Made by a program: the position numbers and the translations under genes
Virus record (IMG/VR): IMGVR_UViG_3300043446_004613
Location: 62,001 to 126,000 of that record
DNA: 64,000 nt
Direction: 5' to 3' (one strand)
Part shown: piece after piece, positions 1-64,000 of the stretch
Layout of the letters: each line of letters starts with the position of its first letter
Position numbering within the stretch: the stretch's first letter is position 1
The notes under the pieces: generated by a model
What the model saw: the letters and a program-made list of their open reading frames with translations, nothing else
The model's database searches: none
Told to the model about the DNA's origin: nothing

Positions 1-155
1 TTGCTTCCGAGATAGTTGTACAGCGCCTGTAGCACATTATCCGGGCGATCATCACGATCCAGCGCCTGTTTGAGCGCAAGGTACTGTGGCGTCCAAATAC
101 CTGTTGGATTTGTCGGGCCGGACAAATCGCTAAAATTGGCAGCAAAAGCTTTCAT
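1..155 (-). CDS. hypothetical protein, 3' end outside the window
   Basis: Manual translation MKAFAANFSDLSGPTNPTGIWTPQYLALKQALDRDD... stays open to the window edge; TAGTTA motif 6 nt upstream. Confidence 0.5.
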   Translation of the reverse strand, partial: MKAFAANFSDLSGPTNPTGIWTPQYLALKQALDRDDRPDNVLQALYNYLGS

Positions 156-164
156 CTGGTGTAA

Positions 165-353
165 CTACCAGTTCAGCGCATCTTCGTACTTGCGCATCAA
201 CTGCTCGATATAGCCGCGTTCATCGTCAGTGTAATGCTCCTTGTCGAGGCTTTTAGCTATAAATTGCTGTTCAGATTCGGTCAACTCAAGCTCTGAGTCG
301 GAGAGCTTTATCAAAAAGTTGCCGCGAATCTGGTCGGTGTCGTAGTAGCTCAT
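165..353 (-). CDS. hypothetical protein (62 aa)
   Basis: ORF start overlaps the upstream stop; acidic helical composition. Confidence 0.6.
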   Translation of the reverse strand: MSYYDTDQIRGNFLIKLSDSELELTESEQQFIAKSLDKEHYTDDERGYIEQLMRKYEDALNW

Positions 354-868
354 TTTCGGATACTGCCGCTAATGTAGGACTTCAAGCCCGGTTTTTGGCG
401 AACGTACATCTGATCTGTCACTGGCCGCCAGACCCGCAACTTAAAGCGGTGCTCAACCCGATTCCACATATCATCAAAAGGCGGCGTGCTGGCAGGATCG
501 GTGTACTGCTTCGCCCATTCAGTCATGCGCCCGCGTGCGTAAGGTGAAACCCACATGGCGTGTGTACCCCATGATCCGGTTGGCCCGCAGCGACAAAGCA
601 CGCCGATGTACACAAGATCGTGATCGTGACAGTGCTTCAGTGGGGCTAGAAAGTTATCGGCAACAATCAGGCAGTCATCCTCGAAAACAAGAACGTCTTC
701 GTCTGGAGCTAGGCTATTGTAGATGCCGAAATGACTGCGGCGACAGCCTTCCCGGCCATCATCCATCATCACGGCAGGCCAGATTTGAGCGTTCGCACGT
801 TGCACCAGTTGCTGCACCATGTCGGAACGCTCAGTACACTTAGTATCGTGTATAACGTACGTTTTCAC
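350..868 (-). CDS. glycosyltransferase family 25-like protein
   Basis: VIH...R N-terminus, EGCRRSH and VLVFEDD motifs typical of GT25. Confidence 0.65.
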   Translation of the reverse strand: MKTYVIHDTKCTERSDMVQQLVQRANAQIWPAVMMDDGREGCRRSHFGIYNSLAPDEDVLVFEDDCLIVADNFLAPLKHCHDHDLVYIGVLCRCGPTGSWGTHAMWVSPYARGRMTEWAKQYTDPASTPPFDDMWNRVEHRFKLRVWRPVTDQMYVRQKPGLKSYISGSIRK

Positions 869-889
869 AGGGTCTTCGATGTGACGTCG

Positions 890-1204
890 TCAAGACCAGT
901 CAATAACGCACGGGCCGATGGCGTATACAGCCACTTTAGCTTTACGCTCTTGCGCGTCTGCGATGTAGGCAAACACGTCGGCGGATTTAAGCACAACACA
1001 CACCGGCTCATCACCCGGCGCAATACCTGTGTAGTCTTTGGCTATAAATCCGTTGGCTTCGCACATGCGCCAACGTGAAAGATCAGCGGCGGCGGCACTC
1101 AGTTTATTTTCAGTTTCTTTGTTCATGTTTGATAGAACAGCATCTGGTTGATTTATTTCGTGCTTGTCAATGATTGACGTCAGGTTGAGCCATGAACGCG
1201 GCAC
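890..1204 (-). CDS. hypothetical protein (start may be at 1126)
   Basis: ORF in co-directional gene run. Confidence 0.5.
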   Translation of the reverse strand: MPRSWLNLTSIIDKHEINQPDAVLSNMNKETENKLSAAAADLSRWRMCEANGFIAKDYTGIAPGDEPVCVVLKSADVFAYIADAQERKAKVAVYAIGPCVIDWS

Positions 1205-1311
1205 CCTCGGCAGTTTTCATCCAGCGATCTAACCGGCTAAAATAGACCGGCACTTTCAACGGACGCTGAGGACGCTTAACTTTACGAAAAAATTCGCGCT
1301 CTGTTAGAGGT

Positions 1312-2406
1312 TTACGCTTGCGGGACATTTTCCACCTCCGGGGCGTTGATCAAGACCGGTTCGATCCAAGTCAAACGTTTTGGTGACGCATCGTTCCAAG
1401 GCTTCGGGCCGAAGGGTTGATTACGCATGTGGCCGCGCCGCCAGTGCATGCGAGGAGATGCGTGAGCGCCGGGTGCTCCTGAACTTTCGACACGCTGCGC
1501 CTTGTAGTCCCAACCGATGCAGTTCGGCTGCCAAAGTGCTTCCTGTTCAATCGCACCTTTACGGTTGCGCTTTTCCGGGCGCTGCAAGGCTCCAAGCTTG
1601 ATGACATGAGGCCGGGCAGTCATGGCCAACAACAGCTTGATCGCAAACATCTGAACTTTTGCGTTGAACTGCTTATCTTCGGCGTCGGTCGGAAAGCCGT
1701 CACGGCATGCGTTTAGCGTATCCGGTGAAAGTTGCTCTTCAAGATACGTTGCATCTTCAAACGGAGCGCTATCCATGTCGCGGATGTTCATGTGCGTCGG
1801 AAAACTTCCGACATAGTCCATAGGAATAGCGCCGTCGTTTCCAACCACGATACTGACAATATTGATGCGCTCTGACTGGTTATCGATCTTGTTGAGCGCG
1901 TCCAGCGGGATGTCACAGGCAGGCATGTTTTTAAGGCACTGCGGATAAATGCCGATCGGACTGCGCGTAACGCTGATAAATGGCACGGCATAGCCAAAGT
2001 ACTTTACGGAGAAGTCGACCGGTAGCACGAAGGTCATGGCTGGTAATGGCCACTTAATCTGGTCAAGAACGAAGTCGTCTGGTGGTTCCGTCTGGATTAC
2101 GGCTTGAGCAAACTCACTCTGCACAAAATAAGTCGGAACGCGATACTGCATCTGCATCAGGCTATTGATCAGGCCGGTGACATGCGGAATCATGTGCAGT
2201 TCAGCCTTAAAGCCAGTGAGCAACTCGCTAAGTAAGCTGGCTGCATAGTATTTAGGATTGAGATACTTGTCGCTTGGCGGCTGGATACGTTTTGGGTAAA
2301 GCGCTTTGAATGTATTAGGCTGATCTTTGAGCAGCCCTTTAAGGACGGTATCAAGTATTGATTTTGTATTCACGTTCAAGATCATAAGTGAGCATCGTAA
2401 GGGCAA
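1312..2406 (-). CDS. conserved phage hypothetical protein with C-terminal HxRRGHxR motif
   Basis: HASPRMHWRRGHMRNQPFGP...LTWIEP motif seen in many phage proteins of unknown function. Confidence 0.7.
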   Translation of the reverse strand: MPLRCSLMILNVNTKSILDTVLKGLLKDQPNTFKALYPKRIQPPSDKYLNPKYYAASLLSELLTGFKAELHMIPHVTGLINSLMQMQYRVPTYFVQSEFAQAVIQTEPPDDFVLDQIKWPLPAMTFVLPVDFSVKYFGYAVPFISVTRSPIGIYPQCLKNMPACDIPLDALNKIDNQSERINIVSIVVGNDGAIPMDYVGSFPTHMNIRDMDSAPFEDATYLEEQLSPDTLNACRDGFPTDAEDKQFNAKVQMFAIKLLLAMTARPHVIKLGALQRPEKRNRKGAIEQEALWQPNCIGWDYKAQRVESSGAPGAHASPRMHWRRGHMRNQPFGPKPWNDASPKRLTWIEPVLINAPEVENVPQA

Positions 2407-2440
2407 ACATGTTCGCTGTCAACATCAATATTTAACATAA

Positions 2441-2875
2441 ATGAGTACCGGTAACAAGCACAGCAAAACGCGCTACGAGACAATCGTACCTCGGGAGTTC
2501 AAGGCGACTATTCCAGATCACATTCTGGATCGGCTGCCTACGGATGAGCGCTATATTGTCAGTGCTCTCAGCAAGTTAGAGAACAGCAGCGATTGGGTTG
2601 TGCAGCACCTGCTTAAAACAAACAAGGCTATCCAAGACTTGGATTCGCGTATCGACGATGTAAACACTCGGATTACGGACGGTGAAAACGAGCAAGCCGC
2701 GCTCAACGTCCGGGTGCAGAAAACCGAAGGTGTCGCGGAAAAAGTGCAGAGGCTGTGGGATTGGAAGCAGTATTTTTCTGGCAAATGGGCGGCGTTGGGA
2801 TGTATTGGACTGGTAGTCCTGACAGCACTCGTAAAAGTTGCCTGTGACGCTTTGTACAAACATTTTACCCACTAA
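2441..2875 (+). CDS. coiled-coil protein with C-terminal transmembrane helix (XhlA/holin-like topology)
   Basis: Heptad region AIQDLDSRIDDVNTRITDGE followed by WAALGCIGLVVLTALVKVAC. Confidence 0.65.
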   Translation: MSTGNKHSKTRYETIVPREFKATIPDHILDRLPTDERYIVSALSKLENSSDWVVQHLLKTNKAIQDLDSRIDDVNTRITDGENEQAALNVRVQKTEGVAEKVQRLWDWKQYFSGKWAALGCIGLVVLTALVKVACDALYKHFTH

Positions 2876-3306
2876 TGACAATCGCAGAAGGCTTAATACT
2901 AAGGTTGTTTCGACCGCCTAAGTTTCTTGTTGTCGAAGCACATGCAGGCATCAGCACGTTACTTAGTGCGCACTATGACTGCGACTTGGTGCAGGCAGGT
3001 TCGGCAGTTGAAGCAGCTGACTGTCTAGCATCCGGCGTGTATGACCTGATCATTTTGGATGCTGCGACACTTAACGGGAGCACAGCAACCCTGATCAAGA
3101 ACATTCAGACCATGTGTCCAGATACACCCACCGTAGCGTTTAATGCTGTTAATACTGCGTTCGACGAAGACGCGTTGGTTACGGTATTCAATGGGGCGAT
3201 AAAAATTGAACTGCTGGAACATCTGTTCAAGCAGTTCAAGATTAAGCTGCGCACCCGCGAGATCGCGGAGTACTGTGCAAGCATTGACCGGACGGCTGCC
3301 GCTTAG
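2875..3306 (+). CDS. single-domain response-regulator receiver (REC), atypical
   Basis: FLVVE, YDLIILD (phospho-acceptor Asp position), CPDTPTVAF; CheY-like size. Confidence 0.7.
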   Translation: MTIAEGLILRLFRPPKFLVVEAHAGISTLLSAHYDCDLVQAGSAVEAADCLASGVYDLIILDAATLNGSTATLIKNIQTMCPDTPTVAFNAVNTAFDEDALVTVFNGAIKIELLEHLFKQFKIKLRTREIAEYCASIDRTAAA

Positions 3307-3680
3307 CGTGGCGCTTGGGTAACGATCGAGTGGATTTTCTGGAGCAGCATGTCGTGCGACGGCGGCAACTGGACGTTGCGGGCTTCGTCGAGAACATGTT
3401 GCAGCAAGTTGACCGGTACTTCCTTTCCGGCCATCAGGGCTTCAATGATCTGCTTGTCTTGATCACTGTTGGCGAGGTGCGCGAGGATCAGCACCAGCAC
3501 GTCTTTCATCTGGCTCACTTCACGCGGAGAAAATTGGCCGGGAGGCTGCATGCCTTCACGCCCGCCGCCCATCACACGGGAGAGGTCATCACCACGGCGC
3601 GGCATCGGACGACGACCCGGATCACGGGGCGGCATCGACGGCATATCATCATTTTCACGAATAAGGTTTTTTGCGTTCAT
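3303..3680 (-). CDS. hypothetical protein with LIRE leader (MNAKNLIRE...)
   Basis: Start reassigned from 3956 because that extension runs through the tRNA-like gene; TATTTA motif 8 nt upstream of 3680. Confidence 0.65.
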   Translation of the reverse strand: MNAKNLIRENDDMPSMPPRDPGRRPMPRRGDDLSRVMGGGREGMQPPGQFSPREVSQMKDVLVLILAHLANSDQDKQIIEALMAGKEVPVNLLQHVLDEARNVQLPPSHDMLLQKIHSIVTQAPR

Positions 3681-3892
3681 ATCGTCCATAAATACGGTTG
3701 CCAGTCCAGACTGGCGTGGAACCACTGTCCCGGTTCTGGCGAGAGGTTCTCTCCCTCTGTCAACTCTGCTTGTTCTAAGGCGTTGAGTTTTACCAAATGG
3801 TGGCTGACTAATCTCTTCGATTAACAGCGTGCAGCCAAAGCGCTTCAACTGCACGCCTGTCCAGAATTGTACCAAACCATCAGCCGTTAAAA

Positions 3893-4006
3893 TGGTGGCT
3901 AGGGCTGGATTTGAACCAGCGTTCATACGATGCCTATGCTTTAGGGTGCCCCCCACACAGGAGACTCAGAGTGCCCTCCGGGCGTCTACCGCTGCGCCAC
4001 CTAGCC
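3893..4006 (-). ncRNA. tRNA-like RNA (114 nt) with canonical acceptor, D and T arms but a 61-nt non-canonical central region
   Basis: GGCTAGG/CCTAGCC-A-CCA acceptor stem; D arm GCG-CAGCGGTAGA-CGC; T arm GCTGG-TTCAAAT-CCAGC; no standard 5-bp/7-nt anticodon arm. Confidence 0.8.
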
Positions 4007-4014
4007 ATGACCGT

Positions 4015-4043
4015 ACTGTATACACGTTATTGCTTATCGTCAA
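4015..4043 (-). promoter_or_regulatory. sigma70-type promoter for the tRNA-like RNA
   Basis: TTGACG-17 nt-TACAGT ending 8 nt before the RNA 5' end. Confidence 0.75.
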
Positions 4044-4443
4044 CAGCAGCTTTTAACAAAGTTTCGTCAGGGCAGAGCATAACGGCGGCCTGTTGGTAAA
4101 TCTGACCTTCCAGTTCGTTACCGTCGGCAAAAAATTTACCGGCCATCTCCGAGGCTTTGATCCAAGCGTCTTTTCCGTGTTGAATTTCCAGCTGGCGACA
4201 GACCAGTGATGGTCGCCACAAGCGCTCTACCGGGCGTACGCTGCCGCAGTCGAGGAATACCTGAATACCGGTCAGGATAAACAGCGCACTGTTGGCTGCC
4301 TCTGCCGGATCAGCACCTTCACTAGCCATCAACAAGGCCAGCATGTTGGCTAATTTCTCGTTCTCGCCGCCTTCCTTTAGCGGCAGCAACTGAATCGGTT
4401 CAGGTTTTGCTTCGGGCGATGGTGTTGGTTGTGGAGTATCCAT
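4027..4443 (-). CDS. hypothetical protein (138 aa)
   Basis: ORF in operon run. Confidence 0.6.
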   Translation of the reverse strand: MDTPQPTPSPEAKPEPIQLLPLKEGGENEKLANMLALLMASEGADPAEAANSALFILTGIQVFLDCGSVRPVERLWRPSLVCRQLEIQHGKDAWIKASEMAGKFFADGNELEGQIYQQAAVMLCPDETLLKAAVDDKQ

Positions 4444-4984
4444 GTATTAAAGGTAGTATTTTGATTTTAGCGCCGACACGTTCCGCAACGGAGCGTTCTC
4501 CGGCATCAAGTGTTTCTAGCGTGTAATCGCCGCCTTTTACCCAGACGTCCGGTGCGATTTTCTCAATCACGTCAGTACAGCGCGTATCGTTAAAAGTAAG
4601 AACGTAATCAACAGGCTCCAGCGCGGCTATGAGTGCAACTCGGTCGTTCTCGTTGTTGATCGGGCGTGTCGGCCCTTTTAGTGTGCGGACGCTCTTGTCA
4701 CTGTTTACAGCAACGACCAACACAGCAGGCATGTCCGACAAAGCATCTCCGGTAGCGCGGGCACGCATCAGCAGGTTGAGGTGTCCAACGTGAAGGATGT
4801 CAAAGCAGCCGTTCGTCAAGATGACACGGCAACCTAAAGGTTTTATCCACGTGCTTGTCGAAACGATGATCTTGTCCTGCCAGTTTCTCATTTTTTGCGT
4901 AACTGCACGTTTACCTTGCCGTGACGTAGAACAGAAAATCCAAGCTGCCAGAACTTGCGGGCGGTGCGTAATCTTTCGCGCCAT
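4400..4984 (-). CDS. heptose-1-phosphate adenylyltransferase (HldE C-terminal/RfaE2-like cytidylyltransferase fold); start may be 4891
   Basis: TNGCFDILHVGH, VAVNSDKSVRTLKGPTRPIN and VKGGDY motifs. Confidence 0.88.
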   Translation of the reverse strand: MARKITHRPQVLAAWIFCSTSRQGKRAVTQKMRNWQDKIIVSTSTWIKPLGCRVILTNGCFDILHVGHLNLLMRARATGDALSDMPAVLVVAVNSDKSVRTLKGPTRPINNENDRVALIAALEPVDYVLTFNDTRCTDVIEKIAPDVWVKGGDYTLETLDAGERSVAERVGAKIKILPLIHGYSTTNTIARSKT

Positions 4985-5044
4985 GTGCTGGCTGTAAATT
5001 TCAGTTCATGTGCGTCAGCTGTGGGTGAGTGTTGTGCGGTCATA

Positions 5045-5692
5045 TCAGTAAGTGATTGGGGTATGGCGTTGGCGTAAAAAGAAATTTTGATACTCCTGTT
5101 TGGTAAAGACGCTGACTTTAAGGCCGTTGCGTACAGCGGCATCGAGAATGAACGGGAATGATAGCTGATCACGCCACGAGTAGCGGCAAATCTCAGCCCA
5201 CCATGCTTCGTTCAGGGCAGTTGTGAGCGAGTTGTGTCGCCGGATCAGTACACTGCAAAAGAAAAGGCCCTCCTTAAATCCGAGGGCCTTGTATTTCTCA
5301 AGCTGGGGTGTGACATTTTCCGGGAGATCGTAGCGCTGCGCTAGAATGTGAGCACCTTCTGTGTAGACATCTTTACGGTCAAAGTGCGCAGCTACTGCCA
5401 CGTCAGCCTCGCCGAGCAAGTCACTAATTATCGCCGAAGGTTTGCGTAACATGCGCACGTTACCATCCAGCCAGATGGAAGTGTCACAGTCTTCGTATTT
5501 GTGGGCTAATACTTTGTGGATTTTGGCATTTTTCTTCGGCTCTACGAACATGGAACACGGCGGTTTTGTCTCCCAAAAGACGGAAGGCTGCTGAGTGTAT
5601 GCGACATAGCGGGCATGATCGTCCGCAGGCTGATCGAGCAGTGTATCACGACCAGTTCCGGTGATTGCGGTTATGACTGCTATTTTCTGCAT
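5045..5692 (-). CDS. DUF616-family glycosyltransferase-like protein
   Basis: ITAITG..D, NAKIHKVLAH, SIWLDGN, RDQLSFP motifs. Confidence 0.75.
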   Translation of the reverse strand: MQKIAVITAITGTGRDTLLDQPADDHARYVAYTQQPSVFWETKPPCSMFVEPKKNAKIHKVLAHKYEDCDTSIWLDGNVRMLRKPSAIISDLLGEADVAVAAHFDRKDVYTEGAHILAQRYDLPENVTPQLEKYKALGFKEGLFFCSVLIRRHNSLTTALNEAWWAEICRYSWRDQLSFPFILDAAVRNGLKVSVFTKQEYQNFFLRQRHTPITY

Positions 5693-5707
5693 TGTGTTCT
5701 AAAAGAC

Positions 5708-6127
5708 GTGTACGAACCGAAATACAAGCTTAACCGGCGCGATAATGATCGCTGGCTTCAACTGCTGGCCCGACACTGTCTTGAAGCCAGCCCGAAGAGC
5801 AAATCTAAATACCCACCGCTCTCTGCTAAAGAGAACCGGGAATTCGAGGCCCTTAGCCGGAAGCGTTCACGCAAAATTGAGTCGCACCCGACGGTTAAGG
5901 CTGAGATACTGCATACGCGTCGCCTGAACCGTCGGCTTAACCGGCTTGTGAACAAGCTGGATCGTTTACTAACGGTAGCTGTAAGTCGATGGACGTACCC
6001 AGCTTGGAATATGTATCGAAGCTCCTCAAATTCGAGGAGGCGTACACGTCACCACATTGAGGTCGTGACGTTACCGTGGGCCGGGTTAGGTTGCTCCATG
6101 ACCCATTTCTGGCCTACGGTCATGTAA
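5708..6127 (+). CDS. basic hypothetical protein (GTG start inferred)
   Basis: Fills the gap between two minus-strand genes; GTTCTAA motif variant 5 nt upstream; tail overlaps next gene. Confidence 0.4.
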   Translation: MYEPKYKLNRRDNDRWLQLLARHCLEASPKSKSKYPPLSAKENREFEALSRKRSRKIESHPTVKAEILHTRRLNRRLNRLVNKLDRLLTVAVSRWTYPAWNMYRSSSNSRRRTRHHIEVVTLPWAGLGCSMTHFWPTVM

Positions 6128-6393
6128 ACCTTACCGTCCAGTTTGGCCATCTGGATATAAAGCCCGGTCTTAGCTTCCGTGACACTGCTCAGTGTCACGG
6201 TTTCGCTTTTTAATACGGATGCGGCAAAGCCTTCTTCACGGACAGGCTCGCCGGAACTAAGAGCGTCGAGCGCGGTTTTGTACATCTTTGCCAGCAGCGG
6301 CGCAGTGGCCGCGCTGACGATACTGTGGTTGCGGACGGTAGCTTCCAGCGGCACAACGTGCTTTGGGTCGATATAGGTATAGCGTGCGAACAT
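6049..6393 (-). CDS. hypothetical protein (114 aa)
   Basis: ORF with GTTCTTAA motif 5 nt upstream. Confidence 0.6.
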   Translation of the reverse strand: MFARYTYIDPKHVVPLEATVRNHSIVSAATAPLLAKMYKTALDALSSGEPVREEGFAASVLKSETVTLSSVTEAKTGLYIQMAKLDGKVYMTVGQKWVMEQPNPAHGNVTTSMW

Positions 6394-6413
6394 GGTATTA
6401 AGAACAGAATATC

Positions 6414-6971
6414 TTAAAAATGACGTGCTCGGACAACCGTACGCTGCTCGCCTTCGTTACACCAGAACTTACGGGTGCGCCCGTCACCGATCATTGAATC
6501 ATCCTCCCAGAGCGCGTCGCATACAGCCTTGCCGATGTTGTCCCAGTCTGGCTTTTGACGGTGAAGGCTGCCAAGCATCTCAGCTTTTTTCTTTTTGCTC
6601 CATGACTCAGGCATGGCTATGTAGGCGATAACATCCACCGCGTACACATCAGCGGTCTGTAACCCGTTCGGCGCGGCCTCGCGCAGCCGGTCGCAGTAGT
6701 CACGATAGCGCAGCACCACGTCACGTTTCATCCAGCGGTCGCGCTGGGTCATGCGCGGCTTTCCCATCGGATCACCAACGGAGGTGAATTCAGTGGTTTT
6801 TGCACCCTCTGGTTCAGGTACATCAGAACTTAGCGGCGGTGAACAGTATTTCGGTTCAACCTTAACATTTTCAGTTGCTTGTTCTTTGGATTTAATGTTT
6901 ACTCCAACCAGACTGTTTACTTTTGGATGCTTTGCTAGTTGCTTTTCTAGTTGTGCTTGTGTCCATCCCAT
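6414..6971 (-). CDS. rusA: RusA-family Holliday junction resolvase
   Basis: KPDWDNIGKAVCDAL...DDSMI catalytic motif; GKPRMTQRD N-terminal motif of phage RusA. Confidence 0.85.
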   Translation of the reverse strand: MGWTQAQLEKQLAKHPKVNSLVGVNIKSKEQATENVKVEPKYCSPPLSSDVPEPEGAKTTEFTSVGDPMGKPRMTQRDRWMKRDVVLRYRDYCDRLREAAPNGLQTADVYAVDVIAYIAMPESWSKKKKAEMLGSLHRQKPDWDNIGKAVCDALWEDDSMIGDGRTRKFWCNEGEQRTVVRARHF

Positions 6972-7002
6972 ACAGTTCTAAGAACCGTATTTATTACACA
7001 TT

Positions 7003-8247
7003 ATGCCATATACCGATCCTAATGTTCTGACGGTACTGCAAAAGTACCGTGTTGCTGATGAGCAGGGCAACCTGCGCATGTCACCTATACGCCGTAATCG
7101 GCCAAACGCGCAGCCCGTACCAGTGCTCTCCGCTGACGTTATCGACAAGCTGGTTGCTTCTGATCCTACGCCCGATAAACGCTGGCTCGACTGGATTTTC
7201 TACCAAGCGGGCGGCGGTGACACTGCTAAAAACATGGCGAAGCAGGCACTTGATTCGATCAAACAGCGTTTCATCGATGAGCGCGTTAACGGCTGGACTC
7301 AACCTGTAACTGGTCAGTATCAAAATCCTGTTCCTCGTGCGGAAGCGGTCGCCCGTTGGGAACGTGCCGAACCTAAGTTTCGCGACGTGCTTTTGGTGAG
7401 TGACGAAGACACGGTAAAGAAGCTAAGAACCTTCGGCTTTTATCGCGAATGGCCCGGCAACGCAAATGTATACGCAAACGTGGTCGATGCCATGAACGCA
7501 TACATGAAAGTTTTCAAGCTTTTGGAAAAGATGAACACCGAGCTTGTGCGCGAAGGCGGCGAGCAGCTGCCGACAACACCGGATGGAATTCCAACATTCA
7601 GTCGCATGAAGGAAATCGCGCAGAAGGTTGAGCGCTACTACGCTTCCAAGAAAGCTCGCTCGGACATCCGCGAACAGACGATCTACGACGACGATGTCAT
7701 CACTGCCTTGGCTCCGTTGACGTATGCAGCTGCCGTCAAGTACGGCTATGATCAGTGGCCGTGGGCAAGCCGCAAGGGCTTTGAAGCTGTATTGGCAGGC
7801 GATCCCGGTAACTGGCGTACTCGCGATGAGTGGAAAGCAAACACCAGTCGCGGTACGGCGATCGTTTACCTGACTTTCCATACGCCGGTACCGGCTTGGA
7901 TTGTCCGTCGCGACGGCGCATGGGATGTGAAAGACCTGACGGACTTAGCTCTGCATCTGGAACCGTCCGACGCCAAAGAAAATCCTGATACTTGGCAGGT
8001 TTATGACCAAGAAAACCAGAACACGCGCACGCTTGCTCAAATCAAGCAGATGATCCTCAGCGAGCCTACCCGCACAGACGCGGAAGAGGATGAAGTGCCG
8101 ATCAAGCGTGGTGCAAATGTATACAAGACAACCGAAGAAGCGCAGCATGTCGTTAACAGCCTTGACCGTGCGGTTAACGCTGTTCAGAAATGGCTGGCTA
8201 AGTTCGACATGAAAGCGGTCAAATCGGACGTGTTCACTCTCGATTGA
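7003..8247 (+). CDS. hypothetical protein, paralog 1 (DPTPDKRWL motif)
   Basis: 414 aa; colinear similarity to the next gene. Confidence 0.8.
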   Translation: MPYTDPNVLTVLQKYRVADEQGNLRMSPIRRNRPNAQPVPVLSADVIDKLVASDPTPDKRWLDWIFYQAGGGDTAKNMAKQALDSIKQRFIDERVNGWTQPVTGQYQNPVPRAEAVARWERAEPKFRDVLLVSDEDTVKKLRTFGFYREWPGNANVYANVVDAMNAYMKVFKLLEKMNTELVREGGEQLPTTPDGIPTFSRMKEIAQKVERYYASKKARSDIREQTIYDDDVITALAPLTYAAAVKYGYDQWPWASRKGFEAVLAGDPGNWRTRDEWKANTSRGTAIVYLTFHTPVPAWIVRRDGAWDVKDLTDLALHLEPSDAKENPDTWQVYDQENQNTRTLAQIKQMILSEPTRTDAEEDEVPIKRGANVYKTTEEAQHVVNSLDRAVNAVQKWLAKFDMKAVKSDVFTLD

Positions 8248-8248
8248 T

Positions 8249-9487
8249 ATGCCGTACGATCAGATAACCAACAGTATTCTTGAAAAGTACTGGGTGACTA
8301 ATCCAGACGGCTCACTGCGCACGGCACCGCTGCGTCCGTCTGATCCAGACAGGACACGTCATCCGTACATAAACCCTGACGTACTGGACAGATTGGTTAA
8401 AGCTGATCCTACACCCGACAAACGCTGGCTAGAATGGATTATGTTTAACGCTGGTGGCGGTAAACAAGCGCACGCTAAATCCGTATCCGATGCTGCCGGG
8501 GCTAAATCCAAGTTCATCAACACCCGCGTCGCAGGTTACACCTTAAACGGTGTGACTTATGCACCAATGTTGAGAGAGAAAGCGGAAGAACTTTGGAAAA
8601 AGAACGAAGCGACTATCATCAATCTCATTATGCACGGAGATCAACCGCTGATTGATCGCTGTCATACTTTTGGTTATTACCGCACGTGGCCGGGTAAGGA
8701 TAATCGTTATGCTCACGTTGTTGATGCTATGCAGCAGTTCATGGCTGTGTATCCGCAGCTGAAAAAGCTCAACGCGGAACTGAAAGCGCAAGGTAAAACA
8801 ACCCTTGCGGATTCACCTCGGCGCATCGAAAACCCTACGGAAATGCTGAACGTCGTTGACGAGGTAAAACGGCACATTGCTGCTAAAAAAGCGCGAACAG
8901 ATGTACGCGAGGAAACTGTTTACGACGATGACAACTTGTCGGTTATCGTGCCGCTGACTTACGCCGCAGCATTGAAGTACGGCTATTCTGGCTGGAATGT
9001 TGCCAACCCGGAGACGTTCGAGCGCGTGCTCACGGTAAAAGGAGCGGCAGGCAACTGGCAAGACCCGTGGAACACGATTACGTCTAGTCAGCAAGTGCCG
9101 TTTTTTATTCACTTCAAAGCACCTGTTCCCGGCTGGACTTCAAGCAAGCGCGGCGAGTATAAACAGTACGATTTCACCGATCTTGTGCTGCCCCTATCAG
9201 TTAACGACGCGGAAAAAGTTGAACCCAAAAGCTGGTCGGTAATAGACCAAGAAAATCGGGTAGATACGACGCTGTGGGATGTGACGAGCGCAATTACCAG
9301 CGCAGGTGCAAAGGCTCAACCTGAAGACGCTTCGCCTCTGGACATCTCTATGAACGCTTGGGGACAGACAAACCAGTCACCGGAAGAGGCTCAATCCGTG
9401 GTTGACTCTTTGAATAAGGCAGTAAAAGAAATCCAGAGATGGATCAAGGAGTTTGATCACCAAAAGATTGTGACGCCCGCTGTTTAA
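8249..9487 (+). CDS. hypothetical protein, paralog 2 (DPTPDKRWL motif)
   Basis: 412 aa; shares DPTPDKRWL, FGxYRxWPG, PLTYAAA.KYGY and DQEN with the previous gene. Confidence 0.8.
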   Translation: MPYDQITNSILEKYWVTNPDGSLRTAPLRPSDPDRTRHPYINPDVLDRLVKADPTPDKRWLEWIMFNAGGGKQAHAKSVSDAAGAKSKFINTRVAGYTLNGVTYAPMLREKAEELWKKNEATIINLIMHGDQPLIDRCHTFGYYRTWPGKDNRYAHVVDAMQQFMAVYPQLKKLNAELKAQGKTTLADSPRRIENPTEMLNVVDEVKRHIAAKKARTDVREETVYDDDNLSVIVPLTYAAALKYGYSGWNVANPETFERVLTVKGAAGNWQDPWNTITSSQQVPFFIHFKAPVPGWTSSKRGEYKQYDFTDLVLPLSVNDAEKVEPKSWSVIDQENRVDTTLWDVTSAITSAGAKAQPEDASPLDISMNAWGQTNQSPEEAQSVVDSLNKAVKEIQRWIKEFDHQKIVTPAV

Positions 9488-10191
9488 GCGTCCGGCATCG
9501 CAATCCGAACAACCCGCTGGACGATGCCGCGCATCGAATACGCCACGCTCTTGTCCCGCACGCTATTCAACTGGTCTAGCACCATGCTGGTCAAGGCGCT
9601 TCCAAAGTCAGTGTGAACGTCAGCCGGTGCGTACGCGCTCGTCAGCGGCACAAGGCAGTGATACTTCTCACGTTTGCAGTAACTGGTTGTCGGCCCCCAT
9701 TCCATGATGTCTACACCGACACTATCCATGTAGGCGATGTTGTTGGCCAACAGTGCGTTTACGACATTGATGTAGACAAGGCGGTCAACACTTCCGCCGG
9801 TATTTGGATAGCTGTCGAGCACATCCTTGTAGGTCTTGCAGGTCTTGCGTAACTCAGCATCTTCCAGCTTTCCTTTGACTGTGGCGACTTGCTCGACCGT
9901 CGGAACGTCCAACTTGTTTTTCCAGATCGCTTCGCCACGTTCGCCGGAGCGCTTCAAGATGAACAGTCCAAATTGGCGAAGGACATCCTCCTCGGCGTTT
10001 TTCACGCTATGCAGGGACGGGTACAGATTGATGACCGCGTTGCCTTTGGCGTCCAGCACCGCAGGCGATCCGATGTCATCATTGTGCCCTTGAAACTCCA
10101 GCAAGCGCCAAAGCGGCAGCAGAAGGTCTTTCAAGGCAGAGTTCAGCAAGTGGCTTTGCGCCGCCTGTACGACATGTTTGTAGTCAGCCAT
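9484..10191 (-). CDS. hypothetical protein (235 aa)
   Basis: ORF in operon run. Confidence 0.7.
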   Translation of the reverse strand: MADYKHVVQAAQSHLLNSALKDLLLPLWRLLEFQGHNDDIGSPAVLDAKGNAVINLYPSLHSVKNAEEDVLRQFGLFILKRSGERGEAIWKNKLDVPTVEQVATVKGKLEDAELRKTCKTYKDVLDSYPNTGGSVDRLVYINVVNALLANNIAYMDSVGVDIMEWGPTTSYCKREKYHCLVPLTSAYAPADVHTDFGSALTSMVLDQLNSVRDKSVAYSMRGIVQRVVRIAMPDA

Positions 10192-10194
10192 AAG

Positions 10195-11286
10195 TCAATT
10201 TATGCGGCAGTAGACGGCACCGTTATCGCAAACGGTATAATCGTGATCGTAGTGTGCAACAAAATGCGCCCAGCCGTCAGTGCGAACAGCGCTTTCTGCC
10301 GCAGCCTTAATGTCTATTTGCGCAATACGTAGAGCCTCGCGCATGGCATCTCTTCCGTAAACATCGCGCATCCAAGCCCAAGGATCGACAGTCGGTTTTT
10401 CGTTGTCGATGTAATCCTGCTTTTTGCTGTCTAATAGCGCAGCCAACTCAGGAGTCTCCGGTAACGGCTCACCGTCGGCATCATAAAACGGATCGTTCGA
10501 ATCGACGTAATTGTTGTCATACAAAAACGTAAGAAGCTCGTCGTAGTCGAGGCTGTTTACTTCGTCGTCCCAGTCTTCGTAAGGATCGCCAATGGCATTG
10601 CGCAGAGAGTCCTCGTCAATAAAGCCGCTAAGCCATTCTTGATTGAATACATCCGGCTCATGTTCAAGGTCGTTTGTCACCAGTTCCAAGGCGAATTCTT
10701 CAGCTACGTCTTCATCCTTGAACATCTTGTAGGTTTGCCCTGCAACCTCGAACTCAAAGCGTGTTGTTGAGTCTTTATCGTCCGCATCGTAATCACCAAA
10801 ATGGCGGCTTTCGATTTCGATCTCACTGGTATCAATATTTTCATTTGCAGCGAACTCTATGAGGGCAACATCAACCCAGTTGCCTGCCAGCATGCGTATG
10901 ACTTCTTCACGGGCGTCTAGGTTAGGTTCAGCTTCAAAATCAGGCTCAGGAACTGGATCAGGCTCGGGCGGAAGCGGCAGTTCTTCGGCCTCTCCAACCA
11001 ATTTTGCCATCGGTTTGATCTTGGCCTGTGGGTCGTGGAGTACTTTTTGGACTTCGTCCTTGAGGGCATTAACCGAATCATAGTCACAGCCCGGACAAAG
11101 CTTCTTGGCGTGCGCCTCGCGCATGGATGTGAACGTGCCATGAACACCGCCGCACTTAGGACAGCGTACGTACCACTTCACTTCGTGCGGCCAGTTGGAA
11201 TGATCAGCATAGACGCCGAGAGAACCACTCCAGCCCTCAGCGGATTTTCCCTCACAGATCGCTTGGATGGCAGCTTCAGGAGTCAT
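10195..11286 (-). CDS. acidic protein with N-terminal Zn ribbon
   Basis: CPKC...CPGC; very acidic C-terminal domain ending DGWAHFVAHYD. Confidence 0.75.
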   Translation of the reverse strand: MTPEAAIQAICEGKSAEGWSGSLGVYADHSNWPHEVKWYVRCPKCGGVHGTFTSMREAHAKKLCPGCDYDSVNALKDEVQKVLHDPQAKIKPMAKLVGEAEELPLPPEPDPVPEPDFEAEPNLDAREEVIRMLAGNWVDVALIEFAANENIDTSEIEIESRHFGDYDADDKDSTTRFEFEVAGQTYKMFKDEDVAEEFALELVTNDLEHEPDVFNQEWLSGFIDEDSLRNAIGDPYEDWDDEVNSLDYDELLTFLYDNNYVDSNDPFYDADGEPLPETPELAALLDSKKQDYIDNEKPTVDPWAWMRDVYGRDAMREALRIAQIDIKAAAESAVRTDGWAHFVAHYDHDYTVCDNGAVYCRIN

Positions 11287-11852
11287 GTGGCACGTGGAGC
11301 GTGACGGCGCGGATATTCCGGCTGATCGTTCATCTCCAGCGTGCCGTCAGGCAGGATAGTGTCTTTACGTGAAAAAGGTAGAAGCTCGCCGCCACTCTCA
11401 CGCGTACCGGCGTTGGTGCGGCGATTAAACCAGTACCACGTACCTTTCTGTTGAAAGATGCTCCAACCGGTGCCGTCAATGTATTTGGTGATCCGGTCAC
11501 GGGTAGTCGATGTCTGCCATCCGCCGGTATCGACGACGACTCTGCCGTCTGGATACGCAACGACCACGTCCGTATGGTGGAGATGTACGGCTAATCGATG
11601 ATACGGGCCTCCGTTGTCGTGATTGAAGAGGTAGGTGTTGTTATCGATTTTGCGTCGATAGCGCCCGTTGCTTAAAGCGAGCAGCCTGCGGTAAACGTCA
11701 TTACCTGATCCCGGTACTCGATGCTTAACACCTGCTGCTTGTATCTGCGCCAGTTCATCTGCTGCCGCGCCTAGAGCAAGAGGATCGAAGCCGGAATCAA
11801 CCGGCTGTTCCTCTTCAATGAGCAGGCGTACGATGGTATTGGCAGGGAGCAT
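11283..11852 (-). CDS. phage hypothetical protein with LLIEE leader
   Basis: Start reassigned to MLPANTIVRLLIEEE (abuts upstream stop at 11854); TGGWQTSTTRDRI motif. Confidence 0.7.
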   Translation of the reverse strand: MLPANTIVRLLIEEEQPVDSGFDPLALGAAADELAQIQAAGVKHRVPGSGNDVYRRLLALSNGRYRRKIDNNTYLFNHDNGGPYHRLAVHLHHTDVVVAYPDGRVVVDTGGWQTSTTRDRITKYIDGTGWSIFQQKGTWYWFNRRTNAGTRESGGELLPFSRKDTILPDGTLEMNDQPEYPRRHAPRAT

Positions 11853-11853
11853 G

Positions 11854-12438
11854 TCACTTTTCGTCGGTAACCATGAATTCACCGGGCGCGTAAGAGCGAT
11901 CTTGCGGCGGCTTGTCCCCTTTGAAACGCAAGCGTACACGGCCATCCGCTTCAAAGTTGCTGATCTCGCCGTTATAGGTGTTGCCTTCAACGCTCACTGA
12001 TGCCGGTTCACCTACGCGGAACGGCTTGCGCGGTTGAGCTACCGGTGACGTCGGCGCTTTCGGGGTAGTGTCCGTCTGCACCATAGGTGTCCCACCAGTC
12101 GGTGTACTTGCGCCTTCAGGCCGGGACAGCCCGTAACCGGCGAACGCTTCGCGGATTGAGGTAGGCATGACGCGTGATTCCGTGACGTCTTTCTCCGCGC
12201 AGTCACAGTCGGTCTTGCCGCAATCCTTACATTTGCAGGCAGATTCCAGTTCAAGCAGCTTGCCGCCGCCAGTGTTCAGCGTCAGCAGGCCGGTTAATTC
12301 GTCGGCGACTAACCAGCGCTTTTCCAGCGCTTCTTGGATACCGTCAGAGCCGATGAGATTTAGCAATTCGCCTGTCGTCATGACAGGGCTGGCGCGAAAA
12401 CGACGTTCGTGCAGTTTGCGTGCGATCGAGATGTTCAT
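11854..12438 (-). CDS. hypothetical protein, possible small beta-barrel C-terminal domain
   Basis: ORF with GTATTTAA 4 nt upstream; CKCKDC cluster; FRVGEPASV...YNGEI C-terminus. Confidence 0.7.
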   Translation of the reverse strand: MNISIARKLHERRFRASPVMTTGELLNLIGSDGIQEALEKRWLVADELTGLLTLNTGGGKLLELESACKCKDCGKTDCDCAEKDVTESRVMPTSIREAFAGYGLSRPEGASTPTGGTPMVQTDTTPKAPTSPVAQPRKPFRVGEPASVSVEGNTYNGEISNFEADGRVRLRFKGDKPPQDRSYAPGEFMVTDEK

Positions 12439-12451
12439 ACGTTAAATACGA

Positions 12452-13153
12452 CTATGCCATGCCCATACGGCCTGTAGGCATTTCTTCAGGTTCAGGTGTT
12501 TCAATGCCGCCCTCTTCAGGAGCAGGAGCGCCCGGCTCAGCGCCCGGAGCTTCACCTTCACCGGGTGGAGTTCCTTCCTCGCCACCGGGAGGTGGTTCAG
12601 CGCCGCCTTCAGGGCCACCTTCGGGGCCACCCGCACCGGGTGCTCCGGGCATAGCAGGAGGAGCGCCGCCACCGCCGCCACCGGGCGGTTCTTCCTGCGG
12701 GCCAAAGCTGGGAGCCATCGGAGGCCCACCCATACCGCCACCGCCACCACCGGCCATCGGTTCATTGCCGGTGTCTTCCATGCCACGGGGCAGTTGTTCT
12801 TCAGAAGCGATCAGCACTTTAAGCTGGTCGCGCAAGCTGCTGAAATACTTGTTCAGCGTCCACTGGTCGACGGCAAGGATGTCAGCGCCGGACTTCAGGA
12901 CTTCGAGCGTTTCGCGGTTGATGGAGCCGGTGATCTCATTGGCCCGCCAAATCTTTAAGAACTCGCGGACTTTATCGGCGTAGGCGTAGTTACGACCCTT
13001 CTCGACTTCATCGAGCATGTTCATCAGCTGGCGCTCGATCTTGCCCTGCCACTGCACGACGGAAGTACCGGCAAAGCCTTCCATGATGTCTGCGCGGTAC
13101 GCAGAAAAATCAAGGCACCCCATGCTTTCGTAATCGTAAAAATTGCGGTTCAT
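12452..13153 (-). CDS. protein with Gly/Pro/Glu-rich low-complexity C-terminal half
   Basis: GGGGGGMGGPP...PPGGEEGTPPGEGEAPG. Confidence 0.75.
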   Translation of the reverse strand: MNRNFYDYESMGCLDFSAYRADIMEGFAGTSVVQWQGKIERQLMNMLDEVEKGRNYAYADKVREFLKIWRANEITGSINRETLEVLKSGADILAVDQWTLNKYFSSLRDQLKVLIASEEQLPRGMEDTGNEPMAGGGGGGMGGPPMAPSFGPQEEPPGGGGGGAPPAMPGAPGAGGPEGGPEGGAEPPPGGEEGTPPGEGEAPGAEPGAPAPEEGGIETPEPEEMPTGRMGMA

Positions 13154-13515
13154 ACGCCTAAATTAAAATCTTGCTGTTTGATCGGGCCTGCGCCCGGTTT
13201 TGTTGACCACTCATCCGCGTTCCGGTCGGTGATGTAAAAACAGTCGTACATCCCGTACTTTACCGGAATCTGAAATTCGCCCGGACGCGTCTTCCACGTT
13301 TTTGTTTTACCGTTGCGGCGGACTTCGGCTTGACCCCGTGTATTCCGCTTGGTGCGGTGGTAAAAGCGCTGTGCAGTCTGCGCAGTGCGATAGTTCACAA
13401 CACCAGAGGCATCCTCTACAGCCGATGCGTCAGCATGCTGATGTACAAAGTCAACCGGATCAAAATCCGGCTCAGCTTCCAGCAGCGAATCAACGACTTG
13501 GCTTGCCTTGCTCAT
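13150..13515 (-). CDS. hypothetical protein with VVDSLLE leader
   Basis: MSKASQVVDSLLEAEP; TKTWKTRPGEFQIPVKYG motif. Confidence 0.7.
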   Translation of the reverse strand: MSKASQVVDSLLEAEPDFDPVDFVHQHADASAVEDASGVVNYRTAQTAQRFYHRTKRNTRGQAEVRRNGKTKTWKTRPGEFQIPVKYGMYDCFYITDRNADEWSTKPGAGPIKQQDFNLGV

Positions 13516-14395
13516 GCTTCTTAGCTTTATTCTTGCGGAAGCGGTTACGTAAAGGCTGACCCATCGGCGACTCTACCGCCGGGATCGCCGAGACGCCGGT
13601 CATCTCCTGTAATTCGCTTTCATCGATGTCGTCGATGTCGCGAACATACTTATGACAGTCACAGCGGTTACCGTTGCCGGAACCGTTCCAGCACGCACCT
13701 AAGCGCACACCTGTTCCTTCAGGGTCTTCGCGGTGGTCTTCCTTGGTGTGACCGCAACGGGCGCAAACATGATGCTTTTCGTCCAACATACGCTTTGCCA
13801 GAGCACGGGCAGACTCCTTAACGCCCTTGGGTTTACCTTCGGGTTTGTCGCCGTCTTTGGGCTTACCAACGCCTTTCTGGCCGTCGGAACTACCCTTGGT
13901 ATCGTATGTGACAGGGTTGAGTTCATCGTCGTGTTCCACCGGGGTGGTGGCAAACTTCTGCGCATCCTTGACGACCTTTTCCAAGGATTCGGCATCCTTC
14001 TTGTTATCCGGGGTGTCGAGGATTCCCAGTTCGATGAAACCGATCTTCAGGTCGGGCACTTCGTTGCTCATGGCCTGATCGCCACGCTGGGACATAATCC
14101 AGCCCTGCTCGGCGAGTTTGTGCATCGCTTCCGGTGTACGCAGCTTAGCCACGAGTTCGTGGTATTCCGCATCGCAGTCGCAATGAATCTCGTAGCACTC
14201 GTCGGCGTCGCCAACTTCCTTGTCGATGCCGATAGATTTGAGTGCGGCGACGAGCGGCTTTTTGCTCGCCGCCGTCTGTTCCATCTCTTCCTCAGCGGCA
14301 TCTTCAAACAGCTTCACGATGCTCTCACCCAACGCTTCGTTGGTCTGACGAACGGCTGCCGGGCCAAATAGGAATTCAAGCAGATTTTTTCGCAT
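13490..14395 (-). CDS. acidic putative head/scaffold-type protein with internal Cys/His finger
   Basis: Multiple LxE sites; CARCGH...H...C...CDC. Confidence 0.7.
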   Translation of the reverse strand: MRKNLLEFLFGPAAVRQTNEALGESIVKLFEDAAEEEMEQTAASKKPLVAALKSIGIDKEVGDADECYEIHCDCDAEYHELVAKLRTPEAMHKLAEQGWIMSQRGDQAMSNEVPDLKIGFIELGILDTPDNKKDAESLEKVVKDAQKFATTPVEHDDELNPVTYDTKGSSDGQKGVGKPKDGDKPEGKPKGVKESARALAKRMLDEKHHVCARCGHTKEDHREDPEGTGVRLGACWNGSGNGNRCDCHKYVRDIDDIDESELQEMTGVSAIPAVESPMGQPLRNRFRKNKAKKHEQGKPSR

Positions 14396-14428
14396 ATCCG
14401 ACCTAACTACGCTAGTCGCGTCAGCAAT

Positions 14429-14917
14429 CTACTTTTGTTGCTTATCACGATTATGCGCATCGACCAGCTGAGCTTGGATAATCGGTGCCAGAACGGCTGG
14501 ACTATAGCTCGGCCCTTTGACCCACTTACCATCTTCACGGCGGTGGCCGTCGATGAACTTGGAGTCGTTGCTGCGCATGACTTCATCAAATCCGGGCTTA
14601 CACTCGATGCCCATCGCGACGGCGGCACCTAAAACCACGACCTGTAAGTCGTTAACTCCGTCGTAGGCTTCCACAAGATCATGAAAATTGAGCGCCGGTT
14701 TAGCGTCGTCGGCGACAATTTCAATCTTCGGTTTTTTACCTTTACGGGTATCCAGTACCATGCGCAGGCCGAAAGCGGCGCACAGTTCAGCCAATTCCTC
14801 GGCGATCAGCTTGATGCGGAGGACACGGGTTTCATGATCAGGCATCGTTGGGCGATCGGGTGTCGCCTGACCAGCCTTGACCATCCATTCACGTACATGT
14901 TGTTGTTCGTTTTTCAT
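14429..14917 (-). CDS. MazG-like nucleoside-triphosphate pyrophosphohydrolase (PRA-PH-like)
   Basis: LRIKLIAEELAEL, EAYDGVNDL, FDEVMRSNDSK motifs. Confidence 0.8.
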   Translation of the reverse strand: MKNEQQHVREWMVKAGQATPDRPTMPDHETRVLRIKLIAEELAELCAAFGLRMVLDTRKGKKPKIEIVADDAKPALNFHDLVEAYDGVNDLQVVVLGAAVAMGIECKPGFDEVMRSNDSKFIDGHRREDGKWVKGPSYSPAVLAPIIQAQLVDAHNRDKQQK

Positions 14918-16560
14918 GAGTAAAACTTAAAAGAGTCTTTGAACCATTTCGGGAAGAACTTGCTATTTTCGTTGTACAGTCGGATAAAATCACGATCCAG
15001 AATATAAGTCGAGCCGTGATCAGTTTCGCTGCGGACAATGCGACCGCACGCCTGTAAAATAGTCATGACTGTCTGTAGCGTATACCAGTCTTTATCGATT
15101 TCCATCTTAGCTGCAACCTGCTCGTCACCGAGGTAAGGAAACGGCACTTTTGCGATGATCTGAAAACGGGCTAGATCATCATCAAAGCTGTAGCCTTCTA
15201 CGATGCTTGGACTGAGCATTACGGTCGGCAAGGTACTTTGCCGATGATGGTTGAAATCCGAGACACGCGACGCAGCTTTTTGGGAAAACAACAAACGTTT
15301 ACCGTGAGGTGTCGTCCGCATGTGCTCGTAAATTTTTTGACCTAGAGCGTAGCTGTGACAGTGGATGATTCCTTTCTCGTCCGGGTGTGCGTCAAGAATC
15401 GTGCTGCACATCGACATCAAACGGGGAAGTGTTTCATCGATGTACTTGCGCCCCATCGAACCGACGGTTGTCATGTGTACCAAACGGTTGTCTACAGGAA
15501 ATGTACTGTCTAGTTCCAACCACGCTACGCCAGCTGGATCAAGCCCCATGCTGCGGCAGAACACATCTTTCGGCCCCGGATATGCGCTCATGTAAACACG
15601 GATGGCGCTCATTGAATCAAGCAGCTGCGGTGCAAACGGTGCTGCGCTTAACGGTTTGGCGATCGATACCAAATCATCCTCAGTCTGTTTTTGCCAGAAA
15701 ATCCAGTCTTTCGGGTAACTGACCATTGTGTCTACAGCGTAAGTTATACGCCCAACATGGTTCTGTAAACGCTTGAGTTCGTCCTGCATCTTCCGGTTTT
15801 GATAGCCGCTGGCGGCTAAGTTTTCGGCTAACATGTCTAGGCGGTTCGTGCAGGTCTTCAAGTAACAATTCTTCAGCCAGTCAACAAACTGAGCCAACTT
15901 ATTCATCTTCGGTACCGGGCGGCAATCAGGTGCCCAGTTGTCTAGTGCTTCACTGTCTACAACGACTTCAACGAAACCGGTAATCTGCCGTTCAAGGGTG
16001 TGGCACTCGTCACAGATGATAATGTTGCGCGGCGGCAGTTCGTTGACGTACAGGTGCTCTGTAAACAGATACGGATAATTCGTGACGGCAACTTTCGACA
16101 TCGAGAAACGCCATTTTGCCAACTGGTACGGGCACGTTTTGTTCGCACGTTGGCTACACATTTTGCCGTTTTTATCCCCTTCTGCGCTGGCCATGCCGCC
16201 AAGCATGCAGTTACCGTAGCGCTGGCAGCCGTACTCTGAACTGCTCTTGATGGAACCAGCATCCGTTCTGAATTTTGCGATGAAGCGCGGAAAGTCCGCC
16301 TCCAGCTGATCTTGCAGCATCTTTTGCGTGACGAGGTAGTAGCCTCCGCGCTCATAGCCGTTTAGCTCAAAAGATGAACCCCAGATTGACACTGCTGTTC
16401 CAATACCTGTTTTACCGACACCGGTTGGGGCTGCAATGACGATGTCGCGGTAGCCTTGGTTGACCGCATCTTGGATAAATTCCAGTGCCTCTACCTGCGC
16501 GGGACGCGGGTTAGCCATTGGAAAGTAATCCATGATCTGGCCGCCTATTTTTTCATTCAT
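14914..16560 (-). CDS. DinG/YoaA (XPD-family) ATP-dependent helicase
   Basis: APTGVGKT Walker A, DECH, Cys cluster for Fe-S, EGYSF..D, QACGRIVR; start set at MNEK from upstream motif. Confidence 0.88.
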   Translation of the reverse strand: MNEKIGGQIMDYFPMANPRPAQVEALEFIQDAVNQGYRDIVIAAPTGVGKTGIGTAVSIWGSSFELNGYERGGYYLVTQKMLQDQLEADFPRFIAKFRTDAGSIKSSSEYGCQRYGNCMLGGMASAEGDKNGKMCSQRANKTCPYQLAKWRFSMSKVAVTNYPYLFTEHLYVNELPPRNIIICDECHTLERQITGFVEVVVDSEALDNWAPDCRPVPKMNKLAQFVDWLKNCYLKTCTNRLDMLAENLAASGYQNRKMQDELKRLQNHVGRITYAVDTMVSYPKDWIFWQKQTEDDLVSIAKPLSAAPFAPQLLDSMSAIRVYMSAYPGPKDVFCRSMGLDPAGVAWLELDSTFPVDNRLVHMTTVGSMGRKYIDETLPRLMSMCSTILDAHPDEKGIIHCHSYALGQKIYEHMRTTPHGKRLLFSQKAASRVSDFNHHRQSTLPTVMLSPSIVEGYSFDDDLARFQIIAKVPFPYLGDEQVAAKMEIDKDWYTLQTVMTILQACGRIVRSETDHGSTYILDRDFIRLYNENSKFFPKWFKDSFKFYS

Positions 16561-16623
16561 GCGTGACAAAGAACGGCGTTTTGTAAACACGTACGACGTA
16601 AATCTGCGCCGGTATGTAAGGAT

Positions 16624-17031
16624 ATGGCAGATTTCATGTATCCGAGCATAAAAGAAAAGATGCTATCAGGTCAGTTTAACTGGCTTTCTGACAGCATCGT
16701 AGCGATTCTCGTCGCTTCCGGCAAGTATACACCGTCGGTAAATCACGCCTCTTTGCTCGATTTACCAGTGACTGCGCGGGTCGCCACGTCGGATGTGCTT
16801 ACCGGTCGCACCGTTGTAAATAATGTTGTTGACGCAGACGACTACCTCTTCTCTAACGTGTCAGGCCCGCAGGTTGCAGCCGTCGTTCTCGCTGTCAACA
16901 GCGGCACAGAGGCTACCTCATGGTTGATTGCTTATCTGGATAAGGGTGTCAGCGGGCTGCCGTTTAATCCGTCAGATGGCCCGGCCCAGCTGGCTTGGGA
17001 TAACGGAGCTAATAAGATTTTTGCCCTGTAG
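16624..17031 (+). CDS. putative virion (tail/baseplate-associated) protein
   Basis: FMYP...NW..D...LIAYLD...GLP...WDNG.NKIFAL pattern seen in phage structural genes; upstream of baseplate gene. Confidence 0.6.
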   Translation: MADFMYPSIKEKMLSGQFNWLSDSIVAILVASGKYTPSVNHASLLDLPVTARVATSDVLTGRTVVNNVVDADDYLFSNVSGPQVAAVVLAVNSGTEATSWLIAYLDKGVSGLPFNPSDGPAQLAWDNGANKIFAL

Positions 17032-17038
17032 TTATTGC

Positions 17039-17290
17039 ATGTGGTACGCCATAACACTAATCGGAGCGGTGATCCTCACCGCATTGGTTGTTCGCAGCTG
17101 CTGTCGGACATCTGCTACTATTGGACTGGCCCGCTGGGTGCCCAACCGCGAGCGTAAATTCGGGCAAGCCTTGTCCTACGGAATCGTCATTGTTCGGGTT
17201 GAAGGTCAGGCTGAAGAGCGCTGGGTGTTTACGCCGCACGAGCGCGAAAACATGCTAAAACGCGCTGAAGCTAATCCCGAAGATAATTGA
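17039..17290 (+). CDS. small membrane protein
   Basis: MWYAITLIGAVILTALVV N-terminal TM helix; TAGTTA 4 nt upstream. Confidence 0.6.
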   Translation: MWYAITLIGAVILTALVVRSCCRTSATIGLARWVPNRERKFGQALSYGIVIVRVEGQAEERWVFTPHERENMLKRAEANPEDN

Positions 17291-17306
17291 TTTGGTTCTT
17301 ACCGGC

Positions 17307-17534
17307 ATGGCTATAAATTTCAAGGCTCATGCCGAAAACTTACGCACGCTGGCTGATGGAGCGTCTAGGCTCGATCGGCAGAACTGCAACAATCTGCACT
17401 TAGTGGCCGATGTTCTAAACCGCATCGATCACCTTAAACAACAGCTTACGAACTGTAATGCGGACGATGATGACGACGTCACCCGCACAGCAAAAGAGCT
17501 TATGGCCGTGCTTGGAATCCAGCCCGGTAGTTAA
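17307..17534 (+). CDS. hypothetical protein
   Basis: ORF with GTTCTTA 5 nt upstream. Confidence 0.55.
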   Translation: MAINFKAHAENLRTLADGASRLDRQNCNNLHLVADVLNRIDHLKQQLTNCNADDDDDVTRTAKELMAVLGIQPGS

Positions 17535-17537
17535 AGC

Positions 17538-19877
17538 ATGGCGAACGAGACACTTCGCTACATAAAGTACGACTACCAAAGTCAGAAGGATGCGCTGTTA
17601 CAGCGGATTCGTGACCGGTGGCCGGGGCGCTGGAACGATTTTCTTGCCAACAGTCTTGGCATCGTGATCGTTGATGTCGTTGCGTGGTCACTCGCGACGC
17701 TGGCGTTCTTGGTCAATCGCGTTGCGGGCGAGCAGTATGTGCCTACGATGACGTTGCGGGAGTCGGCGGTGCGCATTGGAGCTTTAACCGGCTACCAGCT
17801 ACGCAGCGCTTTGCCTTCTACTGTCAGCTGCGAGGCGACGATCACGACACCGCAGCCTGCATCAATTACCATCTACAAAGGCACGCTGATCCGCAGTAGC
17901 GACAGCAAATCGCTGGCGTTTGAAGTTGTCAAAGACTACACGATTGCAGCGGGCGAGTACACGCCCAAGGCGCTGGTGGTTACGTTCAGCCCCAGTATTT
18001 CCGGTCAAAACGTTCTCAACACGTTTTTGCGCGTCACGAACGGTTCTTCGGCGGTGGACGAAGTAGACACGACAATCGATCTCTCACAGTACATCGAAAT
18101 CGGCCAGACGCTGTACATGCTGAATGACACCACCGGCTACACGATCCAGAACATCGAAACGGCTCCGGGAGGCGTCAACAATAATTCCCGTATTGTGCTG
18201 GATTCCCCTTGGACGGGTGACAGCGGTGTTATCGAAGCGCAGGTATTCGAGCAGCGCATCCAACTGGTGCAGGGTCAGACGGTAATCGACCGCTTCGTAG
18301 CTCCGGCGCAGACTACCGGCTATGCAGTGCGCTTGAGCCGTACACCTGTAATCGATGACTCGGTTCAAGTCAGTGTCAACGGCGAACCGTGGCAGCAGGC
18401 ATCTTCGGTCGGTGTGCAAGACGGAACCGCCACAGTTTTCCAAGTAAAGACCTACGTAAACGGCGAAACAGCCATCCTGTTTGGCGACGGTGTATTCGGT
18501 GCAGCCGTGCCTGCGGACGCTGCGATTACCGTGACCTACCGGATTGGCGGCGGTGTTGCGGGCAATATTCCGCTGAACACCATCAACACGTCTGTTACCG
18601 GACTGGTCACCAGCCTTTCAAACCCGGTATCGGTGCAGATCACCAATCAGGTCAGCACCGGCCAAGGCGGCAAAGAAGCGGAAACTCTGGATCAGGCCCG
18701 TGTTAACATCCCATACTACACGCGCACTAATGATCGGGCAGTTACGCTAAGCGATTACCAGACAATCGCTCAACAGTACAGTGATGCGCAGCTAGGTGCG
18801 GTAGCCTATGCGCGGGCCGTTGTCCGCACGGAAAACTCCCTGCTTGAAGGTAACGTCGTCAGTGTTTACGCGTGGACTACCGGTACCGATGGCGGCCTAG
18901 TCTCGCTGAACGCGCAGCTTAAAGTCGCACTGCGCTCCTATCTGCAAACAAAAGCAGTCGGCACCGATTTCGTTCAAATCTTAGACGGTACAAGTCGCCC
19001 GGTTCCGATCAGCTTGCGGTTCAAGACTGCCAGCGGTTTCGGGATCAGTGACACCAAATCGCTCATTATTGGCACCATCGACAAGTACATCACGTCGCTT
19101 CGGCCCGGTGATCCGGTCATCTACAGTGACCTCGTTTCCCAGTTGGATGGCGTGCTCGGTGTATCCAGCTTGATCATGGCTACACCGAACACTGACCTGT
19201 ATCCGTCAAACAGCACAGAATTATTCACGGTACCGCAAGATACGTTTGTTTACGCGCTCAGTAAAACAGCCAGCGGCTCTCCGATTGCCGACGGTAGCAG
19301 CCCCTATACGGTGCAGCTACCGGTATTCCCTGTTCAGACTTGGTCATTTAACCTGCTACTTGGCGGAAAAGAGATCAGCATCCTGCCTTACATCTATCAA
19401 GGTGCTGATGGTCGCGTGTTGGTTCAACAGAGCCGTTTGATTGGCGAAGACCTGAGCACGGAAGCAGTCAGCACGGTGAACCTCTTGACCGGGCAGGCGG
19501 TGCTGTACATCAAAGGCGCTCCCGGCGATCTGGTAATGGAACTGGTCACTGCTCAAGGCTACAGCGCAGACCGCGTAGTCAACCTGTACATTGGGTACAC
19601 GGGCGATACCAGCCAGACCAAGCGCCGCGAAATTCGCGCTGCGTTGCAGGCATGGAGTCAGGGCCTGTACATCGGCGGCGTCATTTACGCAAACGAAGTC
19701 GACGGTGTTGCGGCCTCGGTGGTGAACGTCAAAGACATGGTGGCGTCCATTCCCGGAATAACAGCCGTAAGCCGGGTGGCTTTGGATACCCCGGCAAACA
19801 CGCTTGAAAGGGTCACGGCATCGGACTACGAACTGTTGCGCGTTGGCCAGATTGTGCTTAACAACCAAGTTGATTGA
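17538..19877 (+). CDS. baseplate wedge protein (T4 gp6/Baseplate-J-like)
   Basis: YDYQS..DAL...W.DF...SLG..IVDV, YRIGGGVAGN, GGKEAETL...R, RAVTLSDY. Confidence 0.88.
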   Translation: MANETLRYIKYDYQSQKDALLQRIRDRWPGRWNDFLANSLGIVIVDVVAWSLATLAFLVNRVAGEQYVPTMTLRESAVRIGALTGYQLRSALPSTVSCEATITTPQPASITIYKGTLIRSSDSKSLAFEVVKDYTIAAGEYTPKALVVTFSPSISGQNVLNTFLRVTNGSSAVDEVDTTIDLSQYIEIGQTLYMLNDTTGYTIQNIETAPGGVNNNSRIVLDSPWTGDSGVIEAQVFEQRIQLVQGQTVIDRFVAPAQTTGYAVRLSRTPVIDDSVQVSVNGEPWQQASSVGVQDGTATVFQVKTYVNGETAILFGDGVFGAAVPADAAITVTYRIGGGVAGNIPLNTINTSVTGLVTSLSNPVSVQITNQVSTGQGGKEAETLDQARVNIPYYTRTNDRAVTLSDYQTIAQQYSDAQLGAVAYARAVVRTENSLLEGNVVSVYAWTTGTDGGLVSLNAQLKVALRSYLQTKAVGTDFVQILDGTSRPVPISLRFKTASGFGISDTKSLIIGTIDKYITSLRPGDPVIYSDLVSQLDGVLGVSSLIMATPNTDLYPSNSTELFTVPQDTFVYALSKTASGSPIADGSSPYTVQLPVFPVQTWSFNLLLGGKEISILPYIYQGADGRVLVQQSRLIGEDLSTEAVSTVNLLTGQAVLYIKGAPGDLVMELVTAQGYSADRVVNLYIGYTGDTSQTKRREIRAALQAWSQGLYIGGVIYANEVDGVAASVVNVKDMVASIPGITAVSRVALDTPANTLERVTASDYELLRVGQIVLNNQVD

Positions 19878-19878
19878 T

Positions 19879-20134
19879 ATGGTTTCACCTCAGATTAAAA
19901 AGCTTGTTGAGGATGAGTCTGTAGACGCGCAAGGCTACATCGATAGCACGCCCAATCCGTACGAGGTAGAAGTGCGCGTCTGGATAAAGTTTTCCGAACC
20001 GCTTGCTAACCGCGAAGTGGTTGCTGACCGCGTTAAAAGCTGCCCTAGCCGCTGAAATTGAAAGCGGTAATGGATTATCCGGTGACGAGAATGAAGCATA
20101 CACTGAGTCATTCACCGTCCAGCTTGTCGACTGA
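19879..20134 (+). pseudogene. small protein interrupted by an apparent 1-nt insertion (A4 run at 20035-20038)
   Basis: MVSPQIKKLVEDE...VADRVK continues as AALAAEIESG...VQLVD* if one A is removed; the stop then abuts the convergent gene at 20135. Confidence 0.55.
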
Positions 20135-20941
20135 TCACGGAAGTCTTCCAAACATCAACTCTTTGGGAATAGCTGTCGGCCCCTCGATATTACGGAACGC
20201 ACTTCCCGGCAATGATCGATTCTGCGGATAGCTGTAATCTCCAATCTGCACGAATAGCTGAGGGAAAAGATCACGATCAGTGTCAACGCTCTCGCCGAAT
20301 TGGCACGCTTCGCGGTATAGGCGATGACCGTACTTATGCGCCAGATTGGTCAGCATTGCTTGTTCACAGCGGTGCTCGTGAAAGCCTTCAACCTCCGGTG
20401 CCAGCACACTCGGATCAAACGTGTTGCAGCGAATGTCGAGCACGTAATGCTGCCACTCTGCAAGAAATGGTATGTGATCCTTTGTGAACGCCATGAAACG
20501 CGCAACAGCGTGCTGCTGGTCGTAGTATTTCGGCTCATCCTGCCCCATTAAGATGTAGCAGTCGCGTTTGCACCAGCGGCGCTGCCAGCAGCCGACTGCG
20601 GAAAACAGCATGATGCGCTCCCGTTCCGCTGTGTCGTAGATTACGGATAGATCGTGGATCGGATGAGTATCTCCGTCGACAAAAAGCACAACCGCATCCG
20701 GGTTGCGGAAGAGCGCGTCCATGATAACAAACGGTTTCCAGCTGAACCAGCCGTAGCCGCGAGTTTTTGGATGTGTAAAAAGCGGGTTAGCTTTAGCCAT
20801 GAACTCGGGACACGCAGTAGAGAGCCAGTGGTCATCGTAAACAGTAACTTGCTCGGCACCGAATTTTGGTGCGTTCTGAACGGCAAGACTTGTTGGGTTA
20901 TGGTAGCGCTGGCCGCTGAAAGTAATATAAATGCGTTTCAT
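20135..20941 (-). CDS. glycosyltransferase-like protein
   Basis: RGYGWFSWKPFVI, LFVDGD (DxD), HRCEQAMLT motifs. Confidence 0.65.
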   Translation of the reverse strand: MKRIYITFSGQRYHNPTSLAVQNAPKFGAEQVTVYDDHWLSTACPEFMAKANPLFTHPKTRGYGWFSWKPFVIMDALFRNPDAVVLFVDGDTHPIHDLSVIYDTAERERIMLFSAVGCWQRRWCKRDCYILMGQDEPKYYDQQHAVARFMAFTKDHIPFLAEWQHYVLDIRCNTFDPSVLAPEVEGFHEHRCEQAMLTNLAHKYGHRLYREACQFGESVDTDRDLFPQLFVQIGDYSYPQNRSLPGSAFRNIEGPTAIPKELMFGRLP

Positions 20942-21534
20942 CGTGACATAATTACATTCTCGGCGTTTTGTCCGATGGGACGAAAACCGTACTGTTCTGC
21001 AATTTGGCGCATCTCGTTGACATGCCCGTCATGCTCCACGCAGATTACACGTGTGGCGGTAAGCTGCGTCCACGGTAAAGCGCGGAACAAGTCGATGTTA
21101 ATGCTCTCGACGTCAATGTTTATGAATTCGTGTTGTGTACCGAATGATTCAAACAGCACCCCAAGCGGCATCGTGTATACCCAGTGCTTATTGAAGCGGA
21201 TGGTTGAACCAGCTTCCCATTTATCTTTATGCGCCGCGCTGACGCTTGATACGCCGTCACCGTTGCTATCATACCACGGACAGAGTGTTCCAGCAGTCCC
21301 CGGCGTTATGGCGGCATTGACGAGGGAGATTTTCGGGTTGTCCTTATGCAGTTCAGCCAAGCGGACAAAGACGCACGGTGATGGTTCAACGCATACCCCA
21401 GACCAGCCTAATTCGACCAAACGGTAAGTGTTGCTTAAAGCCTTGCCGTCAAACGCGCCAATGTCGAGAAAGCTGCCGGTGATACCTTCCAGTGCTTTGG
21501 TGATGATCTGCTCTTCGTTATTTTGTGAGTACAT
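20938..21534 (-). CDS. FkbM-family methyltransferase
   Basis: YSQNNEE, FLDIGAFDG..SNT, GVCVEP, FINIDVE. Confidence 0.85.
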   Translation of the reverse strand: MYSQNNEEQIITKALEGITGSFLDIGAFDGKALSNTYRLVELGWSGVCVEPSPCVFVRLAELHKDNPKISLVNAAITPGTAGTLCPWYDSNGDGVSSVSAAHKDKWEAGSTIRFNKHWVYTMPLGVLFESFGTQHEFINIDVESINIDLFRALPWTQLTATRVICVEHDGHVNEMRQIAEQYGFRPIGQNAENVIMSR

Positions 21535-21569
21535 GTTAAAAAGAACTTACTTTTTATTAAATTTTTATG

Positions 21570-21598
21570 TTTACGTTTGTTGTGCTACTGTCTACACT
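21570..21598 (+). promoter_or_regulatory. sigma70-type promoter, predicted leaderless transcript
   Basis: TTTACG-17 nt-TACACT; GTG start 6 nt after the -10 box. Confidence 0.55.
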
Positions 21599-21604
21599 CC
21601 TGAC

Positions 21605-22429
21605 GTGAATATCGAAACCCTTAAAGACCTGCTGGCCGTTCCAACGCTCAGCTACAAAGAACACGCGTTAGTGAACTGGCTGGTTCACTACATCACACAC
21701 AACATTCCCGGCTGCACCGTTACAATCGATCCCTATCGTAACGTGTACGTGCGCAAAGGTACGGCTAAACAGGCACCCTGCATCGGAGCGCACATCGACA
21801 GCGTCCAGCCGCTGCGCAAAGTCAAAATCGTACAGGAAGGTACGCGTATTATCGGTTATGCCGATAAAAATCGTCAAGTTGGTATCGGCGGTGATGACAA
21901 GGCGGGCGTTTTCGTGTGCCTTAACCTGCTTGAGCGCTTCAGTGACATCAGCGTGATCTTTTTCGCTACCGAGGAGTGCGGTTGCGTCGGCGCACGTAAT
22001 GTAGACCCTGAGTTTATTGCCGGAGTGGGATACTTGATCGAATACGACTGCCCCAGCCGTAACATGTTATCGTATTCCGTTGGCGGTACCCGCCTGTTCC
22101 AGAACCGGGGTGACTTTATTCAGACAGCTTTTCCTGTCCTTATGCGCCACGGCACCCAGCTATGGCAACGGCATCCGTACACCGATGTCATGGCCATCCG
22201 CCGGTTATTTCCGATCTCGTGCCTGAATCTGTCCTGTGGCTACTACAACTGGCACGCAGATAACGAGTTTGTCAGCCTGCCTGATGTTGACTTGGCCATC
22301 GCACAGGGCGAGGAGTTGATCGCTACACTGGGAAGTAAGGCATACCCTTGCCCGATCGACTTAGCGTTTGATACGGATGCGCCATTGACGCCGATTACAA
22401 GTCTGCACGTGCCAGACCCGCTATCGTAG
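21605..22429 (+). CDS. M28/M20-type zinc peptidase-like protein
   Basis: HIDSV, GGDDKAG, TEECG, EYD, WHADNE metal-ligand motifs; GTG start inferred. Confidence 0.8.
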   Translation: MNIETLKDLLAVPTLSYKEHALVNWLVHYITHNIPGCTVTIDPYRNVYVRKGTAKQAPCIGAHIDSVQPLRKVKIVQEGTRIIGYADKNRQVGIGGDDKAGVFVCLNLLERFSDISVIFFATEECGCVGARNVDPEFIAGVGYLIEYDCPSRNMLSYSVGGTRLFQNRGDFIQTAFPVLMRHGTQLWQRHPYTDVMAIRRLFPISCLNLSCGYYNWHADNEFVSLPDVDLAIAQGEELIATLGSKAYPCPIDLAFDTDAPLTPITSLHVPDPLS

Positions 22430-22441
22430 TTAAGGCTGCAC

Positions 22442-23290
22442 ATGTTTGAAGCTGCGTGGGTCATAAATAAATTCTGCAACATGGAGTGCTCGTACTGCAA
22501 CGCGCACAACGTGACGAAGCAACAGCAGATACCAGTCGACAGAATACTACGCTTTTTCAACAGTAAAGGGCGCAAGTGGCACATCAATATTGCGGGCGGT
22601 GAACCGTTTCTGTACCCGAAATTCAATGACCTATTGCACCGGCTTTGTGAAAACCACGAAGTCAGTATCATCACTAATCTGGATACGCCGCCCGTTCTTG
22701 ACTTCATTCAGACGCCACCTAAAAGCGTTCGGTACGTGATGGCCTCCCTGCATCTAGGCCAAAATCGGCGTCTGTCTGTGGATGAGTTTTGCGCCCGGAT
22801 AAAAGCTCTCAACCAAAAAGGTATTCACACGTTTGCGACGCAGGTCATCACACCAGAGGTATTCGATGCGTTTGACGGTGTGCTGAACGAATTCATATCC
22901 AAACACGGACTGGTGGTAGCCCCCAAGTGTCTGCGGGGTCTGCACGCTGGCAGTGTATATCCGGCAGCGTACACAACAGAACAAAGAGAAAAATTCTTGG
23001 AGTGGAGCCTGCTTGCGCAGCAAAGCCATAACGGGCAGCTGCACGATATGTCTGTTGATCGGGCATTTATCCACGGACGCGCTCCGTTTTTAGGCAAGCA
23101 CTGTCGGGCAGGTACGGACTTCATCCGCATACATGCAAGCGGCAAGATCACACGCTGCGGCGACAGTAACACTGTGATCGGAAACCTTTTGACGGGTGAG
23201 CTTCACCTAAAGGCGGAGCCTGCGCTGTGCGATATAAAAGACGCCTGTCCGTATTTTTGTTACCGGCACTCTTTACTGACAGCGCCGTAG
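22442..23290 (+). CDS. radical SAM protein with C-terminal Cys-rich (SPASM/twitch-like) domain
   Basis: CNMECSYC, GGEPF, C-terminal CRAG...RC...CD...C...C. Confidence 0.85.
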   Translation: MFEAAWVINKFCNMECSYCNAHNVTKQQQIPVDRILRFFNSKGRKWHINIAGGEPFLYPKFNDLLHRLCENHEVSIITNLDTPPVLDFIQTPPKSVRYVMASLHLGQNRRLSVDEFCARIKALNQKGIHTFATQVITPEVFDAFDGVLNEFISKHGLVVAPKCLRGLHAGSVYPAAYTTEQREKFLEWSLLAQQSHNGQLHDMSVDRAFIHGRAPFLGKHCRAGTDFIRIHASGKITRCGDSNTVIGNLLTGELHLKAEPALCDIKDACPYFCYRHSLLTAP

Positions 23291-23297
23291 TTAACAC

Positions 23298-24014
23298 GTG
23301 GATAACGATAATCCAGAAGCGTTTTTGGCGCACTTGCCGCCGACGAAAGAACTGCACGTACAAGAATTGCGACGCAACATGTTCAATTACGTGCAGGATT
23401 TCTTTTACGATAACGAGGAAGAAAGCGACGACGTTCGGATGTACACAGAAGACGGTGCTTACGTGAGGCAGGTTCCAAACAGCTACAACGGACGTGACAT
23501 CTACGTAGCTGTTCGCGACGATCATCCAAATCCCGAGCGCCGTCGGTCTGAAGTTGTGCTTACTGATCTTCAACACCGTACGATTACAACGTATAGACAC
23601 CACATCAGTTTTGCAGAAGCAGCTATGTCGGCGATAGCCCTTGCAGCGAAGCTGGAGAACGGCCAAGCTGAAATTGTAGGCCGAAACCGTTTAATCGTTC
23701 ACGAATCTATGATCACTGAAAGTAAACACAAAGCAGACTGCACCTGTGGTTTCTGTAAAAACAAAGGGAGCTTCGGCAAAAAAGAAAAGGCCGAAGCCAA
23801 GCCTGAGATGACCGCAGAAAGCGTTGTAGACACGCTTCTTGAAAACGATTACGCGCAGCGCATGAAAATCGGCGCGGACGTTGAAAGCGAACACACCAGT
23901 GATCCAAAAAAGAAGCGTAAAATTGCACGCGAGCACATGCGCGAGAATCCAAAGTACTATCCCAAGACGCCTAAGCCGAAGGGCGCTAAAGAAGCGTTGC
24001 GCTGGACAAAATAG
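23298..24014 (+). CDS. modular hypothetical protein with DUF5661-like C-terminal domain
   Basis: GADVESEHTSD...KIAREHMRENPKYY; internal CTCGFC; internal VVDTLLE. Confidence 0.7.
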   Translation: MDNDNPEAFLAHLPPTKELHVQELRRNMFNYVQDFFYDNEEESDDVRMYTEDGAYVRQVPNSYNGRDIYVAVRDDHPNPERRRSEVVLTDLQHRTITTYRHHISFAEAAMSAIALAAKLENGQAEIVGRNRLIVHESMITESKHKADCTCGFCKNKGSFGKKEKAEAKPEMTAESVVDTLLENDYAQRMKIGADVESEHTSDPKKKRKIAREHMRENPKYYPKTPKPKGAKEALRWTK

Positions 24015-24097
24015 TTAAGCACTTGGTCTGCCGTCAGCGTGTTAGTGCTGGCTGCTTCGACAGGTGCGAATACCAGCACGCGCTACTGACCGGTTGC

Positions 24098-24495
24098 TTA
24101 GACGGCTCTGATCGGGTGTTCCACAGGCCAGCGCTTTTCTAGTTCAATCAGGCGCTCTTTTAGACTGTACGGGCTGATTAACTCCTCAACACCTGTACCG
24201 TTTGTAGCGTGCTGATAGTAGTAGCGCAGCGAAGCAAGGTAGCAATGTCCGGGCGTACGTGCATATTTTGCACCTAAGCATACGGAAATCAACAAAGGGC
24301 AGCGTCCGTTTTGACCTCCTCTGTAGATCGTTTTTCCCAATCATCGTTTACATCATCGTACGCGTATCCCAGCGTTTTCAAGAGCATGCCGACATCAGGC
24401 AACTCATCAACATAGCGTGCCGGGTCATCGTCCATGCTGGAATCTTACAGCAGGCGAGCTACCGCACAGGCTGCACATGTCGCGGCGATACTCAT
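24098..24495 (-). pseudogene. interrupted LLE-leader family gene (in-frame TAA plus frame break)
   Basis: MSIAATCAACAVARLL-TAA-DSSMDDDPARYVDELPD; stop at 24445-24447; second break near 24290-24340. Confidence 0.5.
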
Positions 24496-24977
24496 TGAGG
24501 CGTCGGCGGTAGAGGTTTGTCAAACCAGACACGTGAACCATCGTTCAGTTCAACACCTAGCATGTGATCGCGGTATTTTCCGTGCAGGTCAGTAAAGCTG
24601 TAGCGCACTTCTTTTTCTTTTAGCGGGCCGCCGCAGTATTGACATTTTTCGCCAGTTTGTGGCTTTAACGCGTTGCATTGTGAATCGGCACAGACATGTA
24701 CCGTGTGTGTTTGCTTGTAATTGTCAGTACTGCCGATCTGCGCCCCGTAAATTCGGTGACTGACATCAGGCTTATCCACACCGATCCGCGCCAGCGCTCG
24801 TTCGTATCCGATGGATCGGCCCAGTTCAAGAAATAGCTCGTGCGCCTGCCGTTTCTTTTGCAGTAACTCATCGTAGGTTTGACCCGCTTTATCCCAGTGC
24901 TGTACGCGATTATACGCCTTCACGTGCTGGTTGAGGTCATTCTCCAGCAATCTGTCTACTATGTGTTTTGCAGTCAT
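24492..24977 (-). CDS. Zn-ribbon protein with IVDRLLE leader
   Basis: MTAKHIVDRLLEND; CADSQC...CQYC. Confidence 0.7.
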   Translation of the reverse strand: MTAKHIVDRLLENDLNQHVKAYNRVQHWDKAGQTYDELLQKKRQAHELFLELGRSIGYERALARIGVDKPDVSHRIYGAQIGSTDNYKQTHTVHVCADSQCNALKPQTGEKCQYCGGPLKEKEVRYSFTDLHGKYRDHMLGVELNDGSRVWFDKPLPPTPQ

Positions 24978-24980
24978 ATT

Positions 24981-25145
24981 CTAATTACCGTAGTATTCAA
25001 TCTCAAGCAGTTGGGCGACGAGCGAAGCGTCAGCTTGCCTGTCTTGGCGCGTGCGCCGGTCTGCCCACTTATGCTTGTGTGGTTTGCACATGGCGCAGCT
25101 ACAGCCCGGCTTGTTGGATAACTTTCGTTTAAGACGATTGTTCAT
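24981..25145 (-). CDS. small basic Cys/His protein (54 aa; not in ORF track)
   Basis: MNNRLKRKLSNKPGCSCAMCKPHKHKWADRRTRQDRQADASLVAQLLEIEYYGN; ATGA overlap with upstream gene. Confidence 0.65.
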   Translation of the reverse strand: MNNRLKRKLSNKPGCSCAMCKPHKHKWADRRTRQDRQADASLVAQLLEIEYYGN

Positions 25146-25552
25146 AGCGGCTCAATGGTTACCACGCCTTCCAGAGTGAAAATGTTCACGTGGATATGGT
25201 CGGCAGTAGCTAAAGTCGTATTACTGTATACAGGTTTAATTCCGTCGGCAACGGAGATTGTTATGTGTGGGTAGTCGTTTTCGCTTTCGACGCCGACAAG
25301 GGCCGCCTGCGCTTTACCGTCATCAGCGTAAGCTACGACAGGTATGTGTACGATTTCACCTTCAAGGTCACGGTATTTGGACAGAGTCGCTTCATCCGGG
25401 TCATAGGCCATCGTGACGTGATGCGCTATTACACGTTCCAGCGTCGGCGGGATGCGTCGCAAAAGCTCGGCACGGCTGGCCGGTGTCAGCACGGCACCGA
25501 CAAAGAGTCCGGTGCTTTCGAGCATCTGCTTTACAACATTCTGCGCGTTCAT
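25142..25552 (-). CDS. 2H phosphoesterase-family protein
   Basis: Two HxT motifs (AHHVTM, PHITIS). Confidence 0.72.
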   Translation of the reverse strand: MNAQNVVKQMLESTGLFVGAVLTPASRAELLRRIPPTLERVIAHHVTMAYDPDEATLSKYRDLEGEIVHIPVVAYADDGKAQAALVGVESENDYPHITISVADGIKPVYSNTTLATADHIHVNIFTLEGVVTIEPL

Positions 25553-25556
25553 GTCG

Positions 25557-25570
25557 TAACTACGTAGTTA
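25557..25570. promoter_or_regulatory. palindromic bidirectional motif TAACTACGTAGTTA between divergent genes
   Basis: Perfect 14-bp palindrome made of two back-to-back TAGTTA motifs; recurs at 41661. Confidence 0.7.
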
Positions 25571-26701
25571 ATGGATATGAGCGAAGAAAACTTAGACAGC
25601 TTTGATGTTGTTGTACCGGAAATTCCATTACCGGTAGCAGCAGAAACCGCAGACATTAAAGATGAATTCGAGGGCGGTTTCAAATTCGCTTTTATTGGCA
25701 GCGGCCAAGGCGGCGGGCGACTGGCACATACTTTCTGGAAGCTCGGCTACCGTCGCGTTTGCGCCGTCAACACCGCGTCGCAGGACTTGGCAACCTTGCC
25801 GTTGCCGGAGGCCAACAAGCTGTGTCTCGGCGATGCAGGCGGCGCAGGCAAGAATCCAGCGGTGGCCAAAGCCACGTTCAAAGAGCGCAAAGAGGACGTT
25901 CTCGATTTCATGCGTCGCTCATTCGGCCCCGGACTCGATCGCGTATTTGTCTGCGTTGGTGCGGGCGGAGGAACTGGCGCGGGTACGGCAGTGCAGCTTG
26001 TAGACACAGCCGTCGAACTTCAGAAATCGCTCAAGTGCAAGAGCGACAAGGTCGGCGTCATCGTAGCGCTGCCCAAGCTGGCCGAAGGCAAGAAGGTAGC
26101 CGCTAATGCGTACAACACGCTGAACGATCTTCTGTTCCTTGTTGAAAAGGAGGTCGTATCACCGTTGATTGTGGTTGATAACGAGAAGATTGGAACACTC
26201 TATCCGAATCTCGCTGTTGATCCATTTTGGGATACATCGAATACGAGCGTGTGCTCCCTGTTCCATCTGTTCAATACGATCTGCGTCAAAAACAGCAGCT
26301 ACACCAGTTTCGATCGCGCTGACTTGCTGACGGTACTCGACAGCGGCTTAATCACTTTTGGAGCCAATCCGGTTACTTCGTACAGCAGTGAAACGGACAT
26401 CAGCTATGCTGTTCGTAACAATCTGCGTAAGAACATTCTTACCGGCGGCATTGACCTCGCTACCGGGGACATTGCAGCCGCTGTGGTTATCGGCGGTGCC
26501 GAGATCATGAACTCAATGCCGCAGGCATATATCGAGCACGCGTTTGACCAGCTGAACCGCATGCTCAAAGCAGGCAGCACTGTTCATCGCGGCATCTACA
26601 AGGGCAACAAGAATAACCTAGTCGTGTATACGATGGTAGGCGGTTTGGCGAAGCCGAAAGAGAAACTGGCTGATCTCAAGCGTGTTGGCGACCTGATTTA
26701 G
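25571..26701 (+). CDS. tubulin/FtsZ-family GTPase (phage PhuZ/TubZ-like candidate)
   Basis: GSGQGGG, AVNT, GAGGGTGAG signature loop, VDNE, SFDRAD T7-like loop; no FtsZ C-terminal tail. Confidence 0.9.
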   Translation: MDMSEENLDSFDVVVPEIPLPVAAETADIKDEFEGGFKFAFIGSGQGGGRLAHTFWKLGYRRVCAVNTASQDLATLPLPEANKLCLGDAGGAGKNPAVAKATFKERKEDVLDFMRRSFGPGLDRVFVCVGAGGGTGAGTAVQLVDTAVELQKSLKCKSDKVGVIVALPKLAEGKKVAANAYNTLNDLLFLVEKEVVSPLIVVDNEKIGTLYPNLAVDPFWDTSNTSVCSLFHLFNTICVKNSSYTSFDRADLLTVLDSGLITFGANPVTSYSSETDISYAVRNNLRKNILTGGIDLATGDIAAAVVIGGAEIMNSMPQAYIEHAFDQLNRMLKAGSTVHRGIYKGNKNNLVVYTMVGGLAKPKEKLADLKRVGDLI

Positions 26702-26712
26702 TTCTTGAGGGA

Positions 26713-27471
26713 ATGATCAGAGTCATCACTGCTGCTGACGACGTGTTTAAGCACGCCGTCATGCTTACGGTTAATGCGTCTGCCCGCGCAGGCTATACCA
26801 CTGAGGTTTATGATCTCGGTGGTTTAGGTTTTGGAAAGCCGTATCCGCGACCGGAGCAGTACAAAAACCATCGCCGATCTCATCTGTTCGGCCCATGCAA
26901 GCTGATTGATCAAAACGTTCGAGGTGTCGCGCCTTGGAAACCTGCATTGATCCGGGATGTACTGCTTACCTGTAAACCGGAAGATTACGTAGTTTGGCTT
27001 GATGCCGACGCTTGGATCATAAGGCCACTGAACGCTATCCAGACCGACGACTACGACATCGGCGTTACTGTCCGAAACGCGAACGAAACAGATCACGGGC
27101 ACGGCTTAATAAATGCCGGTGTCTTGTTTTTAAGACCAACACAAGCAGCCTTAAATTTCATTGACCGCTGGATACAGGAAATACCGCTCTCGACGGTACA
27201 GTCCGATCAGTTCACGCTAAATGATCTTCTGGAACGGGAAAACGTATTCAGATCGCGTGATGCTGTGTCTGTCGGGTATAACACGCGTTTTAAGTTTTTT
27301 CGTGCCGAACAGTTCAATTTCTACTACGCTCCAAAACCCCTGCTGCCTACGACCGCTATAGTACATTTCAAGCGTGATACACGTAAAAAGCACGCTGATT
27401 TTGAGCAGTGGATCGCTACAACTGCACCAGCATATCTCACTGCTGGCCTATCTGTTGATCGCGTGGCGTGA
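26713..27471 (+). CDS. nucleotide-diphospho-sugar glycosyltransferase (GT-A fold)
   Basis: WKPALI, VWLDAD, INAGVLF, SDQ..LN, IVHFK. Confidence 0.75.
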   Translation: MIRVITAADDVFKHAVMLTVNASARAGYTTEVYDLGGLGFGKPYPRPEQYKNHRRSHLFGPCKLIDQNVRGVAPWKPALIRDVLLTCKPEDYVVWLDADAWIIRPLNAIQTDDYDIGVTVRNANETDHGHGLINAGVLFLRPTQAALNFIDRWIQEIPLSTVQSDQFTLNDLLERENVFRSRDAVSVGYNTRFKFFRAEQFNFYYAPKPLLPTTAIVHFKRDTRKKHADFEQWIATTAPAYLTAGLSVDRVA

Positions 27472-27667
27472 CCTTAGCGCCGGGCGGATATGAGCCGACA
27501 TAGACAGGCGCACCGCTTTGCGCATAGCCGCTGCGCAGCATTGAACTGCCAAGCTTTATACCCAGCTGCGCCCAAGCATCTTCGGGATTAGAGGCCGTGA
27601 CGCCGATAACTTGTCGCTTTTCCTGATTTGTAAACGTGTAGCTGTAGTAGCGAATAAGGGCACTCAT
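27437..27667 (-). CDS. hypothetical protein (76 aa)
   Basis: ORF with CGTAGTTAA 5 nt upstream. Confidence 0.55.
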   Translation of the reverse strand: MSALIRYYSYTFTNQEKRQVIGVTASNPEDAWAQLGIKLGSSMLRSGYAQSGAPVYVGSYPPGAKVTPRDQQIGQQ

Positions 27668-27701
27668 TGCTTTAACTACGGCTCGGCGTTGTATTTAGTG
27701 C

Positions 27702-28157
27702 GTGGATTACAGAAACACATTTGCATACAAGCTGTTGCAGAAGTTCGAGTCAATGCGTGAGCGTGTTGCGCATTACGTGGCTGTTATTGATGAGTGCCCT
27801 ATCCCAGCGTTCATAACATCGCGAGACGGAAAGGAACTGTATTACGTAAATGCCGCGTACCGCGAGCTTTTTGGCAAGGATGAAGCGCAGCTTCAGGAAG
27901 ATGAGTGGATGAAATTGATCCACCCAGATGACCGCGCTAAGGCGGCCACTGTCTGGCAGGAATATATTAAAAATCCAGTGAATAATGTCCCGATGATCCA
28001 CACGCTGCGGTACATTACACGCAATGGTGTGTTGCCAGCATCTACGAAAGTTACCGCTATTCCGGGTAACGGCATCGTAGGATACATCGTGTGCGCAACA
28101 GGATGTTCAGCGTCTAGTATTCGCGATCTTCAGCCGGTTTCGACTCCGTCGATATAG
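27702..28157 (+). CDS. stand-alone PAS-domain protein
   Basis: CPIPAFIT..DG...YVNAAY.ELFG, WMKLIHPDDR PAS signature. Confidence 0.8.
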   Translation: MDYRNTFAYKLLQKFESMRERVAHYVAVIDECPIPAFITSRDGKELYYVNAAYRELFGKDEAQLQEDEWMKLIHPDDRAKAATVWQEYIKNPVNNVPMIHTLRYITRNGVLPASTKVTAIPGNGIVGYIVCATGCSASSIRDLQPVSTPSI

Positions 28158-30108
28158 TGCGTCCCATCATCTGCGCAAACTGCGTTTCGGTAAGCTTAGG
28201 CACACCGTACTTTAGCGCGGCAGCCAGTTTATTCACACCGGGGTCAGTGCCAACGACAAGGTAGTCAGTTTTGCTGGTCACGCTGCTCTTCCAAACACCG
28301 CCTGCATTGCGGATAATGTCCGGTAGGTCATCGCGACCGCCGCACAAAAGACCTCCGGTAACACAGAACGATTTACCTTCCAGCGGCCCGCTGGCGCGTT
28401 TTTCACCGCTTAGCTTGATGAGTTGGTCAAGGCTGTCGATCTCTTCAACGTTGTTCAGGACGTACTCCGTCAAGTTTTGCATCACGACTGGCCCTACAAT
28501 CTCAACCAGTGCTTTGGTGTCATCATCAGTCGCAAACATCTCAGGCAGGCTCGCCCAACGATCGGCTATTTCCATGCTTAGGGCTTGACCTAGGCCGTCA
28601 ATGCCGAGTGCGTGGAGTTTGCGCCAAAACGGTTTACCAGCTACTGCGGCCCGCCCCGCCAGAAACCGTTTTTTGGCCGCTGCCTTTAGGAAGGTAGGGT
28701 CAATCGTAAACACGTCCGATATTGAACGTACCCCGTTTTCGACCAAGGTCTGGACAAGCACGTCGCCGCAACCATCAATGTCCAGCGCCTGCTTGCTACA
28801 GGCATGCTGGATACGTCCGACAATCTGATCTTTGCACTCTGGGTTTAAGCAAAACGTGTCCACAAACCCTTCCGGTCGTTGCAGTACGGACTGGCAGCAC
28901 GGACACGTGGATGGAAGTTTGTAGACACCCTTAGCGTTTTTATTGGTAAGCCCGACAATTTTCGGGATGATTTCAGCCGACTTTTCAACCAACACATCAT
29001 CACCGACATTGATGCCTAAACGGTCAATCTCGTCTTGGTTGCAGATCGAAGCCCGAGCTACCGTAGTTCCGCTCAAACCAACTGGGTGAAGGTTAGCCAC
29101 TGGAGTCAGCTTGCCTGTGCGTCCGACTTGAACCGTAATGCTTTCAAGTCGTGTCGTTTTACGTTCCGGCGGAAACTTGTAGGCACAGGCCCATTTGGGA
29201 TACTTTGTGCCGACACCCAGCTTCAGCTGTTCGCGCAAGTCATTGATCTTGAAAACCAGTCCGTCGGTAGGCAGATCAAGGAATTGACGGGCCGCGTCAG
29301 CCTCGGCAATACGCTTCGCAAGCTGTTCAGCAGTTTCAACCTTAAAGCAGTCTGCCACCGTATTGCACGATTGCGTTACCGGAAGCCAGTAGACACTTTG
29401 GAAGCCTAAAAACTCTAGGTAGTCTGTCAGGCCGCTTTGGCTGGGTGCGACGGCGTCTCCACGCGTCATACCGTAAGCCACAAAGCAAAGGTTGCGTTCG
29501 GCAACCTGTCGTGGATCGCGCAGTTTAAGTGTGCCTGCGGCAGCGTTACGTGGATTAGCCAGCAGCGGTTTACCCTCCTTTTCCAGTTTCGTGTTTAACT
29601 GGTTAAAGGTGCTGTAGCGCATGTAGACCTCACCTTTGACTTTGCAGTCAACAGGCGCTGAGAGCTTGAGTGGTATAGTCGGTATTGTACGCGCATTTGC
29701 GGTTACATCGTCGCCTTCCATGCCGTCACCGCGAGTGATCGCTTGCGTCAGCACGCCCTTCACGTAGATCAGCTTTAAGGACAACCCGTCAATCTTAGGC
29801 TCCATCGTTACCTCGGTCGGCCCGAGATATTTGAGCACTTCCTCGGCAGTGAACGTATTCTCAAGCGACAGCATCTTTTCATCGGTATGCGGAACCTTGT
29901 TAAAAGAGGTACACTTGGCACCGACACGCTGCGTAGGGCTGGCAGGATCAGCATACTGAGGGAATTCACGTTCCAGATCGGCAAGCTCATTGTACAGCTT
30001 ATCGAACTCGGCATCAGTGATTGGGCTGCAATTCAAGACGTAGTACTGGTAAGAGTAACGGGTGACGTCAGCCCGGAGCTTGGAAATACGATCAGATGTT
30101 TCGGACAT
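28114..30108 (-). CDS. ligA: NAD-dependent DNA ligase
   Basis: EPKIDGLS active site, RNAAAGTL, DGLVFK, QVGRTG, Zn finger, C-terminal BRCT. Confidence 0.97.
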   Translation of the reverse strand: MSETSDRISKLRADVTRYSYQYYVLNCSPITDAEFDKLYNELADLEREFPQYADPASPTQRVGAKCTSFNKVPHTDEKMLSLENTFTAEEVLKYLGPTEVTMEPKIDGLSLKLIYVKGVLTQAITRGDGMEGDDVTANARTIPTIPLKLSAPVDCKVKGEVYMRYSTFNQLNTKLEKEGKPLLANPRNAAAGTLKLRDPRQVAERNLCFVAYGMTRGDAVAPSQSGLTDYLEFLGFQSVYWLPVTQSCNTVADCFKVETAEQLAKRIAEADAARQFLDLPTDGLVFKINDLREQLKLGVGTKYPKWACAYKFPPERKTTRLESITVQVGRTGKLTPVANLHPVGLSGTTVARASICNQDEIDRLGINVGDDVLVEKSAEIIPKIVGLTNKNAKGVYKLPSTCPCCQSVLQRPEGFVDTFCLNPECKDQIVGRIQHACSKQALDIDGCGDVLVQTLVENGVRSISDVFTIDPTFLKAAAKKRFLAGRAAVAGKPFWRKLHALGIDGLGQALSMEIADRWASLPEMFATDDDTKALVEIVGPVVMQNLTEYVLNNVEEIDSLDQLIKLSGEKRASGPLEGKSFCVTGGLLCGGRDDLPDIIRNAGGVWKSSVTSKTDYLVVGTDPGVNKLAAALKYGVPKLTETQFAQMMGRTISTESKPAEDREY

Positions 30109-30136
30109 AATCTGTTCTTTATGTTAGGTGATTCAG

Positions 30137-30165
30137 AGTGTAGACAGTTACGCATTACGAATCAA
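30137..30165 (-). promoter_or_regulatory. sigma70-type promoter for ligA
   Basis: TTGATT-17 nt-TACACT. Confidence 0.5.
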
Positions 30166-30184
30166 CATTTTATTTTAATTATTT

Positions 30185-30475
30185 ATGGTCATCGATGAAC
30201 AGACAGCAAAGACAGCCCAGAGCGTGCTCATGTACGTAGGGCTGGTGGCGTTGCTTAGTGCGGTAGGTTGGCCGCTATTTCGTCTTGTGCGCTGGGCACG
30301 TAAATTTTGGAAGGCGCGTCGACGCTTTAGCGCGGTTGGATGCTACTGTGCGCACTGTGCCGCTCCAAACACAGGTGATCCACAAAAAGCAATAGCCGTG
30401 GATGACCACGGCTATTTTGTCTACCAATGCCGCTACTGCGAGCAGCTGACACTACTTCCGCTGCCGAATAAGTGA
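30185..30475 (+). CDS. small membrane-anchored Zn-ribbon protein
   Basis: TM helix VLMYVGLVALLSAVGWPLF; CAHC...CRYC. Confidence 0.65.
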   Translation: MVIDEQTAKTAQSVLMYVGLVALLSAVGWPLFRLVRWARKFWKARRRFSAVGCYCAHCAAPNTGDPQKAIAVDDHGYFVYQCRYCEQLTLLPLPNK

Positions 30476-31762
30476 TGCGGCTAAGCTCTCTTCCTGACGG
30501 CCTTCTTCCTCGGCGCGGATTTCGTTAACGATGTTCTGGATGTACTGACGTCCGCGAGGTGTCTCCTGTAGGATGTCCTGCATCAACTGGTTGAATTCAC
30601 CTGTTGGGCGCGTGACCAGATGGCGGTAAATCTTGCCCATCAAATCGGCACCTCCAGCGTTATTTACGAGATGGTTCAGATGACGCCAGACGCCCGGCCC
30701 TTTCATGATGTCCCACTGTTCATTCGCAAGCGTGTCGCCCTTGGAATAGGCATACTTGCGCACTTCTTCCGGGTCATCCTCGTTGAAGGACAGGAACTCG
30801 TACAAGCCTTTGGCCAGTTCTTGGATCAGCACTGGGAATACCAGAGCAGAAGCACGAATTGTGTACGTGCCATCATCTTCCGGTGTCACTTCTTCCATGC
30901 CGCCACCGCCCGCGCCAGAACCCATCATCTGGTTGAGGGTATCTTCCGGCATCATCCAGTACATCAACTCAGCGATAGACATGAGCTTACCGTAGGTTTG
31001 TAGGATGTTCGGGTCGATTGCCCGTAGCTGGTCGGCGATCTGGTGGTAGGCGTAATTCTTGTTGATGGCCGCGCCTTGGATGAGCATGTTGATGAAGCGG
31101 CGTTTATTAGCTTCTTCGTCGTATTCGCCGCGAATCTGAGGCACGTCTAAACCGAGTTCGGCGCGTTCCTCTTCTGTCTCCTCACCCGGTTCAACCTGCA
31201 TCTGCTGGCCCTGCTCTTCCTCATCTTCGGCTTCCTCAGCTGCACCTTGGATACGCTGCTGCATTTTGCGCATCATCGCTTGCGGATCAAGCAACCGAGC
31301 TTCAATTTTCAGATCACCGGATTCAACAGCTTCGCGGGCATCGCGGAATTCAGGCAAGCTGAGCACCACTTCAACCGCTGCCTGTTCCAGTTCTTGGCGG
31401 TGCGCGGCCTCGGCGCGGGTAGCCTGCTGCATCGCCTGCATCATGAGCATACCCAGCTGCTGCGGCTGCATGCGGCGTGGGTCTTGCCCAGTGTACTGCT
31501 GCACCTTGCGCACGATCTCAGGATACACGTTGGACGTCACCAATTCGCTGTAAGACTGGGTCGGATCAGGCCGATTTGGGTCATCGCGGTATGGCGCACC
31601 TTGGCGGCGTGCTGGCTTGTTCTGCGGAAAGGCAGGATTACCAGCATACGGATGCTGGCCGGTCTGGATTTTGCGCTTTTTCTGTGGATCGATCCAGTCA
31701 GGCACGTCGCCCAGATCGAGTGCCATTTCCGTCAGGATGCGCTTGGATAGTGGAGTACTCAT
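30452..31762 (-). CDS. conserved large-phage protein, putative head/core component
   Basis: KRRFINMLIQG and FPVLIQELAKG motifs; MSTPLSKRILTE leader; start set at ATGA-type overlap. Confidence 0.7.
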   Translation of the reverse strand: MSTPLSKRILTEMALDLGDVPDWIDPQKKRKIQTGQHPYAGNPAFPQNKPARRQGAPYRDDPNRPDPTQSYSELVTSNVYPEIVRKVQQYTGQDPRRMQPQQLGMLMMQAMQQATRAEAAHRQELEQAAVEVVLSLPEFRDAREAVESGDLKIEARLLDPQAMMRKMQQRIQGAAEEAEDEEEQGQQMQVEPGEETEEERAELGLDVPQIRGEYDEEANKRRFINMLIQGAAINKNYAYHQIADQLRAIDPNILQTYGKLMSIAELMYWMMPEDTLNQMMGSGAGGGGMEEVTPEDDGTYTIRASALVFPVLIQELAKGLYEFLSFNEDDPEEVRKYAYSKGDTLANEQWDIMKGPGVWRHLNHLVNNAGGADLMGKIYRHLVTRPTGEFNQLMQDILQETPRGRQYIQNIVNEIRAEEEGRQEESLAASLIRQRK

Positions 31763-31983
31763 GCGCCTTTGATGAGTTGCTTGGCCTTGCTCTCCCAACA
31801 AGCTTTTGGCTTAGGCATCGGCCCCGGTTCAGTGCCGTGACGGCGACGACGGAACGGATTGGGATGTTTGCTAGGAGCCGGGCGACCCGGTTTGGTGTCG
31901 GGCTTGACGTCAGGTTTGACATCAGGCTTGGTCGGAGCTTCAGTCGGGCCAGCGGCCCGTTCAAATAGTTGACGCGCTTTCAT
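31759..31983 (-). CDS. small Pro/Lys-rich protein (KPDV repeats)
   Basis: MKARQLFE leader; PTKPDVKPDVKPDTKP. Confidence 0.65.
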   Translation of the reverse strand: MKARQLFERAAGPTEAPTKPDVKPDVKPDTKPGRPAPSKHPNPFRRRRHGTEPGPMPKPKACWESKAKQLIKGA

Positions 31984-32002
31984 GCTATCCTTAAATACGT
32001 GG

Positions 32003-35000
32003 TCACTTGTCGATAATGAGCAACTTGTCCCAGTCGATGTCCTTCTTAGGAATCTTTTTCATGTTCAAGTAGTTCAAACCGACTTCACAGTCACCGCTAA
32101 ACGGAACCAGCATCCAAGACGTATCGAAGTTATTTCCGAACACATGCTTAAAAACGTCAGGAAAGTTGTTCAATACATCGGTTACGATTTCGTGGACGAT
32201 TGGAAGTTCTTCGCGGACGGCGTCGATGACCAGCGAGTCATGCACCGTTGAAACCAGAATAGATTCCAAGTTCATCTGGCGCATAAGGTCTTCGATGACA
32301 CACAGAGCCGTCAACATCATATCCGAAGCTGTTGACTGAATGAGGTGGTTACATCCAGCCCGTAAAGCTTTAGCCTGTGCTTCCTTATCCTCGCCAAGAA
32401 CTTCCTCAAACACACGCACACGGCCAAAAACGGAACAGGCAACGTGGTTGTCCATGATGAAGCGCTTGTACTCCATCAGCAGCGTCTTCAGTGAAGGGTA
32501 GGAGTCGAAAAATAGCTCGATGATATGCTGACATTCTTCAGGGCTGCGGAAAATGCCTTTCATCGCCAGCACGTTTTGTAGACCAAACGCACCGCCACCG
32601 TAGCCGGTCAAAAAGTTTACGGTCTTGCCGATGGAGCGCTTTTCATCCAGTTCCTTCGCCTCTTTGCTGTTACCCTTCTCCTGCAACGACTTCATGTAGT
32701 CCTTACTGAAGTGCTCGTAAGGTACGTCGAATATGCGACTGGTCGTAAGCGAGTGCAGATCGATGTCATCAAAATACGCTTTTACCATCGTCGGATCACC
32801 GCAGGCGGCAGCCATGAGGCGTAGTTCGATCTGCGACAAGTCCCCTTGATACATGCAGCCGCGCTTACCGAAACGGGATACGAACATGGATTTAACAGCG
32901 CCGTCGCGGGGTAGCTGTTGCAAGTTCGGGTCTTTGCACGACAGACGACCTCCGCGAGTCCCGGTTAGCAAAAAGCTGGCGTGGATACAGCTGTCAAAGC
33001 ACAGATGCGCATCTGCTGTGCGCTGCTTCTTATCCAAACCTTCGCTGAAATAGTTTTGCAGTGGCCGAACGTAGGTGCTGTAGAGCTTGAACTCTTTCCG
33101 GTAATTCATCAGTGGGCGGAGTTGCTCGTGCTCTGAGCATAGATTGTTAAGTGTGAACTTGTCTACAGCTGCGACCTCGCGCAGCTGCTCCTGCACAGCG
33201 GCGTTCAGTGCAGCCTCGTCATGGTTTAACTCCGGGCGCATTGATGCGATTGTCGCGGTTAGACTCGCGGTTGCCTCGTCAATATTTTCGCCGAGCAGCT
33301 TTCGACCCTGCTTGGTAAAGCGCTTTACAGGTAGTTTTAGGACATTGAATATCAAGTCTTTAAGCTGACTCTTGTTTTCAAGGTCTAGCTCAAAGCCTTT
33401 CTCTGTCGCCGCTTTCTCCTTGATCCACGATGCGATACGCGGGTCAACATTGGCCATGCTTGTGCGCAGTTCCTTGATGCGCTTAGGCATAGTGTCTTCC
33501 ATCATGTGCAGCGTAGCTTTATCAATGTATAGACCGCGAGCCATCATCTTCATCAAAACACTCGCAGCGGGAGACATGATCTTTTCGTAGACCCATTCGC
33601 GATTATGTGGGGCATACCAGCGAAACTTTCCGGGACGCTTTGGATCAGCTAACGGAATCTCGTAAAGGCGACTCGTTGCCAGCTTTTCAGCAATCTTCTC
33701 TCGGGCTTGATAGCACACTTCAACGTCACCCATTACGTAAGGGATCAAGTGCGTCTCGGTTTTATCAACCGGACAGTTTAGGTAGTGGCCACCTTTACCT
33801 TCTGCCGGGTGCATGCTTTCACGGTGGAGGTCGATTAGAAGCGTCATGTCTTCTTCATAACCGGCAAGGTCAGGTACCCACTCGTAAGCAAGCACCTCTA
33901 GGCCAAGGCTGCCACGGCGCTGCTGGATGGCAAACGCCATGTGCCACGTGTCGTACTTGCAGGCGTTCGCGAGCTTTACCAACCAGCTGTCGCGCTTGCG
34001 GTTGTACTGCGGATCATCCCAACCGACCAGCTTCGTTTTCCAGAAGGTGGCGTAGGTGTAAAGCATGTCGAAGGTCAAGTTATGGCCAATTAGTGTTGAC
34101 TGCGTCAGCACCTTCCAGACATCCAACTTCAGCACGTGCAGATAAGGTCGCAGCGGGCTTTCGCGCCACTCAGGGAAATCCTGCGTAGGGCCGAAATCCC
34201 ACGGAAATCCTATAGAGCGCGGCTTATTTGTAAACGGGTCTGTCCAGCGCAACATGATGCTGACAATCGCCGCATCTTTAGCCCACGGACGCACACCTGT
34301 AGTTTCCGTATCGTAGCATATAGCGAGCTTCTTACCGTTCGCCTTCAAAGCTTCGATCTGCTCGAGTAGTTCACCCAATACAGCGCTGACTTCTGCCGGG
34401 TCTTCTGTCCAGTGATACCACTTGCGTGTGTACTTTGGAGCCGGTACGCCCTGCTTTGCCATCTTCAGCGCGGCCACGATTTGCTTTTCCCAGCGAGCAC
34501 GTACACTGCGATTTTGGCGTGCGTTGATGATGCGCGGCGACTGGATAGGCACCATAGGTATGCGCCAGTCCGGTATTGGGCCGAAAAGTGGATGACCGAT
34601 GGCGTCAACATTATTAGGCAATTTGTACGATAGAGCGTACTTCGGATTTGTCAGCCAATCATCCGGCCAACCGCGAAAAGTCAGGAGGCGACCTGACCAT
34701 TCTTCGGCATTTGATTTGTGTGATAGCATGCCGAGTGCGACCGTACCGACAGGCATTATCAGCGCAGGCGGGTAGCGCATTAAGTCATCAATCGCATGAT
34801 AGCGGCACCAATTAGCACGCGGCTTCAGATCGACCATCTTTTTAAGCCAATTCGAGCAGCGCGTCATGGTAACCCAACGTACGTCGTCCAAGGTAACGCC
34901 TGTTGTAGCTTGGTGTTTACGGATTATCTGGCGAAGCACTGCCGGGCTGCCATCACCGGCAATACCGAGCGCTCCCGCCATATCGTCAGGATGGGTAACA

Positions 35001-35380
35001 CCGTCAAAAATAATCGTAATCAGTGGCTTTTTGCTGCCGCCGAAAGGCATGAAAGGGGTACGGCACTCGTGGTTGAAAAGGTCGCACTGCTTACAAAGCG
35101 GTGATTCGGCGCTGGGTACAGGTGCCTTTGGCAGCATCGGCGGATTTTGATCGTACGGCGTAATCCACTCGATCTTCTCTTTCTTCTTTCCGGTGGGAGG
35201 TGTTATCGATTTCTCTTCGCCGTAGTAGTAGATGAGCATGTCCTTGTCCATCTTGGGCAGGATCTTCAACTGAGACTGTGTTACCAGCGTCCCATCCGAT
35301 AAACGGAATAAGCGCTTTTTACTCGGTTTGCGAGGCGCAAGCGTCTCTTCTGCTTTTTGCTGTTCTGTTTCGTCTGACAT
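32003..35380 (-). CDS. polA: family A DNA polymerase with N-terminal UDG family 4-like domain and 3'-5' exonuclease
   Basis: Motifs A DLSQIELR, B RSIGKTVNF..GYG, C VHDS; ExoI YDTETTG, ExoII GHNLTFD; N-terminal CKQC...RC...C. Confidence 0.95.
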   Translation of the reverse strand: MSDETEQQKAEETLAPRKPSKKRLFRLSDGTLVTQSQLKILPKMDKDMLIYYYGEEKSITPPTGKKKEKIEWITPYDQNPPMLPKAPVPSAESPLCKQCDLFNHECRTPFMPFGGSKKPLITIIFDGVTHPDDMAGALGIAGDGSPAVLRQIIRKHQATTGVTLDDVRWVTMTRCSNWLKKMVDLKPRANWCRYHAIDDLMRYPPALIMPVGTVALGMLSHKSNAEEWSGRLLTFRGWPDDWLTNPKYALSYKLPNNVDAIGHPLFGPIPDWRIPMVPIQSPRIINARQNRSVRARWEKQIVAALKMAKQGVPAPKYTRKWYHWTEDPAEVSAVLGELLEQIEALKANGKKLAICYDTETTGVRPWAKDAAIVSIMLRWTDPFTNKPRSIGFPWDFGPTQDFPEWRESPLRPYLHVLKLDVWKVLTQSTLIGHNLTFDMLYTYATFWKTKLVGWDDPQYNRKRDSWLVKLANACKYDTWHMAFAIQQRRGSLGLEVLAYEWVPDLAGYEEDMTLLIDLHRESMHPAEGKGGHYLNCPVDKTETHLIPYVMGDVEVCYQAREKIAEKLATSRLYEIPLADPKRPGKFRWYAPHNREWVYEKIMSPAASVLMKMMARGLYIDKATLHMMEDTMPKRIKELRTSMANVDPRIASWIKEKAATEKGFELDLENKSQLKDLIFNVLKLPVKRFTKQGRKLLGENIDEATASLTATIASMRPELNHDEAALNAAVQEQLREVAAVDKFTLNNLCSEHEQLRPLMNYRKEFKLYSTYVRPLQNYFSEGLDKKQRTADAHLCFDSCIHASFLLTGTRGGRLSCKDPNLQQLPRDGAVKSMFVSRFGKRGCMYQGDLSQIELRLMAAACGDPTMVKAYFDDIDLHSLTTSRIFDVPYEHFSKDYMKSLQEKGNSKEAKELDEKRSIGKTVNFLTGYGGGAFGLQNVLAMKGIFRSPEECQHIIELFFDSYPSLKTLLMEYKRFIMDNHVACSVFGRVRVFEEVLGEDKEAQAKALRAGCNHLIQSTASDMMLTALCVIEDLMRQMNLESILVSTVHDSLVIDAVREELPIVHEIVTDVLNNFPDVFKHVFGNNFDTSWMLVPFSGDCEVGLNYLNMKKIPKKDIDWDKLLIIDK

Positions 35381-35410
35381 CGAATCAAAAGAACGGTGTT
35401 CTTAAAAAAT

Positions 35411-36481
35411 ATGGAACGTGAATCACAAAGTATACCGCTACCATGCTTCGGCATGGAGCATAATAGCAGCGATCCGCAGTGTTTAAGCTGTAAGCATGAA
35501 GCCGATTGCCGCATATTCATGGGTGCTCGCGCAGATAAAGTGACGCTGGATCAGGTAAAGTTCGACTTGATCTCAGACAAGTACCCAAAAGAAATATTTA
35601 ATGTTGACGACCCTGACAAGGTGCGACTGCAAACACTATACTGTAATTGTTACGCTACGGTATTTGACGGAGTAGTCCCCGATAAAAACGACAATGCTGA
35701 GCGCTTTAGTGCAAAGATATTAGCCAACGCCAACGCTGCTGATTGTTCACTTCGCATGTTCATGCTGTCAAACATGATAGCTCACGAGACACACGAAAAA
35801 CAGGTTATCAAGCATACGGAGAAACTGCGAGCGTCACGCTTTACGGCACGTTCGCTCACAAGCGCGTACGCCATAAAACGGGCGCAGATGTATCAACAGA
35901 TGTGCCGTGACCGCTTTGGCGTATTCAGTGTTAAAAGCTTGGCGGCATTGTCGGATGATAAGGAAACCATGACCGACACTGAACAGCTGATGCTGCAAAA
36001 TGAAGTCATGGCCGGTACGTGGATGGTGCGCCACAAGATATTTAACAGCGGCCCGAGCGAAAGACTGATGTTTGACACCCTTGAATTCCAACTGAGCCAT
36101 GAATGGTTGGCACTGGAATCATCTTACACGCGCTACGTGCTCACGCCGATGCGCCTCGGCGAGCTTAAAAGCACCAAGGTACAGGAGTATCGGCGCAAAG
36201 AAGTACTCGACCTTATCGGTTTTTTGAAGCGTAACCCGAGCAAAGGCCGCTGGTATTGGACGACGCGTCAGGCTATCATGGCAAAAGCTGTGACGCAGGT
36301 GCTCGCAAAATTTAATCTGCAACCGTGCGATTTCATGTATAGTCGCGAACCTGTCACAGACGTGATGAGTTTTTGGCGCACGCTGGGCCTGACAGTCCGG
36401 CACTACCACTGCCTGTTGTACCTGAACGGCGAAAACAATTTATTTACGCCGCGTCACCTTCGCTGGGAACACCGTTCTTAA
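35411..36481 (+). CDS. hypothetical protein with N-terminal Cys cluster, replication-associated
   Basis: PCFG...DPQCLSCKHEADC; directly upstream of helicase. Confidence 0.7.
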   Translation: MERESQSIPLPCFGMEHNSSDPQCLSCKHEADCRIFMGARADKVTLDQVKFDLISDKYPKEIFNVDDPDKVRLQTLYCNCYATVFDGVVPDKNDNAERFSAKILANANAADCSLRMFMLSNMIAHETHEKQVIKHTEKLRASRFTARSLTSAYAIKRAQMYQQMCRDRFGVFSVKSLAALSDDKETMTDTEQLMLQNEVMAGTWMVRHKIFNSGPSERLMFDTLEFQLSHEWLALESSYTRYVLTPMRLGELKSTKVQEYRRKEVLDLIGFLKRNPSKGRWYWTTRQAIMAKAVTQVLAKFNLQPCDFMYSREPVTDVMSFWRTLGLTVRHYHCLLYLNGENNLFTPRHLRWEHRS

Positions 36482-36488
36482 CACCGCT

Positions 36489-37928
36489 ATGTCACGCTGG
36501 GAAACCTACAACTTCACGAACGACTTTCAGGACATGATCCTCGCGTGCCTTATCCGGCACCCGGAAGAATTTTATGCGTTCGGCGAAATCATCAAACCGG
36601 AATTCTTCACCGGATCAATAGCCACCGAAGCGGTATTCAATCTGATGCAGTATCGGACTGAGTACGGCAAGGTGCCTAACTTTACGGTACTGGCCAACTA
36701 CGCCTTTCACCGCTCGGCCACCGTTAACATCGATCACGCCAAGGAACTTTTCGACTACATCGAGAAACTGGCCAGCATTGAAACATCGGAGCGCAAGTAC
36801 ATCGTCAACTCGACGGTAAAATTTGCGAAGGAGCGGGCTATCTATGACGCGATCCGCAAGATTCACGCAGCCCAGACAGAAGGTAAACCGTTGGATGTCG
36901 TCAAAGTCATGTCCGATGCGCAGGCCGTCGGCGAGAACATGAACGATTACGGCCTGTCGCTGGCCCACGACACCGACAAGATCATCGATACGGTCACCCA
37001 GAAGAGCTACGGCGTCATGACGGGCTACGCGGAATTCGACAAGCTCTGGAAAACCGGCTGGGCACCCGGCTGGCTGATCGTACCGCTGGCTCCGCCTAAG
37101 CGCTACAAGACCACGTTTTCGATCAATCTGGCGCTTAATATCGTCACCAATCAGGACGCGGATGTGCTGTATTACGCCTGCGAAATCTCGCAGGAACTGG
37201 CAGGCATGCGTGCGCTTTGTAATGTCACGGGATGGAGTACCGATGCTTTCTACGAAAGCCCGGAAAAGGGCAAGCTTACGGCCAAGAAAGCTGTTGATGG
37301 AAAACTCTGGGGTAACATCGTCTTCAAAAGCTATCCGTCCAAAAGTGCATCGATCAGTCAGATCAAAGCCCATGCCAAGCACCTGATTGAAACACACTCG
37401 TTGAACGTCAGAGCGATCATCATCGACTACGCAGAAACGGTTAAGGCAGACAAGGTCGATAAAGACATGCCTGACTGGCGTCAGCAAGCTGACATCTACA
37501 CGCAGGCGCGTGCGATGGGGTCTGAACTTGGATGCTGCGTCATCATGCCGGATCGCTGCAATAAAGACACGGTGGGCCGTGATGTGCCGAGCATGAAGTC
37601 GTTCCAAGGTGCGTTTGAGAAAGCCGGTATTGTCGACATCGCTATCGGTCTGTGCGCCAGCGACAGCGAACTGAAGCAAAACCGGATGCGCTATTTTGTG
37701 TTCCTCAACCGTCACGGAGAAGCCTTGAAGCACTACGAGGGCAGCATCGATCCTGAACGTATGCAGATGTCCGTCGGGAGCGAGATCGAGTACAATCCAG
37801 ACGAAGAAGAAAACCAAAGCCGTGGCGGTGGTAGCGGCCATTCCCGCAGCGGTTTACCTAAAAAGCGCACAAGCGCAGCGTCTCGGCAAGCGGCACACGA
37901 AGCGGCGATGACTCAAGCAGACGGATAA
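36489..37928 (+). CDS. DnaB/gp41-like replicative helicase
   Basis: RecA-like SF4 layout: APPKRYKT (variant Walker A), YYACE, IIIDY Walker B, VFLNRHG. Confidence 0.85.
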   Translation: MSRWETYNFTNDFQDMILACLIRHPEEFYAFGEIIKPEFFTGSIATEAVFNLMQYRTEYGKVPNFTVLANYAFHRSATVNIDHAKELFDYIEKLASIETSERKYIVNSTVKFAKERAIYDAIRKIHAAQTEGKPLDVVKVMSDAQAVGENMNDYGLSLAHDTDKIIDTVTQKSYGVMTGYAEFDKLWKTGWAPGWLIVPLAPPKRYKTTFSINLALNIVTNQDADVLYYACEISQELAGMRALCNVTGWSTDAFYESPEKGKLTAKKAVDGKLWGNIVFKSYPSKSASISQIKAHAKHLIETHSLNVRAIIIDYAETVKADKVDKDMPDWRQQADIYTQARAMGSELGCCVIMPDRCNKDTVGRDVPSMKSFQGAFEKAGIVDIAIGLCASDSELKQNRMRYFVFLNRHGEALKHYEGSIDPERMQMSVGSEIEYNPDEEENQSRGGGSGHSRSGLPKKRTSAASRQAAHEAAMTQADG

Positions 37929-37934
37929 TTTTAA

Positions 37935-37963
37935 TTGACTGTATACATTTGTGTGCGTACAGT
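37935..37963 (+). promoter_or_regulatory. sigma70-type promoter for the tRNA/ncRNA/tmRNA cluster
   Basis: TTGACT-17 nt-TACAGT ending 5 nt before the tRNA. Confidence 0.8.
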
Positions 37964-37968
37964 CTGTT

Positions 37969-38045
37969 CGCGGGGTGGAGCAGCCCGGTAGCTCGTCTGG
38001 CTCATAACCAGAAGGTCGTTGGTTCAAATCCAACCTCCGCAACCA
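37969..38045 (+). tRNA. tRNA-fMet (CAT), initiator type
   Basis: Full cloverleaf, C1:A72 mismatch, anticodon loop CTCATAA, encoded CCA. Confidence 0.95.
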
Positions 38046-38054
38046 ATTTCGGTA

Positions 38055-38216
38055 GCTTGCCGTGAGCAAGTGAATGTCGCAGCACGAGCGGCTAGGTACA
38101 GTGCGGGTTGAGAGATTCCCGGCGTCGTGCAGTGTCTCTCTGGTGGAGGGCCAGTGATGGCCCCCGGCGAGCAGCCTAGCGTGACTGCCGCAGTCTTTAC
38201 CGGCTGCAACTGCTCG
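38055..38216 (+). ncRNA. candidate structured ncRNA of unknown class
   Basis: Nested helices, GNRA hairpin and a 6-bp loop-loop pseudoknot; followed by a U-rich tract. Confidence 0.6.
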
Positions 38217-38234
38217 CTTTTTGATTTTTGATTT

Positions 38235-38652
38235 GGGCGCGTACTGGTTTCGACTTTGATCGTAGCGGTGACGCCGACATGCCGAGGATGATGGTTGGCC
38301 TCGTAAAACAAACCGTCAAAAGTTAAATGCTGAAGAAGCTGAACTGAACAGCCTCCTCGCGGAAGCCGAAAGCATTTTCAACAATGCTGACGAAGTTCTC
38401 GCGAACGCTGAAGCTGTGGCGGCCTAACGGCCACCACCCGTTTACCGATCGATGCCTGCTGAATCGAGTAAACGCCATTAGCAGGACAGTGTGGATGCCG
38501 AGCAACGTCGGCGTTGGCCCGTGCCAGCCTATGGCGCAACCGGCAGGGTTTTCAGTTGTCGCTCTGATCCTGCCGCACAAAAGCGAAGAAGCATGTGAAT
38601 GGTGCAGTGTTACGGACATAGGACAGGGGTTCAACTCCCCTCGCGTCCACCA
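38235..38652 (+). ncRNA. ssrA: transfer-messenger RNA (tmRNA)
   Basis: 5' GGGCGCGTACTGGTTTCGAC; 3' GGGGTTCAACTCCCCTCGCGTCCACCA; G3-U wobble; pk1 CGAGG/CCTCGTAAA; tag ORF 38329-38427 ending AVAA*. Confidence 0.95.
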
Positions 38653-38656
38653 CTTT

Positions 38657-38761
38657 ATGAAAGAATTCTTGATCATGTTCGGTGTTGGCTTTGGTGTAGT
38701 CTTGCTTGGGTTTTTGATTGGAAGGCTCTTGGCTAACGTCCTTTTCCCAGAGTCAGACTAA
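38657..38761 (+). CDS. small membrane peptide (34 aa)
   Basis: MKEFLIMFGVGFGVVLLGFLIGRLLANVLFPESD. Confidence 0.55.
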   Translation: MKEFLIMFGVGFGVVLLGFLIGRLLANVLFPESD

Positions 38762-38801
38762 TTTTACACGACCGTCAAAGACGACGTAGAGCGCGATCCA
38801 T

Positions 38802-38915
38802 TTGATATTAACCGATCCAGCGAATCCGATTAGTCCGCTTAATCCAGCGAATCCAGCTAATCCAAGCAACCTTCTCAATCCAGCAAATCCAGCTAGTCCG
38901 CTGTGGCCGCGCTGA
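38802..38915 (+). repeat. 9-nt degenerate tandem repeat encoding (N/S/D)P(A/L/I) peptide
   Basis: aatccagcg/aatccagct/aatccaagc/aatccagca units; translates DPANPISPLNPANPANPSNLLNPANPASPLWPR*. Confidence 0.65.
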
Positions 38916-38922
38916 TGTAGTT

Positions 38923-39201
38923 ATGGGCATGGATTACGACCCGCTTGAAGTACAGAAAAATATCGACCACGCGAATAATCTGCGAGCGCGGATTAAGCAG
39001 TCGTTATCAAAGTCACCTGCACACACGGTTGTAAACCGGCTGTTGGACGAGCCTCTTCCGAAACATGGAGCACGCGGCACTCAGCGCAAAAAAGCCGCCA
39101 GCGCTCGATCGGCCCGCATGAGCACCAACCGTAACCTGCGTGCGCGGAGCTTTGGTCGCAACGACAACTACAGCGTCCGCGATCGCGGCTGGCCAACGTG
39201 A
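38923..39201 (+). CDS. basic hypothetical protein with internal VVNRLLDE
   Basis: ORF with TAGTTA motif at its start. Confidence 0.6.
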   Translation: MGMDYDPLEVQKNIDHANNLRARIKQSLSKSPAHTVVNRLLDEPLPKHGARGTQRKKAASARSARMSTNRNLRARSFGRNDNYSVRDRGWPT

Positions 39202-39962
39202 AACAGGCTGTTGTATTTGTTTGCCACCGTTGGTGCGCGTCTACGCGCTCAGAATTTGAGCGCATGCAGCGCGAGATCGGAAACCGCGCCGACTGCTACC
39301 TGCTTTTTCAGTCAGATACTCCAGTCGACTATCCCGTTTTTCGCGTAACGTCTGCCGATCTTATTGACCTTGGTTACCGTAATCTGACACTGCCGCTACA
39401 GGCAGGTTTTAAGCAGCTGCCTGTTTTCGTCTTCCACCGCAAGCAATCTTATGACTACTACTGGTTCGTCGAGTATGACGTACGTTTTACCGGTAATTGG
39501 GAATTATTGTTGACGAGCTTTGAGACTAATCCGGTCGACTTTCTAGCAGCGCACGTGCGCACAGACGTGCAAGAACCTGAATGGTGCTGGTGGCCTAGCC
39601 TGCAACACCCTACACAAGTACACCGGAATAAACTCAGGTGTCTTGCGGTCGTGTTTAGAATCAGCCGTGCTGCGATGGGCTGCCTTGATGATGCCTACGT
39701 CTCTGGTTGGATCGGTCACCCCGAGGTGCTGTGGCCTACAATCCTGTATCATGCTGGGTATACGATCGAAGATTTTGGCGGTGAAGGTGCATTTACACCT
39801 GCCGGTCGCGTGGCACGCTGGTACTGCGATAGCTCTCCGAACAGTAAAGGTCAGCTATACGACGGCACTTTACGCTTCCGAAACCCTATGCGTGTTGCCG
39901 GTACTTTGACGGATAAGCTCTACCATCCAGTTAAAACGGCTGATCATCAGGAACAGGTTTAG
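39198..39962 (+). CDS. DUF3405-like glycosyltransferase-related protein
   Basis: YDYYWFVEYDVRFTGNW, GHPEVLWPT. Confidence 0.6.
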   Translation: MKQAVVFVCHRWCASTRSEFERMQREIGNRADCYLLFQSDTPVDYPVFRVTSADLIDLGYRNLTLPLQAGFKQLPVFVFHRKQSYDYYWFVEYDVRFTGNWELLLTSFETNPVDFLAAHVRTDVQEPEWCWWPSLQHPTQVHRNKLRCLAVVFRISRAAMGCLDDAYVSGWIGHPEVLWPTILYHAGYTIEDFGGEGAFTPAGRVARWYCDSSPNSKGQLYDGTLRFRNPMRVAGTLTDKLYHPVKTADHQEQV

Positions 39963-40473
39963 CGTCGTATTCGCTTTCGTCCGCATCTCCACGCTCCGTG
40001 CGCGGTGTGTTGTCGGCACCTTGAGCACTATTCTCTGCGTGGGTTAAAACCCGGATATTCCAGATGTGGTAGCCTTCATTCCAGTCTTTACGGTCGATTG
40101 TAAGGTCATCTGGTTGATTGCCGCGCTTGGCTAAATAACCCGTATCTGTGCAGAATTTAATGAATTGTTCAAGGGTTAGTGTAAAAGGCAGATTCCGTTT
40201 ACGAGCGCTGTGCCTGAGCATATTCAGCACGTACGTCGCAGGATGTCGCTCTTTAAGACGGCGAGAACGACACTTCCAGCAATGCTCCAGCATATAGCCG
40301 TTAGAGTTAACGGCTCGCGCATTACGGCACCACTTAGACGCGCACTTGTCCTCTTTGCTTCGCGCTTTGGGTGCCTGCTTCCACTTTTTACGGTTACGTC
40401 GGCGCACGCAGGTTAAGAACGGATTAAGTATTTTTTGATTACGGTTGAAAAAGCGTTTACAAATAAGTTGCAC
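39931..40473 (-). CDS. HNH-like phage protein
   Basis: LTLEQF...LTIDRKD..EGY...NIRVLT..ENS pattern; N-terminal Cys pairs. Confidence 0.55.
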   Translation of the reverse strand: MQLICKRFFNRNQKILNPFLTCVRRRNRKKWKQAPKARSKEDKCASKWCRNARAVNSNGYMLEHCWKCRSRRLKERHPATYVLNMLRHSARKRNLPFTLTLEQFIKFCTDTGYLAKRGNQPDDLTIDRKDWNEGYHIWNIRVLTHAENSAQGADNTPRTERGDADESEYDAKPVPDDQPF

Positions 40474-40496
40474 GGCTGTTGCATACAGTGTATCGT
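40468..40496 (+). promoter_or_regulatory. sigma70-type promoter, predicted leaderless transcript
   Basis: TTGCAC-17 nt-TATCGT; ATG 7 nt after the -10 box. Confidence 0.5.
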
Positions 40497-40503
40497 CCTG
40501 CGT

Positions 40504-40692
40504 ATGGACGCTGCTGTAAACAACCAGCCGTGCAACTGCGAACTATGCCAGCCAAACTGGCATTTAGGTCGCGACGGTGAGTTTGAGCGTGCCCCGGAGA
40601 CGGTCGAAAAGAATTCGACCGCGTTTACCCCGGAGCACTTGCTTGCTCATTTTCGTCGGATCGAAGCAGAGTTTGAGTTTGTCATTGGCTGA
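40504..40692 (+). CDS. small hypothetical protein
   Basis: MDAAVNNQPCNCELC... Confidence 0.5.
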   Translation: MDAAVNNQPCNCELCQPNWHLGRDGEFERAPETVEKNSTAFTPEHLLAHFRRIEAEFEFVIG

Positions 40693-41599
40693 CCGGAGGC
40701 TTGCAAAAGCCTGTAAAAGCCTGTGGAAGCGCAGGCTTAGCAGGACGCGTCACCGCCGTTTTCTTCGACAGAATCACACCCGCCTTCTCAAGTGAAGCTG
40801 CGTTTGAATAGTAGATCAGCAGCGTGCAGAGTTCATTCTCGCGCTCGAACATAGTCTCGCTCACCTCGCTTTTAACTGATGTGCCCCAGCCGGTACCAAG
40901 GCTGAAATCCGGCACGCTGACGCTGTTGCACATAATACGGCCTTCGCTTTTGTTCGGGGTCATGCGCATTACATTTCCAGAATAGAGCGTAGAGTCACCT
41001 GCTACACTTGAGTCGGCAGGTGTATTGAAAGTCGTATACGTGGGCTGGCACGTATAGTCCACCATCCAGATCGGCGTGCCGGGCCATGCTGGTTTAGCGG
41101 GCCATGTCGGTGGCGGAGGATAGTGCCAGTGGTGATGGTGCTCCTCCACGATGGTCTGCTGCTGCTGCTTTTTGAAAGCTTCCAGTATCTTATTCGCTTT
41201 GGGTTTTTCGCTGATAAACTTCACACCGATTACGCCACAATTATGCACGTCACCTGAAGCTGATTTGGCATAAGCTTTCTCCTTATTTTCAAAGACGAAG
41301 CGGCTGGCCTCCTTCAAACTGGTGCGCCAGCCGTCCACTTCCACGGTACTGTACGCCGGGACAACGTAGCCACGAGCTTCCGGCGCACAGGGCTGGCCAT
41401 CGACGACGTTTACACCATCGATGCTGACAACCGCCAAGACGCGCTGGGCGCTGTTGTTGGTCAGCTTTACCGTGTAGGGTTGACCCTGACGCCCTTCAAC
41501 GAAGGTCAGGCCGTTCAGGCCGTATTCAGGAATGTTTACTGTGCCGGTGCCTTTGGAACGAGGCACGGCTACGGATACTTCAAACAGGTCATGTTTCAT
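40682..41599 (-). CDS. conserved hypothetical protein (NNSAQRVLAVVSIDG family)
   Basis: EGRQGQPY, VVSIDGVNV, DGWRTS, GVIGV motifs; start set at MKHD after AAAGGT. Confidence 0.7.
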   Translation of the reverse strand: MKHDLFEVSVAVPRSKGTGTVNIPEYGLNGLTFVEGRQGQPYTVKLTNNSAQRVLAVVSIDGVNVVDGQPCAPEARGYVVPAYSTVEVDGWRTSLKEASRFVFENKEKAYAKSASGDVHNCGVIGVKFISEKPKANKILEAFKKQQQQTIVEEHHHHWHYPPPPTWPAKPAWPGTPIWMVDYTCQPTYTTFNTPADSSVAGDSTLYSGNVMRMTPNKSEGRIMCNSVSVPDFSLGTGWGTSVKSEVSETMFERENELCTLLIYYSNAASLEKAGVILSKKTAVTRPAKPALPQAFTGFCKPPVSQ

Positions 41600-41660
41600 T
41601 TTACCTTTCTGCCGCATACGCGGACTTTTGTTTACAGCTGGCGTGTTTGCCGGTTGTATA

Positions 41661-41676
41661 TTAACTACGTAGTTAA
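41661..41676. promoter_or_regulatory. palindromic bidirectional motif TTAACTACGTAGTTAA
   Basis: Perfect 16-bp palindrome between divergent genes; core identical to 25557-25570. Confidence 0.7.
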
Positions 41677-41684
41677 GAACAGAA

Positions 41685-42224
41685 ATGACCGCACCGAAAG
41701 GAACAAATCTTAAAGCTGTTGCGATCGCCGCCAAACTGCTTGAAAACGAAGACCTGTCGTTTACGAACCAGTACCGTGGAGGCGATGGCACAGGTGGTCT
41801 TATTCTCTGGGGTGGCTCGCCATCTGACCCTGATGGTGATCCAGAAGGTACCATTCTTATCGAGTGGGGCGTTGAGATCGAAGCACGTAGCTGGGGCATA
41901 AAGGACATCGTGCCGTTCATCAAGCGCATCGTGCTGGATGGATACTGGAACATCTATCAGGAAACAGGCCCGGATGTTGAGAGCGAAGAGCGCTTTCATT
42001 ACGAATACCCGGAGACACCGGAAGCAAAGCCTACGGTTAAAGCAACAGCAGGCTCTGTAGACGTCGATACAGCTAATCCCGAGGATGTTGAACGCTTGGC
42101 ACAGCCACCAAAATGGAAGCTGGAATATGGTATCGACCGCTATCGCGACAACGATAACCGTACCACGTTCATTCCAAAAGCGGATGTTAATCTGACCACC
42201 CGAACGATTGAAATCACGTTCTAA
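41685..42224 (+). CDS. acidic hypothetical protein with AAKLLE leader
   Basis: AVAIAAKLLENED. Confidence 0.7.
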   Translation: MTAPKGTNLKAVAIAAKLLENEDLSFTNQYRGGDGTGGLILWGGSPSDPDGDPEGTILIEWGVEIEARSWGIKDIVPFIKRIVLDGYWNIYQETGPDVESEERFHYEYPETPEAKPTVKATAGSVDVDTANPEDVERLAQPPKWKLEYGIDRYRDNDNRTTFIPKADVNLTTRTIEITF

Positions 42225-42229
42225 GCAGC

Positions 42230-42910
42230 ATGGCAAACTACCGGCTGACCACCCGAACGTTTTCAAGGCAGTGGCGGCGCAGCAAACTCTACTCTGATAA
42301 AGAGATCAGATGGCTTGCGCGTAAACGCAACTTGACCCTTAAAGACGAGCGCACCGCTATCCAAGTTCTTGACCGTAACGCTAAGGTAGTCGCAGCCTTT
42401 CAGCAGGTTGATGAAGCTGAAGCTCCACACATGCGAAAAAAATCAAACCTGTACGCCGCACTAAAGCTTGGACTTTGGCTGCTTTGCGCGTTGCCTGCTG
42501 CGGCCCAAACGTACGAGGAAAAGGTGATTGCTGCTGTACTAATGGGTGAAGCTTGGGGCGAAGGTACGAACGGTATGACCGCTGTCGCAGAAGTAATTCA
42601 TCAGCGGTCTGTTGATAAGCAAAAGACGCTCCTCCAAATCGTCACGACTCATAGCGGACACATCCACGCGTTTTCATGCTTGAACGGAACATCGCCCAGT
42701 CAGCTTATCAGCAAGTTCAAAGACGAACCTGACTTTCAAAAAGCGCTAGAGATTGCCAAAACAGCATGCCGTACGCCGGATCAGTTGCCGGGCACGACGA
42801 AGCATGCTAATCATTTTACACGTACAGACGAAACACCGTGGTGGGCAAAAAACAAAAAGGCAGTCGCCGTAGTCGGAAATCACTCGTTTTACCGCATGGA
42901 GCGGTACTAG
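42230..42910 (+). CDS. SleB/Hydrolase_2-family cell wall hydrolase with N-terminal extension
   Basis: GEAWGEG..GM.AVAEVI..R, FSC, HF...PWW, VGNHSFY. Confidence 0.85.
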   Translation: MANYRLTTRTFSRQWRRSKLYSDKEIRWLARKRNLTLKDERTAIQVLDRNAKVVAAFQQVDEAEAPHMRKKSNLYAALKLGLWLLCALPAAAQTYEEKVIAAVLMGEAWGEGTNGMTAVAEVIHQRSVDKQKTLLQIVTTHSGHIHAFSCLNGTSPSQLISKFKDEPDFQKALEIAKTACRTPDQLPGTTKHANHFTRTDETPWWAKNKKAVAVVGNHSFYRMERY

Positions 42911-43179
42911 CGCTTGGATTCATTGACGGCTCGAGCGAACCGGGAGCACACATCTCACCGGAAACGGCGGAGCTTTGCGGCTTTAAGCACGGAGATTACG
43001 TGCAGATCGAAAGCGATGAGTCGTGTACTTCAATCACGCGCTCTCTCTGCACTCACGGCCATTTTGGTATGCAACCGAACTACATCTATCTGGATGACGA
43101 CAGTCTCGACTACTTGCAGAGTGAGACAAGGAAACCGGTAAAGGTTTGCCTTTCAAGCGTCACCTTTGATGTACCTTGA
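42838..43179 (+). CDS. hypothetical protein, start unclear
   Basis: HISPETAELCGFKHGDYVQI resembles a double-psi barrel segment; overlaps the SleB 3' end. Confidence 0.4.
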   Translation: MVGKKQKGSRRSRKSLVLPHGAVLALGFIDGSSEPGAHISPETAELCGFKHGDYVQIESDESCTSITRSLCTHGHFGMQPNYIYLDDDSLDYLQSETRKPVKVCLSSVTFDVP

Positions 43180-43292
43180 CTCAGGTAAACTGTATACACT
43201 TGAGCAACTAAATAACTTGTTTGCGCCGTGACTTTACTGACAACGGGCCAAGTAATTAAATTGAACAAAAATTAAAAATAACGTGTTTGATG

Positions 43293-43323
43293 GAACGGCA
43301 ACCTTCGGGTTGCCGTTCTTTTT
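43293..43323 (+). terminator. Rho-independent terminator
   Basis: GAACGGCAACC-TTCG-GGTTGCCGTTC-TTTTT. Confidence 0.85.
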
Positions 43324-43328
43324 AGCGT

Positions 43329-43628
43329 ATGGCACAAGACAAAAACGAAAACGAATACAAAGAGCATCCGATGCGCATATCGGTGGCTGAAATCAATCCC
43401 GACGCGTTATTTATGGACGGTCACGATGATGCAATCATCGGCGTCGCTTCACGCTGCGGCATGAATGACGTCGCTTGCTATGACTACGACAAAGTGATAG
43501 CAAAGCACATCGAAGAAGGAATGTCCGAAGAAGAAGCGATTGAGCACTTCAGCTACAATCAGATCGGCGGTTGGGTTGGAGATAATACGCCGGTATTTGT
43601 CCGTCTGCTCCCGCCCGCTTCCGAATAA
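43329..43628 (+). CDS. conserved phage hypothetical protein
   Basis: DGHDDAIIG...YD..K...GMSEEEA.E.F.YN..G.W.G..TP pattern. Confidence 0.75.
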   Translation: MAQDKNENEYKEHPMRISVAEINPDALFMDGHDDAIIGVASRCGMNDVACYDYDKVIAKHIEEGMSEEEAIEHFSYNQIGGWVGDNTPVFVRLLPPASE

Positions 43629-43669
43629 AATGTCAGCGTAAAAATTACAAAAACCTGTTCTTAGTACAC

Positions 43670-44764
43670 ATGAGCAATACTCAACAAATGACTAATGTCG
43701 TTGGATACTACAACGGAAACAAGTGGCCTATTCAGCTTGTAATATCCAAGCTGAACCTCACCCTGACACTGGAACCGGGTAAGTACGTTCTTGATCGACA
43801 GGGACGTAAGATCAACGATCCCTACTTCGAGGTGTTTGCGAACAACAAGCAGCTTCACCGCGAAACGTCCACTACATCAGTGCCGGTAATCGCCATTCCG
43901 GTAGTTGCGGCAACAACAACAACACCTTCACCGTCTACAAATCCAGTGCGCTCGATTGATAAGTTTGAGCGCGATACCAAAGGTGTGCGTCGCCCGGTAT
44001 TGACTCAAGCGCAACCGGTTGAAATGCCAAAACCTTCCATTCCGGTGGTTGCTTCCAACAGTCAAGCCATCCATGCGCTTTCGATGGATGAAGCACGCCG
44101 TCTTGGTTTCGTCAGGAAGGTACGCGAAGTGCCGGAAGATTACGGCGTCACGGACACGAACGGTTTACCGCCGTCACGTATCCCCGAGATGAAGTACTCG
44201 ATTGATCCGACCATCAACAAAGCGCAGCCGCCGTTGCCCAAGGAGATGCTCAACCTGCCGAAAGATGATCCAAGCAATCCGCAGCGTTCGCAGCTTGTCG
44301 CCGGACTCACCCAGAGTAACCGGATGCCCGCCCCTGACGCGTCGACCAGTCCATTTGCCAACACGACGGTAGCAGACGCACCTGCCGAAAGTCCGCTTGT
44401 CGCCGGAACGCCGATTACCGAAGCGCAGGAATCGCTGCCCGAAGAAAGCCAACCCGTCCTCGATGAAGGTGCCGTGGAAAGCGACCCGGTGGTTGAAGCC
44501 GCCGAGACGATCCTGCCGATGCCGAATCTGGACGACGACGACGACGACGACGAAGAACCTGCACCTGCACCTCAGCCCGCAGCGGCAGCCCCAAAACCGG
44601 CTCCGGCAGCCCCCAAGGCACCGACCAGCGCTGGCAAGTACATCTGCGTCGGATGCGGTAAACCGTTCGGCATGCTCAATCAGTTGAAGCGCCACGCCGA
44701 GAAGGAACATCCCGACCGTTTGAACGCCATCTTGTCACCGTACCGGCAACAGACACTACCTTGA
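43670..44764 (+). CDS. Pro-rich/acidic protein with C-terminal C2H2 zinc finger
   Basis: YICVGCGKPFGMLNQLKRHAEKEH; (GAC)7 poly-Asp tract. Confidence 0.75.
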   Translation: MSNTQQMTNVVGYYNGNKWPIQLVISKLNLTLTLEPGKYVLDRQGRKINDPYFEVFANNKQLHRETSTTSVPVIAIPVVAATTTTPSPSTNPVRSIDKFERDTKGVRRPVLTQAQPVEMPKPSIPVVASNSQAIHALSMDEARRLGFVRKVREVPEDYGVTDTNGLPPSRIPEMKYSIDPTINKAQPPLPKEMLNLPKDDPSNPQRSQLVAGLTQSNRMPAPDASTSPFANTTVADAPAESPLVAGTPITEAQESLPEESQPVLDEGAVESDPVVEAAETILPMPNLDDDDDDDEEPAPAPQPAAAAPKPAPAAPKAPTSAGKYICVGCGKPFGMLNQLKRHAEKEHPDRLNAILSPYRQQTLP

Positions 44765-44775
44765 GTAGTTAAGGC

Positions 44776-45546
44776 ATGGTATCAGGCCCGAGCAGTAACG
44801 GCAGTCAGCCGGTCAGCACGAGTGCGCAGAGTCCCGATCTGCTCCCGCTGACCGGCTACTCTATTGATCAACTGAAGAACTACATCATGCGCCAGCTTGG
44901 CGCTCCGACGTGGAACGTTGAGTTGACCAATCAACAGATCATTGATTGCATCCAAGATGCGCTCGGCCTGTATTCTCAGTGGGTGCCGAACATAAAAGTC
45001 GGCAATCTCTTGCTGACACGCGGCCAGTTCAAATACCTCGTAAACGAAAACGTAGGGCTGGGCGTCGCTCGGGTTGACTTTGTCGAACCTAACCCAGTAC
45101 CCACGGAAATCTTCTATGGTAACCTGATCAATCCTGCGCCGCTCTTTCGTACCGGCTTGGACGAGTACGATGTGTTTCTGCGCTGGCGTAAGACGTGGCA
45201 GCGTGTCACGTCAATCAAGCCAGACTGGTTTTATGACGAGATGGAGCACGCGCTTTACATCCATAACCCGATTGAGCGTTATCAGGCTGGCATATTCTGC
45301 TACTGGCCACACGAGAAGACCGAAAAGCTGAATTACACAGGTGCTGACTGGGTCAAGCGCTTTGCACTGGCCCGCTCCAAGTTGTTGCTTGCAGAGACGT
45401 GGATGAAATTTTCCGGCGCTATTCCCGGCCCCGGTCAAAACATCCAACTGGATCAGCAACGGCGTGAGTCTGCGCAGAGCGAAATCGATAAGCTGATGGA
45501 ACAGCTAAAGGGCATGCAATTAAGCACGCCAATCATGGTCGATTAG
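44776..45546 (+). CDS. neck/head-completion protein (T4 gp13-like)
   Basis: LKNYIMRQLGAP..NVEL...QI.DCI.DAL..Y; WVKRFALA..K; KFSG.IPG. Confidence 0.75.
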   Translation: MVSGPSSNGSQPVSTSAQSPDLLPLTGYSIDQLKNYIMRQLGAPTWNVELTNQQIIDCIQDALGLYSQWVPNIKVGNLLLTRGQFKYLVNENVGLGVARVDFVEPNPVPTEIFYGNLINPAPLFRTGLDEYDVFLRWRKTWQRVTSIKPDWFYDEMEHALYIHNPIERYQAGIFCYWPHEKTEKLNYTGADWVKRFALARSKLLLAETWMKFSGAIPGPGQNIQLDQQRRESAQSEIDKLMEQLKGMQLSTPIMVD

Positions 45547-46321
45547 TTGAAAAATGTGCCCGGACAGTTTTGCGGATGTTATTTGCCAGCGTACTGGCTC
45601 TTTTGTCATCATTTTTCGGTGTAGCCTCAATGAAACCTTTTATCTGCTTGAACGATGCGCTAGGCACGTGCGCGGCGCACAGTGTGCCTAGACCCATCGT
45701 TCGATCGCAGTTATCGAGTGTCAGCATCACAGGTGTTCCTACTGCCACACACGGTAAGGCGACGTGAAGCCGAGAGGTTATTACGCAGCGTGCGGCAGCG
45801 TAACGGCGTAAACGTTTCAATGCCTGCCATTCGCGGCGACCAACAGGTGCGTTAGGATCGACTTCGACGTCGGCGTAGACTAGCGGCAGACCGGCACAGG
45901 GCGGAATGTCCACCGCCAGCACTTCTTCAGTTTTAGGCACATCAGGTCGATTTAAGGTCAGTGTCACGCAGCCAGCAAAGTAAGCTTCGATACCGCAGGC
46001 TTCAAAAATGGCAGCGGTTGATGTATCACGCGTATACACCGGTTTTCCGTAGCTATTCCAGTAATCACGGTGTTTATCGACAAGCTCACGTTTAGCGATG
46101 TGCACGCCGACAAACAGCGGATTATAGTTGGGATGCGGCGGCCAGTCCCATGCGTTGTGCTTGTACCATCCTGCAACAACGACGTTTGTGCCGGGTGGCA
46201 CGCAGTATCCGAGGTGCTCGCGATCGACTTCCAAGTCGACGCCGGGCATCATGTTGCGCACGGCAAGTGCCTGCATATCGTCGCCGTTGTTCGTAGTTGA
46301 GCAAACAATTAACGCGTTCAT
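45533..46321 (-). CDS. polysaccharide pyruvyl transferase-family protein
   Basis: NNGDDMQ, RD..T, FAGCVTLTL, ITSRLHVALPC.A.GTP. Confidence 0.8.
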   Translation of the reverse strand: MNALIVCSTTNNGDDMQALAVRNMMPGVDLEVDREHLGYCVPPGTNVVVAGWYKHNAWDWPPHPNYNPLFVGVHIAKRELVDKHRDYWNSYGKPVYTRDTSTAAIFEACGIEAYFAGCVTLTLNRPDVPKTEEVLAVDIPPCAGLPLVYADVEVDPNAPVGRREWQALKRLRRYAAARCVITSRLHVALPCVAVGTPVMLTLDNCDRTMGLGTLCAAHVPSASFKQIKGFIEATPKNDDKRASTLANNIRKTVRAHFSTNRP

Positions 46322-46336
46322 GCTAGAAAGAACAAT

Positions 46337-46915
46337 ATGTCTAAAGTCATTTGTGTTGGTAATCCTAAAACAGCAACAACAAGTTTACAGCGGGCTATGG
46401 AATTGCTTGGTTACTCTGTAATGGGTTGGAATGACTACGCTGTGCAGTCTTGGATTTCTGGGCAAGATGAGTTGTGCCTGAGCTTGGCAAAACCATACGG
46501 ATTTTTGAAGGATTGGCCTTGGCGCACGTACTACAGAGTGTTTGATAAAGCATATCCCGGCAGTAAGTTTATCCTTACTACGCGAAATGTAGACGCTTGG
46601 GTTGACAGCTTGATTCGCCATCTAGCCTACCATAAATCGACACCTTGGGCAGAACAAGCTCGTATCAAAGGTTATGGCTTTGACCCCCGTAAGCACGTCA
46701 ACGACAAAGCGTTTCTCATCGACTACTACGAGGCAAAAAACGCCGAAATAAGAAACTACTTTATCTCCAGACCTGATGACCTTCTGGAGCATGACTTTAC
46801 GATTGATCCAACATGGGAAGCGCTATGCGGTTTTCTCAAGAAACCGGTTCCATTAAAAGCGTTTCCAAAATTAAACGTAAATCCGCTTAAAAGTGAAAAT
46901 GTTCAACGTACTTAG
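46337..46915 (+). CDS. sulfotransferase-family protein 1
   Basis: VICVGNPKTATTSL (5'-PSB loop), DWPW, KFILTTR..DAW..S, WEALCGFL. Confidence 0.82.
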   Translation: MSKVICVGNPKTATTSLQRAMELLGYSVMGWNDYAVQSWISGQDELCLSLAKPYGFLKDWPWRTYYRVFDKAYPGSKFILTTRNVDAWVDSLIRHLAYHKSTPWAEQARIKGYGFDPRKHVNDKAFLIDYYEAKNAEIRNYFISRPDDLLEHDFTIDPTWEALCGFLKKPVPLKAFPKLNVNPLKSENVQRT

Positions 46916-46918
46916 TAC

Positions 46919-47518
46919 ATGAGCAAGATAATCTGTGTCGGCAACTCTAAAACGGTATCGTCGTCAATACTGACGGCGGCTAACATACTAGGTTACAGCA
47001 CCATCGGCTGGAACGAGCACTACGTTAAAGCGTGGAATTCCGGCGATGAATCCTCTTGCCTATTAACGGCGCAGGCGTATGACTTTTTATACAGTTGGCC
47101 GTGGCGCTGCCTTTACCAGCAGCTGGATGCAGCCCATCCCGGCAGCAAGTTCATCCTGTCTACAATGAATAGCGACACATGGGCCGATCAGTTTGTGCGT
47201 CATATCGCCTACAATCGACCCCTGTCGTGGATTACGGAAGCTCGCATCAAAGCGTACGGTTTTGATCCAGAGATGTACTTGGATGACAAGCCTTACCTTA
47301 TCCAAAACATCTACGAGGCCAAAAACGCAGAGGTTCAAGCGTACTTCGCAAGTCGCCCGGACGATTTGCTTACCGTTGACTTCAACACTGATCCTACGTG
47401 GGATGCCCTTTGCACCTTTTTGGGTAAGCCGATACCGGATGTACCATTTCCGGTCATTCCAGCAGCAAGTAGCCCCGTCATTCTTGGGTACGGAGCGACA
47501 GGCACTAATGTTCCGTGA
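46919..47518 (+). CDS. sulfotransferase-family protein 2 (tandem paralog)
   Basis: IICVGNSKTVSSS, WPW, KFILST, WDALCTFL. Confidence 0.78.
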   Translation: MSKIICVGNSKTVSSSILTAANILGYSTIGWNEHYVKAWNSGDESSCLLTAQAYDFLYSWPWRCLYQQLDAAHPGSKFILSTMNSDTWADQFVRHIAYNRPLSWITEARIKAYGFDPEMYLDDKPYLIQNIYEAKNAEVQAYFASRPDDLLTVDFNTDPTWDALCTFLGKPIPDVPFPVIPAASSPVILGYGATGTNVP

Positions 47519-48867
47519 ACCGCATTGTAGACAAGCTGCTTGAAATGGACATTCCAGACGATCCTCTGGAGTTAATCCATCAAACGCACAATCCGTCCGA
47601 TGAAGCGCAAAGCATCTTGCGCGATGAGCTTGTCGACATGGGCTGGCGGCATATCCGACTCACTCTCTCTGATGAAGGCTGGTTGCTTCACGCCGGTATG
47701 ATTGATCCGCAGCACCGCGCAGAGTGGGAAAATAGCGGTGCTCGTGTAGCACCGGCTCCCCAAGAAACGCCGCTGCTACGCCCGCGCATAATGCGGACGT
47801 TCAAGGCTGCGGCTCGTCGCGCTGGCATGGACGTAAGTAGCGCGAAGCTGACGTCAATAAGACCTGCGTATGACTCGCACGATCTGTACTACGCATGGGA
47901 AGACTTTGAAGATGATCCCGGTGATTGGGAGATCGAAATTGAACTCCAGTGGTCACCAAAAGACAAGTTTTGGAGCAAAGCCAGCGCAGCACTCGGCTAC
48001 GAGACTAAACCCTACCAGCAGGCAGGAAAGCTCGCAAAAACCGGTTCAGCAAAACCATCTCCACTTACCCCTGAACAGCTAGATGCTGCGGATGACGCTA
48101 CGCGCTCACGGCTCTTAAAAGCTGAACGTGCCGCTCAAGGTTCGGAAGAACGTGCGGATAAAGCCTTGCAGCGTTGGCGTCAGGCCGGAGCCGACCGGGC
48201 TGAACTGTCGAAATACCTTGAGCAGACAGACGAAAGCATAAAAGGCATGGTCGCTGCCGGATTACTCGGTGCCTCCACTTTAGCCGGAACGGCAGCAAAG
48301 CACACTCAGCGCCCGGCACGCATGCCGCATAGCCAGATTGTTCAAACCGCAAAGCGTATGGATACACAGTCACCAGAATCGATCATCATGGGTTATGAAA
48401 ACAGCAAAGATAACCCAAAAGGCGGCTACGATAAGCGAACTGGACGTTGGTATCCACATCGCAGCATTGAAGGCGGTTCAGACACGATTGCCTACGGGCA
48501 CAAGATTCAAGCCGGTGAAGACTATAGCAACGGTTTGTCTGACGCAGAGGCTACGGCACTTTTGCGGCAAGACATCGCAAAGCGGGAACGCGACATCCAG
48601 CGCAATATTCCGGCGTACGCCAGCTTGCCGCAGTACGTTAAAAATGCGGTGATTAGCGCGTGGTACCGTGGTGATCTCGGCCCACGGGCGACTCCGCGCA
48701 CACTCCGTTTGATAAACGCAGGCCAGTGGGAGCAGGCAGCCCGCGAATATCTCAATCATAATGATTTCCGTAATGGCCCGAATGGCGTCAAAAACCGTAT
48801 GCAGAATAACGCAAACGCTTTTGCCCGCTATGCTCAAGAAAAAGGCACAACATACGCAAGTCACTGA
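47515..48867 (+). CDS. multidomain protein with C-terminal GH24 (phage lysozyme-like) domain
   Basis: YEN...GGY...WYPH.S.EGG.DTIAYGHK...LL.QD; IVDKLLE leader. Confidence 0.8.
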   Translation: MNRIVDKLLEMDIPDDPLELIHQTHNPSDEAQSILRDELVDMGWRHIRLTLSDEGWLLHAGMIDPQHRAEWENSGARVAPAPQETPLLRPRIMRTFKAAARRAGMDVSSAKLTSIRPAYDSHDLYYAWEDFEDDPGDWEIEIELQWSPKDKFWSKASAALGYETKPYQQAGKLAKTGSAKPSPLTPEQLDAADDATRSRLLKAERAAQGSEERADKALQRWRQAGADRAELSKYLEQTDESIKGMVAAGLLGASTLAGTAAKHTQRPARMPHSQIVQTAKRMDTQSPESIIMGYENSKDNPKGGYDKRTGRWYPHRSIEGGSDTIAYGHKIQAGEDYSNGLSDAEATALLRQDIAKRERDIQRNIPAYASLPQYVKNAVISAWYRGDLGPRATPRTLRLINAGQWEQAAREYLNHNDFRNGPNGVKNRMQNNANAFARYAQEKGTTYASH

Positions 48868-48910
48868 TAATAAGGCGCATGCGTAGAAGTAAAATAATTA
48901 AATAATAGTG

Positions 48911-48938
48911 TTGACGCTTGGCTTATCGTGTATACACT
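48911..48938 (+). promoter_or_regulatory. sigma70-type early promoter, predicted leaderless transcript
   Basis: TTGACG-16 nt-TACACT with AT-rich UP region; ATG 6 nt after the -10 box. Confidence 0.65.
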
Positions 48939-48944
48939 GGAGCC

Positions 48945-50312
48945 ATGAAATATACGATATTCGAGCACAACTTCAGTGTCCTCACCAAGAAGCTGACGAA
49001 CCTCAATCAGAAGCTCACACGTATTGGCGCAAGCCCAGTGGCTTTTTCCGTTACAGGCCAGCACGATGTTCCGGCAAACGACAACCCGACCAAGCTGCTG
49101 CGCACGTTCGATATTGAAGTCAGCTGCGCCAATCCTAGCCACAACGGTTGGAAGTTTATCGCGACAATCGTTCATACGGACGAAGGCAACATCGTTCGCG
49201 CTGTTCCGGGCTTTGAAGTATCTGCTGAACACCGCGACCGCCCAACGTGGTGTGATCACTGCAAAACTAACCGTCAGCGCCACGACACGTATATTGTCCG
49301 GCATGATGACGGTCGCACCATGCAGGTCGGTTCATCCTGCCTCGGCGAATTCATCGGCTCAGCCAATCCAAACACCCTGTGCAAAGCTGCCGAACACATG
49401 CTCAACGCGTTCGACGTATGCGACGCTGCACAGAGCCGCAACTGGCTCGGCGGTGAAGGCGCGGGTGTTTACCGGATCGACCTCGACACATTCCTCGCTA
49501 ATGTCGCTGCTACCGTGCTGGCGCAAGGACAGTATGTTACGCGCAAGAGCGCCTATGAACAACATACCACAGCAACCAGCGACATCGCCCGCAACAGCCG
49601 CTACGAGGTTACACCTGAAGCGATTAAGCTTGCGACCGATGCCCGGAACTGGGTTTTGAACACGTATAGCCCTGCAATTACCGATGTTGATGGCCTCAGC
49701 GACGGTGCGATCATCGACATGATCACCGATAGTTTCAAGTCCAGTAATCGCCAGCTGTCCGACTTTGAGCACAATCTGCTCGCAGCTGCTCGCGCTGAAG
49801 CGATTGAACCCCGCCTTTGCGGTATTGCGGCATACATCGTAGAAGCCTATCGTCGTGCGCAGCCTAAGACCAAGCCGACACAGCTGGACGCTGTGGGTCT
49901 GGAACGTATTTTCCAGATGTTTGATAAGGCAAAGTCCAACAAGCTGGCACACCCCGGTATTCGCCTTGTGGACGACGCCGGACAACATTTGAAGCTATCA
50001 CTTGCGGCAGATTCATCGAAGAACGCGGGATACGTTTACGTAAAGGGCACCGAGTACTTTGGCAAAATCTCTCCGAAAGGTGAGTTCTTCCCGGTCAAAG
50101 CGTGCCCTAGCACTGTCCACGGCCAGCTGGCCGCGTTCGCTGCTGATCCTGAAACGATTGCAGCCAAGTACGGTAAGATGACCGGATGCTGCTGCTTTTG
50201 CAGCCGTAAGCTGGATGATGCGCGTTCAACTGAAGTCGGTTACGGCCCGGTCTGCGCTAAAAAATTCGGACTGAACTGGGGTAAGCAGCTTGAAGAAGTT
50301 TTAGCCGCGTAA
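48945..50312 (+). CDS. phage protein with C-terminal DUF6011-like Zn domain
   Basis: CDHC...R, VGSSCL, CCFCSRKL.D.RS..VGYGPVCAK. Confidence 0.75.
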   Translation: MKYTIFEHNFSVLTKKLTNLNQKLTRIGASPVAFSVTGQHDVPANDNPTKLLRTFDIEVSCANPSHNGWKFIATIVHTDEGNIVRAVPGFEVSAEHRDRPTWCDHCKTNRQRHDTYIVRHDDGRTMQVGSSCLGEFIGSANPNTLCKAAEHMLNAFDVCDAAQSRNWLGGEGAGVYRIDLDTFLANVAATVLAQGQYVTRKSAYEQHTTATSDIARNSRYEVTPEAIKLATDARNWVLNTYSPAITDVDGLSDGAIIDMITDSFKSSNRQLSDFEHNLLAAARAEAIEPRLCGIAAYIVEAYRRAQPKTKPTQLDAVGLERIFQMFDKAKSNKLAHPGIRLVDDAGQHLKLSLAADSSKNAGYVYVKGTEYFGKISPKGEFFPVKACPSTVHGQLAAFAADPETIAAKYGKMTGCCCFCSRKLDDARSTEVGYGPVCAKKFGLNWGKQLEEVLAA

Positions 50313-50336
50313 GCGGTTTAGTGGGACAGGGGAACC

Positions 50337-50367
50337 AAAAGGCGATCTCTTAGGAGGTCGCCTTTTT
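50337..50367. terminator. bidirectional Rho-independent terminator
   Basis: AAAA-GGCGATCTC-TTAG-GAGGTCGCC-TTTTT between convergent genes. Confidence 0.85.
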
Positions 50368-50704
50368 ATTTTACAAGTCGGCGCAAGATGTTTGCAGGAC
50401 GCCCGGTATTCGCGACAAGCTCTACAGCGCTGTCATCCCAAATCTCAACGCAATCGAAGTCCTTCGCATTAGTCACCTCAAGATCAGGAAGCCCTTGAGC
50501 ACGCAACCAGTCTTTTACGTAGGGGATGTTCGCAGGAACAGCAGCCCGAGCCGTAAAAATCTTCACAGTCTTCCCGTCGGCCAGCCAATCGCGTACACGA
50601 TCAAGCATCTCTGGTATAGCCGGGCCAATGTGCTGCGGCCCTTTCCACCCAGAGTAGTGAGCAAGTGTGCCGTCAAGATCGACACCTATCCAACGTTTAT
50701 CCAT
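50366..50704 (-). CDS. HAD-superfamily phosphatase-like protein
   Basis: GVDLDGTLA motif I, IFTAR, IWDD. Confidence 0.75.
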   Translation of the reverse strand: MDKRWIGVDLDGTLAHYSGWKGPQHIGPAIPEMLDRVRDWLADGKTVKIFTARAAVPANIPYVKDWLRAQGLPDLEVTNAKDFDCVEIWDDSAVELVANTGRPANILRRLVK

Positions 50705-50712
50705 GTTGTTAA

Positions 50713-50865
50713 CTACATGCGCGGGCGCACCCTCTTAAAAGGATAGCCCTCTATGCTTGTGCTGGTTTTGCCGCAAGGGCACGTGAAACGGAATTTCTTC
50801 GCGTCCCAGAGCAACGTCGGAGAACCGCAGCAAGCTGTCGGTTGTTTTAGCTCTTTTGGCTTCAC
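50713..50865 (-). CDS. small Cys-rich protein (50 aa; not in ORF track)
   Basis: MKPKELKQPTACCGSPTLLWDAKKFRFTCPCGKTS...; GTGA overlap with HU stop. Confidence 0.55.
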   Translation of the reverse strand: MKPKELKQPTACCGSPTLLWDAKKFRFTCPCGKTSTSIEGYPFKRVRPRM

Positions 50866-51158
50866 TCAGGATTAAGCTGATTGTTGAGTTCTTTGCCAGC
50901 ACGGAAACGAACAGCCTTACGCGCAGGGATGCTGACGTTGCCCTTTTCAGGGTGCTTTGGGTTACGTCCTACTTTCGCTTTTCGATCGACGACGTCAAAC
51001 ATTCCAAAGCCGCGAAATTCAACGTTGTTACCGCTGGCTAGGGCATCAGTAAGCACGGATAGAGTGACGTCAACAATGCCACGGGCGCGGTCTACCGGCA
51101 TACCGAGGCGCAAGTTGAGTTCTATAGCTAGGTCGTTACGTGTAAAGTTTTGGCTCAT
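50862..51158 (-). CDS. HU/IHF-family DNA-binding protein
   Basis: VEFRGFGMF...RKAKVGRNP...IPARKAVRFRAGKEL. Confidence 0.93.
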   Translation of the reverse strand: MSQNFTRNDLAIELNLRLGMPVDRARGIVDVTLSVLTDALASGNNVEFRGFGMFDVVDRKAKVGRNPKHPEKGNVSIPARKAVRFRAGKELNNQLNPE

Positions 51159-51484
51159 TTTTTACGTCCTTCCCAGAATCCGAGTACGATGCGTGCGGCG
51201 GATTCAGGCATTAAGTTGATGTCGGCTTGCACGTCCAAGATGAAAACCAGCCCGCGATAAACGAGCACGATAATCCAGCACTGCGTCAGGAAAACGGCGG
51301 CAAGCGCCAAGCCAATCAGCTGGATTCCGGTAGGTGATCCAACCAGTTTCCAGACCAAAGCACTGATCCAGATTAGGAGAACAACGCCCAGACAGACAAA
51401 GTCGTGCGGCGCAAAAAGTCCAAGTTTGCGCTGTGCTTGAAAGCGCGACATCTGCTTCTCGGGAGCAATGACAGGTTCAGCCAT
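51155..51484 (-). CDS. two-TM membrane protein
   Basis: Two hydrophobic helices; start set at MAEP. Confidence 0.7.
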   Translation of the reverse strand: MAEPVIAPEKQMSRFQAQRKLGLFAPHDFVCLGVVLLIWISALVWKLVGSPTGIQLIGLALAAVFLTQCWIIVLVYRGLVFILDVQADINLMPESAARIVLGFWEGRKK

Positions 51485-51485
51485 A

Positions 51486-53003
51486 TTATTCAAAGGTTTC
51501 TTTGCTGTGCTGTTCAATCAATGCGATAAGCTCAGCCAGCGGAGTATTATCGCGGGGATACCACGTCTTTTGTTTACCCGTCAGCTTCTTTTTAAGCTCA
51601 TCGCTGGGTTCGCAAAAACGAAGTTTCATCGGAGCTTCACTGTCGAGACAGAACAGAAAACAACGTTTACGCTCCGCCCCTACGTAGTGATACCAAAACT
51701 GACGACCTTGGCGTTCAGCACGGTTAAATGTCTCATCGAGGTGACTGATGATTTCTGCCTCATCGTTGCTGGTAATCCGCTGACTGGGTTCGTTGGTAGG
51801 CCGGGGCAGGTAGGCAGGCGTGCGCTGCTGGCGGGCACCCAGCAGCTTAGGGCTGATTGCCATCTTTGATAGCCCAAGATTTGCGGCTTCGACAGAGCAG
51901 GAGTGACGCAAGTCACAGGTGTTGCATTGGCGAGCGTTCTTGGAGTACAGGATGCCATAGCAGGCGAGTTTTCCGTTTCCGATCGAACGCGGAACCTTGG
52001 CGTTAACCTCAGTCAACATCTCGGCAACTTGTGGCGACACCTTGTCAAATTGATCACGGGCCGCCATCGTGAGCATGCGGCGTACGACCATACCGTCAAG
52101 GTCAGTTGGAATCTGTAGTCCGAAGACAAGTTTAAGCTGTGCGATGATTGCGTTTTGACGGGCTTCGCCGTCGTGTTGTTCTTGAGTTACCATACGATGC
52201 GCTAGAGTTTTGTTACGTATTGATAGAACAGCTTCTGAAAATAGTTCGGTCGAAATTCCGACAGCTTCCGCCATGTGCGTGAATTTTATTTTTACCGTCA
52301 CCTTTCCCTTGTTGCCTTTGCGCATCGCGTCCAATTCGGCATAGCAGCGTGCGTGCGCACTAGGGCTAATTAGTTCGTGAAAAACAAGCTTCTCTACAGG
52401 CGTAAGTTGGAAAGCAAACTCAGCCGCTGTTTGGCTAAATCCCCAATCAATGTCGTTTTCGTCGCATCCACTGTCTACGTCGTGCATGTCCGGCACTTGC
52501 AGTCCCAAATCAGGGTCGTCAAGTGATAGGTCAACGTTCTTGTGATACTCTGGCGTTTCCTCGCTGTCATGCGCAGCTTTAGGCGCGTCTAGTTTTTGCT
52601 GTTGACGCGGCGGCGGTTTTTGACCAGTGCGCTTTTCCGTAAAGCGGTATTTCTGAACACGGCTTTTGGTGTTGTTGTTTACACTTGTCTTGAAAAAGGC
52701 AAAAAACGAGTGACGAGTCGGACACTTATCGCCGCCCATGATGCCCTTGCTGATAAGTTTGCTGAGCACAAGGTTGCCTTCACCCATCAGTTCGTCAAAC
52801 TGAAGGTGCGGCGTAGTCTCGTCGCGGTATTGGTTAGCCACAGTGGCGATGACACGCTGTAGATCAGGCATCATCTCTTCCAACACCGGAGGTCTAAGCT
52901 TCGGGTCTTTGAAGATTAGGAATAAACGTTGACGCTTTGGGCGCAGTGCGCCAAGGATGTCACTCGTTAGCCGAATCTTCGTTGAAAATGCTGTGCTCGC
53001 CAT
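51486..53003 (-). CDS. sigma-factor-like protein with C-terminal Zn-binding extension
   Basis: Region 2-like LQRVIATVANQY...FDELMGEGNLVL...FFAFFK; HTH-like MAEAVGIS; CYG...CNTC...C. Confidence 0.55.
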   Translation of the reverse strand: MASTAFSTKIRLTSDILGALRPKRQRLFLIFKDPKLRPPVLEEMMPDLQRVIATVANQYRDETTPHLQFDELMGEGNLVLSKLISKGIMGGDKCPTRHSFFAFFKTSVNNNTKSRVQKYRFTEKRTGQKPPPRQQQKLDAPKAAHDSEETPEYHKNVDLSLDDPDLGLQVPDMHDVDSGCDENDIDWGFSQTAAEFAFQLTPVEKLVFHELISPSAHARCYAELDAMRKGNKGKVTVKIKFTHMAEAVGISTELFSEAVLSIRNKTLAHRMVTQEQHDGEARQNAIIAQLKLVFGLQIPTDLDGMVVRRMLTMAARDQFDKVSPQVAEMLTEVNAKVPRSIGNGKLACYGILYSKNARQCNTCDLRHSCSVEAANLGLSKMAISPKLLGARQQRTPAYLPRPTNEPSQRITSNDEAEIISHLDETFNRAERQGRQFWYHYVGAERKRCFLFCLDSEAPMKLRFCEPSDELKKKLTGKQKTWYPRDNTPLAELIALIEQHSKETFE

Positions 53004-53970
53004 AACGCCGTGGGTCGATAGTCTCGATCATCTCGTTGTACGTTTCTTGTGCTGAACGTACAGTTTTCTTGTGTTTGCGGGCGACCTCTGCGATCGAATC
53101 AGGGTCTAAATCTGTCTTGTCGATGTCACGCATCAACAAGTAATCAGAATGGATTTTTGACAGCTGTTGGATGGTAGGAAACTTCATCCGTTTGCCTCCG
53201 AACAGCACGCACAGCTTTTTAGCAACTTCAAACCCGAACTCATCTACAATATCGGGCAGATACGTGTAGCTTTGAGAAGCCAGCACAAGATCGTATTCTG
53301 TAAACGGGACGTAAGTTTGTTTATAGAAGGCTTGGCGCAAATTCACGATTGACCAGTCGTAAAAGAATTTGGATAAGTCGAAACTGATACCGTAGGCATA
53401 AGCTGCGCTGCGAATTGCGTCCTGCTTATCGTGCTCGTCGTCTATGATACACTGGATCAAGAAGCGGATAGCGCCAATCTCCTGTGGATCGCCCCATCGA
53501 CAGTTTAGCTCTCTAAGCTTGTTGTGCGTTTCCTGTACGGCATCGTGCTTGTCGACTTCGTGATCATCAACGCCGTAAAACTTTTCAAGGTTATCGCTGG
53601 TGACGTGGAATCGACGCCGGTACTGATTTACTTTCTGTAGTTCAGAACGAAAAGCGTTTTTAGCGCATTTGCTAAACCAAGAAAACAACTTGCCCTTTTT
53701 AGGCTGCCACGCTGCCAGCCACTTGATGACTTTTTCCTGTGCAGCGCTGACCAGTTGTGGAAGATCGACCGTGTAATGAAAATCTTCAAACTGCGCTAAA
53801 CGCTCAAACATCGCCGAGGAGCCGACGACAATGTTTTCAAGCACGAGCATCGCATCTTTGTGGCGACCAGCCGCGTTCAGCTGCTTCCACTGGATAGCCA
53901 GCGGCGTCAGTTGACTTGCCGGAAATATATGCTCTCCGTCAGCGGGTGTTGCTGGATTCTTCTTTGGCAT
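52960..53970 (-). CDS. sigma region 2-like domain fused to Mor-like activator domain
   Basis: WQPKKGKLFSWFSKCAKNAF; LPDIVDEFGFEVAKKLCVLFGG.RMKFP; C-terminal HTH. Confidence 0.6.
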   Translation of the reverse strand: MPKKNPATPADGEHIFPASQLTPLAIQWKQLNAAGRHKDAMLVLENIVVGSSAMFERLAQFEDFHYTVDLPQLVSAAQEKVIKWLAAWQPKKGKLFSWFSKCAKNAFRSELQKVNQYRRRFHVTSDNLEKFYGVDDHEVDKHDAVQETHNKLRELNCRWGDPQEIGAIRFLIQCIIDDEHDKQDAIRSAAYAYGISFDLSKFFYDWSIVNLRQAFYKQTYVPFTEYDLVLASQSYTYLPDIVDEFGFEVAKKLCVLFGGKRMKFPTIQQLSKIHSDYLLMRDIDKTDLDPDSIAEVARKHKKTVRSAQETYNEMIETIDPRRYGEHSIFNEDSANE

Positions 53971-54661
53971 CGGCGGGTAAAACGGTGTACTGGTGAACTT
54001 TGTTGATCAGTTTTTCCGTATCGGCGCAAACATCGTCAGCTTCCTTGTCGCCGTTTGTAACGTGAGGTTGCATAAGCTGCATGACGCCTTCAAGAAGGCT
54101 CAGTGCGGCAACGCCGACCAGATATGGAAAATGCGGACGAATGAACTTTGGCGCATCTCCAGCGTTGTCCGTCTTTTTACCAGACTTTTGGTCGCTGTCA
54201 ACCGCAGGTGCTGGTTTGGCTTTTGCAGCCTTGGCTTTCGGGGCACTGGTGGGTTTAAGCTCTTCCGCTTTAACCGGTTCAGCCTTCGGTTCTTCCGCGT
54301 TGGTTTCTGCCGGTACGTCAAGCTTAGCTGCGGGCTTAGCTTTGGGTTTTGGCGCTCTGCTGCGCGGTGCGGGCTTTTGCGTTGGAACCTTCTGCGTGAT
54401 TTTGATCGCAGGGTTGCTGCTCAAAAAGCGGTGCGCGTGACTTAACAAGTCCAATTTGGACATTGATGCCACGTCGCCACCATTGTCATGGATATTATCG
54501 ACGACGGCTACAACTTCGGCGGGAAAATCAACAAACGACTGATCAGGCTTGCCGATGGCCACCGTATTTGTGCTGAGTTTGCGCTTGAGCGCGTGGTCGT
54601 TCGACAAAATAGTGTGTACGCGTTGGTAGCGAACAAATGAGGTACGTTTAGTTTCAGGCAT
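53939..54661 (-). CDS. Ala/Pro/Lys-rich hypothetical protein
   Basis: Low-complexity central linker; start set at MPET. Confidence 0.65.
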   Translation of the reverse strand: MPETKRTSFVRYQRVHTILSNDHALKRKLSTNTVAIGKPDQSFVDFPAEVVAVVDNIHDNGGDVASMSKLDLLSHAHRFLSSNPAIKITQKVPTQKPAPRSRAPKPKAKPAAKLDVPAETNAEEPKAEPVKAEELKPTSAPKAKAAKAKPAPAVDSDQKSGKKTDNAGDAPKFIRPHFPYLVGVAALSLLEGVMQLMQPHVTNGDKEADDVCADTEKLINKVHQYTVLPADAKEESSNTR

Positions 54662-54692
54662 AAAGCGCAACTTGTTATTATGTTGTAAACAG

Positions 54693-54737
54693 TGGGAGAT
54701 CAAAAGTAAACATAAATCGTTATATTTTGATCTCCCA
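54693..54737. repeat. 13-bp perfect inverted repeat with 19-nt spacer (terminator or operator)
   Basis: TGGGAGATCAAAA...TTTTGATCTCCCA, intergenic. Confidence 0.7.
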
Positions 54738-54744
54738 TTTTGAT

Positions 54745-55554
54745 TTAATCTTCAGGTTCAGGGTCGCCTACGAGCACTGGTTTGTTACGGCGTGGCACAG
54801 GGCGAGCGAGAACACGTGGCTTTTCTTCCTCATCCTCATCCTCATCCGCGTTTGGCGCAGCATCTTCAGCTTCCTCACCTTTCGCCTTGGGTTGAGCTTT
54901 GGCCGCGTTTACGACACGACGAGACAAATAGTTCTCATCGGAGTCTTCTGCGCTTTTACTCTTCCCTTTGGGACGTGAAGGTGCTTCGTCCTGTTCAGGT
55001 GCTTCTTCCGCAGCAGGCGTTTCGTCCTGTGCAGCGGATTTACCTGCTTGGATGGCTTTTCCGGCTTGCACTGCTCCGGCGACGGCAGTCAACAGGGTGT
55101 GGCGTAGACCAGCCGCTTCAAAAAACCCCGACACACGCGGACTGTAAGGCCCAAAGCGCTTGATGACACAAGCCATGTCTTGAAAGTCCCACGGGCGCGT
55201 TTTTAACTTAACTCCGTCGTCCTTTACGACAACCTCGATCCGGGAAAGGTAACGGAACATCTCCGCGTTACGTGTTCTATCGTCGGACTTTTTCCAGAAG
55301 TGGTTGTCGACAACAAGGACGTAATTCGGACGCGACTCGACCAGAAGTCGGAACTCTTCTGGCATTTTCTTTAGCTTGAGTACTTCGCCTTTTGGTTCGA
55401 TTTCCTCTTGGTTCTCGTCCATACGGACGCATAGAACTGGTTCGATTACGACGTTATTCTCGATCAGCGGCGCAAACATCAGGTCGCTGTTCAGACACTT
55501 TTGGAACATGTCTGACAGTTCCTTTTCTTGCACGTATTCAATATGTGTTGGCAT
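54745..55554 (-). CDS. phage metallopeptidase-like domain (apparently degenerate) with acidic tail
   Basis: YVLVVD..FW...D..R.A...LSRI...DFQD...VIKRFG pattern without HExxH. Confidence 0.55.
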   Translation of the reverse strand: MPTHIEYVQEKELSDMFQKCLNSDLMFAPLIENNVVIEPVLCVRMDENQEEIEPKGEVLKLKKMPEEFRLLVESRPNYVLVVDNHFWKKSDDRTRNAEMFRYLSRIEVVVKDDGVKLKTRPWDFQDMACVIKRFGPYSPRVSGFFEAAGLRHTLLTAVAGAVQAGKAIQAGKSAAQDETPAAEEAPEQDEAPSRPKGKSKSAEDSDENYLSRRVVNAAKAQPKAKGEEAEDAAPNADEDEDEEEKPRVLARPVPRRNKPVLVGDPEPED

Positions 55555-55557
55555 AGT

Positions 55558-56931
55558 TTATTCCTCGGTAGCTTCTTGCGACACGCCGAGCGGATCGGAC
55601 ATGTCTTCGTCAACTTCGACACCTTCATCAAGACCTTCGGTACTCATACAGTATTCGATGGCCTTGGCCCAAAGCAGGTCGATGTCTGCTTTGTGTTTAT
55701 CATAGAACTTAGGCCACTCTGACCGGAACTTAAAACCGGGGTCTTTGCGGCTTCCTGTGCGGCGGTTTGCAGGCAATTCGTCATCGTCTTCCAGTGACGT
55801 TTCAACTGACGCAGCGTCAAAAGTTGTCGGGACGATGCCATTCTTTTTGAACTTCAGGATGTAGCCAGTGTGCTTGGTTTCAGCCTCAACTTCAACGAAG
55901 CCAAGGTAAACCAGCGTTTCCAGCATACTGAAGATGTTATTGAGTCCGCCGTTCTTTTTATCAAAGAGCAGCACCATACGGCCATCGCGCAGCGGCGGTT
56001 TGATCCGGTTTTTCTTTGTATGGAATCCAACCAGCAAGCCCGCACTGAACTGAGCGTCCGGCACAAGCTTATATTTCTGGCCGTACGCATACATGAACAC
56101 GCGATGTGACGAATAAAAGCGGAGCGCCATACCGCCTACTGACGTGTAATCGTCAGGACTGATCGTGTAGCTGCCTTTTTGTCCCGGCGCGGAGCCGGGG
56201 TTGAATTTCGTACGTACCTGATTGGTGAACAAGATGGCGGCTTGACAGCGGTTAACTTTGCGCACCAGACGGCACAGAGCACGACTGATCTGCTTGGGCT
56301 GGCGCGGGAAATCTTCCGTTCCCCACTTGGCCTCAAGCTCTTGGCGTGTCGACGTAGAGGCAATGGTATCGACTACGATGAACATGAAGCGCATGATGCC
56401 ATCCTTTTCCTGTTGCGCCAGACGGTCATTCTGATACGACAACGCACCGTCGATTGCCTTAAACACGTCGTCAGTGGTATCAAATCGCCCACCGACAACG
56501 TCGAGTGCTTCGCCATCGACGACAAGCTTCATGTCGTCGTCGAGCGAACCTTCGTTATCAATGTACACAGTTACAACTTTACACTTATCAGGATCAAGGG
56601 GCTTGAGTGTTACATTGCCGTGTTCGTCGCGAACAATCTCGGCAACGTGCTTCTTCATCGCACGGCCCGCACAGCGGATGGCCATCGCGGTTTTACCGCA
56701 ACTTTCCAGTCCGTACAGTTCAACCATGCGACCGATTGGAATACCGCCTGCGATGTCGTCAAACGACTCGATGCCGGTGGTCAGCACGTACTTGACCTCG
56801 CTTAACACGAGGTCTTTAGTACGGCTGATTTCCCAGCTGGCAGCGTTTTCACCTTTAGGTGCAATGGACTTGAGCTTGGCAATCAAACCCTCGTTCTCAT
56901 CGACCTCTACAGTTTTACGTTTAGCTGCCAT
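55558..56931 (-). CDS. recA: RecA/UvsX-family recombinase
   Basis: GGIPIGRMVELYGLESCGKT, IVVDTIA, LFTNQVR, GGMALRFYSS, KKNRI.PP. Confidence 0.9.
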   Translation of the reverse strand: MAAKRKTVEVDENEGLIAKLKSIAPKGENAASWEISRTKDLVLSEVKYVLTTGIESFDDIAGGIPIGRMVELYGLESCGKTAMAIRCAGRAMKKHVAEIVRDEHGNVTLKPLDPDKCKVVTVYIDNEGSLDDDMKLVVDGEALDVVGGRFDTTDDVFKAIDGALSYQNDRLAQQEKDGIMRFMFIVVDTIASTSTRQELEAKWGTEDFPRQPKQISRALCRLVRKVNRCQAAILFTNQVRTKFNPGSAPGQKGSYTISPDDYTSVGGMALRFYSSHRVFMYAYGQKYKLVPDAQFSAGLLVGFHTKKNRIKPPLRDGRMVLLFDKKNGGLNNIFSMLETLVYLGFVEVEAETKHTGYILKFKKNGIVPTTFDAASVETSLEDDDELPANRRTGSRKDPGFKFRSEWPKFYDKHKADIDLLWAKAIEYCMSTEGLDEGVEVDEDMSDPLGVSQEATEE

Positions 56932-56936
56932 AAGTT

Positions 56937-58343
56937 TTAAGCGTCAGCGGGCATGGTGGTTAAACGGGCGCGAAGACGATTGGCTGATTCTGTGCCAGCA
57001 CCTTTACCGCGAGCCACTGGCGTTGGAACGTCGTCATCTTCTTCCGGTTCAGCATCTACCGGCGCAGCTGTCCGCTTCGGCGCGGGCGGCACTGGATCGG
57101 TGTCATCTTCAGGCAGGTTGTCTTCTTCTTCAGATTCCGCCTGCGGAGTTCCGGTTGCTTCGCTCTTAGCAGGGGTAGCTGCGGCGGAGCGCTTGGACGT
57201 CTGACCGAAGTTGCGAACCGGTGACTTTGCAGGTGGTTCGCTTTCTTCCGCAGGCTCGTTGGAAGCGTCATCATCGACGGGTTCTGAGCGACGGATAGGC
57301 TTGGGCTGGGCTTTGGGCGGCGTGCGCTGTGGGCCAAGATCACCGTCGTCATCATCGTCGACAGCTTCATGTGCCGGATTAGCGCGAGCAGGGCGGCGCG
57401 GAGCTTCAACTTCATGCTCAACCGGGGCGCTACGACGAGCACGCGGAGCTTCGTCTTGCTCGTCAGCTTCCGGTGCTGCACGGCGGCCTGCCGGACGAGC
57501 CGGTGCGTCATCAACGTCATCTTCAACCGCAGGACGTGCAGAGCGAGCCGGACGACGGAACGCTGCTTCGTCATCATCGCCGTCATCGGCGTAACCACCA
57601 CGAACAGCACCGCGACGCGGAACGTCGCCACCGCCGCGATGTGCGCTTTCCTGAAGCTTGTCAGCAAACTGCTGCATCTGTTCGGCGGTTGGAATTGTCA
57701 CTTTCGGCGGCTTGCACGCGGCCATGATCTTCTTGATGTGCTCGTTATACTTCGGATCATCCAGAGTGAAGATCGGAGCACTGTCTTGTTTATCAAGGCG
57801 CATACCCTTACCGCCCTTGCTGACGACAAAGTCATTGCCCTGCTCAAAGTCCAAAATGCTGTCCATACACTTGCGACCACCCGCCATGTAGAACGCTTTC
57901 AGTTCTTCAAACGTTGAGCGATAGTGCCAGAACTCGTAAGGGTTAAGCACTTCCGACAAAGGCTGCTGCACGCCGTCTTTGTCGAAAACCAAACAGTAGG
58001 TAAGGAACTGCGGCGTCGACATGGCTTTGTAGCCAATCTTGCTGATCGCTTCGTCGCGGTCGGCGTTCAGTTCATCGCAGACCGTGCAGACAGGGCACTC
58101 GCAGTCCGGGTCGCCGCCGAAGTCCATCGCCGTATTGCGCGGGCAGGTGATCGGAAGCTTGTTGTTCCAGTGGCGGGCGATACGGGCGAACCAGAGTCCA
58201 TCCGGCCCGAGTTTGGCGGGCAGGAAGCGGATCGTCCAGCTTTGACCGCGTTCCAGTTTGACGCGGCGGTTGCCGCGTGATTGAGATTGCAAGAAGGCGT
58301 CTTCGCCCTGCATGCGTTTGAGGATTTTAGGATCGATGCTCAT
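56937..58343 (-). CDS. gp32-like single-stranded DNA-binding protein with long low-complexity tail
   Basis: IRFLPA, Zn-type H...CPR...CPVC, DFEQGNDF; next to RecA. Confidence 0.75.
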   Translation of the reverse strand: MSIDPKILKRMQGEDAFLQSQSRGNRRVKLERGQSWTIRFLPAKLGPDGLWFARIARHWNNKLPITCPRNTAMDFGGDPDCECPVCTVCDELNADRDEAISKIGYKAMSTPQFLTYCLVFDKDGVQQPLSEVLNPYEFWHYRSTFEELKAFYMAGGRKCMDSILDFEQGNDFVVSKGGKGMRLDKQDSAPIFTLDDPKYNEHIKKIMAACKPPKVTIPTAEQMQQFADKLQESAHRGGGDVPRRGAVRGGYADDGDDDEAAFRRPARSARPAVEDDVDDAPARPAGRRAAPEADEQDEAPRARRSAPVEHEVEAPRRPARANPAHEAVDDDDDGDLGPQRTPPKAQPKPIRRSEPVDDDASNEPAEESEPPAKSPVRNFGQTSKRSAAATPAKSEATGTPQAESEEEDNLPEDDTDPVPPAPKRTAAPVDAEPEEDDDVPTPVARGKGAGTESANRLRARLTTMPADA

Positions 58344-58369
58344 AATACTTTTTCTGGTCTTGTTTTTGT

Positions 58370-58840
58370 TTATTCAACTACATTTCTACGTTTGTCCGGT
58401 TCATGCTCCATGCGACGAGTCGCTTCAATAGAACGGAGAAGTTCCATTTTCGCTTCGATGGCCTTGATCGTGGCCGTTATCCAGTCGTAGTCTTTCTCAG
58501 CGCGAGCGTAAGCTTCCGACGCTGCCTTAACCTCTGGAGCAAGAGTAACTGCGCGTTCAAGCGCGGCTTCGGTCATCTTTTCGCCGAAGCCTTGACTCAT
58601 GAAGCCGCCGTTTTTAAGGTCGAAGTATGCCTTCGCTTCGGCTTCCTTGAGTTTATATTTATTGTTGATGACGCGTTCGTTGGCTTTACCTTTTTGGTAG
58701 CCAAACCATCCGATGTAGGACGGCAGCATGCCAGCCGCCTCGCCGATGTCTTCAAACGAAGCCTTCAACACGGCATCGATGTCGGCAGTCTGGCCGTCGA
58801 TGGTGAAGGACTTCAAAACCGGTATGGACTGTTTTCTCAT
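58370..58840 (-). CDS. UvsY-like recombination mediator (candidate)
   Basis: Helical protein with KMTEAALERAV...; clustered with RecA and SSB. Confidence 0.5.
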   Translation of the reverse strand: MRKQSIPVLKSFTIDGQTADIDAVLKASFEDIGEAAGMLPSYIGWFGYQKGKANERVINNKYKLKEAEAKAYFDLKNGGFMSQGFGEKMTEAALERAVTLAPEVKAASEAYARAEKDYDWITATIKAIEAKMELLRSIEATRRMEHEPDKRRNVVE

Positions 58841-60069
58841 GGTGTTGCCGGGTGAAAAGCATCCAACTGCTTTTGCGCTAATTCCATCAAGTCTACCTTC
58901 TTTAGAACGTCGTCAGGTGCAACTGCGGAGGTAACTTCGCAAGAATGTTGCCGGATACCTTGAGGGCACTTGTTTACAGGGAACTCGCCAAACGCAAAGC
59001 ACGGAGAGAATTGACAGGCATCCTGCTTCCAGACAGCTAAGTCCATGTAGTTTTTATCGTAACCGATGCGTGCGCCGGGAGCGTGTGTACCCCAGATGCT
59101 AACCGCAGGCGTGTTCAAAGCCTGCGCCATGTACAGCGGAGCGCTATCCAAACAGACTAATCCGGCTGAACGGGAGATCAGCGCCATGAGCACGCGGATC
59201 GACGTGCTGTCGATTGCGTTGATGACTCCGCCACCCAGCTGGGCTATACGTTGATTGAATTCGCCTGCGCTCATATCCATATCCGGCAGACGCAAAGAAC
59301 TGTTTCCTACAACCACAACCGGACGGCGTGTAGACATTTCTTTAATAATTTCCAACCACGTGCCGTAGTTCATGCTACGCAGGGTCGCGTTGCTGAAAGG
59401 TGCAACGACGTAGTAGCCAACATGCCGCAAGTCGACTTTACGCTGCTCCCAGACGTAACGGTAGAGTCGATCAAGGTTTTGATAGTCTTCAGAAATCAAG
59501 GTTGCCGTAGGGCGCTTCCACTTAGGATCAATACTTGCCGGATCAAAACCAAGCTGCTTAAACAGTGCATCATACACGTTCAGCTGGTCACCCTCACAGT
59601 CCTGCTCGGTGACCGTATTGATGAGCCAGTGGTAGTTGTACATGCGGAGATGGTCATACTCCAGCGGGCCGCATTTGACGCACTTGTTGCTGATGAGCGG
59701 GCTATGCGTCAACACTAATCCCCGATCTGCGAACGCCATGACGTCGATTTCAACGTCACCGCCCGATACGTGGTTGATGAAACCCAGCGGCCCGGTAAGG
59801 AACAACAGGTCACCTATGCCGCGCTCACGGCAACGCTCCACCAAAATCTTAGCGCCGGTCACGTTTTTACCAGCGGTAAGCCGGTTATAGAGCGAAGCCC
59901 CATCCAGTTCGGATACGGTATCAATGAAGTCCTTGATCGGTTCAATGCGGTTTGCGTTTACAACGTAGCGGCGGTTTGGATTGAACAGCCACGTTTCGTC
60001 AGCGGTCTGGTTAAACATCACCGGTTCCTTGACGGTTACTATCAGCCATTGCGTATTGATCGGAATCAT
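58837..60069 (-). CDS. GT9 (heptosyltransferase-like) glycosyltransferase
   Basis: RGIGDLLF; LDSAPLYMAQALNTPAVSIWG. Confidence 0.8.
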   Translation of the reverse strand: MIPINTQWLIVTVKEPVMFNQTADETWLFNPNRRYVVNANRIEPIKDFIDTVSELDGASLYNRLTAGKNVTGAKILVERCRERGIGDLLFLTGPLGFINHVSGGDVEIDVMAFADRGLVLTHSPLISNKCVKCGPLEYDHLRMYNYHWLINTVTEQDCEGDQLNVYDALFKQLGFDPASIDPKWKRPTATLISEDYQNLDRLYRYVWEQRKVDLRHVGYYVVAPFSNATLRSMNYGTWLEIIKEMSTRRPVVVVGNSSLRLPDMDMSAGEFNQRIAQLGGGVINAIDSTSIRVLMALISRSAGLVCLDSAPLYMAQALNTPAVSIWGTHAPGARIGYDKNYMDLAVWKQDACQFSPCFAFGEFPVNKCPQGIRQHSCEVTSAVAPDDVLKKVDLMELAQKQLDAFHPATP

Positions 60070-60090
60070 GCGTTGTAAAAGAACAGGGTT

Positions 60091-61626
60091 TTAATTTTTT
60101 GTCGTACCAAGATACGGACGTACAGATGCAGGCATTTCTGCCAGTTCATTTTCCTTCCAAGCACGCACTTTTGGCCAAACTTGCCATTTTGTAAACATGT
60201 GTGCGTTCTGCATGCCCGGTTTTATGTTAGGCAGCTTATCCTTGATCCAGCCTTCAAAGTCATAGTCTGGATCGTCATAGTGGCCGCCACGACGGTGTTT
60301 TTTGACGGTTTCTTCCATATTACGGCGTGTACCGGTGAAATGGTAAATCATTGGGCGGAAGACAACTGTGGGGGGTGTAAAAGGGCTGCGACAAGCCTTA
60401 AAACGCATGCCCGACCCGATATAAACGACCGCCGTATCGGTTGCACCGTCAACAGGAAATCCCGGTAAACCGATGACAGGGATCATGCGCACGCTGACGC
60501 TTTGACGACCTTGTTCGACGTAAGCTTTGATTACTTTAAGCGTACCACGCATCCAAAGTTCATCGCCATCGACAATAAGGATATGCTCATAACCCAGCGA
60601 ACGAATCCAATCCAAGCTGGCATTACGCAGGCGGGTTTCTACGTCGATACGGCTGCTTCCCTCCGTAGTGTAGGAGTCAACATTATATTTTGAATAATGC
60701 ACTGTCTGACCGGCGTCTTTGAGCGCTTTGACAGCTTTTTGCACATCATCAACATTCTCTTGTTCAACCGGTTCACCTGACCAGTACTTATCGGGCTGGC
60801 AGAAACAGAAATCGTTAACACCCTCTTCAACAAGGCGTTGGCAAACGTCAAGCAGGCACAGGTCATCCTTTGTAACCTGCAAGTAGGCGACATACTTATC
60901 GTTTTTGTTATTTTTTGTTGACGCCTCTGATTTGACTGCTTTAGGGCCATCATCCAGAGGGAAACCGGCTGCACGGCGAAAGTTAAACAGCATCTCGCCT
61001 GTATTCCAACGTTCTTGCGACGCATGGATGAGATCGTGGCCATCGCGTGGGCGCTTGCCGCAGTCCGGGTGTAGGTGCTCAAACAATAGATGATTAGCGT
61101 CGATAACCACGCCGTCGCGAACAGCTACCTCGCCAAATTCCGTATCGTTGAACATGGACGGATATTTCGGGTAAAATAGATAACCGAAACGCTCATAGCG
61201 TTTACGCGTCAGGATTGAGAGTACAAAGATATTGTGGACGTAGCCGTCTTCGACTTTGACCACGTACTCCCCATCAATCCAATTAACAGGCTTGAGCGAA
61301 AGAAGTAACTCATCCCAGTTGTTTGGCGGCACAAAATCGTCGGCTACTGCAATGAGTACTTTACCTGTAGACACTTCGGCGGAAGCGTTCCAACCTGCGA
61401 CACAGGTTTTAGGGCCGTTGTTTACAGCTATTTTGACATTCAAGTTTTCTTCTGCCAGAGCCTTGGCTACGTCAAGGCAGGCACTATTTCCAGCATCGAT
61501 GCCCAAGCACCATTCGATAGTTTCAGGGTTTTTGGCACGGGTATTCCATAAATTAACGACACGGGCCATGATTTGAGGCCGGACACTGGTGAAGCACAGA
61601 GAAAATATAGGTGTAGATTTATTCAT
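60091..61626 (-). CDS. glycosyltransferase with two GT2-like domains
   Basis: VADDF and IVDGDE DxD motifs; HLHP; YHF. Confidence 0.75.
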   Translation of the reverse strand: MNKSTPIFSLCFTSVRPQIMARVVNLWNTRAKNPETIEWCLGIDAGNSACLDVAKALAEENLNVKIAVNNGPKTCVAGWNASAEVSTGKVLIAVADDFVPPNNWDELLLSLKPVNWIDGEYVVKVEDGYVHNIFVLSILTRKRYERFGYLFYPKYPSMFNDTEFGEVAVRDGVVIDANHLLFEHLHPDCGKRPRDGHDLIHASQERWNTGEMLFNFRRAAGFPLDDGPKAVKSEASTKNNKNDKYVAYLQVTKDDLCLLDVCQRLVEEGVNDFCFCQPDKYWSGEPVEQENVDDVQKAVKALKDAGQTVHYSKYNVDSYTTEGSSRIDVETRLRNASLDWIRSLGYEHILIVDGDELWMRGTLKVIKAYVEQGRQSVSVRMIPVIGLPGFPVDGATDTAVVYIGSGMRFKACRSPFTPPTVVFRPMIYHFTGTRRNMEETVKKHRRGGHYDDPDYDFEGWIKDKLPNIKPGMQNAHMFTKWQVWPKVRAWKENELAEMPASVRPYLGTTKN

Positions 61627-61652
61627 AGTCTGTTCTGTAGAACAGAAAACTT

Positions 61653-61925
61653 ATGGACGCCAAACTGGATAGTGAACTTAAAATGACCCGGATACGCGGC
61701 GCGGCTTTGACTTTGCGCGTTCAGCCGGTAATGGTCATGTCTGAGATGCTGAGTGAGTACATTCAGCTTTGCGATGCTCAGCAACGTCAGATCGCTGACT
61801 TATGCGCCATAATTGCCAAATATGAAGCTAATCAAACAAATGATCCAGCAGTACCAAGCCAAGCACAACCGCCTGCCGCTGCAAGTCCTTGTACACCCGG
61901 TAGCACTGACAGCCCTCGCACTTAA
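61653..61925 (+). CDS. small coiled-coil hypothetical protein
   Basis: ORF; 3' third overlaps the next gene. Confidence 0.5.
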   Translation: MDAKLDSELKMTRIRGAALTLRVQPVMVMSEMLSEYIQLCDAQQRQIADLCAIIAKYEANQTNDPAVPSQAQPPAAASPCTPGSTDSPRT

Positions 61926-62055
61926 AAAGTCTGCCCTGCCGATGTGTGATGGCGTACCAATCGTGTGTCGTGAGGTTACAGTGGCACCTGCTGTAGACAG
62001 TCTTCGCCTTGGTATAACCGTAATCGACGGAGCCATCCGTACTTTTGACATCTAA
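61822..62055 (+). CDS. hypothetical protein
   Basis: MKLIKQMIQQYQAKHNRLP... Confidence 0.55.
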   Translation: MKLIKQMIQQYQAKHNRLPLQVLVHPVALTALALKKSALPMCDGVPIVCREVTVAPAVDSLRLGITVIDGAIRTFDI

Positions 62056-62980
62056 TTTTATGCGTAGCCTAATTGCAATCAAAACCTATCGCCGACTCCA
62101 CGCCCTCAAAGCTATGATGTCGGGCATCGAACAACACTGTCCGCAGTATCACTGCATTATCAGCGAAGACTGCGGTCAGCGTGATGGAACGACAGATTTC
62201 ATTACTAAAGGCCGTGTCGGCACAGCTGTGCCGGAACTGCTGTCGACAAAGCATGTCGTTGAAAGCGGCGACGCTAACTTCATTAACGCAGATGTATACA
62301 CTGGAGACGTAAATCTGGGTGTTACAGGCAACAACAACCGTTTGCTCAAGCTGTTCATGGATGGCGAGTGGGATCACCTGCTGCTGTGCGATGACGATTT
62401 GCTCGTGACGGGTGATTTCGTTGAAGCATACGCGAACGCCCATGCAGACCTTGGTGTGGACATGTTTTGCTTCTGCGACTTCACTGAAGCATCTCCAGCC
62501 ATATCCGGTGCCCCGGAAACGTATAAATGGACTACTTATCCGATGCGCGGTTATCAAGTAAAGTTTCTACCCCGCTTCACCGGCATCATGATGTCGGTAA
62601 CACGCAGCCTCATTGAAAAGATAGGCTACATGGATGCCGAGTTCGGCAAGTTTGGAGAAGAACACTGCGACTGGACAATTCGTGCGCGTATGGCAGGCGG
62701 CATACGTCTGAACAACACGGATATGAATTGTTTGGACATCGCCCATAACCGCCTGACCCATCAAAACGTACAGACCAGTATGTCAGGTTCAGCGCGTAAG
62801 CACGCTGATCAAGAAGCCCACGTCGCTATGCAGCGGGCTGCCTATGAATACCGTTTGCGTCACTATTACCGGCCCTTCCGTCTTACCTATCCAGTGATGG
62901 CGGCAGGCCATTCCGGTGTCGGCGTGCCCTGCCGCCAGCTGGATCAGATCGGCTATAGACTCGTGAACGCCCCTGCGTAG
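62045..62980 (+). CDS. GT2-family glycosyltransferase
   Basis: IISED, LGVTGNNN, LLCDDD, IGYMD..FG.FG.EH.DW..R. Confidence 0.8.
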   Translation: MTSNFMRSLIAIKTYRRLHALKAMMSGIEQHCPQYHCIISEDCGQRDGTTDFITKGRVGTAVPELLSTKHVVESGDANFINADVYTGDVNLGVTGNNNRLLKLFMDGEWDHLLLCDDDLLVTGDFVEAYANAHADLGVDMFCFCDFTEASPAISGAPETYKWTTYPMRGYQVKFLPRFTGIMMSVTRSLIEKIGYMDAEFGKFGEEHCDWTIRARMAGGIRLNNTDMNCLDIAHNRLTHQNVQTSMSGSARKHADQEAHVAMQRAAYEYRLRHYYRPFRLTYPVMAAGHSGVGVPCRQLDQIGYRLVNAPA

Positions 62981-62987
62981 TTAGGCT

Positions 62988-63635
62988 GTGACTAAGAATC
63001 CGCATCTGAAGAAATTACTCGGCGAATCGGAACACGACGAGGTTCACCGCTACGCCGATGCTATGCAGCAAACGCCGCAGAACGGACGCGAAGCATACCC
63101 AGATCAGCCTGAGCTTGCCTCTGCGTTTGATCGGCTGCATTTGCAGGATAAGTCGTTGGACGAACTGCGCGACATGGTTGCCAATCAAGCGCTAAACGGC
63201 TTTGAGCTTGAGGTCGTAAACAACGAGATCGAGTTTTTGAGCGGACTCTCTGAAAATCTCGAAGATCAGCAGAATATGCCCGCACGTCCAAAAGACGAGA
63301 CGCAGGACGACACGCCGATCAAGCCGAAAAGTAACAAGGCGGCCAGCTTCGGAAACGTCAACGTGGAACTGGCTCCGAGCGTGCGGGAATTGATCGGTCT
63401 TTGGAAGCGCGGCGAGCACATGGCAGTTGCCGCCCGCTTGATGTTCACGCCAGCGAGCTATGTCGATTTCATTGCGTTATCTTTTACCATTGGTCAAGCT
63501 GGTGCAATGGAATTGGCTGGTTTACTGGATGAACTTTCAGATACCGAAAATATGCGACCGCCGTCCACCCCGCCAGAGTACAAAGAATTGCTTCAAAAAG
63601 TCGCAGGAGCAAACGCAGAGGAAAACGTTATATGA
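62988..63635 (+). CDS. acidic hypothetical protein with KKLLGE leader
   Basis: GTG start 4 nt after TAGTTA; MTKNPHLKKLLGESE. Confidence 0.7.
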   Translation: MTKNPHLKKLLGESEHDEVHRYADAMQQTPQNGREAYPDQPELASAFDRLHLQDKSLDELRDMVANQALNGFELEVVNNEIEFLSGLSENLEDQQNMPARPKDETQDDTPIKPKSNKAASFGNVNVELAPSVRELIGLWKRGEHMAVAARLMFTPASYVDFIALSFTIGQAGAMELAGLLDELSDTENMRPPSTPPEYKELLQKVAGANAEENVI

Positions 63636-64000
63636 GCAGCAACCCCCTTTTAGCCCGCGCCCTTGGTGAATCAACCGGCGATGTCGTGCCGGTTCTCGCC
63701 AATGTACCGCGCAGCACGCAACGCAGTCGTCTTGAGCGCCTGCGCCAGCGCCGTGATCCAGAAGGTATTGAATCCAAAAATGAAAGCCATCGGCGCGACA
63801 TCTCGCGCCTGATCGGTGAATCTGAAACCGATGAGCAGCAAAAGCGCAGCGATAGCGTTATCCCGGACGAAGCAGAGGAGATTGATAAGAGCGCCTACAC
63901 TGTAGGCAAGCCGATTGATCCGCCCAAGAAAGTCGTGCAGGAACCGTCGCATCCAACAGCTGATAAGGAGAAGTACATTACTCCGGCATCTGCTTTGACT
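63632..64000 (+). CDS. hypothetical protein, partial (RALGE leader)
   Basis: Manual translation MSSNPLLARALGEST...ISRLIGESE... open to the window end; ATGA overlap. Confidence 0.65.
   Translation, partial: MSSNPLLARALGESTGDVVPVLANVPRSTQRSRLERLRQRRDPEGIESKNESHRRDISRLIGESETDEQQKRSDSVIPDEAEEIDKSAYTVGKPIDPPKKVVQEPSHPTADKEKYITPASALT

What the first reader, a model, noticed from the sequence alone, without database searches (positions are those of the whole stretch)
155..62990. GTANTTA motif 4-9 nt upstream of about 22 start codons: candidate phage late promoter giving near-leaderless mRNAs
Seen: TAGTTA, TATTTA, TACTTA or TAATTA, nearly always preceded by G, lies at a tight spacing before starts on both strands: 155, 2441, 3680, 7003, 12438, 14395, 17039, 17538, 22442, 23298, 24977, 25552, 25577, 27667, 27702, 31983, 38929, 41685, 44776, 46919, 50704, 62988. 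The modal spacer is 4 nt and these starts mostly lack a Shine-Dalgarno. Targets include baseplate, neck and most LLE-leader genes. Knowledge: T4-like late genes use a -10-only promoter (TATAAATA) read by gp55. Inference: this is a different -10-only late promoter whose +1 is at or next to the start codon.
Basis: partly seen in the sequence, partly recalled or inferred. Interest (0 to 1): 0.8.

Follow-up and report, generated by a model that had tools for sequence, protein, structure and literature searches.

The report
Phage promoter word abutting start codons
A short DNA word, (C)GTAGTTA, sits 4-9 bases before about a quarter of the genes of an uncultured T4-like jumbo phage and its relatives, and most likely acts as a phage-specific promoter that makes messenger RNAs with almost no leader.

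Summary
GTAGTTA occurs 16 times in the window against 4.5 expected. GTANTTA is followed within 3-10 nt by an ORF start at 21 of 30 sites, versus about 10% for permuted control words. In 320 kb of related genomes 52 of 60 GTAGTTA copies are start-coupled.

Orthologous genes at 33-75% protein identity keep the heptamer while the flanking sequence diverges. Upstream stop codons explain at most 7 of 22 sites.

I read it as the -10-like core of a phage-specific, probably late, promoter whose start site is the 5th base after the heptamer. A pyrimidine-purine step is anchored there even when the start codon lies further away.

Two more classes share the same layout. One is GTTCTT, before replication genes. 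The other is ordinary TTGAC-N16/17-TAnnnT promoters whose -10 box ends about 6 nt before the ATG, or 5 nt before a tRNA. The capsid gene lacks the word, and there is no Shine-Dalgarno usage.

A conserved sigma-70-fold protein and an initiator tRNA are encoded nearby.

No RNA data exist, so the start sites and the "late" label are inferred. Verdict: new variant of a known kind, of moderately high interest.

The parts
162..168 (-). class-1 heptamer GTAGTTA, 6 nt before ATG at 155
   Evidence: its TAG is also the stop of the upstream gene
2429..2434 (+). weak class-1 variant TATTTA (no G), 6 nt before ATG at 2441
3689..3695 (-). class-1 GTATTTA, 8 nt before ATG at 3680
6987..6993 (+). class-1 GTATTTA, 9 nt before ATG at 7003; orthologs carry GTAGTTA
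12443..12449 (-). class-1 GTATTTA, 4 nt before ATG at 12438; kept in L003 and L004
14404..14410 (-). class-1 GTAGTTA, 8 nt before ATG at 14395; kept in all four relatives
17028..17034 (+). class-1 GTAGTTA, 4 nt before ATG at 17039
17527..17533 (+). class-1 GTAGTTA, 4 nt before ATG at 17538 (baseplate wedge); kept in 3 of 4 relatives
22426..22432 (+). class-1 GTAGTTA, 9 nt before ATG at 22442 (radical SAM protein)
23287..23293 (+). class-1 GTAGTTA, 4 nt before GTG at 23298
24982..24988 (-). class-1 GTAATTA, 4 nt before ATG at 24977 (LLE-leader protein)
25557..25570 (.). back-to-back palindrome TAACTACGTAGTTA. The minus arm is 4 nt before ATG at 25552 and the plus arm 6 nt before ATG at 25577 (tubulin-like). 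The whole divergent intergenic region is 24 nt.
27673..27679 (-). class-1 GTAGTTA, 5 nt before ATG at 27667
27691..27697 (+). class-1 GTATTTA, 4 nt before GTG at 27702
31992..31998 (-). class-1 GTATTTA, 8 nt before ATG at 31983; orthologs carry GTATTTA or GTACTTA
38917..38923 (+). class-1 GTAGTTA, 5 nt before ATG at 38929
41662..41675 (.). second palindrome TAACTACGTAGTTA. The plus arm is 9 nt before ATG at 41685. The minus arm is 45-63 nt upstream of the likely start (41616 or 41598) of the divergent gene.
44765..44771 (+). class-1 GTAGTTA, 4 nt before ATG at 44776 (head-tail adaptor/neck)
46908..46914 (+). class-1 GTACTTA, 4 nt before ATG at 46919
50710..50716 (-). class-1 GTAGTTA, 5 nt before ATG at 50704
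62977..62983 (+). class-1 GTAGTTA, 4 nt before GTG at 62988. It heads a co-directional run that continues past the window to the prohead protease, the Gp23 capsid gene and a strong terminator.
35389..35403 (.). class-2 palindrome AAGAACGGTGTTCTT between divergent PolA (ATG at 35380, minus) and the gene starting at 35411 (plus)
36474..36479 (+). class-2 GTTCTT, 9 nt before ATG at 36489 (DnaB-like helicase); kept in L009
6980..6985 (-). class-2 GTTCTT, 8 nt before ATG at 6971 (RusA); kept in L002
37935..37963 (+). sigma-70-type promoter TTGACT-N17-TACAGT, ending 5 nt before the first base of the tRNA
2394..2422 (-). sigma-70-type promoter TTGACA-N17-TACGAT, ending 8 nt before ATG at 2385 (AcrVA2-like gene)
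48911..48938 (+). sigma-70-type promoter TTGACG-N16-TACACT, ending 6 nt before ATG at 48945
52960..53970 (-). candidate specificity factor: a 336-aa protein with a sigma-70-family fold
51486..53003 (-). adjacent conserved 505-aa protein, a possible second transcription factor (evidence weak)
37969..38045 (+). initiator-type tRNA-Met (C1xA72 mismatch), possibly supporting leaderless translation
   Evidence: PMC9031893

Best explanation
The heptamer (C)GTA(G)TTA is the core recognition element of a phage-specific promoter class. It is compact and -10-like, with no -35 partner. I infer that a bacterial-type RNA polymerase carrying a phage-encoded specificity factor binds it. The best candidate for that factor is the conserved sigma-70-fold protein at 52960-53970(-). 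I also infer that transcription starts at the purine 5 nt downstream of the heptamer, which would then occupy -11 to -5. In about half the sites that purine is the A or G of the start codon itself, so the mRNA has no leader. In the rest the leader is 1-5 nt, which explains why no Shine-Dalgarno sequence is present. This class heads the units that encode virion proteins (baseplate, neck, the capsid operon, protease-processed LLE-leader proteins) plus a few others, so it is most likely the late class. It is one of three classes built on the same plan. The second is GTTCTT, in front of replication and recombination genes. The third is canonical TTGAC-N16/17-TAnnnT, in front of an anti-defence-like gene, a tRNA and others. 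What is shown: motif enrichment, positional coupling, conservation across orthologs, the anchored Y-R step, the parallel placement of canonical promoters, and the sigma fold. What is inferred: the TSS position, the timing, and which factor reads which class.
For: Enrichment and coupling to starts. In 320 kb of non-redundant clade sequence 52 of 60 copies are coupled, against a mean of 3.2 and a maximum of 19 for permuted words. With the window genome excluded, GTAGTTA is still the top upstream word, 30 of 38 copies, p = 4e-39. Phylogenetic footprint: orthologs keep both the heptamer and its class while flanks diverge, and spacers vary from 4 to 13 nt. There is no upstream conserved element. 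Anchored initiator: in spacer-4 sites the base before the start is a pyrimidine in 38 of 38 cases, against 65% in controls (Fisher p = 4e-7). In spacer >=6 sites Y-R sits at +4/+5 in 18 of 30, against 2-7 at other offsets. Internal calibration: TTGAC-N16/17-TAnnnT promoters end 5-8 nt before an ATG or the tRNA 5' end. This holds for 4 of 5 in the window (ORF coupling in shuffles averages 0.13) and for 15 of 28 in relatives, 11 of them at exactly 6 nt. The heptamer is not a general translation signal: the Gp23 capsid and protease genes lack it and sit downstream in a class-1-headed run that ends at a strong terminator. About half of all genes lack any motif. The minus arm at 41668 lies 45-63 nt from its gene start. 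Heads of divergent units carry a motif in 16 of 22 cases, against 18 of 41 for tight internal genes. Divergent pairs with only 24-30 nt between starts leave no other intergenic room for promoters. Sigma-70 consensus promoters are depleted relative to shuffles. Trans factor: a conserved 336-aa protein whose top 50 Foldseek PDB hits are all sigma factors and whose BFVD hits are phage sigma factors at probabilities up to 1.0. An initiator tRNA is encoded nearby, and extra fMet-tRNA strongly enhances leaderless translation (PMC9031893). Antisense orphan copies are weakly depleted, 2 against about 6 expected.
Against: There is no RNA evidence: no RNA run was listed and only metagenomic DNA runs hold the sequence. 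The spacer from heptamer to start is the same range used by ribosome-binding sites. Under the proposed +1 the heptamer sits 1-2 bp closer to the start site than a canonical -10 hexamer, and it lacks the canonical A at -11. The sigma-fold matches have weak E-values (0.0014-0.4) and low TM-scores, and sequence searches against PDB found nothing. A full-length sigma would normally also read a -35 element, and none is seen. Class 1 also precedes non-structural genes (tubulin, radical SAM), so 'late' is not clean. Six divergent head genes have no recognised motif. Only about 84 kb of the 211-kb genome was inspected, so a phage-encoded RNA polymerase cannot be excluded.
Confidence: 0.65

Rival explanations
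1. RNA-level processing site. A phage or host endoribonuclease recognises GUAGUUA in polycistronic transcripts and cuts about 4 nt downstream, producing monocistronic, near-leaderless mRNAs. The word would mark mature 5' ends without being a promoter.
For: The position relative to starts and the anchored Y-R step would fit a fixed cleavage point equally well. Many sites lie inside co-directional gene runs where read-through transcripts are expected, and 7 overlap the upstream stop codon. Sense-strand orphan copies are not depleted.
Against: Divergent gene pairs separated by 24-34 nt carry the word on both strands. The head genes of those units need a promoter, and there is no other intergenic room for one. 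Canonical two-box sigma-70 promoters occupy exactly the same position before other genes and before a tRNA, which makes a promoter reading more parsimonious. Two gene-class-specific words would require two nucleases. Antisense orphans are weakly depleted. No candidate nuclease was identified.
Confidence: 0.1
2. Translation signal. The word is a non-Shine-Dalgarno ribosome-recruitment element, or the operator of a translational regulator in the style of T4 RegA, acting on the mRNA just upstream of the start codon.
For: It lies 4-9 nt upstream of starts on the coding strand, the genome lacks SD sequences, and it occurs before internal genes of co-directional runs.
Against: GUAGUUA is not complementary to the anti-SD core CCUCC (read directly from the sequence; anti-SD sequence from established knowledge). 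The most heavily translated gene, the Gp23 capsid, lacks it, as does about half of all genes. Two different words are conserved gene by gene, which a general ribosome signal would not need. The Y-R step is anchored to the word and does not move with the start codon. The arm at 41668 is 45-63 nt from its start codon. In low-GC tubulin-bearing phages an analogous start-proximal word lies upstream of genuine SD sequences; that comparison is by analogy only.
Confidence: 0.1
3. Binding site of a DNA-binding regulator (activator, repressor or nucleoid-type protein) that overlaps promoters whose real recognition elements are something else.
For: The palindromic back-to-back copies (25557-25570, 41662-41675) and the AGAAC-N3-GTTCT inverted repeats of class 2 resemble dimeric operator sites. 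The sigma-like protein has a Mor-type HTH match in its C-terminal part.
Against: Most class-1 sites are single, strictly oriented with the gene, and lack a second half-site. No other conserved promoter element exists nearby that the regulator could be modulating. Sigma-70-type promoters are depleted overall.
Confidence: 0.1
4. Artefact of composition or of stop codons. TAG/TAA stops of upstream genes, together with AT-rich start contexts, create an apparent motif.
For: 7 of 22 sites use the internal TAG or TAA as the real upstream stop.
Against: 15 of 22 sites have no such stop. Permutation and shuffle controls are exceeded by a wide margin. Conservation holds across diverged orthologs. In about 35 low-GC related loci the same word is present but never start-coupled.
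Confidence: 0.01

Closest known systems
T4-type late promoters (TATAAATA read by gp55 with gp33 and the gp45 clamp)
   Same: A single compact element of about 8 bp near -10 with no -35 box, placed before virion genes of a phage with a T4-type capsid module (Gp23 and S77 protease). A phage-encoded sigma-like factor is present.
   Different: The consensus is unrelated and TATAAATA is absent from the window. The element abuts the start codon, so leaders are 0-5 nt, whereas T4 late mRNAs have SD-containing leaders (my knowledge). The candidate factor is a 336-aa protein that aligns over the full length of sigma-70-family factors, unlike gp55, which is a small protein resembling sigma region 2 only (gp55 description from my knowledge).
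Thermus phage phiYS40 middle/late transcription, and the '-10 region adjacent to ORF' pattern of Deinococcus-Thermus
   Same: Promoter -10 elements lie directly upstream of ORFs and give leaderless mRNAs. phiYS40 makes most of its middle and late transcripts leaderless and manipulates initiation factors (PMC3594737). A -10 motif alone is sufficient as a promoter in D. radiodurans (PMC12340547). In this phage the sigma-70-type class has exactly this layout.
   Different: Class 1 and class 2 are not TANNNT-like. Three distinct words partition the genes. The support for leaderless translation would come from a phage initiator tRNA rather than from an IF2/IF3 shift (inference). The phage is a T4-like jumbo phage from freshwater with an unknown host.
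Phage-encoded sigma cascades (SPO1 gp28 and gp33/34; phiEco32 / 7-11 sigma)
   Same: Successive gene classes are marked by different promoter words read by host core RNA polymerase with phage sigma factors (PMC8948821 for 7-11; SPO1 from my knowledge). A sigma-fold protein is conserved across the clade.
   Different: Those promoters are bipartite (-35 and -10) and are followed by leaders. Here no -35 is detectable, and assigning a factor to each class is untested.
Jumbo-phage non-virion RNA polymerase promoters (AR9 AACA-N6-T-A/G; phiKZ TATG)
   Same: A very short motif directly abuts or includes the TSS, there is no -35, and many copies are spread over a jumbo genome (PMC5312081).
   Different: AR9 5' UTRs are 26-491 nt (PMC5312081), so those mRNAs are not leaderless. 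No phage multisubunit RNA polymerase genes were seen in the roughly 84 kb inspected. The capsid module here is T4-type, not phiKZ-type.

Membership tests
T4-type late promoter (gp55-dependent) | Consensus TATAAATA | tested here: not met
   0 copies in the window; the consensus found is (C)GTAGTTA
T4-type late promoter (gp55-dependent) | -10-only architecture with no -35 element | tested here: met
   No information content upstream of position -1 of the heptamer in 37 aligned sites
T4-type late promoter (gp55-dependent) | gp55-family sigma encoded by the phage | tested here: inconclusive
   Weak PHROG hit to 'late sigma transcription factor', E = 0.003. The fold matches full-length sigma-70-family factors.
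T4-type late promoter (gp55-dependent) | gp33 co-activator and sliding-clamp dependence | not tested
   No gp33 or gp45 homolog was flagged in the window. The rest of the 211-kb genome was not inspected.
T4-type late promoter (gp55-dependent) | Located before late (virion) genes and active late in infection | tested here: inconclusive
   It precedes the baseplate, neck, capsid operon and LLE-leader genes, but also tubulin and radical SAM genes. Timing cannot be tested without RNA.
Leaderless-gene promoter (-10 element adjacent to the ORF) | Promoter element ends about 6 nt before the start codon, with no SD | tested here: met
   Spacers are 4-9 nt for class 1 and a modal 6 nt for class 2 and the sigma-70-type class. 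SD words are at chance level.
Leaderless-gene promoter (-10 element adjacent to the ORF) | TANNNT-type -10 sequence | tested here: not met
   Class 1 (CGTAGTTA) and class 2 (GTTCTT) do not fit TANNNT. Only the third class does.
Leaderless-gene promoter (-10 element adjacent to the ORF) | Mapped TSS coincides with the start codon | not testable with these tools
   No RNA run was listed. The only indirect support is the Y-R anchor.
Shine-Dalgarno / ribosome-binding site | Complementarity to the 16S rRNA 3' end (CCUCC) | tested here: not met
   GUAGUUA and GUUCUU have no complementarity to CCUCC (direct reading of the sequence)
Shine-Dalgarno / ribosome-binding site | Present before most genes, including the most highly expressed ones | tested here: not met
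   It is absent before the Gp23 capsid and protease genes and before about half of all genes
Sigma-70 family (for the protein at 52960-53970) | Sigma-2 / sigma-4 helical domain fold | tested here: met
   The AF2 model has pLDDT 76. The top 50 PDB hits are all sigma factors (E 0.014-0.4, prob up to 0.97). BFVD hits are phage sigma factors with prob up to 1.0. E-values are weak.
Sigma-70 family (for the protein at 52960-53970) | Significant sequence match to Sigma70_r2 / r4 profiles | tested here: not met
   Pfam gives only a sub-threshold Mor HTH match. PDB sequence and profile searches returned nothing.
phiKZ/AR9-type nvRNAP promoter | Phage-encoded multisubunit RNA polymerase | tested here: inconclusive
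   None was found among about 100 genes in the window plus 20 kb of flanks. About 127 kb of the contig was not seen.

The most novel reading that the evidence does not exclude
A whole clade of uncultured T4-like jumbo phages runs an almost entirely leaderless expression programme. It would use three temporally distinct promoter classes that all place +1 on the start codon: a host-type TTGAC/TAnnnT class, then GTTCTT, then CGTAGTTA. The two non-canonical words would be read by divergent phage sigma-like or MotA-like factors that accept G or T instead of the canonical A at -11. The phage would supply its own initiator tRNA to favour leaderless initiation over host SD-led mRNAs.
Probability: 0.3. 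Interest if true: 0.75.

Novelty: new variant of a known kind. Interest (0 to 1): 0.62.

Why it matters
If this is right, it gives a ready-made regulatory map of early, middle and late units for a widespread but uncultured clade of freshwater and soil jumbo phages. The sigma-like gene alone has 293 homologs, on contigs up to 245 kb. It would also extend the leaderless phage expression strategy, so far known mainly from Thermus phage phiYS40, to T4-like jumbo phages. It offers two new, very compact promoter words paired with candidate specificity factors that can be tested in vitro. The apparent tolerance of G or T at the position equivalent to -11 would interest researchers working on sigma-factor promoter melting. 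A phage-borne initiator tRNA linked to leaderless translation would be a new kind of translational takeover. On the practical side, the words improve start-codon and operon annotation in these genomes.

Tried and rejected
1. Near-identity search against GenBank phages found nothing. The best PolA protein match was only about 24% identical, to SPO1-like phages, so no annotated relative could be used.
2. RNA evidence: two run searches found only metagenomic DNA runs and no RNA run. Read laying was therefore not used, because DNA contigs cannot show a TSS.
4. The stop-codon explanation is rejected: 7 of 22 sites at most.
5. A -35 partner was searched for in the logo and none was found.
6. A non-coding gene behind the heptamer would have excluded a translational role, but the tRNA and tmRNA are not preceded by it. 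That search instead revealed the sigma-70-type class.
7. Low-GC tubulin-bearing phages were tested as possible orthologous context. Only tubulin is shared, so their GTGTAAT word is an analogy and not an ortholog.
8. More distant genomes bearing the sigma-like gene (56-58% identity) show no GTAGTTA usage and no clear replacement word in 20 kb. Co-variation of factor and motif therefore could not be established.
9. Sequence and profile searches of the sigma-like protein against PDB gave nothing. Only the fold comparison was informative.
10. The 505-aa neighbour gave only weak MotA-like and sigma-like leads.
11. The host could not be identified. The only lead is one 5.9-kb contig in a Verrucomicrobiota MAG.

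Full report
WHAT THE WINDOW IS
The 64-kb window (52% GC) corresponds to positions about 62001-126000 of a 211,113-bp IMG/VR contig from a freshwater metagenome. It is gene-dense, with about 80 genes that switch strand often. It encodes the following:
- a family A DNA polymerase, an NAD-dependent ligase, a DnaB-like helicase, a UvsX/RecA-like recombinase and a baseplate wedge protein
- a head-tail adaptor, RusA and MazG, and a tubulin/TubZ-like protein
- just past the right edge, a T4-type prohead protease (Peptidase_S77) and a Gp23-type major capsid protein

It is therefore a distant T4-like jumbo myovirus. There is no close relative in GenBank phages. IMG/VR holds several relatives at 60-80% protein identity with GC contents of 48-62%.

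CHECKING THE OBSERVATION
All 22 listed starts carry TA[N]TTA 4-9 nt upstream, and 21 of them are preceded by G. One extra site was missed, before the start at 20941.
- GTANTTA occurs 30 times on both strands. 21 copies are followed within 3-10 nt by the start of an ORF of at least 60 aa. That is the best of 420 same-composition permutations, whose pooled rate is 10%.
- GTAGTTA occurs 16 times against 4.5 +/- 2.3 in dinucleotide shuffles. It is the top 7-mer upstream of gene starts, p = 2e-19.
- The canonical T4 late box TATAAATA is absent.
- Shine-Dalgarno words are at about chance level before starts.

CONSERVATION
For orthologous genes in five related loci, the sequence upstream of the start has diverged completely, but the heptamer remains.
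- The gene starting at 14395 has GTAGTTA in three of four relatives, as in the window, and GTAATTA in the fourth.
- The baseplate wedge gene has it in three of four relatives.
- The gene at 7003 has GTATTTA here and GTAGTTA elsewhere.
- The spacer to the start varies from 4 to about 13 nt.

With the window genome excluded, GTAGTTA is again the top upstream word in the clade: 30 of 38 copies, p = 4e-39. In 320 kb of non-redundant clade sequence, 52 of 60 copies are start-coupled, against a mean of 3.2 and a maximum of 19 for permuted words.

There is a natural negative control. In about 35 low-GC loci that share only the tubulin gene, the same word occurs about 60 times and is never start-coupled. 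More distant genomes that still carry the sigma-like gene (56-58% identity) do not use the word. It is therefore specific to a sub-clade.

ANATOMY
The aligned sites give (C)GTA(G)TTA, with no information further upstream, so there is no -35-like box. Among 77 pooled start-coupled sites the spacers are 4 nt (38 sites), 5 (7), 6 (7), 7 (8), 8 (4) and 9 (9).

Two features point to a fixed event 5 nt after the heptamer:
- In all 38 spacer-4 sites the base before the start codon is C or T, against 65% pyrimidine at non-motif starts (Fisher p = 4e-7).
- In sites where the start codon is at least 6 nt away, a pyrimidine-purine step still sits at +4/+5 after the heptamer in 18 of 30 cases, against 2-7 at neighbouring offsets.

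A Y(-1)R(+1) step is the usual signature of a transcription start for multisubunit RNA polymerases (established knowledge). That would place the heptamer at -11 to -5 and give leaders of 0-5 nt.

TWO FURTHER CLASSES WITH THE SAME LAYOUT
An unbiased search also found GTTCTT, in the extended form A-N-N-C-N-GTTCTT-W, typically 6-9 nt before other starts, p = 6e-10.
- It precedes the PolA, DnaB-like helicase, RusA, a second helicase and glycosyltransferase genes. A GTTTTA variant precedes the sigma-like gene itself.
- The class is conserved gene by gene in the relatives.

The third class consists of canonical TTGAC(A/T/G)-N16/17-TAC-N-N-T promoters.
- They end 5-8 nt before an ATG or before the first base of a tRNA in 4 of 5 window cases. 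ORF coupling in shuffles averages 0.13 sites.
- In relatives, 15 of 28 matches are followed by a start, 11 of them at exactly 6 nt.
- For sigma-70 promoters the start site lies about 7 nt after the -10 hexamer (established knowledge), so these transcripts should begin at the start codon.

This serves as an internal calibration. In these genomes ordinary promoters are placed exactly where the two unusual words sit. Aligned on that +1, all three classes share T at -10 and T at -7 and differ at -11 (A, G or T). That last alignment is my inference.

PROMOTER OR SOMETHING ELSE
Against a general ribosome signal:
- The Gp23 capsid and prohead protease genes lack the word. They lie downstream in a co-directional run that starts at the class-1 site at 62977 and ends at a strong terminator.
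- About half of all genes have no motif.
- The minus arm of the palindrome at 41668 lies 45-63 nt from its gene's start.
- The Y-R step follows the word and does not move with the start codon.
- The word is not complementary to the anti-SD sequence.

For a promoter:
- Heads of divergent units carry a motif in 16 of 22 cases, against 18 of 41 for tightly packed internal genes.
- Divergent pairs are only 24-34 nt apart and are filled by back-to-back copies (TAACTACGTAGTTA, AAGAACGGTGTTCTT). This leaves no other intergenic room for promoters.
- Sigma-70 consensus promoters are depleted relative to shuffles.
- Antisense orphan copies are weakly depleted, 2 against about 6 expected, while sense orphans are not.

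An RNA-processing site remains possible, because it would also predict an anchored cleavage point. Only 5'-end chemistry can separate the two readings.

TIMING
Class 1 precedes the baseplate wedge gene, the neck/adaptor gene and the run leading to the protease and capsid genes. It also precedes, directly or one gene upstream, every protein with an N-terminal ...IVD(K/R)LLE leader. Those leaders look like substrates of the T4-type prohead protease. Class 2 precedes replication and recombination genes. The sigma-70-type class precedes an AcrVA2-like gene, a tRNA and a few others. This fits a late, middle and early ordering, but class 1 also precedes the tubulin-like and radical SAM genes, and no expression data exist.

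TRANS FACTORS
The protein at 52960-53970(-) has these properties:
- Weak PHROG hits to a gp55-type late sigma and to a Mor-type activator, and a sub-threshold Pfam Mor match.
- 293 homologs at 57-76% identity on contigs up to 245 kb, in conserved synteny.
- An AlphaFold model (pLDDT 76) that matches only sigma-70-family factors among the top 50 PDB hits, and phage sigma factors in BFVD with probabilities up to 1.0. E-values are weak and TM-scores low.
- No hits in sequence-only searches against PDB.

The adjacent conserved 505-aa protein has language-model neighbours with Sigma70_r2/r4 domains. Its top fold hit is a chain of the T4 sigma-appropriation complex, and the MotA C-terminal domain appears lower in the list. 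All of these are weak. Two factors for two unusual words is an attractive pairing but is untested. Only about 84 kb of the genome was inspected, so a phage RNA polymerase cannot be excluded.

SUPPORT FOR LEADERLESS TRANSLATION
The ORF-free gap at 37928-38929 holds a tmRNA and a tRNA-Met. The tRNA has the C1xA72 mismatch typical of bacterial initiator tRNA (the feature is established knowledge). Increased fMet-tRNA strongly enhances leaderless but not canonical translation (PMC9031893). Thermus phage phiYS40, whose middle and late mRNAs are mostly leaderless, manipulates IF2 and IF3 (PMC3594737). A -10 box adjacent to the ORF is a sufficient promoter in Deinococcus (PMC12340547).

COMPARISON WITH KNOWN SYSTEMS
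The element works like a T4 late promoter in being a single compact -10-region box for virion genes. It works like phiYS40 and Deinococcus-Thermus promoters in abutting the ORF and giving a leaderless mRNA. It is not a member of the TATAAATA/gp55 family by sequence, and classes 1 and 2 are not TANNNT boxes. AR9 and phiKZ late promoters are similarly short and abut the TSS, but they give long leaders and depend on phage RNA polymerases (PMC5312081). No paper in the held library describes GTAGTTA as a phage promoter.

VERDICT
The most likely reading, at about 0.65, is a new promoter word in a three-class, near-leaderless expression scheme of an uncultured T4-like jumbo-phage clade. That makes it a new variant of a known kind, of moderately high interest and directly testable.

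Noticed in passing
window, e.g. 35389-35403, 36474-36479, 6980-6985, 60079-60084, 46328-46333, 43315-43320, 43657-43662: A second start-proximal word, GTTCTT (extended form A-N-N-C-N-GTTCTT-W), lies 6-9 nt before replication and recombination genes (PolA, DnaB-like helicase, RusA, a second helicase) and some glycosyltransferase genes. It is conserved gene by gene in the relatives and often forms an AGAAC-N3-GTTCT inverted repeat.
   Followed up: yes
window 2394-2422(-), 4015-4043(-), 37935-37963(+), 48911-48938(+); also L185, L187 and relatives: Canonical TTGAC-N16/17-TAC-N-N-T promoters have a -10 box that ends 5-8 nt before an ATG or before the tRNA 5' end. In relatives the spacing is exactly 6 nt in 11 of 15 coupled cases. 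This implies leaderless transcripts from host-type promoters.
   Followed up: yes
window 37969-38045 (+): A phage-encoded tRNA-Met has the C1xA72 acceptor mismatch of bacterial initiator tRNA. It may be relevant to leaderless translation.
   Followed up: partly
window 38235-38652 (+): A phage-encoded tmRNA (Rfam RF00023, 127.5 bits) has a long, unusual tag peptide predicted by ARAGORN.
   Followed up: no
window 25577-26701 (+): A tubulin/TubZ-like (PhuZ-like) protein is encoded in a T4-like jumbo phage. IMG/VR holds 49 homologous loci, most of them in low-GC phages that share little else with this genome.
   Followed up: partly
loci L135-L177 (low-GC tubulin-bearing phages): These phages use a different start-proximal word, (A/G)GTGTAAT (p about 1e-39), 8-25 nt upstream of starts. 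Genuine Shine-Dalgarno sequences lie between it and the ATG when the spacer is long.
   Followed up: partly
window 4400-4984(-), 5045-5692(-), 58837-60069(-), 60091-61626(-), 62045-62980(+), 350-868(-): A cluster of heptose/LPS-type sugar genes: an HldE-like kinase/adenylyltransferase, a GT9 heptosyltransferase and several glycosyltransferases. An epimerase lies just outside the window (L185:19180-20127). Their purpose is unknown; host surface or DNA/virion glycosylation are possibilities.
   Followed up: no
window 1312-2385 (-): This gene has a precomputed Pfam hit to AcrVA2-like (PF26125), a possible anti-CRISPR. It sits behind the best sigma-70-type promoter in the window.
   Followed up: no
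window products of 13150-13515(-), 24492-24977(-), 25142-25552(-), 41685-42224(+), 47515-48867(+): These proteins share an N-terminal ...(I/V)V(D/N)(K/R)(L/M)LE leader. They are probably cleaved by the T4-type prohead protease encoded at L185:12497-14191.
   Followed up: partly
window 51486-53003 (-): A conserved 505-aa protein next to the sigma-like gene. It has weak fold similarity to a chain of the T4 sigma-appropriation complex and to the MotA C-terminal domain. Its language-model neighbours carry Sigma70_r2/r4 domains.
   Followed up: partly
window 7003-8247 and 8249-9487 (+): These are tandem paralogous genes. Both match the same single gene in relatives L002, L003 and L004 (61% and 36% identity in L002). 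Only the first carries the class-1 heptamer.
   Followed up: no
locus L189 (JBEKZM010000197.1): The only hit to the sigma-like profile in the GTDB species-representative genomes is a 5.9-kb contig binned in a Verrucomicrobiota MAG. This is a weak host hint or a mis-binned phage fragment.
   Followed up: no
window 50337-50366: A strong bidirectional terminator-like hairpin (13 pairs, flanked by A and T runs) lies between convergent genes. Another strong terminator follows the capsid gene at about L185:15715.
   Followed up: no

What the first reader, a model, noticed from the sequence alone, without database searches (positions are those of the whole stretch)
350..62980. About 13 dispersed glycan-building and decorating enzymes interleaved with virion genes
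Seen: GT25-like (350), heptose adenylyltransferase (4400), DUF616 (5045), GT-like (20135), FkbM (20938), GT-A (26713), DUF3405-like (39198), pyruvyl transferase (45533), two sulfotransferases (46337, 46919), GT9 (58837), double GT2 (60091), GT2 (62045). They are scattered rather than in one captured rfb/waa operon, and several flank baseplate or neck genes. Inference: a phage-assembled heptosylated, sulfated, pyruvylated and O-methylated glycan on the virion, or remodelling of host surface receptors.
Basis: partly seen in the sequence, partly recalled or inferred. Interest (0 to 1): 0.6.

Follow-up and report, generated by a model that had tools for sequence, protein, structure and literature searches.

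The report
Phage-encoded glycan assembly gene set
An uncultured 211-kb freshwater phage carries about thirteen sugar-building and sugar-decorating enzymes in this window: a few are kept across its whole phage clade and the rest sit in swappable islands, most likely to coat the phage's own particles (less likely its host's surface) with a variable acidic glycan.

Summary
The observation largely holds. All 13 ORFs exist at the stated coordinates. Nine match their families at or above curated cut-offs or by fold; four are weaker (350, 20135, 39198, 62045). The window lies in a 211-kb freshwater viral contig with T4-like capsid genes and no cultured relative. The neighbours are mostly replication genes, not virion genes. 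Only two islands abut structural genes: a gp6-like wedge and a gp13-like neck protein.

The set has two layers.
- **Conserved core:** GT9-like, double GT-A and GT2 (61-64% identity in a relative) plus FkbM (50-56%). The GT9-like and double GT-A enzymes each have about 370-390 metagenomic homologues on contigs up to 255 kb. An ADP-heptose-synthase-like domain is partly conserved.
- **Strain-specific tailoring genes:** two sulfotransferases, a pyruvyl transferase and four smaller GT-A-type or glycosyltransferase-like genes.

The GT9 enzyme has the GT9 fold plus an N-terminal beta domain and four invariant cysteines, recalling the protein heptosyltransferase TibC. The double GT-A enzyme resembles disaccharide polymerases. 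No enzyme has a membrane segment, and the phage encodes no export machinery and no thymidylate-synthase-type base hydroxymethylase.

Best reading: a phage-run cytoplasmic glycosylation system, probably acting on virion proteins. The target is inferred, not shown.

The parts
350..868 (-). Small GT25-like ORF (172 aa). Weak call. Absent from relatives G001-G004.
   Evidence: Pfam GT25 23 bits against a cut-off of 24. Best PDB sequence hits are GT25 at E 0.3. No tblastn match in relatives.
4400..4984 (-). Stand-alone nucleotidyltransferase, closest to HldE/RfaE domain II (heptose-1-phosphate adenylyltransferase). Probably supplies ADP-heptose.
   Evidence: TIGR02199 155.7 bits, E 6.6e-46, below the equivalog cut-off of 181.5; PF01467 71 bits. 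50% identical copy in G001. The phage copies form their own clade beside bacterial sequences.
4027..4443 (-). 138-aa ORF just downstream of, and overlapping, the rfaE-like gene. Conserved with it in G001. Function unknown.
   Evidence: No Pfam hit. 41% identity in G001, next to the rfaE-like copy.
5045..5692 (-). TOD1/MUCI70 (DUF616) glycosyltransferase-like protein. Strain-specific.
   Evidence: PF04765 74.4 bits, covering profile positions 138-314. No homologue in relatives. G001 and G002 each carry a 557-560-aa ORF at this site that G000 lacks; the G002 one is an AAA ATPase.
17538..19877 (+). gp6-like baseplate wedge protein. It anchors a hot spot for glycan-tailoring genes.
   Evidence: phrog_219, E 1.5e-34. 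60-75% identity in G001-G004.
20135..20941 (-). GT-A-fold glycosyltransferase-like protein with no Pfam family. Strain-specific.
   Evidence: No Pfam or NCBIfam hit. Structural neighbours of its ESM Atlas model are GT34 and GT2 clusters, TM about 0.8. Canonical DxD after a hydrophobic strand at residue 89.
20938..21534 (-). FkbM-family methyltransferase. Conserved in relatives.
   Evidence: TIGR01444 41.4 bits against a cut-off of 37.7. 56% identity in G002 and 50% in G001 at the same position.
26713..27471 (+). GT-A nucleotide-diphospho-sugar transferase (PF03407). Strain-specific. Sits next to a TubZ-like gene.
   Evidence: PF03407 34.8 bits. DxD at residue 97. Absent from relatives.
39198..39962 (+). 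DUF3405/DUF707-like putative glycosyltransferase. Strain-specific.
   Evidence: PF11885 18.4 bits, below cut-off. ESM Atlas feature score 0.98; all ten best neighbours that carry a Pfam family are DUF3405/DUF707; structural TM 0.88.
44776..45546 (+). gp13-like neck protein. It borders the pyruvyl/sulfo island.
   Evidence: PF26809 in precomputed annotation of identical and 64%-identical copies. 79% identity in G002.
45533..46321 (-). Polysaccharide pyruvyl transferase. Strain-specific.
   Evidence: PF04230 37.6 bits. No homologue in G001-G004.
46337..46915 (+). Sulfotransferase 1 (Sulfotransfer_4).
   Evidence: PF17784 98.5 bits. 54% identical to its neighbour. Next-nearest relatives are at most 49% identical, on short contigs.
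46919..47518 (+). Sulfotransferase 2, a tandem paralogue of sulfotransferase 1.
   Evidence: PF17784 76 bits. Paralogy shown.
47515..48867 (+). Lysozyme-domain protein (endolysin or tail lysozyme). It forms the other border of the pyruvyl/sulfo island.
   Evidence: PF00959 43 bits at residues 321-428. phrog_7 and phrog_13211.
58370..58840 (-). 156-aa ORF between SSB and the GT9 gene. Conserved in the same position in G002. Function unknown.
   Evidence: No Pfam hit. 40% identity in G002 in synteny.
58837..60069 (-). Core GT9-fold heptosyltransferase-like enzyme. It has an N-terminal beta domain and a C-x4-C-x10-C-x8-C cluster.
   Evidence: PF01075 31.7 bits. 389 homologues, of which the best 120 are at least 52% identical. 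Invariant G86-D87 and C352/C357/C368/C377. Model pLDDT 87. Z 19-26 to GT9 structures including TibC. Paralogue g242 keeps the four cysteines.
60091..61626 (-). Polymerase-like architecture.
   Evidence: PF00535 23.6 bits at the N-terminus. 366 homologues. Invariant D96-D97 and D353/D355. Model pLDDT 87.6. Best Foldseek hits are PmHS2, K4CP and LARGE1. Intein-type insertions at one invariant site in 8 homologues.
62045..62980 (+). Core single-domain GT2-like glycosyltransferase.
   Evidence: PF13641 21.3 bits, below cut-off. 61-64% identity in G002 and L119 with conserved GT2-type motifs. DDD at residues 116-118 after a hydrophobic strand.

Best explanation
The window belongs to an uncultured freshwater phage of about 211 kb with T4-like capsid genes. 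I propose that it runs its own cytoplasmic glycosylation system, built in two layers.

**Layer 1, conserved core (kept across the phage clade)**
- A GT9-fold heptosyltransferase-like enzyme (58837-60069) adds the first sugar, probably heptose from ADP-heptose. A second copy lies outside the window.
- The phage's RfaE-domain-II-like adenylyltransferase (4400-4984) helps supply that donor.
- A two-domain GT-A enzyme (60091-61626) and a single GT2 (62045-62980) extend the chain, possibly as a repeating unit.
- An FkbM methyltransferase (20938-21534) methylates it.

**Layer 2, strain-specific tailoring genes in replaceable islands**
- Two sulfotransferases and a pyruvyl transferase.
- Four smaller GT-A-type or glycosyltransferase-like enzymes (350, 5045, 20135, 26713) and one DUF3405-like protein (39198).
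- These change the glycan's charge and shape from strain to strain.

The most likely acceptor is a phage virion protein, which would give the particle a variable acidic coat.

**Shown:** the gene families and folds, the split into core and accessory genes, the hot spot, the lack of membrane segments, and the absence of recent host capture for the genes tested.

**Inferred:** the donor sugars, the order of steps, that the enzymes act on one product, and the virion as target.
For: - **Families and folds:**
- **Conservation of the core.** Identity in relative G002 is 64% for GT9, 63% for the double GT-A and 61% for GT2. That is higher than PolA (55%), DnaB (56%), ligase (51%) and UvsX (51%), and about equal to the baseplate wedge (63%). 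FkbM is 56% in G002 and 50% in G001.
- **Spread of the core.** GT9 has 389 homologues and the double GT-A 366, on contigs up to about 255 kb, often the same contigs.
- **Intein-type insertions.** Eight homologues of the double GT-A carry an insertion at one invariant S-x-F-x-D-T-E site. Inteins typically sit in indispensable genes (established knowledge).
- **TibC-like extras on GT9.** An N-terminal beta domain and four invariant cysteines in a C-lobe insertion are kept even in a 25%-identical paralogue. This parallels the TibC iron finger and beta-barrel (PMC4358343).
- **Hot spot.** Behind the wedge gene, G000 has a GT-A plus FkbM. G001 has a sulfotransferase, two FkbM, a GT1-like gene, WbqC and a methyltransferase. 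G002 has two FkbM.
- **No route to the cell surface.** None of the 13 enzymes has a hydrophobic segment, and no predicted protein has more than two by a crude hydropathy scan, so no flippase, polymerase or ligase is encoded.
- **No thymidylate-synthase-type hydroxymethylase** for a DNA route.
- **Precedent:** virion glycosylation in mycobacteriophages, as cited in PMC12619734.
Against: - There is no direct evidence for any acceptor. I found no Ser/Thr-rich candidate substrate.
- In the catalytic domain, the GT9 enzyme is at least as close to LPS heptosyltransferases (Z 24-26) as to TibC (Z 22.8). A sequence profile does not reach TibC. The cysteine spacing differs from TibC.
- All the families are typical of LPS, capsule and exopolysaccharide pathways, so host-surface work is plausible.
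- The core genes sit beside SSB and UvsX, not beside capsid genes.
- The scattered enzymes need not share one product. Sulfotransfer_4 members may sulfate non-glycan acceptors.
- No expression data exist: no RNA run holds the sequence.
Confidence: 0.45

Rival explanations
1. The enzymes remodel the host envelope during infection. They would alter the host's LPS core, O-antigen or capsule by adding heptose, extra sugars, sulfate, pyruvate or methyl groups on the cytoplasmic face, and the host's own export machinery would finish the job. The benefit would be to block superinfection or to stop progeny sticking to lysed cells.
For: - The families found (GT9, GT2, GT25, RfaE domain II, pyruvyl transferase, FkbM, WbqC in relative G001) are the usual LPS and polysaccharide toolkit.
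- The GT9 catalytic domain scores highest against LPS-type GT9 structures, Z 24-26.
- The nearest cellular RfaE-like sequences come from Gram-negative Verrucomicrobiota, at 46-56% identity.
- Variable islands resemble O-antigen diversity.
Against: - No flippase, polymerase, ligase or polyprenyl-phosphate transferase is encoded, and no enzyme has a membrane segment.
- The core enzymes are conserved more strongly than the replication proteins across a wide phage clade and carry intein-type insertions. That pattern is unusual for host-range-specific accessory genes.
- They are far from any cellular homologue.
- The GT9 enzyme has extra domains that the matched LPS heptosyltransferase structures do not align to: they start at model residues 67-73, TibC at 37-54.
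Confidence: 0.28
2. The core glycosyltransferases hypermodify the phage's DNA with sugars to evade restriction, as in T4 and the recently described cytosine-glycan pathways.
For: - The core GT9, double GT-A and GT2 genes lie beside SSB, UvsX and other replication genes.
- GT-A and GT-B enzymes next to replication genes are known to glycosylate DNA (bioRxiv 10.1101/2023.12.21.572611).
Against: - The 93%-complete contig has no thymidylate-synthase-type hydroxymethylase.
- No Tet/JBP dioxygenase was found, although the control for that search was uninformative.
- No DNA cytosine methyltransferase appeared among the Pfam families listed for the flanks or in the window scans (nine weaker downstream families were not shown).
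- As far as I know, GT9 enzymes, sulfotransferases and pyruvyl transferases have no precedent on DNA.
- The best structural matches are polysaccharide and protein glycosyltransferases, not T4 beta-GT.
Confidence: 0.08
3. There is no single system. The 13 genes are an assortment of independently acquired accessory genes with unrelated substrates, some of them inactive remnants.
For: - They are scattered in eight places on both strands.
- Eight of the 13 are absent from the nearest relatives.
- Four have only weak family support, and the GT25-like ORF is short at 172 aa.
- One variable site holds a non-glycan gene, an AAA ATPase, in a relative.
Against: - The same functional classes recur at the same hot spot in three genomes.
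- The core genes are co-conserved and adjacent.
- A donor-supply enzyme and matching transferases co-occur: RfaE-like plus two GT9 genes.
- The GT-A-type ORFs keep canonical DxD motifs.
Confidence: 0.17

Closest known systems
TibC/AAH bacterial autotransporter heptosyltransferases (BAHT; PDB 4RAP, 4RB4)
   Same: GT9 fold (Z 22.8, 295 residues aligned). An extra N-terminal beta-rich domain. A four-cysteine metal-finger-like insertion in the C-lobe. Soluble and cytoplasmic (PMC4358343).
   Different: 12-13% identity, and no TibC hit with a sequence profile. Cysteine spacing is C-x4-C-x10-C-x8-C against C-x2-C-x15-C-x11-C in TibC. There is no autotransporter substrate. The N-terminal domain is shorter. 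Oligomeric state and metal are unknown.
LPS heptosyltransferases WaaC/WaaF and the Veillonella GT9 (PDB 2GT1, 1PSW, 3TOV)
   Same: Best catalytic-domain matches (Z 19-26). Shared nucleotide-sugar motif in the C-lobe. A Gly-Asp motif at the start of the N-lobe.
   Different: In one search these structures align only from model residue 67-73 onward, so they do not cover the phage enzyme's N-terminal beta domain; none is known to me to carry the cysteine cluster. The phage enzymes are core phage genes, not part of a waa operon.
Two-domain GT-A polymerases: Pasteurella heparosan synthase PmHS2, E. coli K4 chondroitin polymerase, human LARGE1
   Same: One chain with two GT-A domains, each with an acidic DxD-type motif. 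These are the top Foldseek matches, E 1e-10 to 1e-7.
   Different: Only 10-13% identity. TM scores are low because the domain orientation differs. The sugars made are unknown. No polymerase activity has been shown.
Virion glycosylation in mycobacteriophages (Freeman et al. 2023, as cited in PMC12619734)
   Same: Phage-encoded cytoplasmic glycosyltransferases proposed to decorate the phage's own structural proteins.
   Different: Those phages use one or two glycosyltransferases next to the capsid genes (for example PMC11256854). Here there are about 13 in this window and more elsewhere, with heptose, sulfate and pyruvate enzymes, dispersed and split into core and islands. The target is untested.
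Self-encoded glycosylation machineries of giant viruses (chloroviruses, mimiviruses)
   Same: Many dispersed virus-encoded glycosyltransferases, sugar-nucleotide enzymes and methyltransferases independent of host pathways (my own knowledge). GT-A and GT-B neighbours from Nucleocytoviricota appear.
   Different: Those are eukaryotic viruses. No homology beyond fold level.
Moraphages, aquatic jumbo phages with four putative glycosyltransferase orthogroups among their core orthogroups (PMC12619734)
   Same: Large uncultured aquatic phages with T4-like structural genes and several conserved glycosyltransferases of unknown target.
   Different: Moraphages have PolB, lysyl-tRNA ligase and ClpA and are predicted to infect Bacteroidota. 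This genome has PolA and none of those families.
Phage DNA glycosylation (T4 alpha/beta-GT; cytosine-glycan pathways, bioRxiv 10.1101/2023.12.21.572611)
   Same: Phage glycosyltransferases near replication genes.
   Different: The usual precursor enzymes were not found: no thymidylate-synthase-type hydroxymethylase and no Tet/JBP hit, though that search had no working control. Folds match polysaccharide and protein transferases, not T4 beta-GT.

Membership tests
GT9 (CAZy GT9, PF01075), for 58837-60069 | Pfam PF01075 match above the gathering score | tested here: met
   31.7 bits against a cut-off of 22. Only the C-lobe motif matches, residues 286-346.
GT9 (CAZy GT9, PF01075), for 58837-60069 | GT-B fold specifically closest to GT9 structures | tested here: met
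   Z 19-26 for the GT9 entries and plant NDH subunits in rows 1-11. Other GT-B families score at most 14. Model pLDDT 87.
GT9 (CAZy GT9, PF01075), for 58837-60069 | Conserved Gly-Asp at the start of the N-lobe (catalytic base in WaaC and TibC) | tested here: inconclusive
   G86-D87 are invariant in 22 homologues. Equivalence to WaaC Asp13 and TibC Asp110 is inferred from position, not from a residue-level superposition.
GT9 (CAZy GT9, PF01075), for 58837-60069 | Use of ADP-heptose as donor | not testable with these tools
   Only indirect: the genome has an RfaE-domain-II-like gene.
BAHT protein heptosyltransferases (TibC/AAH) | Four-cysteine iron finger inserted in the C-lobe | tested here: inconclusive
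   Four invariant cysteines (352, 357, 368, 377) at the equivalent place, kept in paralogue g242. The spacing differs from TibC Cys339/342/358/370 (PMC4358343). Metal binding is untested.
BAHT protein heptosyltransferases (TibC/AAH) | N-terminal beta-barrel domain before the catalytic domain | tested here: inconclusive
   Five beta strands in residues 8-54. The TibC alignment starts at model residue 37, against 67-73 for LPS enzymes. The domain is shorter than TibC's 97 residues.
BAHT protein heptosyltransferases (TibC/AAH) | Detectable sequence relationship to TibC/AAH | tested here: not met
   A profile of 22 homologues finds WaaF and WaaC but not TibC at E up to 1.
BAHT protein heptosyltransferases (TibC/AAH) | Dodecamer and beta-hairpin thumb; autotransporter substrate encoded nearby | not tested
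   No complex prediction was run. No autotransporter-like family appeared among the Pfam families listed.
Two-domain GT-A polymerases (K4CP, PmHS2, LARGE1 type), for 60091-61626 | Two GT-A domains in one chain, each with a DxD-type motif | tested here: met
   Model with two Rossmann-like halves. Invariant D96-D97 and D353/D355. Top Foldseek hits 8VIW, 2Z86 and 7UI6.
Two-domain GT-A polymerases (K4CP, PmHS2, LARGE1 type), for 60091-61626 | Alternating transfer of two sugars to form a polymer | not testable with these tools
   Needs an enzyme assay.
HldE/RfaE domain II (TIGR02199), for 4400-4984 | Score above the NCBIfam equivalog cut-off | tested here: not met
   155.7 bits against a cut-off of 181.5. 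It is still by far the best model; the next specific enzyme model, glycerol-3-phosphate cytidylyltransferase, scores 31 bits.
Cytidylyltransferase-like superfamily (PF01467), for 4400-4984 | Pfam match above the gathering score | tested here: met
   71.3 bits against a cut-off of 21.
Sulfotransfer_4 (PF17784), for 46337-46915 and 46919-47518 | Full-length Pfam match above the gathering score | tested here: met
   98.5 and 76 bits against a cut-off of 22.8, covering profile positions 1-211/215.
Polysaccharide pyruvyl transferase (PF04230), for 45533-46321 | Pfam match above the gathering score | tested here: met
   37.6 bits against a cut-off of 25.3, profile positions 3-274/280.
FkbM methyltransferase (TIGR01444, PF05050), for 20938-21534 | Match above the curated cut-off | tested here: met
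   TIGR01444 41.4 against 37.7. Pfam is just below cut-off, 21.3 against 22.7.
GT25 (PF01755), for 350-868 | Pfam match above the gathering score | tested here: not met
   23 bits against a cut-off of 24, covering only profile positions 47-112. PDB GT25 hits at E 0.3. Treat as GT25-like only.
GT2 (PF00535, PF13641), for 62045-62980 | Pfam match above the gathering score; DxD after a hydrophobic strand | tested here: inconclusive
   21.3 bits against a cut-off of 27. No PDB sequence hit. Motifs of GT2 type are conserved in three genomes.
DUF3405/DUF707, for 39198-39962 | Pfam match above the gathering score | tested here: not met
   18.4 bits against a cut-off of 25. Atlas neighbours are consistently DUF3405/DUF707, which is lead-level evidence only.
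Phage DNA sugar-hypermodification pathways | A base hydroxymethylating enzyme in the genome (thymidylate-synthase homologue or Tet/JBP dioxygenase) | tested here: not met
   No PF00303 match, and the control rang in 10 of 14 genomes. No PF12851 match, but the control was silent, so this second test is weak.

The most novel reading that the evidence does not exclude
A widespread, uncultured clade of freshwater phages of about 200-255 kb carries a conserved protein-glycosylation machine. TibC-like metal-finger GT9 enzymes would start O-heptosylation of virion proteins. A two-domain GT-A polymerase would build a glycosaminoglycan-like repeat. Strain-specific cassettes would then sulfate, pyruvylate and methylate it. 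To my knowledge this would be the first sulfated glycan made by a phage: a hypervariable acidic coat on the particle that evolves like an O-antigen.
Probability: 0.2. Interest if true: 0.85.

Novelty: new variant of a known kind. Interest (0 to 1): 0.6.

Why it matters
Glycosylation of phage particles is known from only a few systems, mainly mycobacteriophages with one or two transferases. If this reading is right:

- A large and abundant freshwater phage clade treats glycan synthesis as a core function, on a par with replication.
- The glycan is diversified by cassette exchange at fixed hot spots. That would make phage surface glycans a target of arms races with hosts, grazers or other binding partners.
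- It would widen the known chemistry of viral glycans to heptose, sulfate and pyruvate ketals.
- It offers new soluble enzymes for glyco-engineering: metal-finger GT9 proteins, a compact two-domain GT-A enzyme and small sulfotransferases.

If instead the host envelope is the target, it would be an unusually elaborate, conserved case of receptor remodelling by a lytic-type large phage. Both outcomes can be tested with recombinant proteins, without culturing the phage.

Tried and rejected
- **Cultured relatives.** Megablast of 20 kb against GenBank phages matched only a tRNA. PolA is about 24% identical to SPO1/SP-10-type phages. The GT9 protein has no real phage hit. There is no annotated relative to lean on.
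- **PDB sequence searches.** Single sequences and profiles for the double GT-A and for GT2 62045 found nothing useful. The GT9 profile reached only the C-lobe motif of WaaF and WaaC.
- **Moraphage identity (PMC12619734).** Rejected. This genome has PolA and shows none of PolB, lysyl-tRNA ligase or ClpA among the families listed.
- **Recent host capture.** For the RfaE-like gene this is rejected: the nearest cellular sequences are Verrucomicrobiota at 46-56%. Those contigs carry no other match to this phage's genes except one weak hit in L037, and the phage copies form a separate clade. The careful tree search did not finish, so the quick tree was used. Its sampling is biased by the pattern-based search.
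- **Ser/Thr-rich acceptor proteins and polytopic membrane proteins.** None convincing. These were crude hydropathy and composition scans.
- **Shared promoter motif.** I tried to time the glycan genes this way. Only a weakly enriched palindrome, TGTATACA(GT), came out, with no clear link to gene classes. Abandoned.
- **The rfaE/TOD1 site as a second glycan hot spot.** G001 and G002 each carry a 557-560-aa ORF there instead; the G002 one is an AAA ATPase. Not every island is about glycans.
- **ESM Atlas fold library.** Unavailable.
- **Two encoding-contig look-ups** failed because my start codons differed from the recorded gene calls.
- **Not used:**
  - Read laying, because no RNA run holds the sequence;
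  - Complex prediction, because no binding claim is made;
  - the large representative-protein search.
- **Other constraints.** No alternative genetic code was needed.

Full report
**What the window is.** The 64-kb window is bases 62001-126000 of a 211,113-bp IMG/VR viral contig, linear, with a CheckV completeness estimate of 93%. GC content is an even 50-54%. The sequence comes from a freshwater metagenome. Identical genes occur on contigs from at least two other data sets. No cultured phage is close. Megablast finds only a tRNA match, and the family A DNA polymerase is about 24% identical to SPO1/SP-10-type phages. Outside the window the genome has T4-type morphogenesis genes: Gp23 capsid, gp20 portal, S77 prohead protease, gp25 and a gp5-type OB domain. 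It is therefore a large tailed phage with T4-like particles and a PolA/DnaB replisome. It is not one of the recently named moraphages, which have PolB, lysyl-tRNA ligase and ClpA (PMC12619734).

**Checking the 13 genes.** All the ORFs exist at the stated coordinates.

Solid matches are:

| Coordinates | Family | Evidence |
|---|---|---|
| 4400-4984 | Cytidylyltransferase-like; nearest model rfaE_dom_II | 155.7 bits, E 6.6e-46, below the equivalog cut-off |
| 5045-5692 | TOD1_MUCI70/DUF616 | 74 bits |
| 20938-21534 | FkbM | TIGR01444 above cut-off |
| 26713-27471 | Nucleotid_trans | 34.8 bits |
| 45533-46321 | Pyruvyl transferase | 37.6 bits |
| 46337-46915, 46919-47518 | Sulfotransfer_4, tandem paralogues at 54% | 98 and 76 bits |
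| 58837-60069 | GT9 | Pfam and fold |
| 60091-61626 | GT2 at the N-terminus, two GT-A domains | |

Weaker calls are:
- 350-868 is GT25-like, one bit under the cut-off.
- 20135-20941 has no family hit, but its ESM Atlas model is GT-A-like and it has a canonical DxD.
- 39198-39962 is below cut-off for DUF3405, though all ten best Atlas neighbours that carry a Pfam family are DUF3405/DUF707.
- 62045-62980 is below cut-off for GT2, but GT2-type motifs are conserved in three genomes.

**Neighbourhood.** The identifiable neighbours are mostly replication and recombination genes:
- RusA (6414-6971)
- a helicase (14914-16590)
- NAD-dependent ligase (28114-30108)
- PolA (32003-35380)
- DnaB (36489-37928)
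- a UvsX-like recombinase (55558-56931)
- SSB (56937-58343)

Structural genes next to glycan genes are the gp6-like baseplate wedge (17538-19877) and a gp13-like neck protein (44776-45546). A lysozyme-domain protein (47515-48867) may also be structural. Many conserved ORFs between 7 and 14.4 kb have no recognisable family. 'Interleaved with virion genes' is therefore true for two islands and not for the set as a whole.

**Two layers.** I fetched four related contigs, G001-G004, whose wedge proteins are 60-75% identical, and compared every predicted protein.

- *Conserved in relatives:* GT9-like (64% in G002), double GT-A (63%), GT2 62045 (61%) and FkbM (56% in G002, 50% in G001). In G001 only, the RfaE-like gene (50%) is conserved together with the small ORF downstream of it.
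- *Absent from all four relatives:*
  - the GT25-like and TOD1-like genes;
  - the 20135 GT-A and the PF03407 GT-A;
  - the DUF3405-like gene;
  - the pyruvyl transferase and both sulfotransferases.

  These sit between conserved genes.

The core enzymes are better conserved than PolA (55%), DnaB (56%), ligase (51%) and UvsX (51%). The GT9-like protein has 389 database homologues and the double GT-A has 366. The best 120 of each are at least 48-52% identical. They lie on contigs up to about 255 kb, often the same contigs. Eight homologues of the double GT-A carry an insertion of 140-290 residues at exactly the same place, inside an invariant S-x-F-x-D-T-E motif. Three of these insertions are annotated as inteins. 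Inteins characteristically sit in conserved sites of indispensable genes (established knowledge).

**A hot spot.** Directly behind the wedge gene, the three longest genomes carry different tailoring sets on the opposite strand:
- This phage has a GT-A-like gene plus FkbM.
- G001 has about 8 kb with a Sulfotransfer_1/3 enzyme, two FkbM genes, a GT1-like gene, WbqC and a class I methyltransferase.
- G002 has two FkbM genes.

The pyruvyl/sulfo trio fills a gap between the neck gene and the lysozyme-domain gene. That gap is only about 850 bp in G002 and holds only two small ORFs of 76 and 94 aa in a distant relative. Outside the window there are further GT2-like and methyltransferase genes near baseplate-hub genes. 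There is also a RmlD/epimerase-type gene, a second GT9 and one more GT2 upstream. Not every variable site is about glycans: where this phage has the TOD1-like gene, G001 and G002 each carry a 557-560-aa ORF, and the G002 one is an AAA ATPase.

**The core enzymes.**

*GT9-like protein.* The AlphaFold model (pLDDT 87) matches GT9 structures and no other family closely:

| Structure | Z score |
|---|---|
| 3TOV | 25.9 |
| WaaF (1PSW) | 24.0 |
| TibC | 22.8 |
| WaaC | about 19.5 |
| Other GT-B families | at most 14 |

- Twenty-two homologues share an invariant Gly86-Asp87 at the start of the N-lobe.
- In front of the catalytic domain lies a beta-rich domain, with strands in residues 8-54.
- In a C-lobe insertion there are four invariant cysteines with the pattern C-x4-C-x10-C-x8-C.
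- The 25%-identical paralogue outside the window keeps all four.
- This mirrors TibC, which has an N-terminal beta-barrel and a four-cysteine iron finger at Cys339/342/358/370 (PMC4358343). TibC is a protein O-heptosyltransferase.
- The parallel is architectural only. A sequence profile does not reach TibC and the cysteine spacing differs.

*Double GT-A protein.* It folds as two GT-A domains (pLDDT 87.6), with invariant D96-D97 and D353/D355. Its best matches are two-domain polymerases and related enzymes: heparosan synthase PmHS2, K4 chondroitin polymerase, LARGE1 and COLGALT1.

**Where the product goes.** None of the 13 enzymes has a hydrophobic segment. No predicted protein in the genome has more than two by a crude hydropathy scan. 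The phage therefore encodes no flippase, polymerase, ligase or polyprenyl-phosphate transferase. Synthesis must be cytoplasmic, on a soluble acceptor or on host intermediates. A thymidylate-synthase-type hydroxymethylase is absent. No Tet/JBP enzyme was found, though that search had no working control. This weakens, but does not exclude, the DNA route described in bioRxiv 10.1101/2023.12.21.572611.

**Origin.** The RfaE-like gene's nearest cellular relatives are Verrucomicrobiota at 46-56% identity. Those contigs share no other gene with this phage apart from one weak match in L037. In a quick tree the two phage copies form their own long-branched clade with 96% support, not nested in any bacterial group. 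The sulfotransferases are closest to each other; outside this contig nothing exceeds 49% identity, and the hits on megabase-scale (clearly bacterial) contigs are 38% or less.

**Interpretation.** I read this as a phage-run glycosylation system with a conserved core and exchangeable tailoring cassettes. The core would handle heptose supply, GT9 initiation, GT-A extension and methylation. The cassettes would add sulfate, pyruvate and extra sugars.

Virion proteins are the most likely acceptor, at about 45% confidence. The reasons are:
- the core-gene status of the central enzymes;
- the TibC-like extras on the GT9 enzymes;
- the soluble nature of all the enzymes;
- the lack of export genes;
- the position of the islands beside wedge, neck and hub genes;
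- the mycobacteriophage and giant-virus precedents.

The rivals are remodelling of the host envelope (about 28%), an unrelated assortment of genes (about 17%) and DNA glycosylation (about 8%). No acceptor, donor or expression timing has been shown.

**Novelty.** Phage-encoded glycosyltransferases, including GT9-fold proteins in uncultured freshwater phages (one is labelled Aah/TibC in UniProt), are already on record. Virion glycosylation is also known. New here are the scale, the split into core and islands, the hot spot, the metal-finger GT9 pair, the intein-bearing two-domain GT-A enzyme and the sulfate/pyruvate cassettes. I rate it a new variant of a known kind.

**Housekeeping.** No alternative genetic code was used. 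Read laying and complex prediction were not used. No step needed referral.

Noticed in passing
window 38235-38652 (+), with tRNA-Met at 37969-38045: A full-length tmRNA gene is encoded by the phage (Rfam RF00023, 127.5 bits against a gathering score of 47; ARAGORN gives a tag peptide). It lies just downstream of a tRNA-Met that is about 90% identical to tRNAs of the large Caulobacter phages CcrSC and CcrBL9.
   Followed up: partly
window 25571-26701 (+): A tubulin/TubZ-like (PhuZ-type) GTPase gene: PF00091 43.9 bits plus the TubZ C-terminal domain. It sits in a strain-specific island next to the PF03407 glycosyltransferase and is absent from relatives G001-G004.
   Followed up: no
homologues of window 60091-61626 (P0141, P0159, P0174, P0187, P0201, P0224, P0237, P0238): Eight homologues of the double GT-A enzyme have an insertion of 140-290 residues at the same point, between residues 159 and 161 of an invariant S-x-F-x-D-T-E motif. 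Three of the insertions are annotated as inteins (PF14890).
   Followed up: partly
G000 185327-186463 (L027:3227-4363, outside the window): A second GT9-fold gene, 25% identical to the window's GT9, keeps the same four-cysteine pattern. It lies near the portal and gp25 genes.
   Followed up: partly
window 1312-2406 (-): Precomputed annotation gives an AcrVA2-like (PF26125) domain for this conserved 357-364 aa protein, so it may be an anti-CRISPR. A homologue occurs in relative G002.
   Followed up: no
window 7003-8247 and 8249-9487 (+): A tandem pair of paralogous genes (39% identity, 414 and 412 aa) with no recognisable family. Conserved in G001-G003. A short related segment occurs in a third protein at G000 153978-154781.
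   Followed up: no
window 22442-23290 (+) and 27702-28157 (+): A radical SAM enzyme (46 bits), with no homologue in relatives, and a PAS-domain protein (37 bits), only 32% matched elsewhere in G002, sit near the glycan islands. Roles unknown.
   Followed up: no
window 42230-42910 (+) and 47515-48867 (+): Two cell-wall hydrolase genes: a SleB-type Hydrolase_2 domain and a 450-aa protein with a C-terminal phage lysozyme domain.
   Followed up: no
whole genome, for example window 4022, 25230, 37945, 43196: The palindrome TGTATACA, often extended to TGTATACAGT, is mildly enriched in upstream regions and sometimes lies 8-16 bases before a start codon. It may be a promoter or regulatory site.
   Followed up: partly
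window 4400-4984 (-) against bacterial loci L034-L038: The five best cellular matches of the RfaE-like gene are all Verrucomicrobiota MAGs with GC 55-60%, close to the phage's 52%. This is a weak hint to the host phylum.
   Followed up: partly
window 50862-51158 (-): A 98-aa HU-type DNA-binding protein (PF00216, from precomputed annotation) is conserved in relatives.
   Followed up: no
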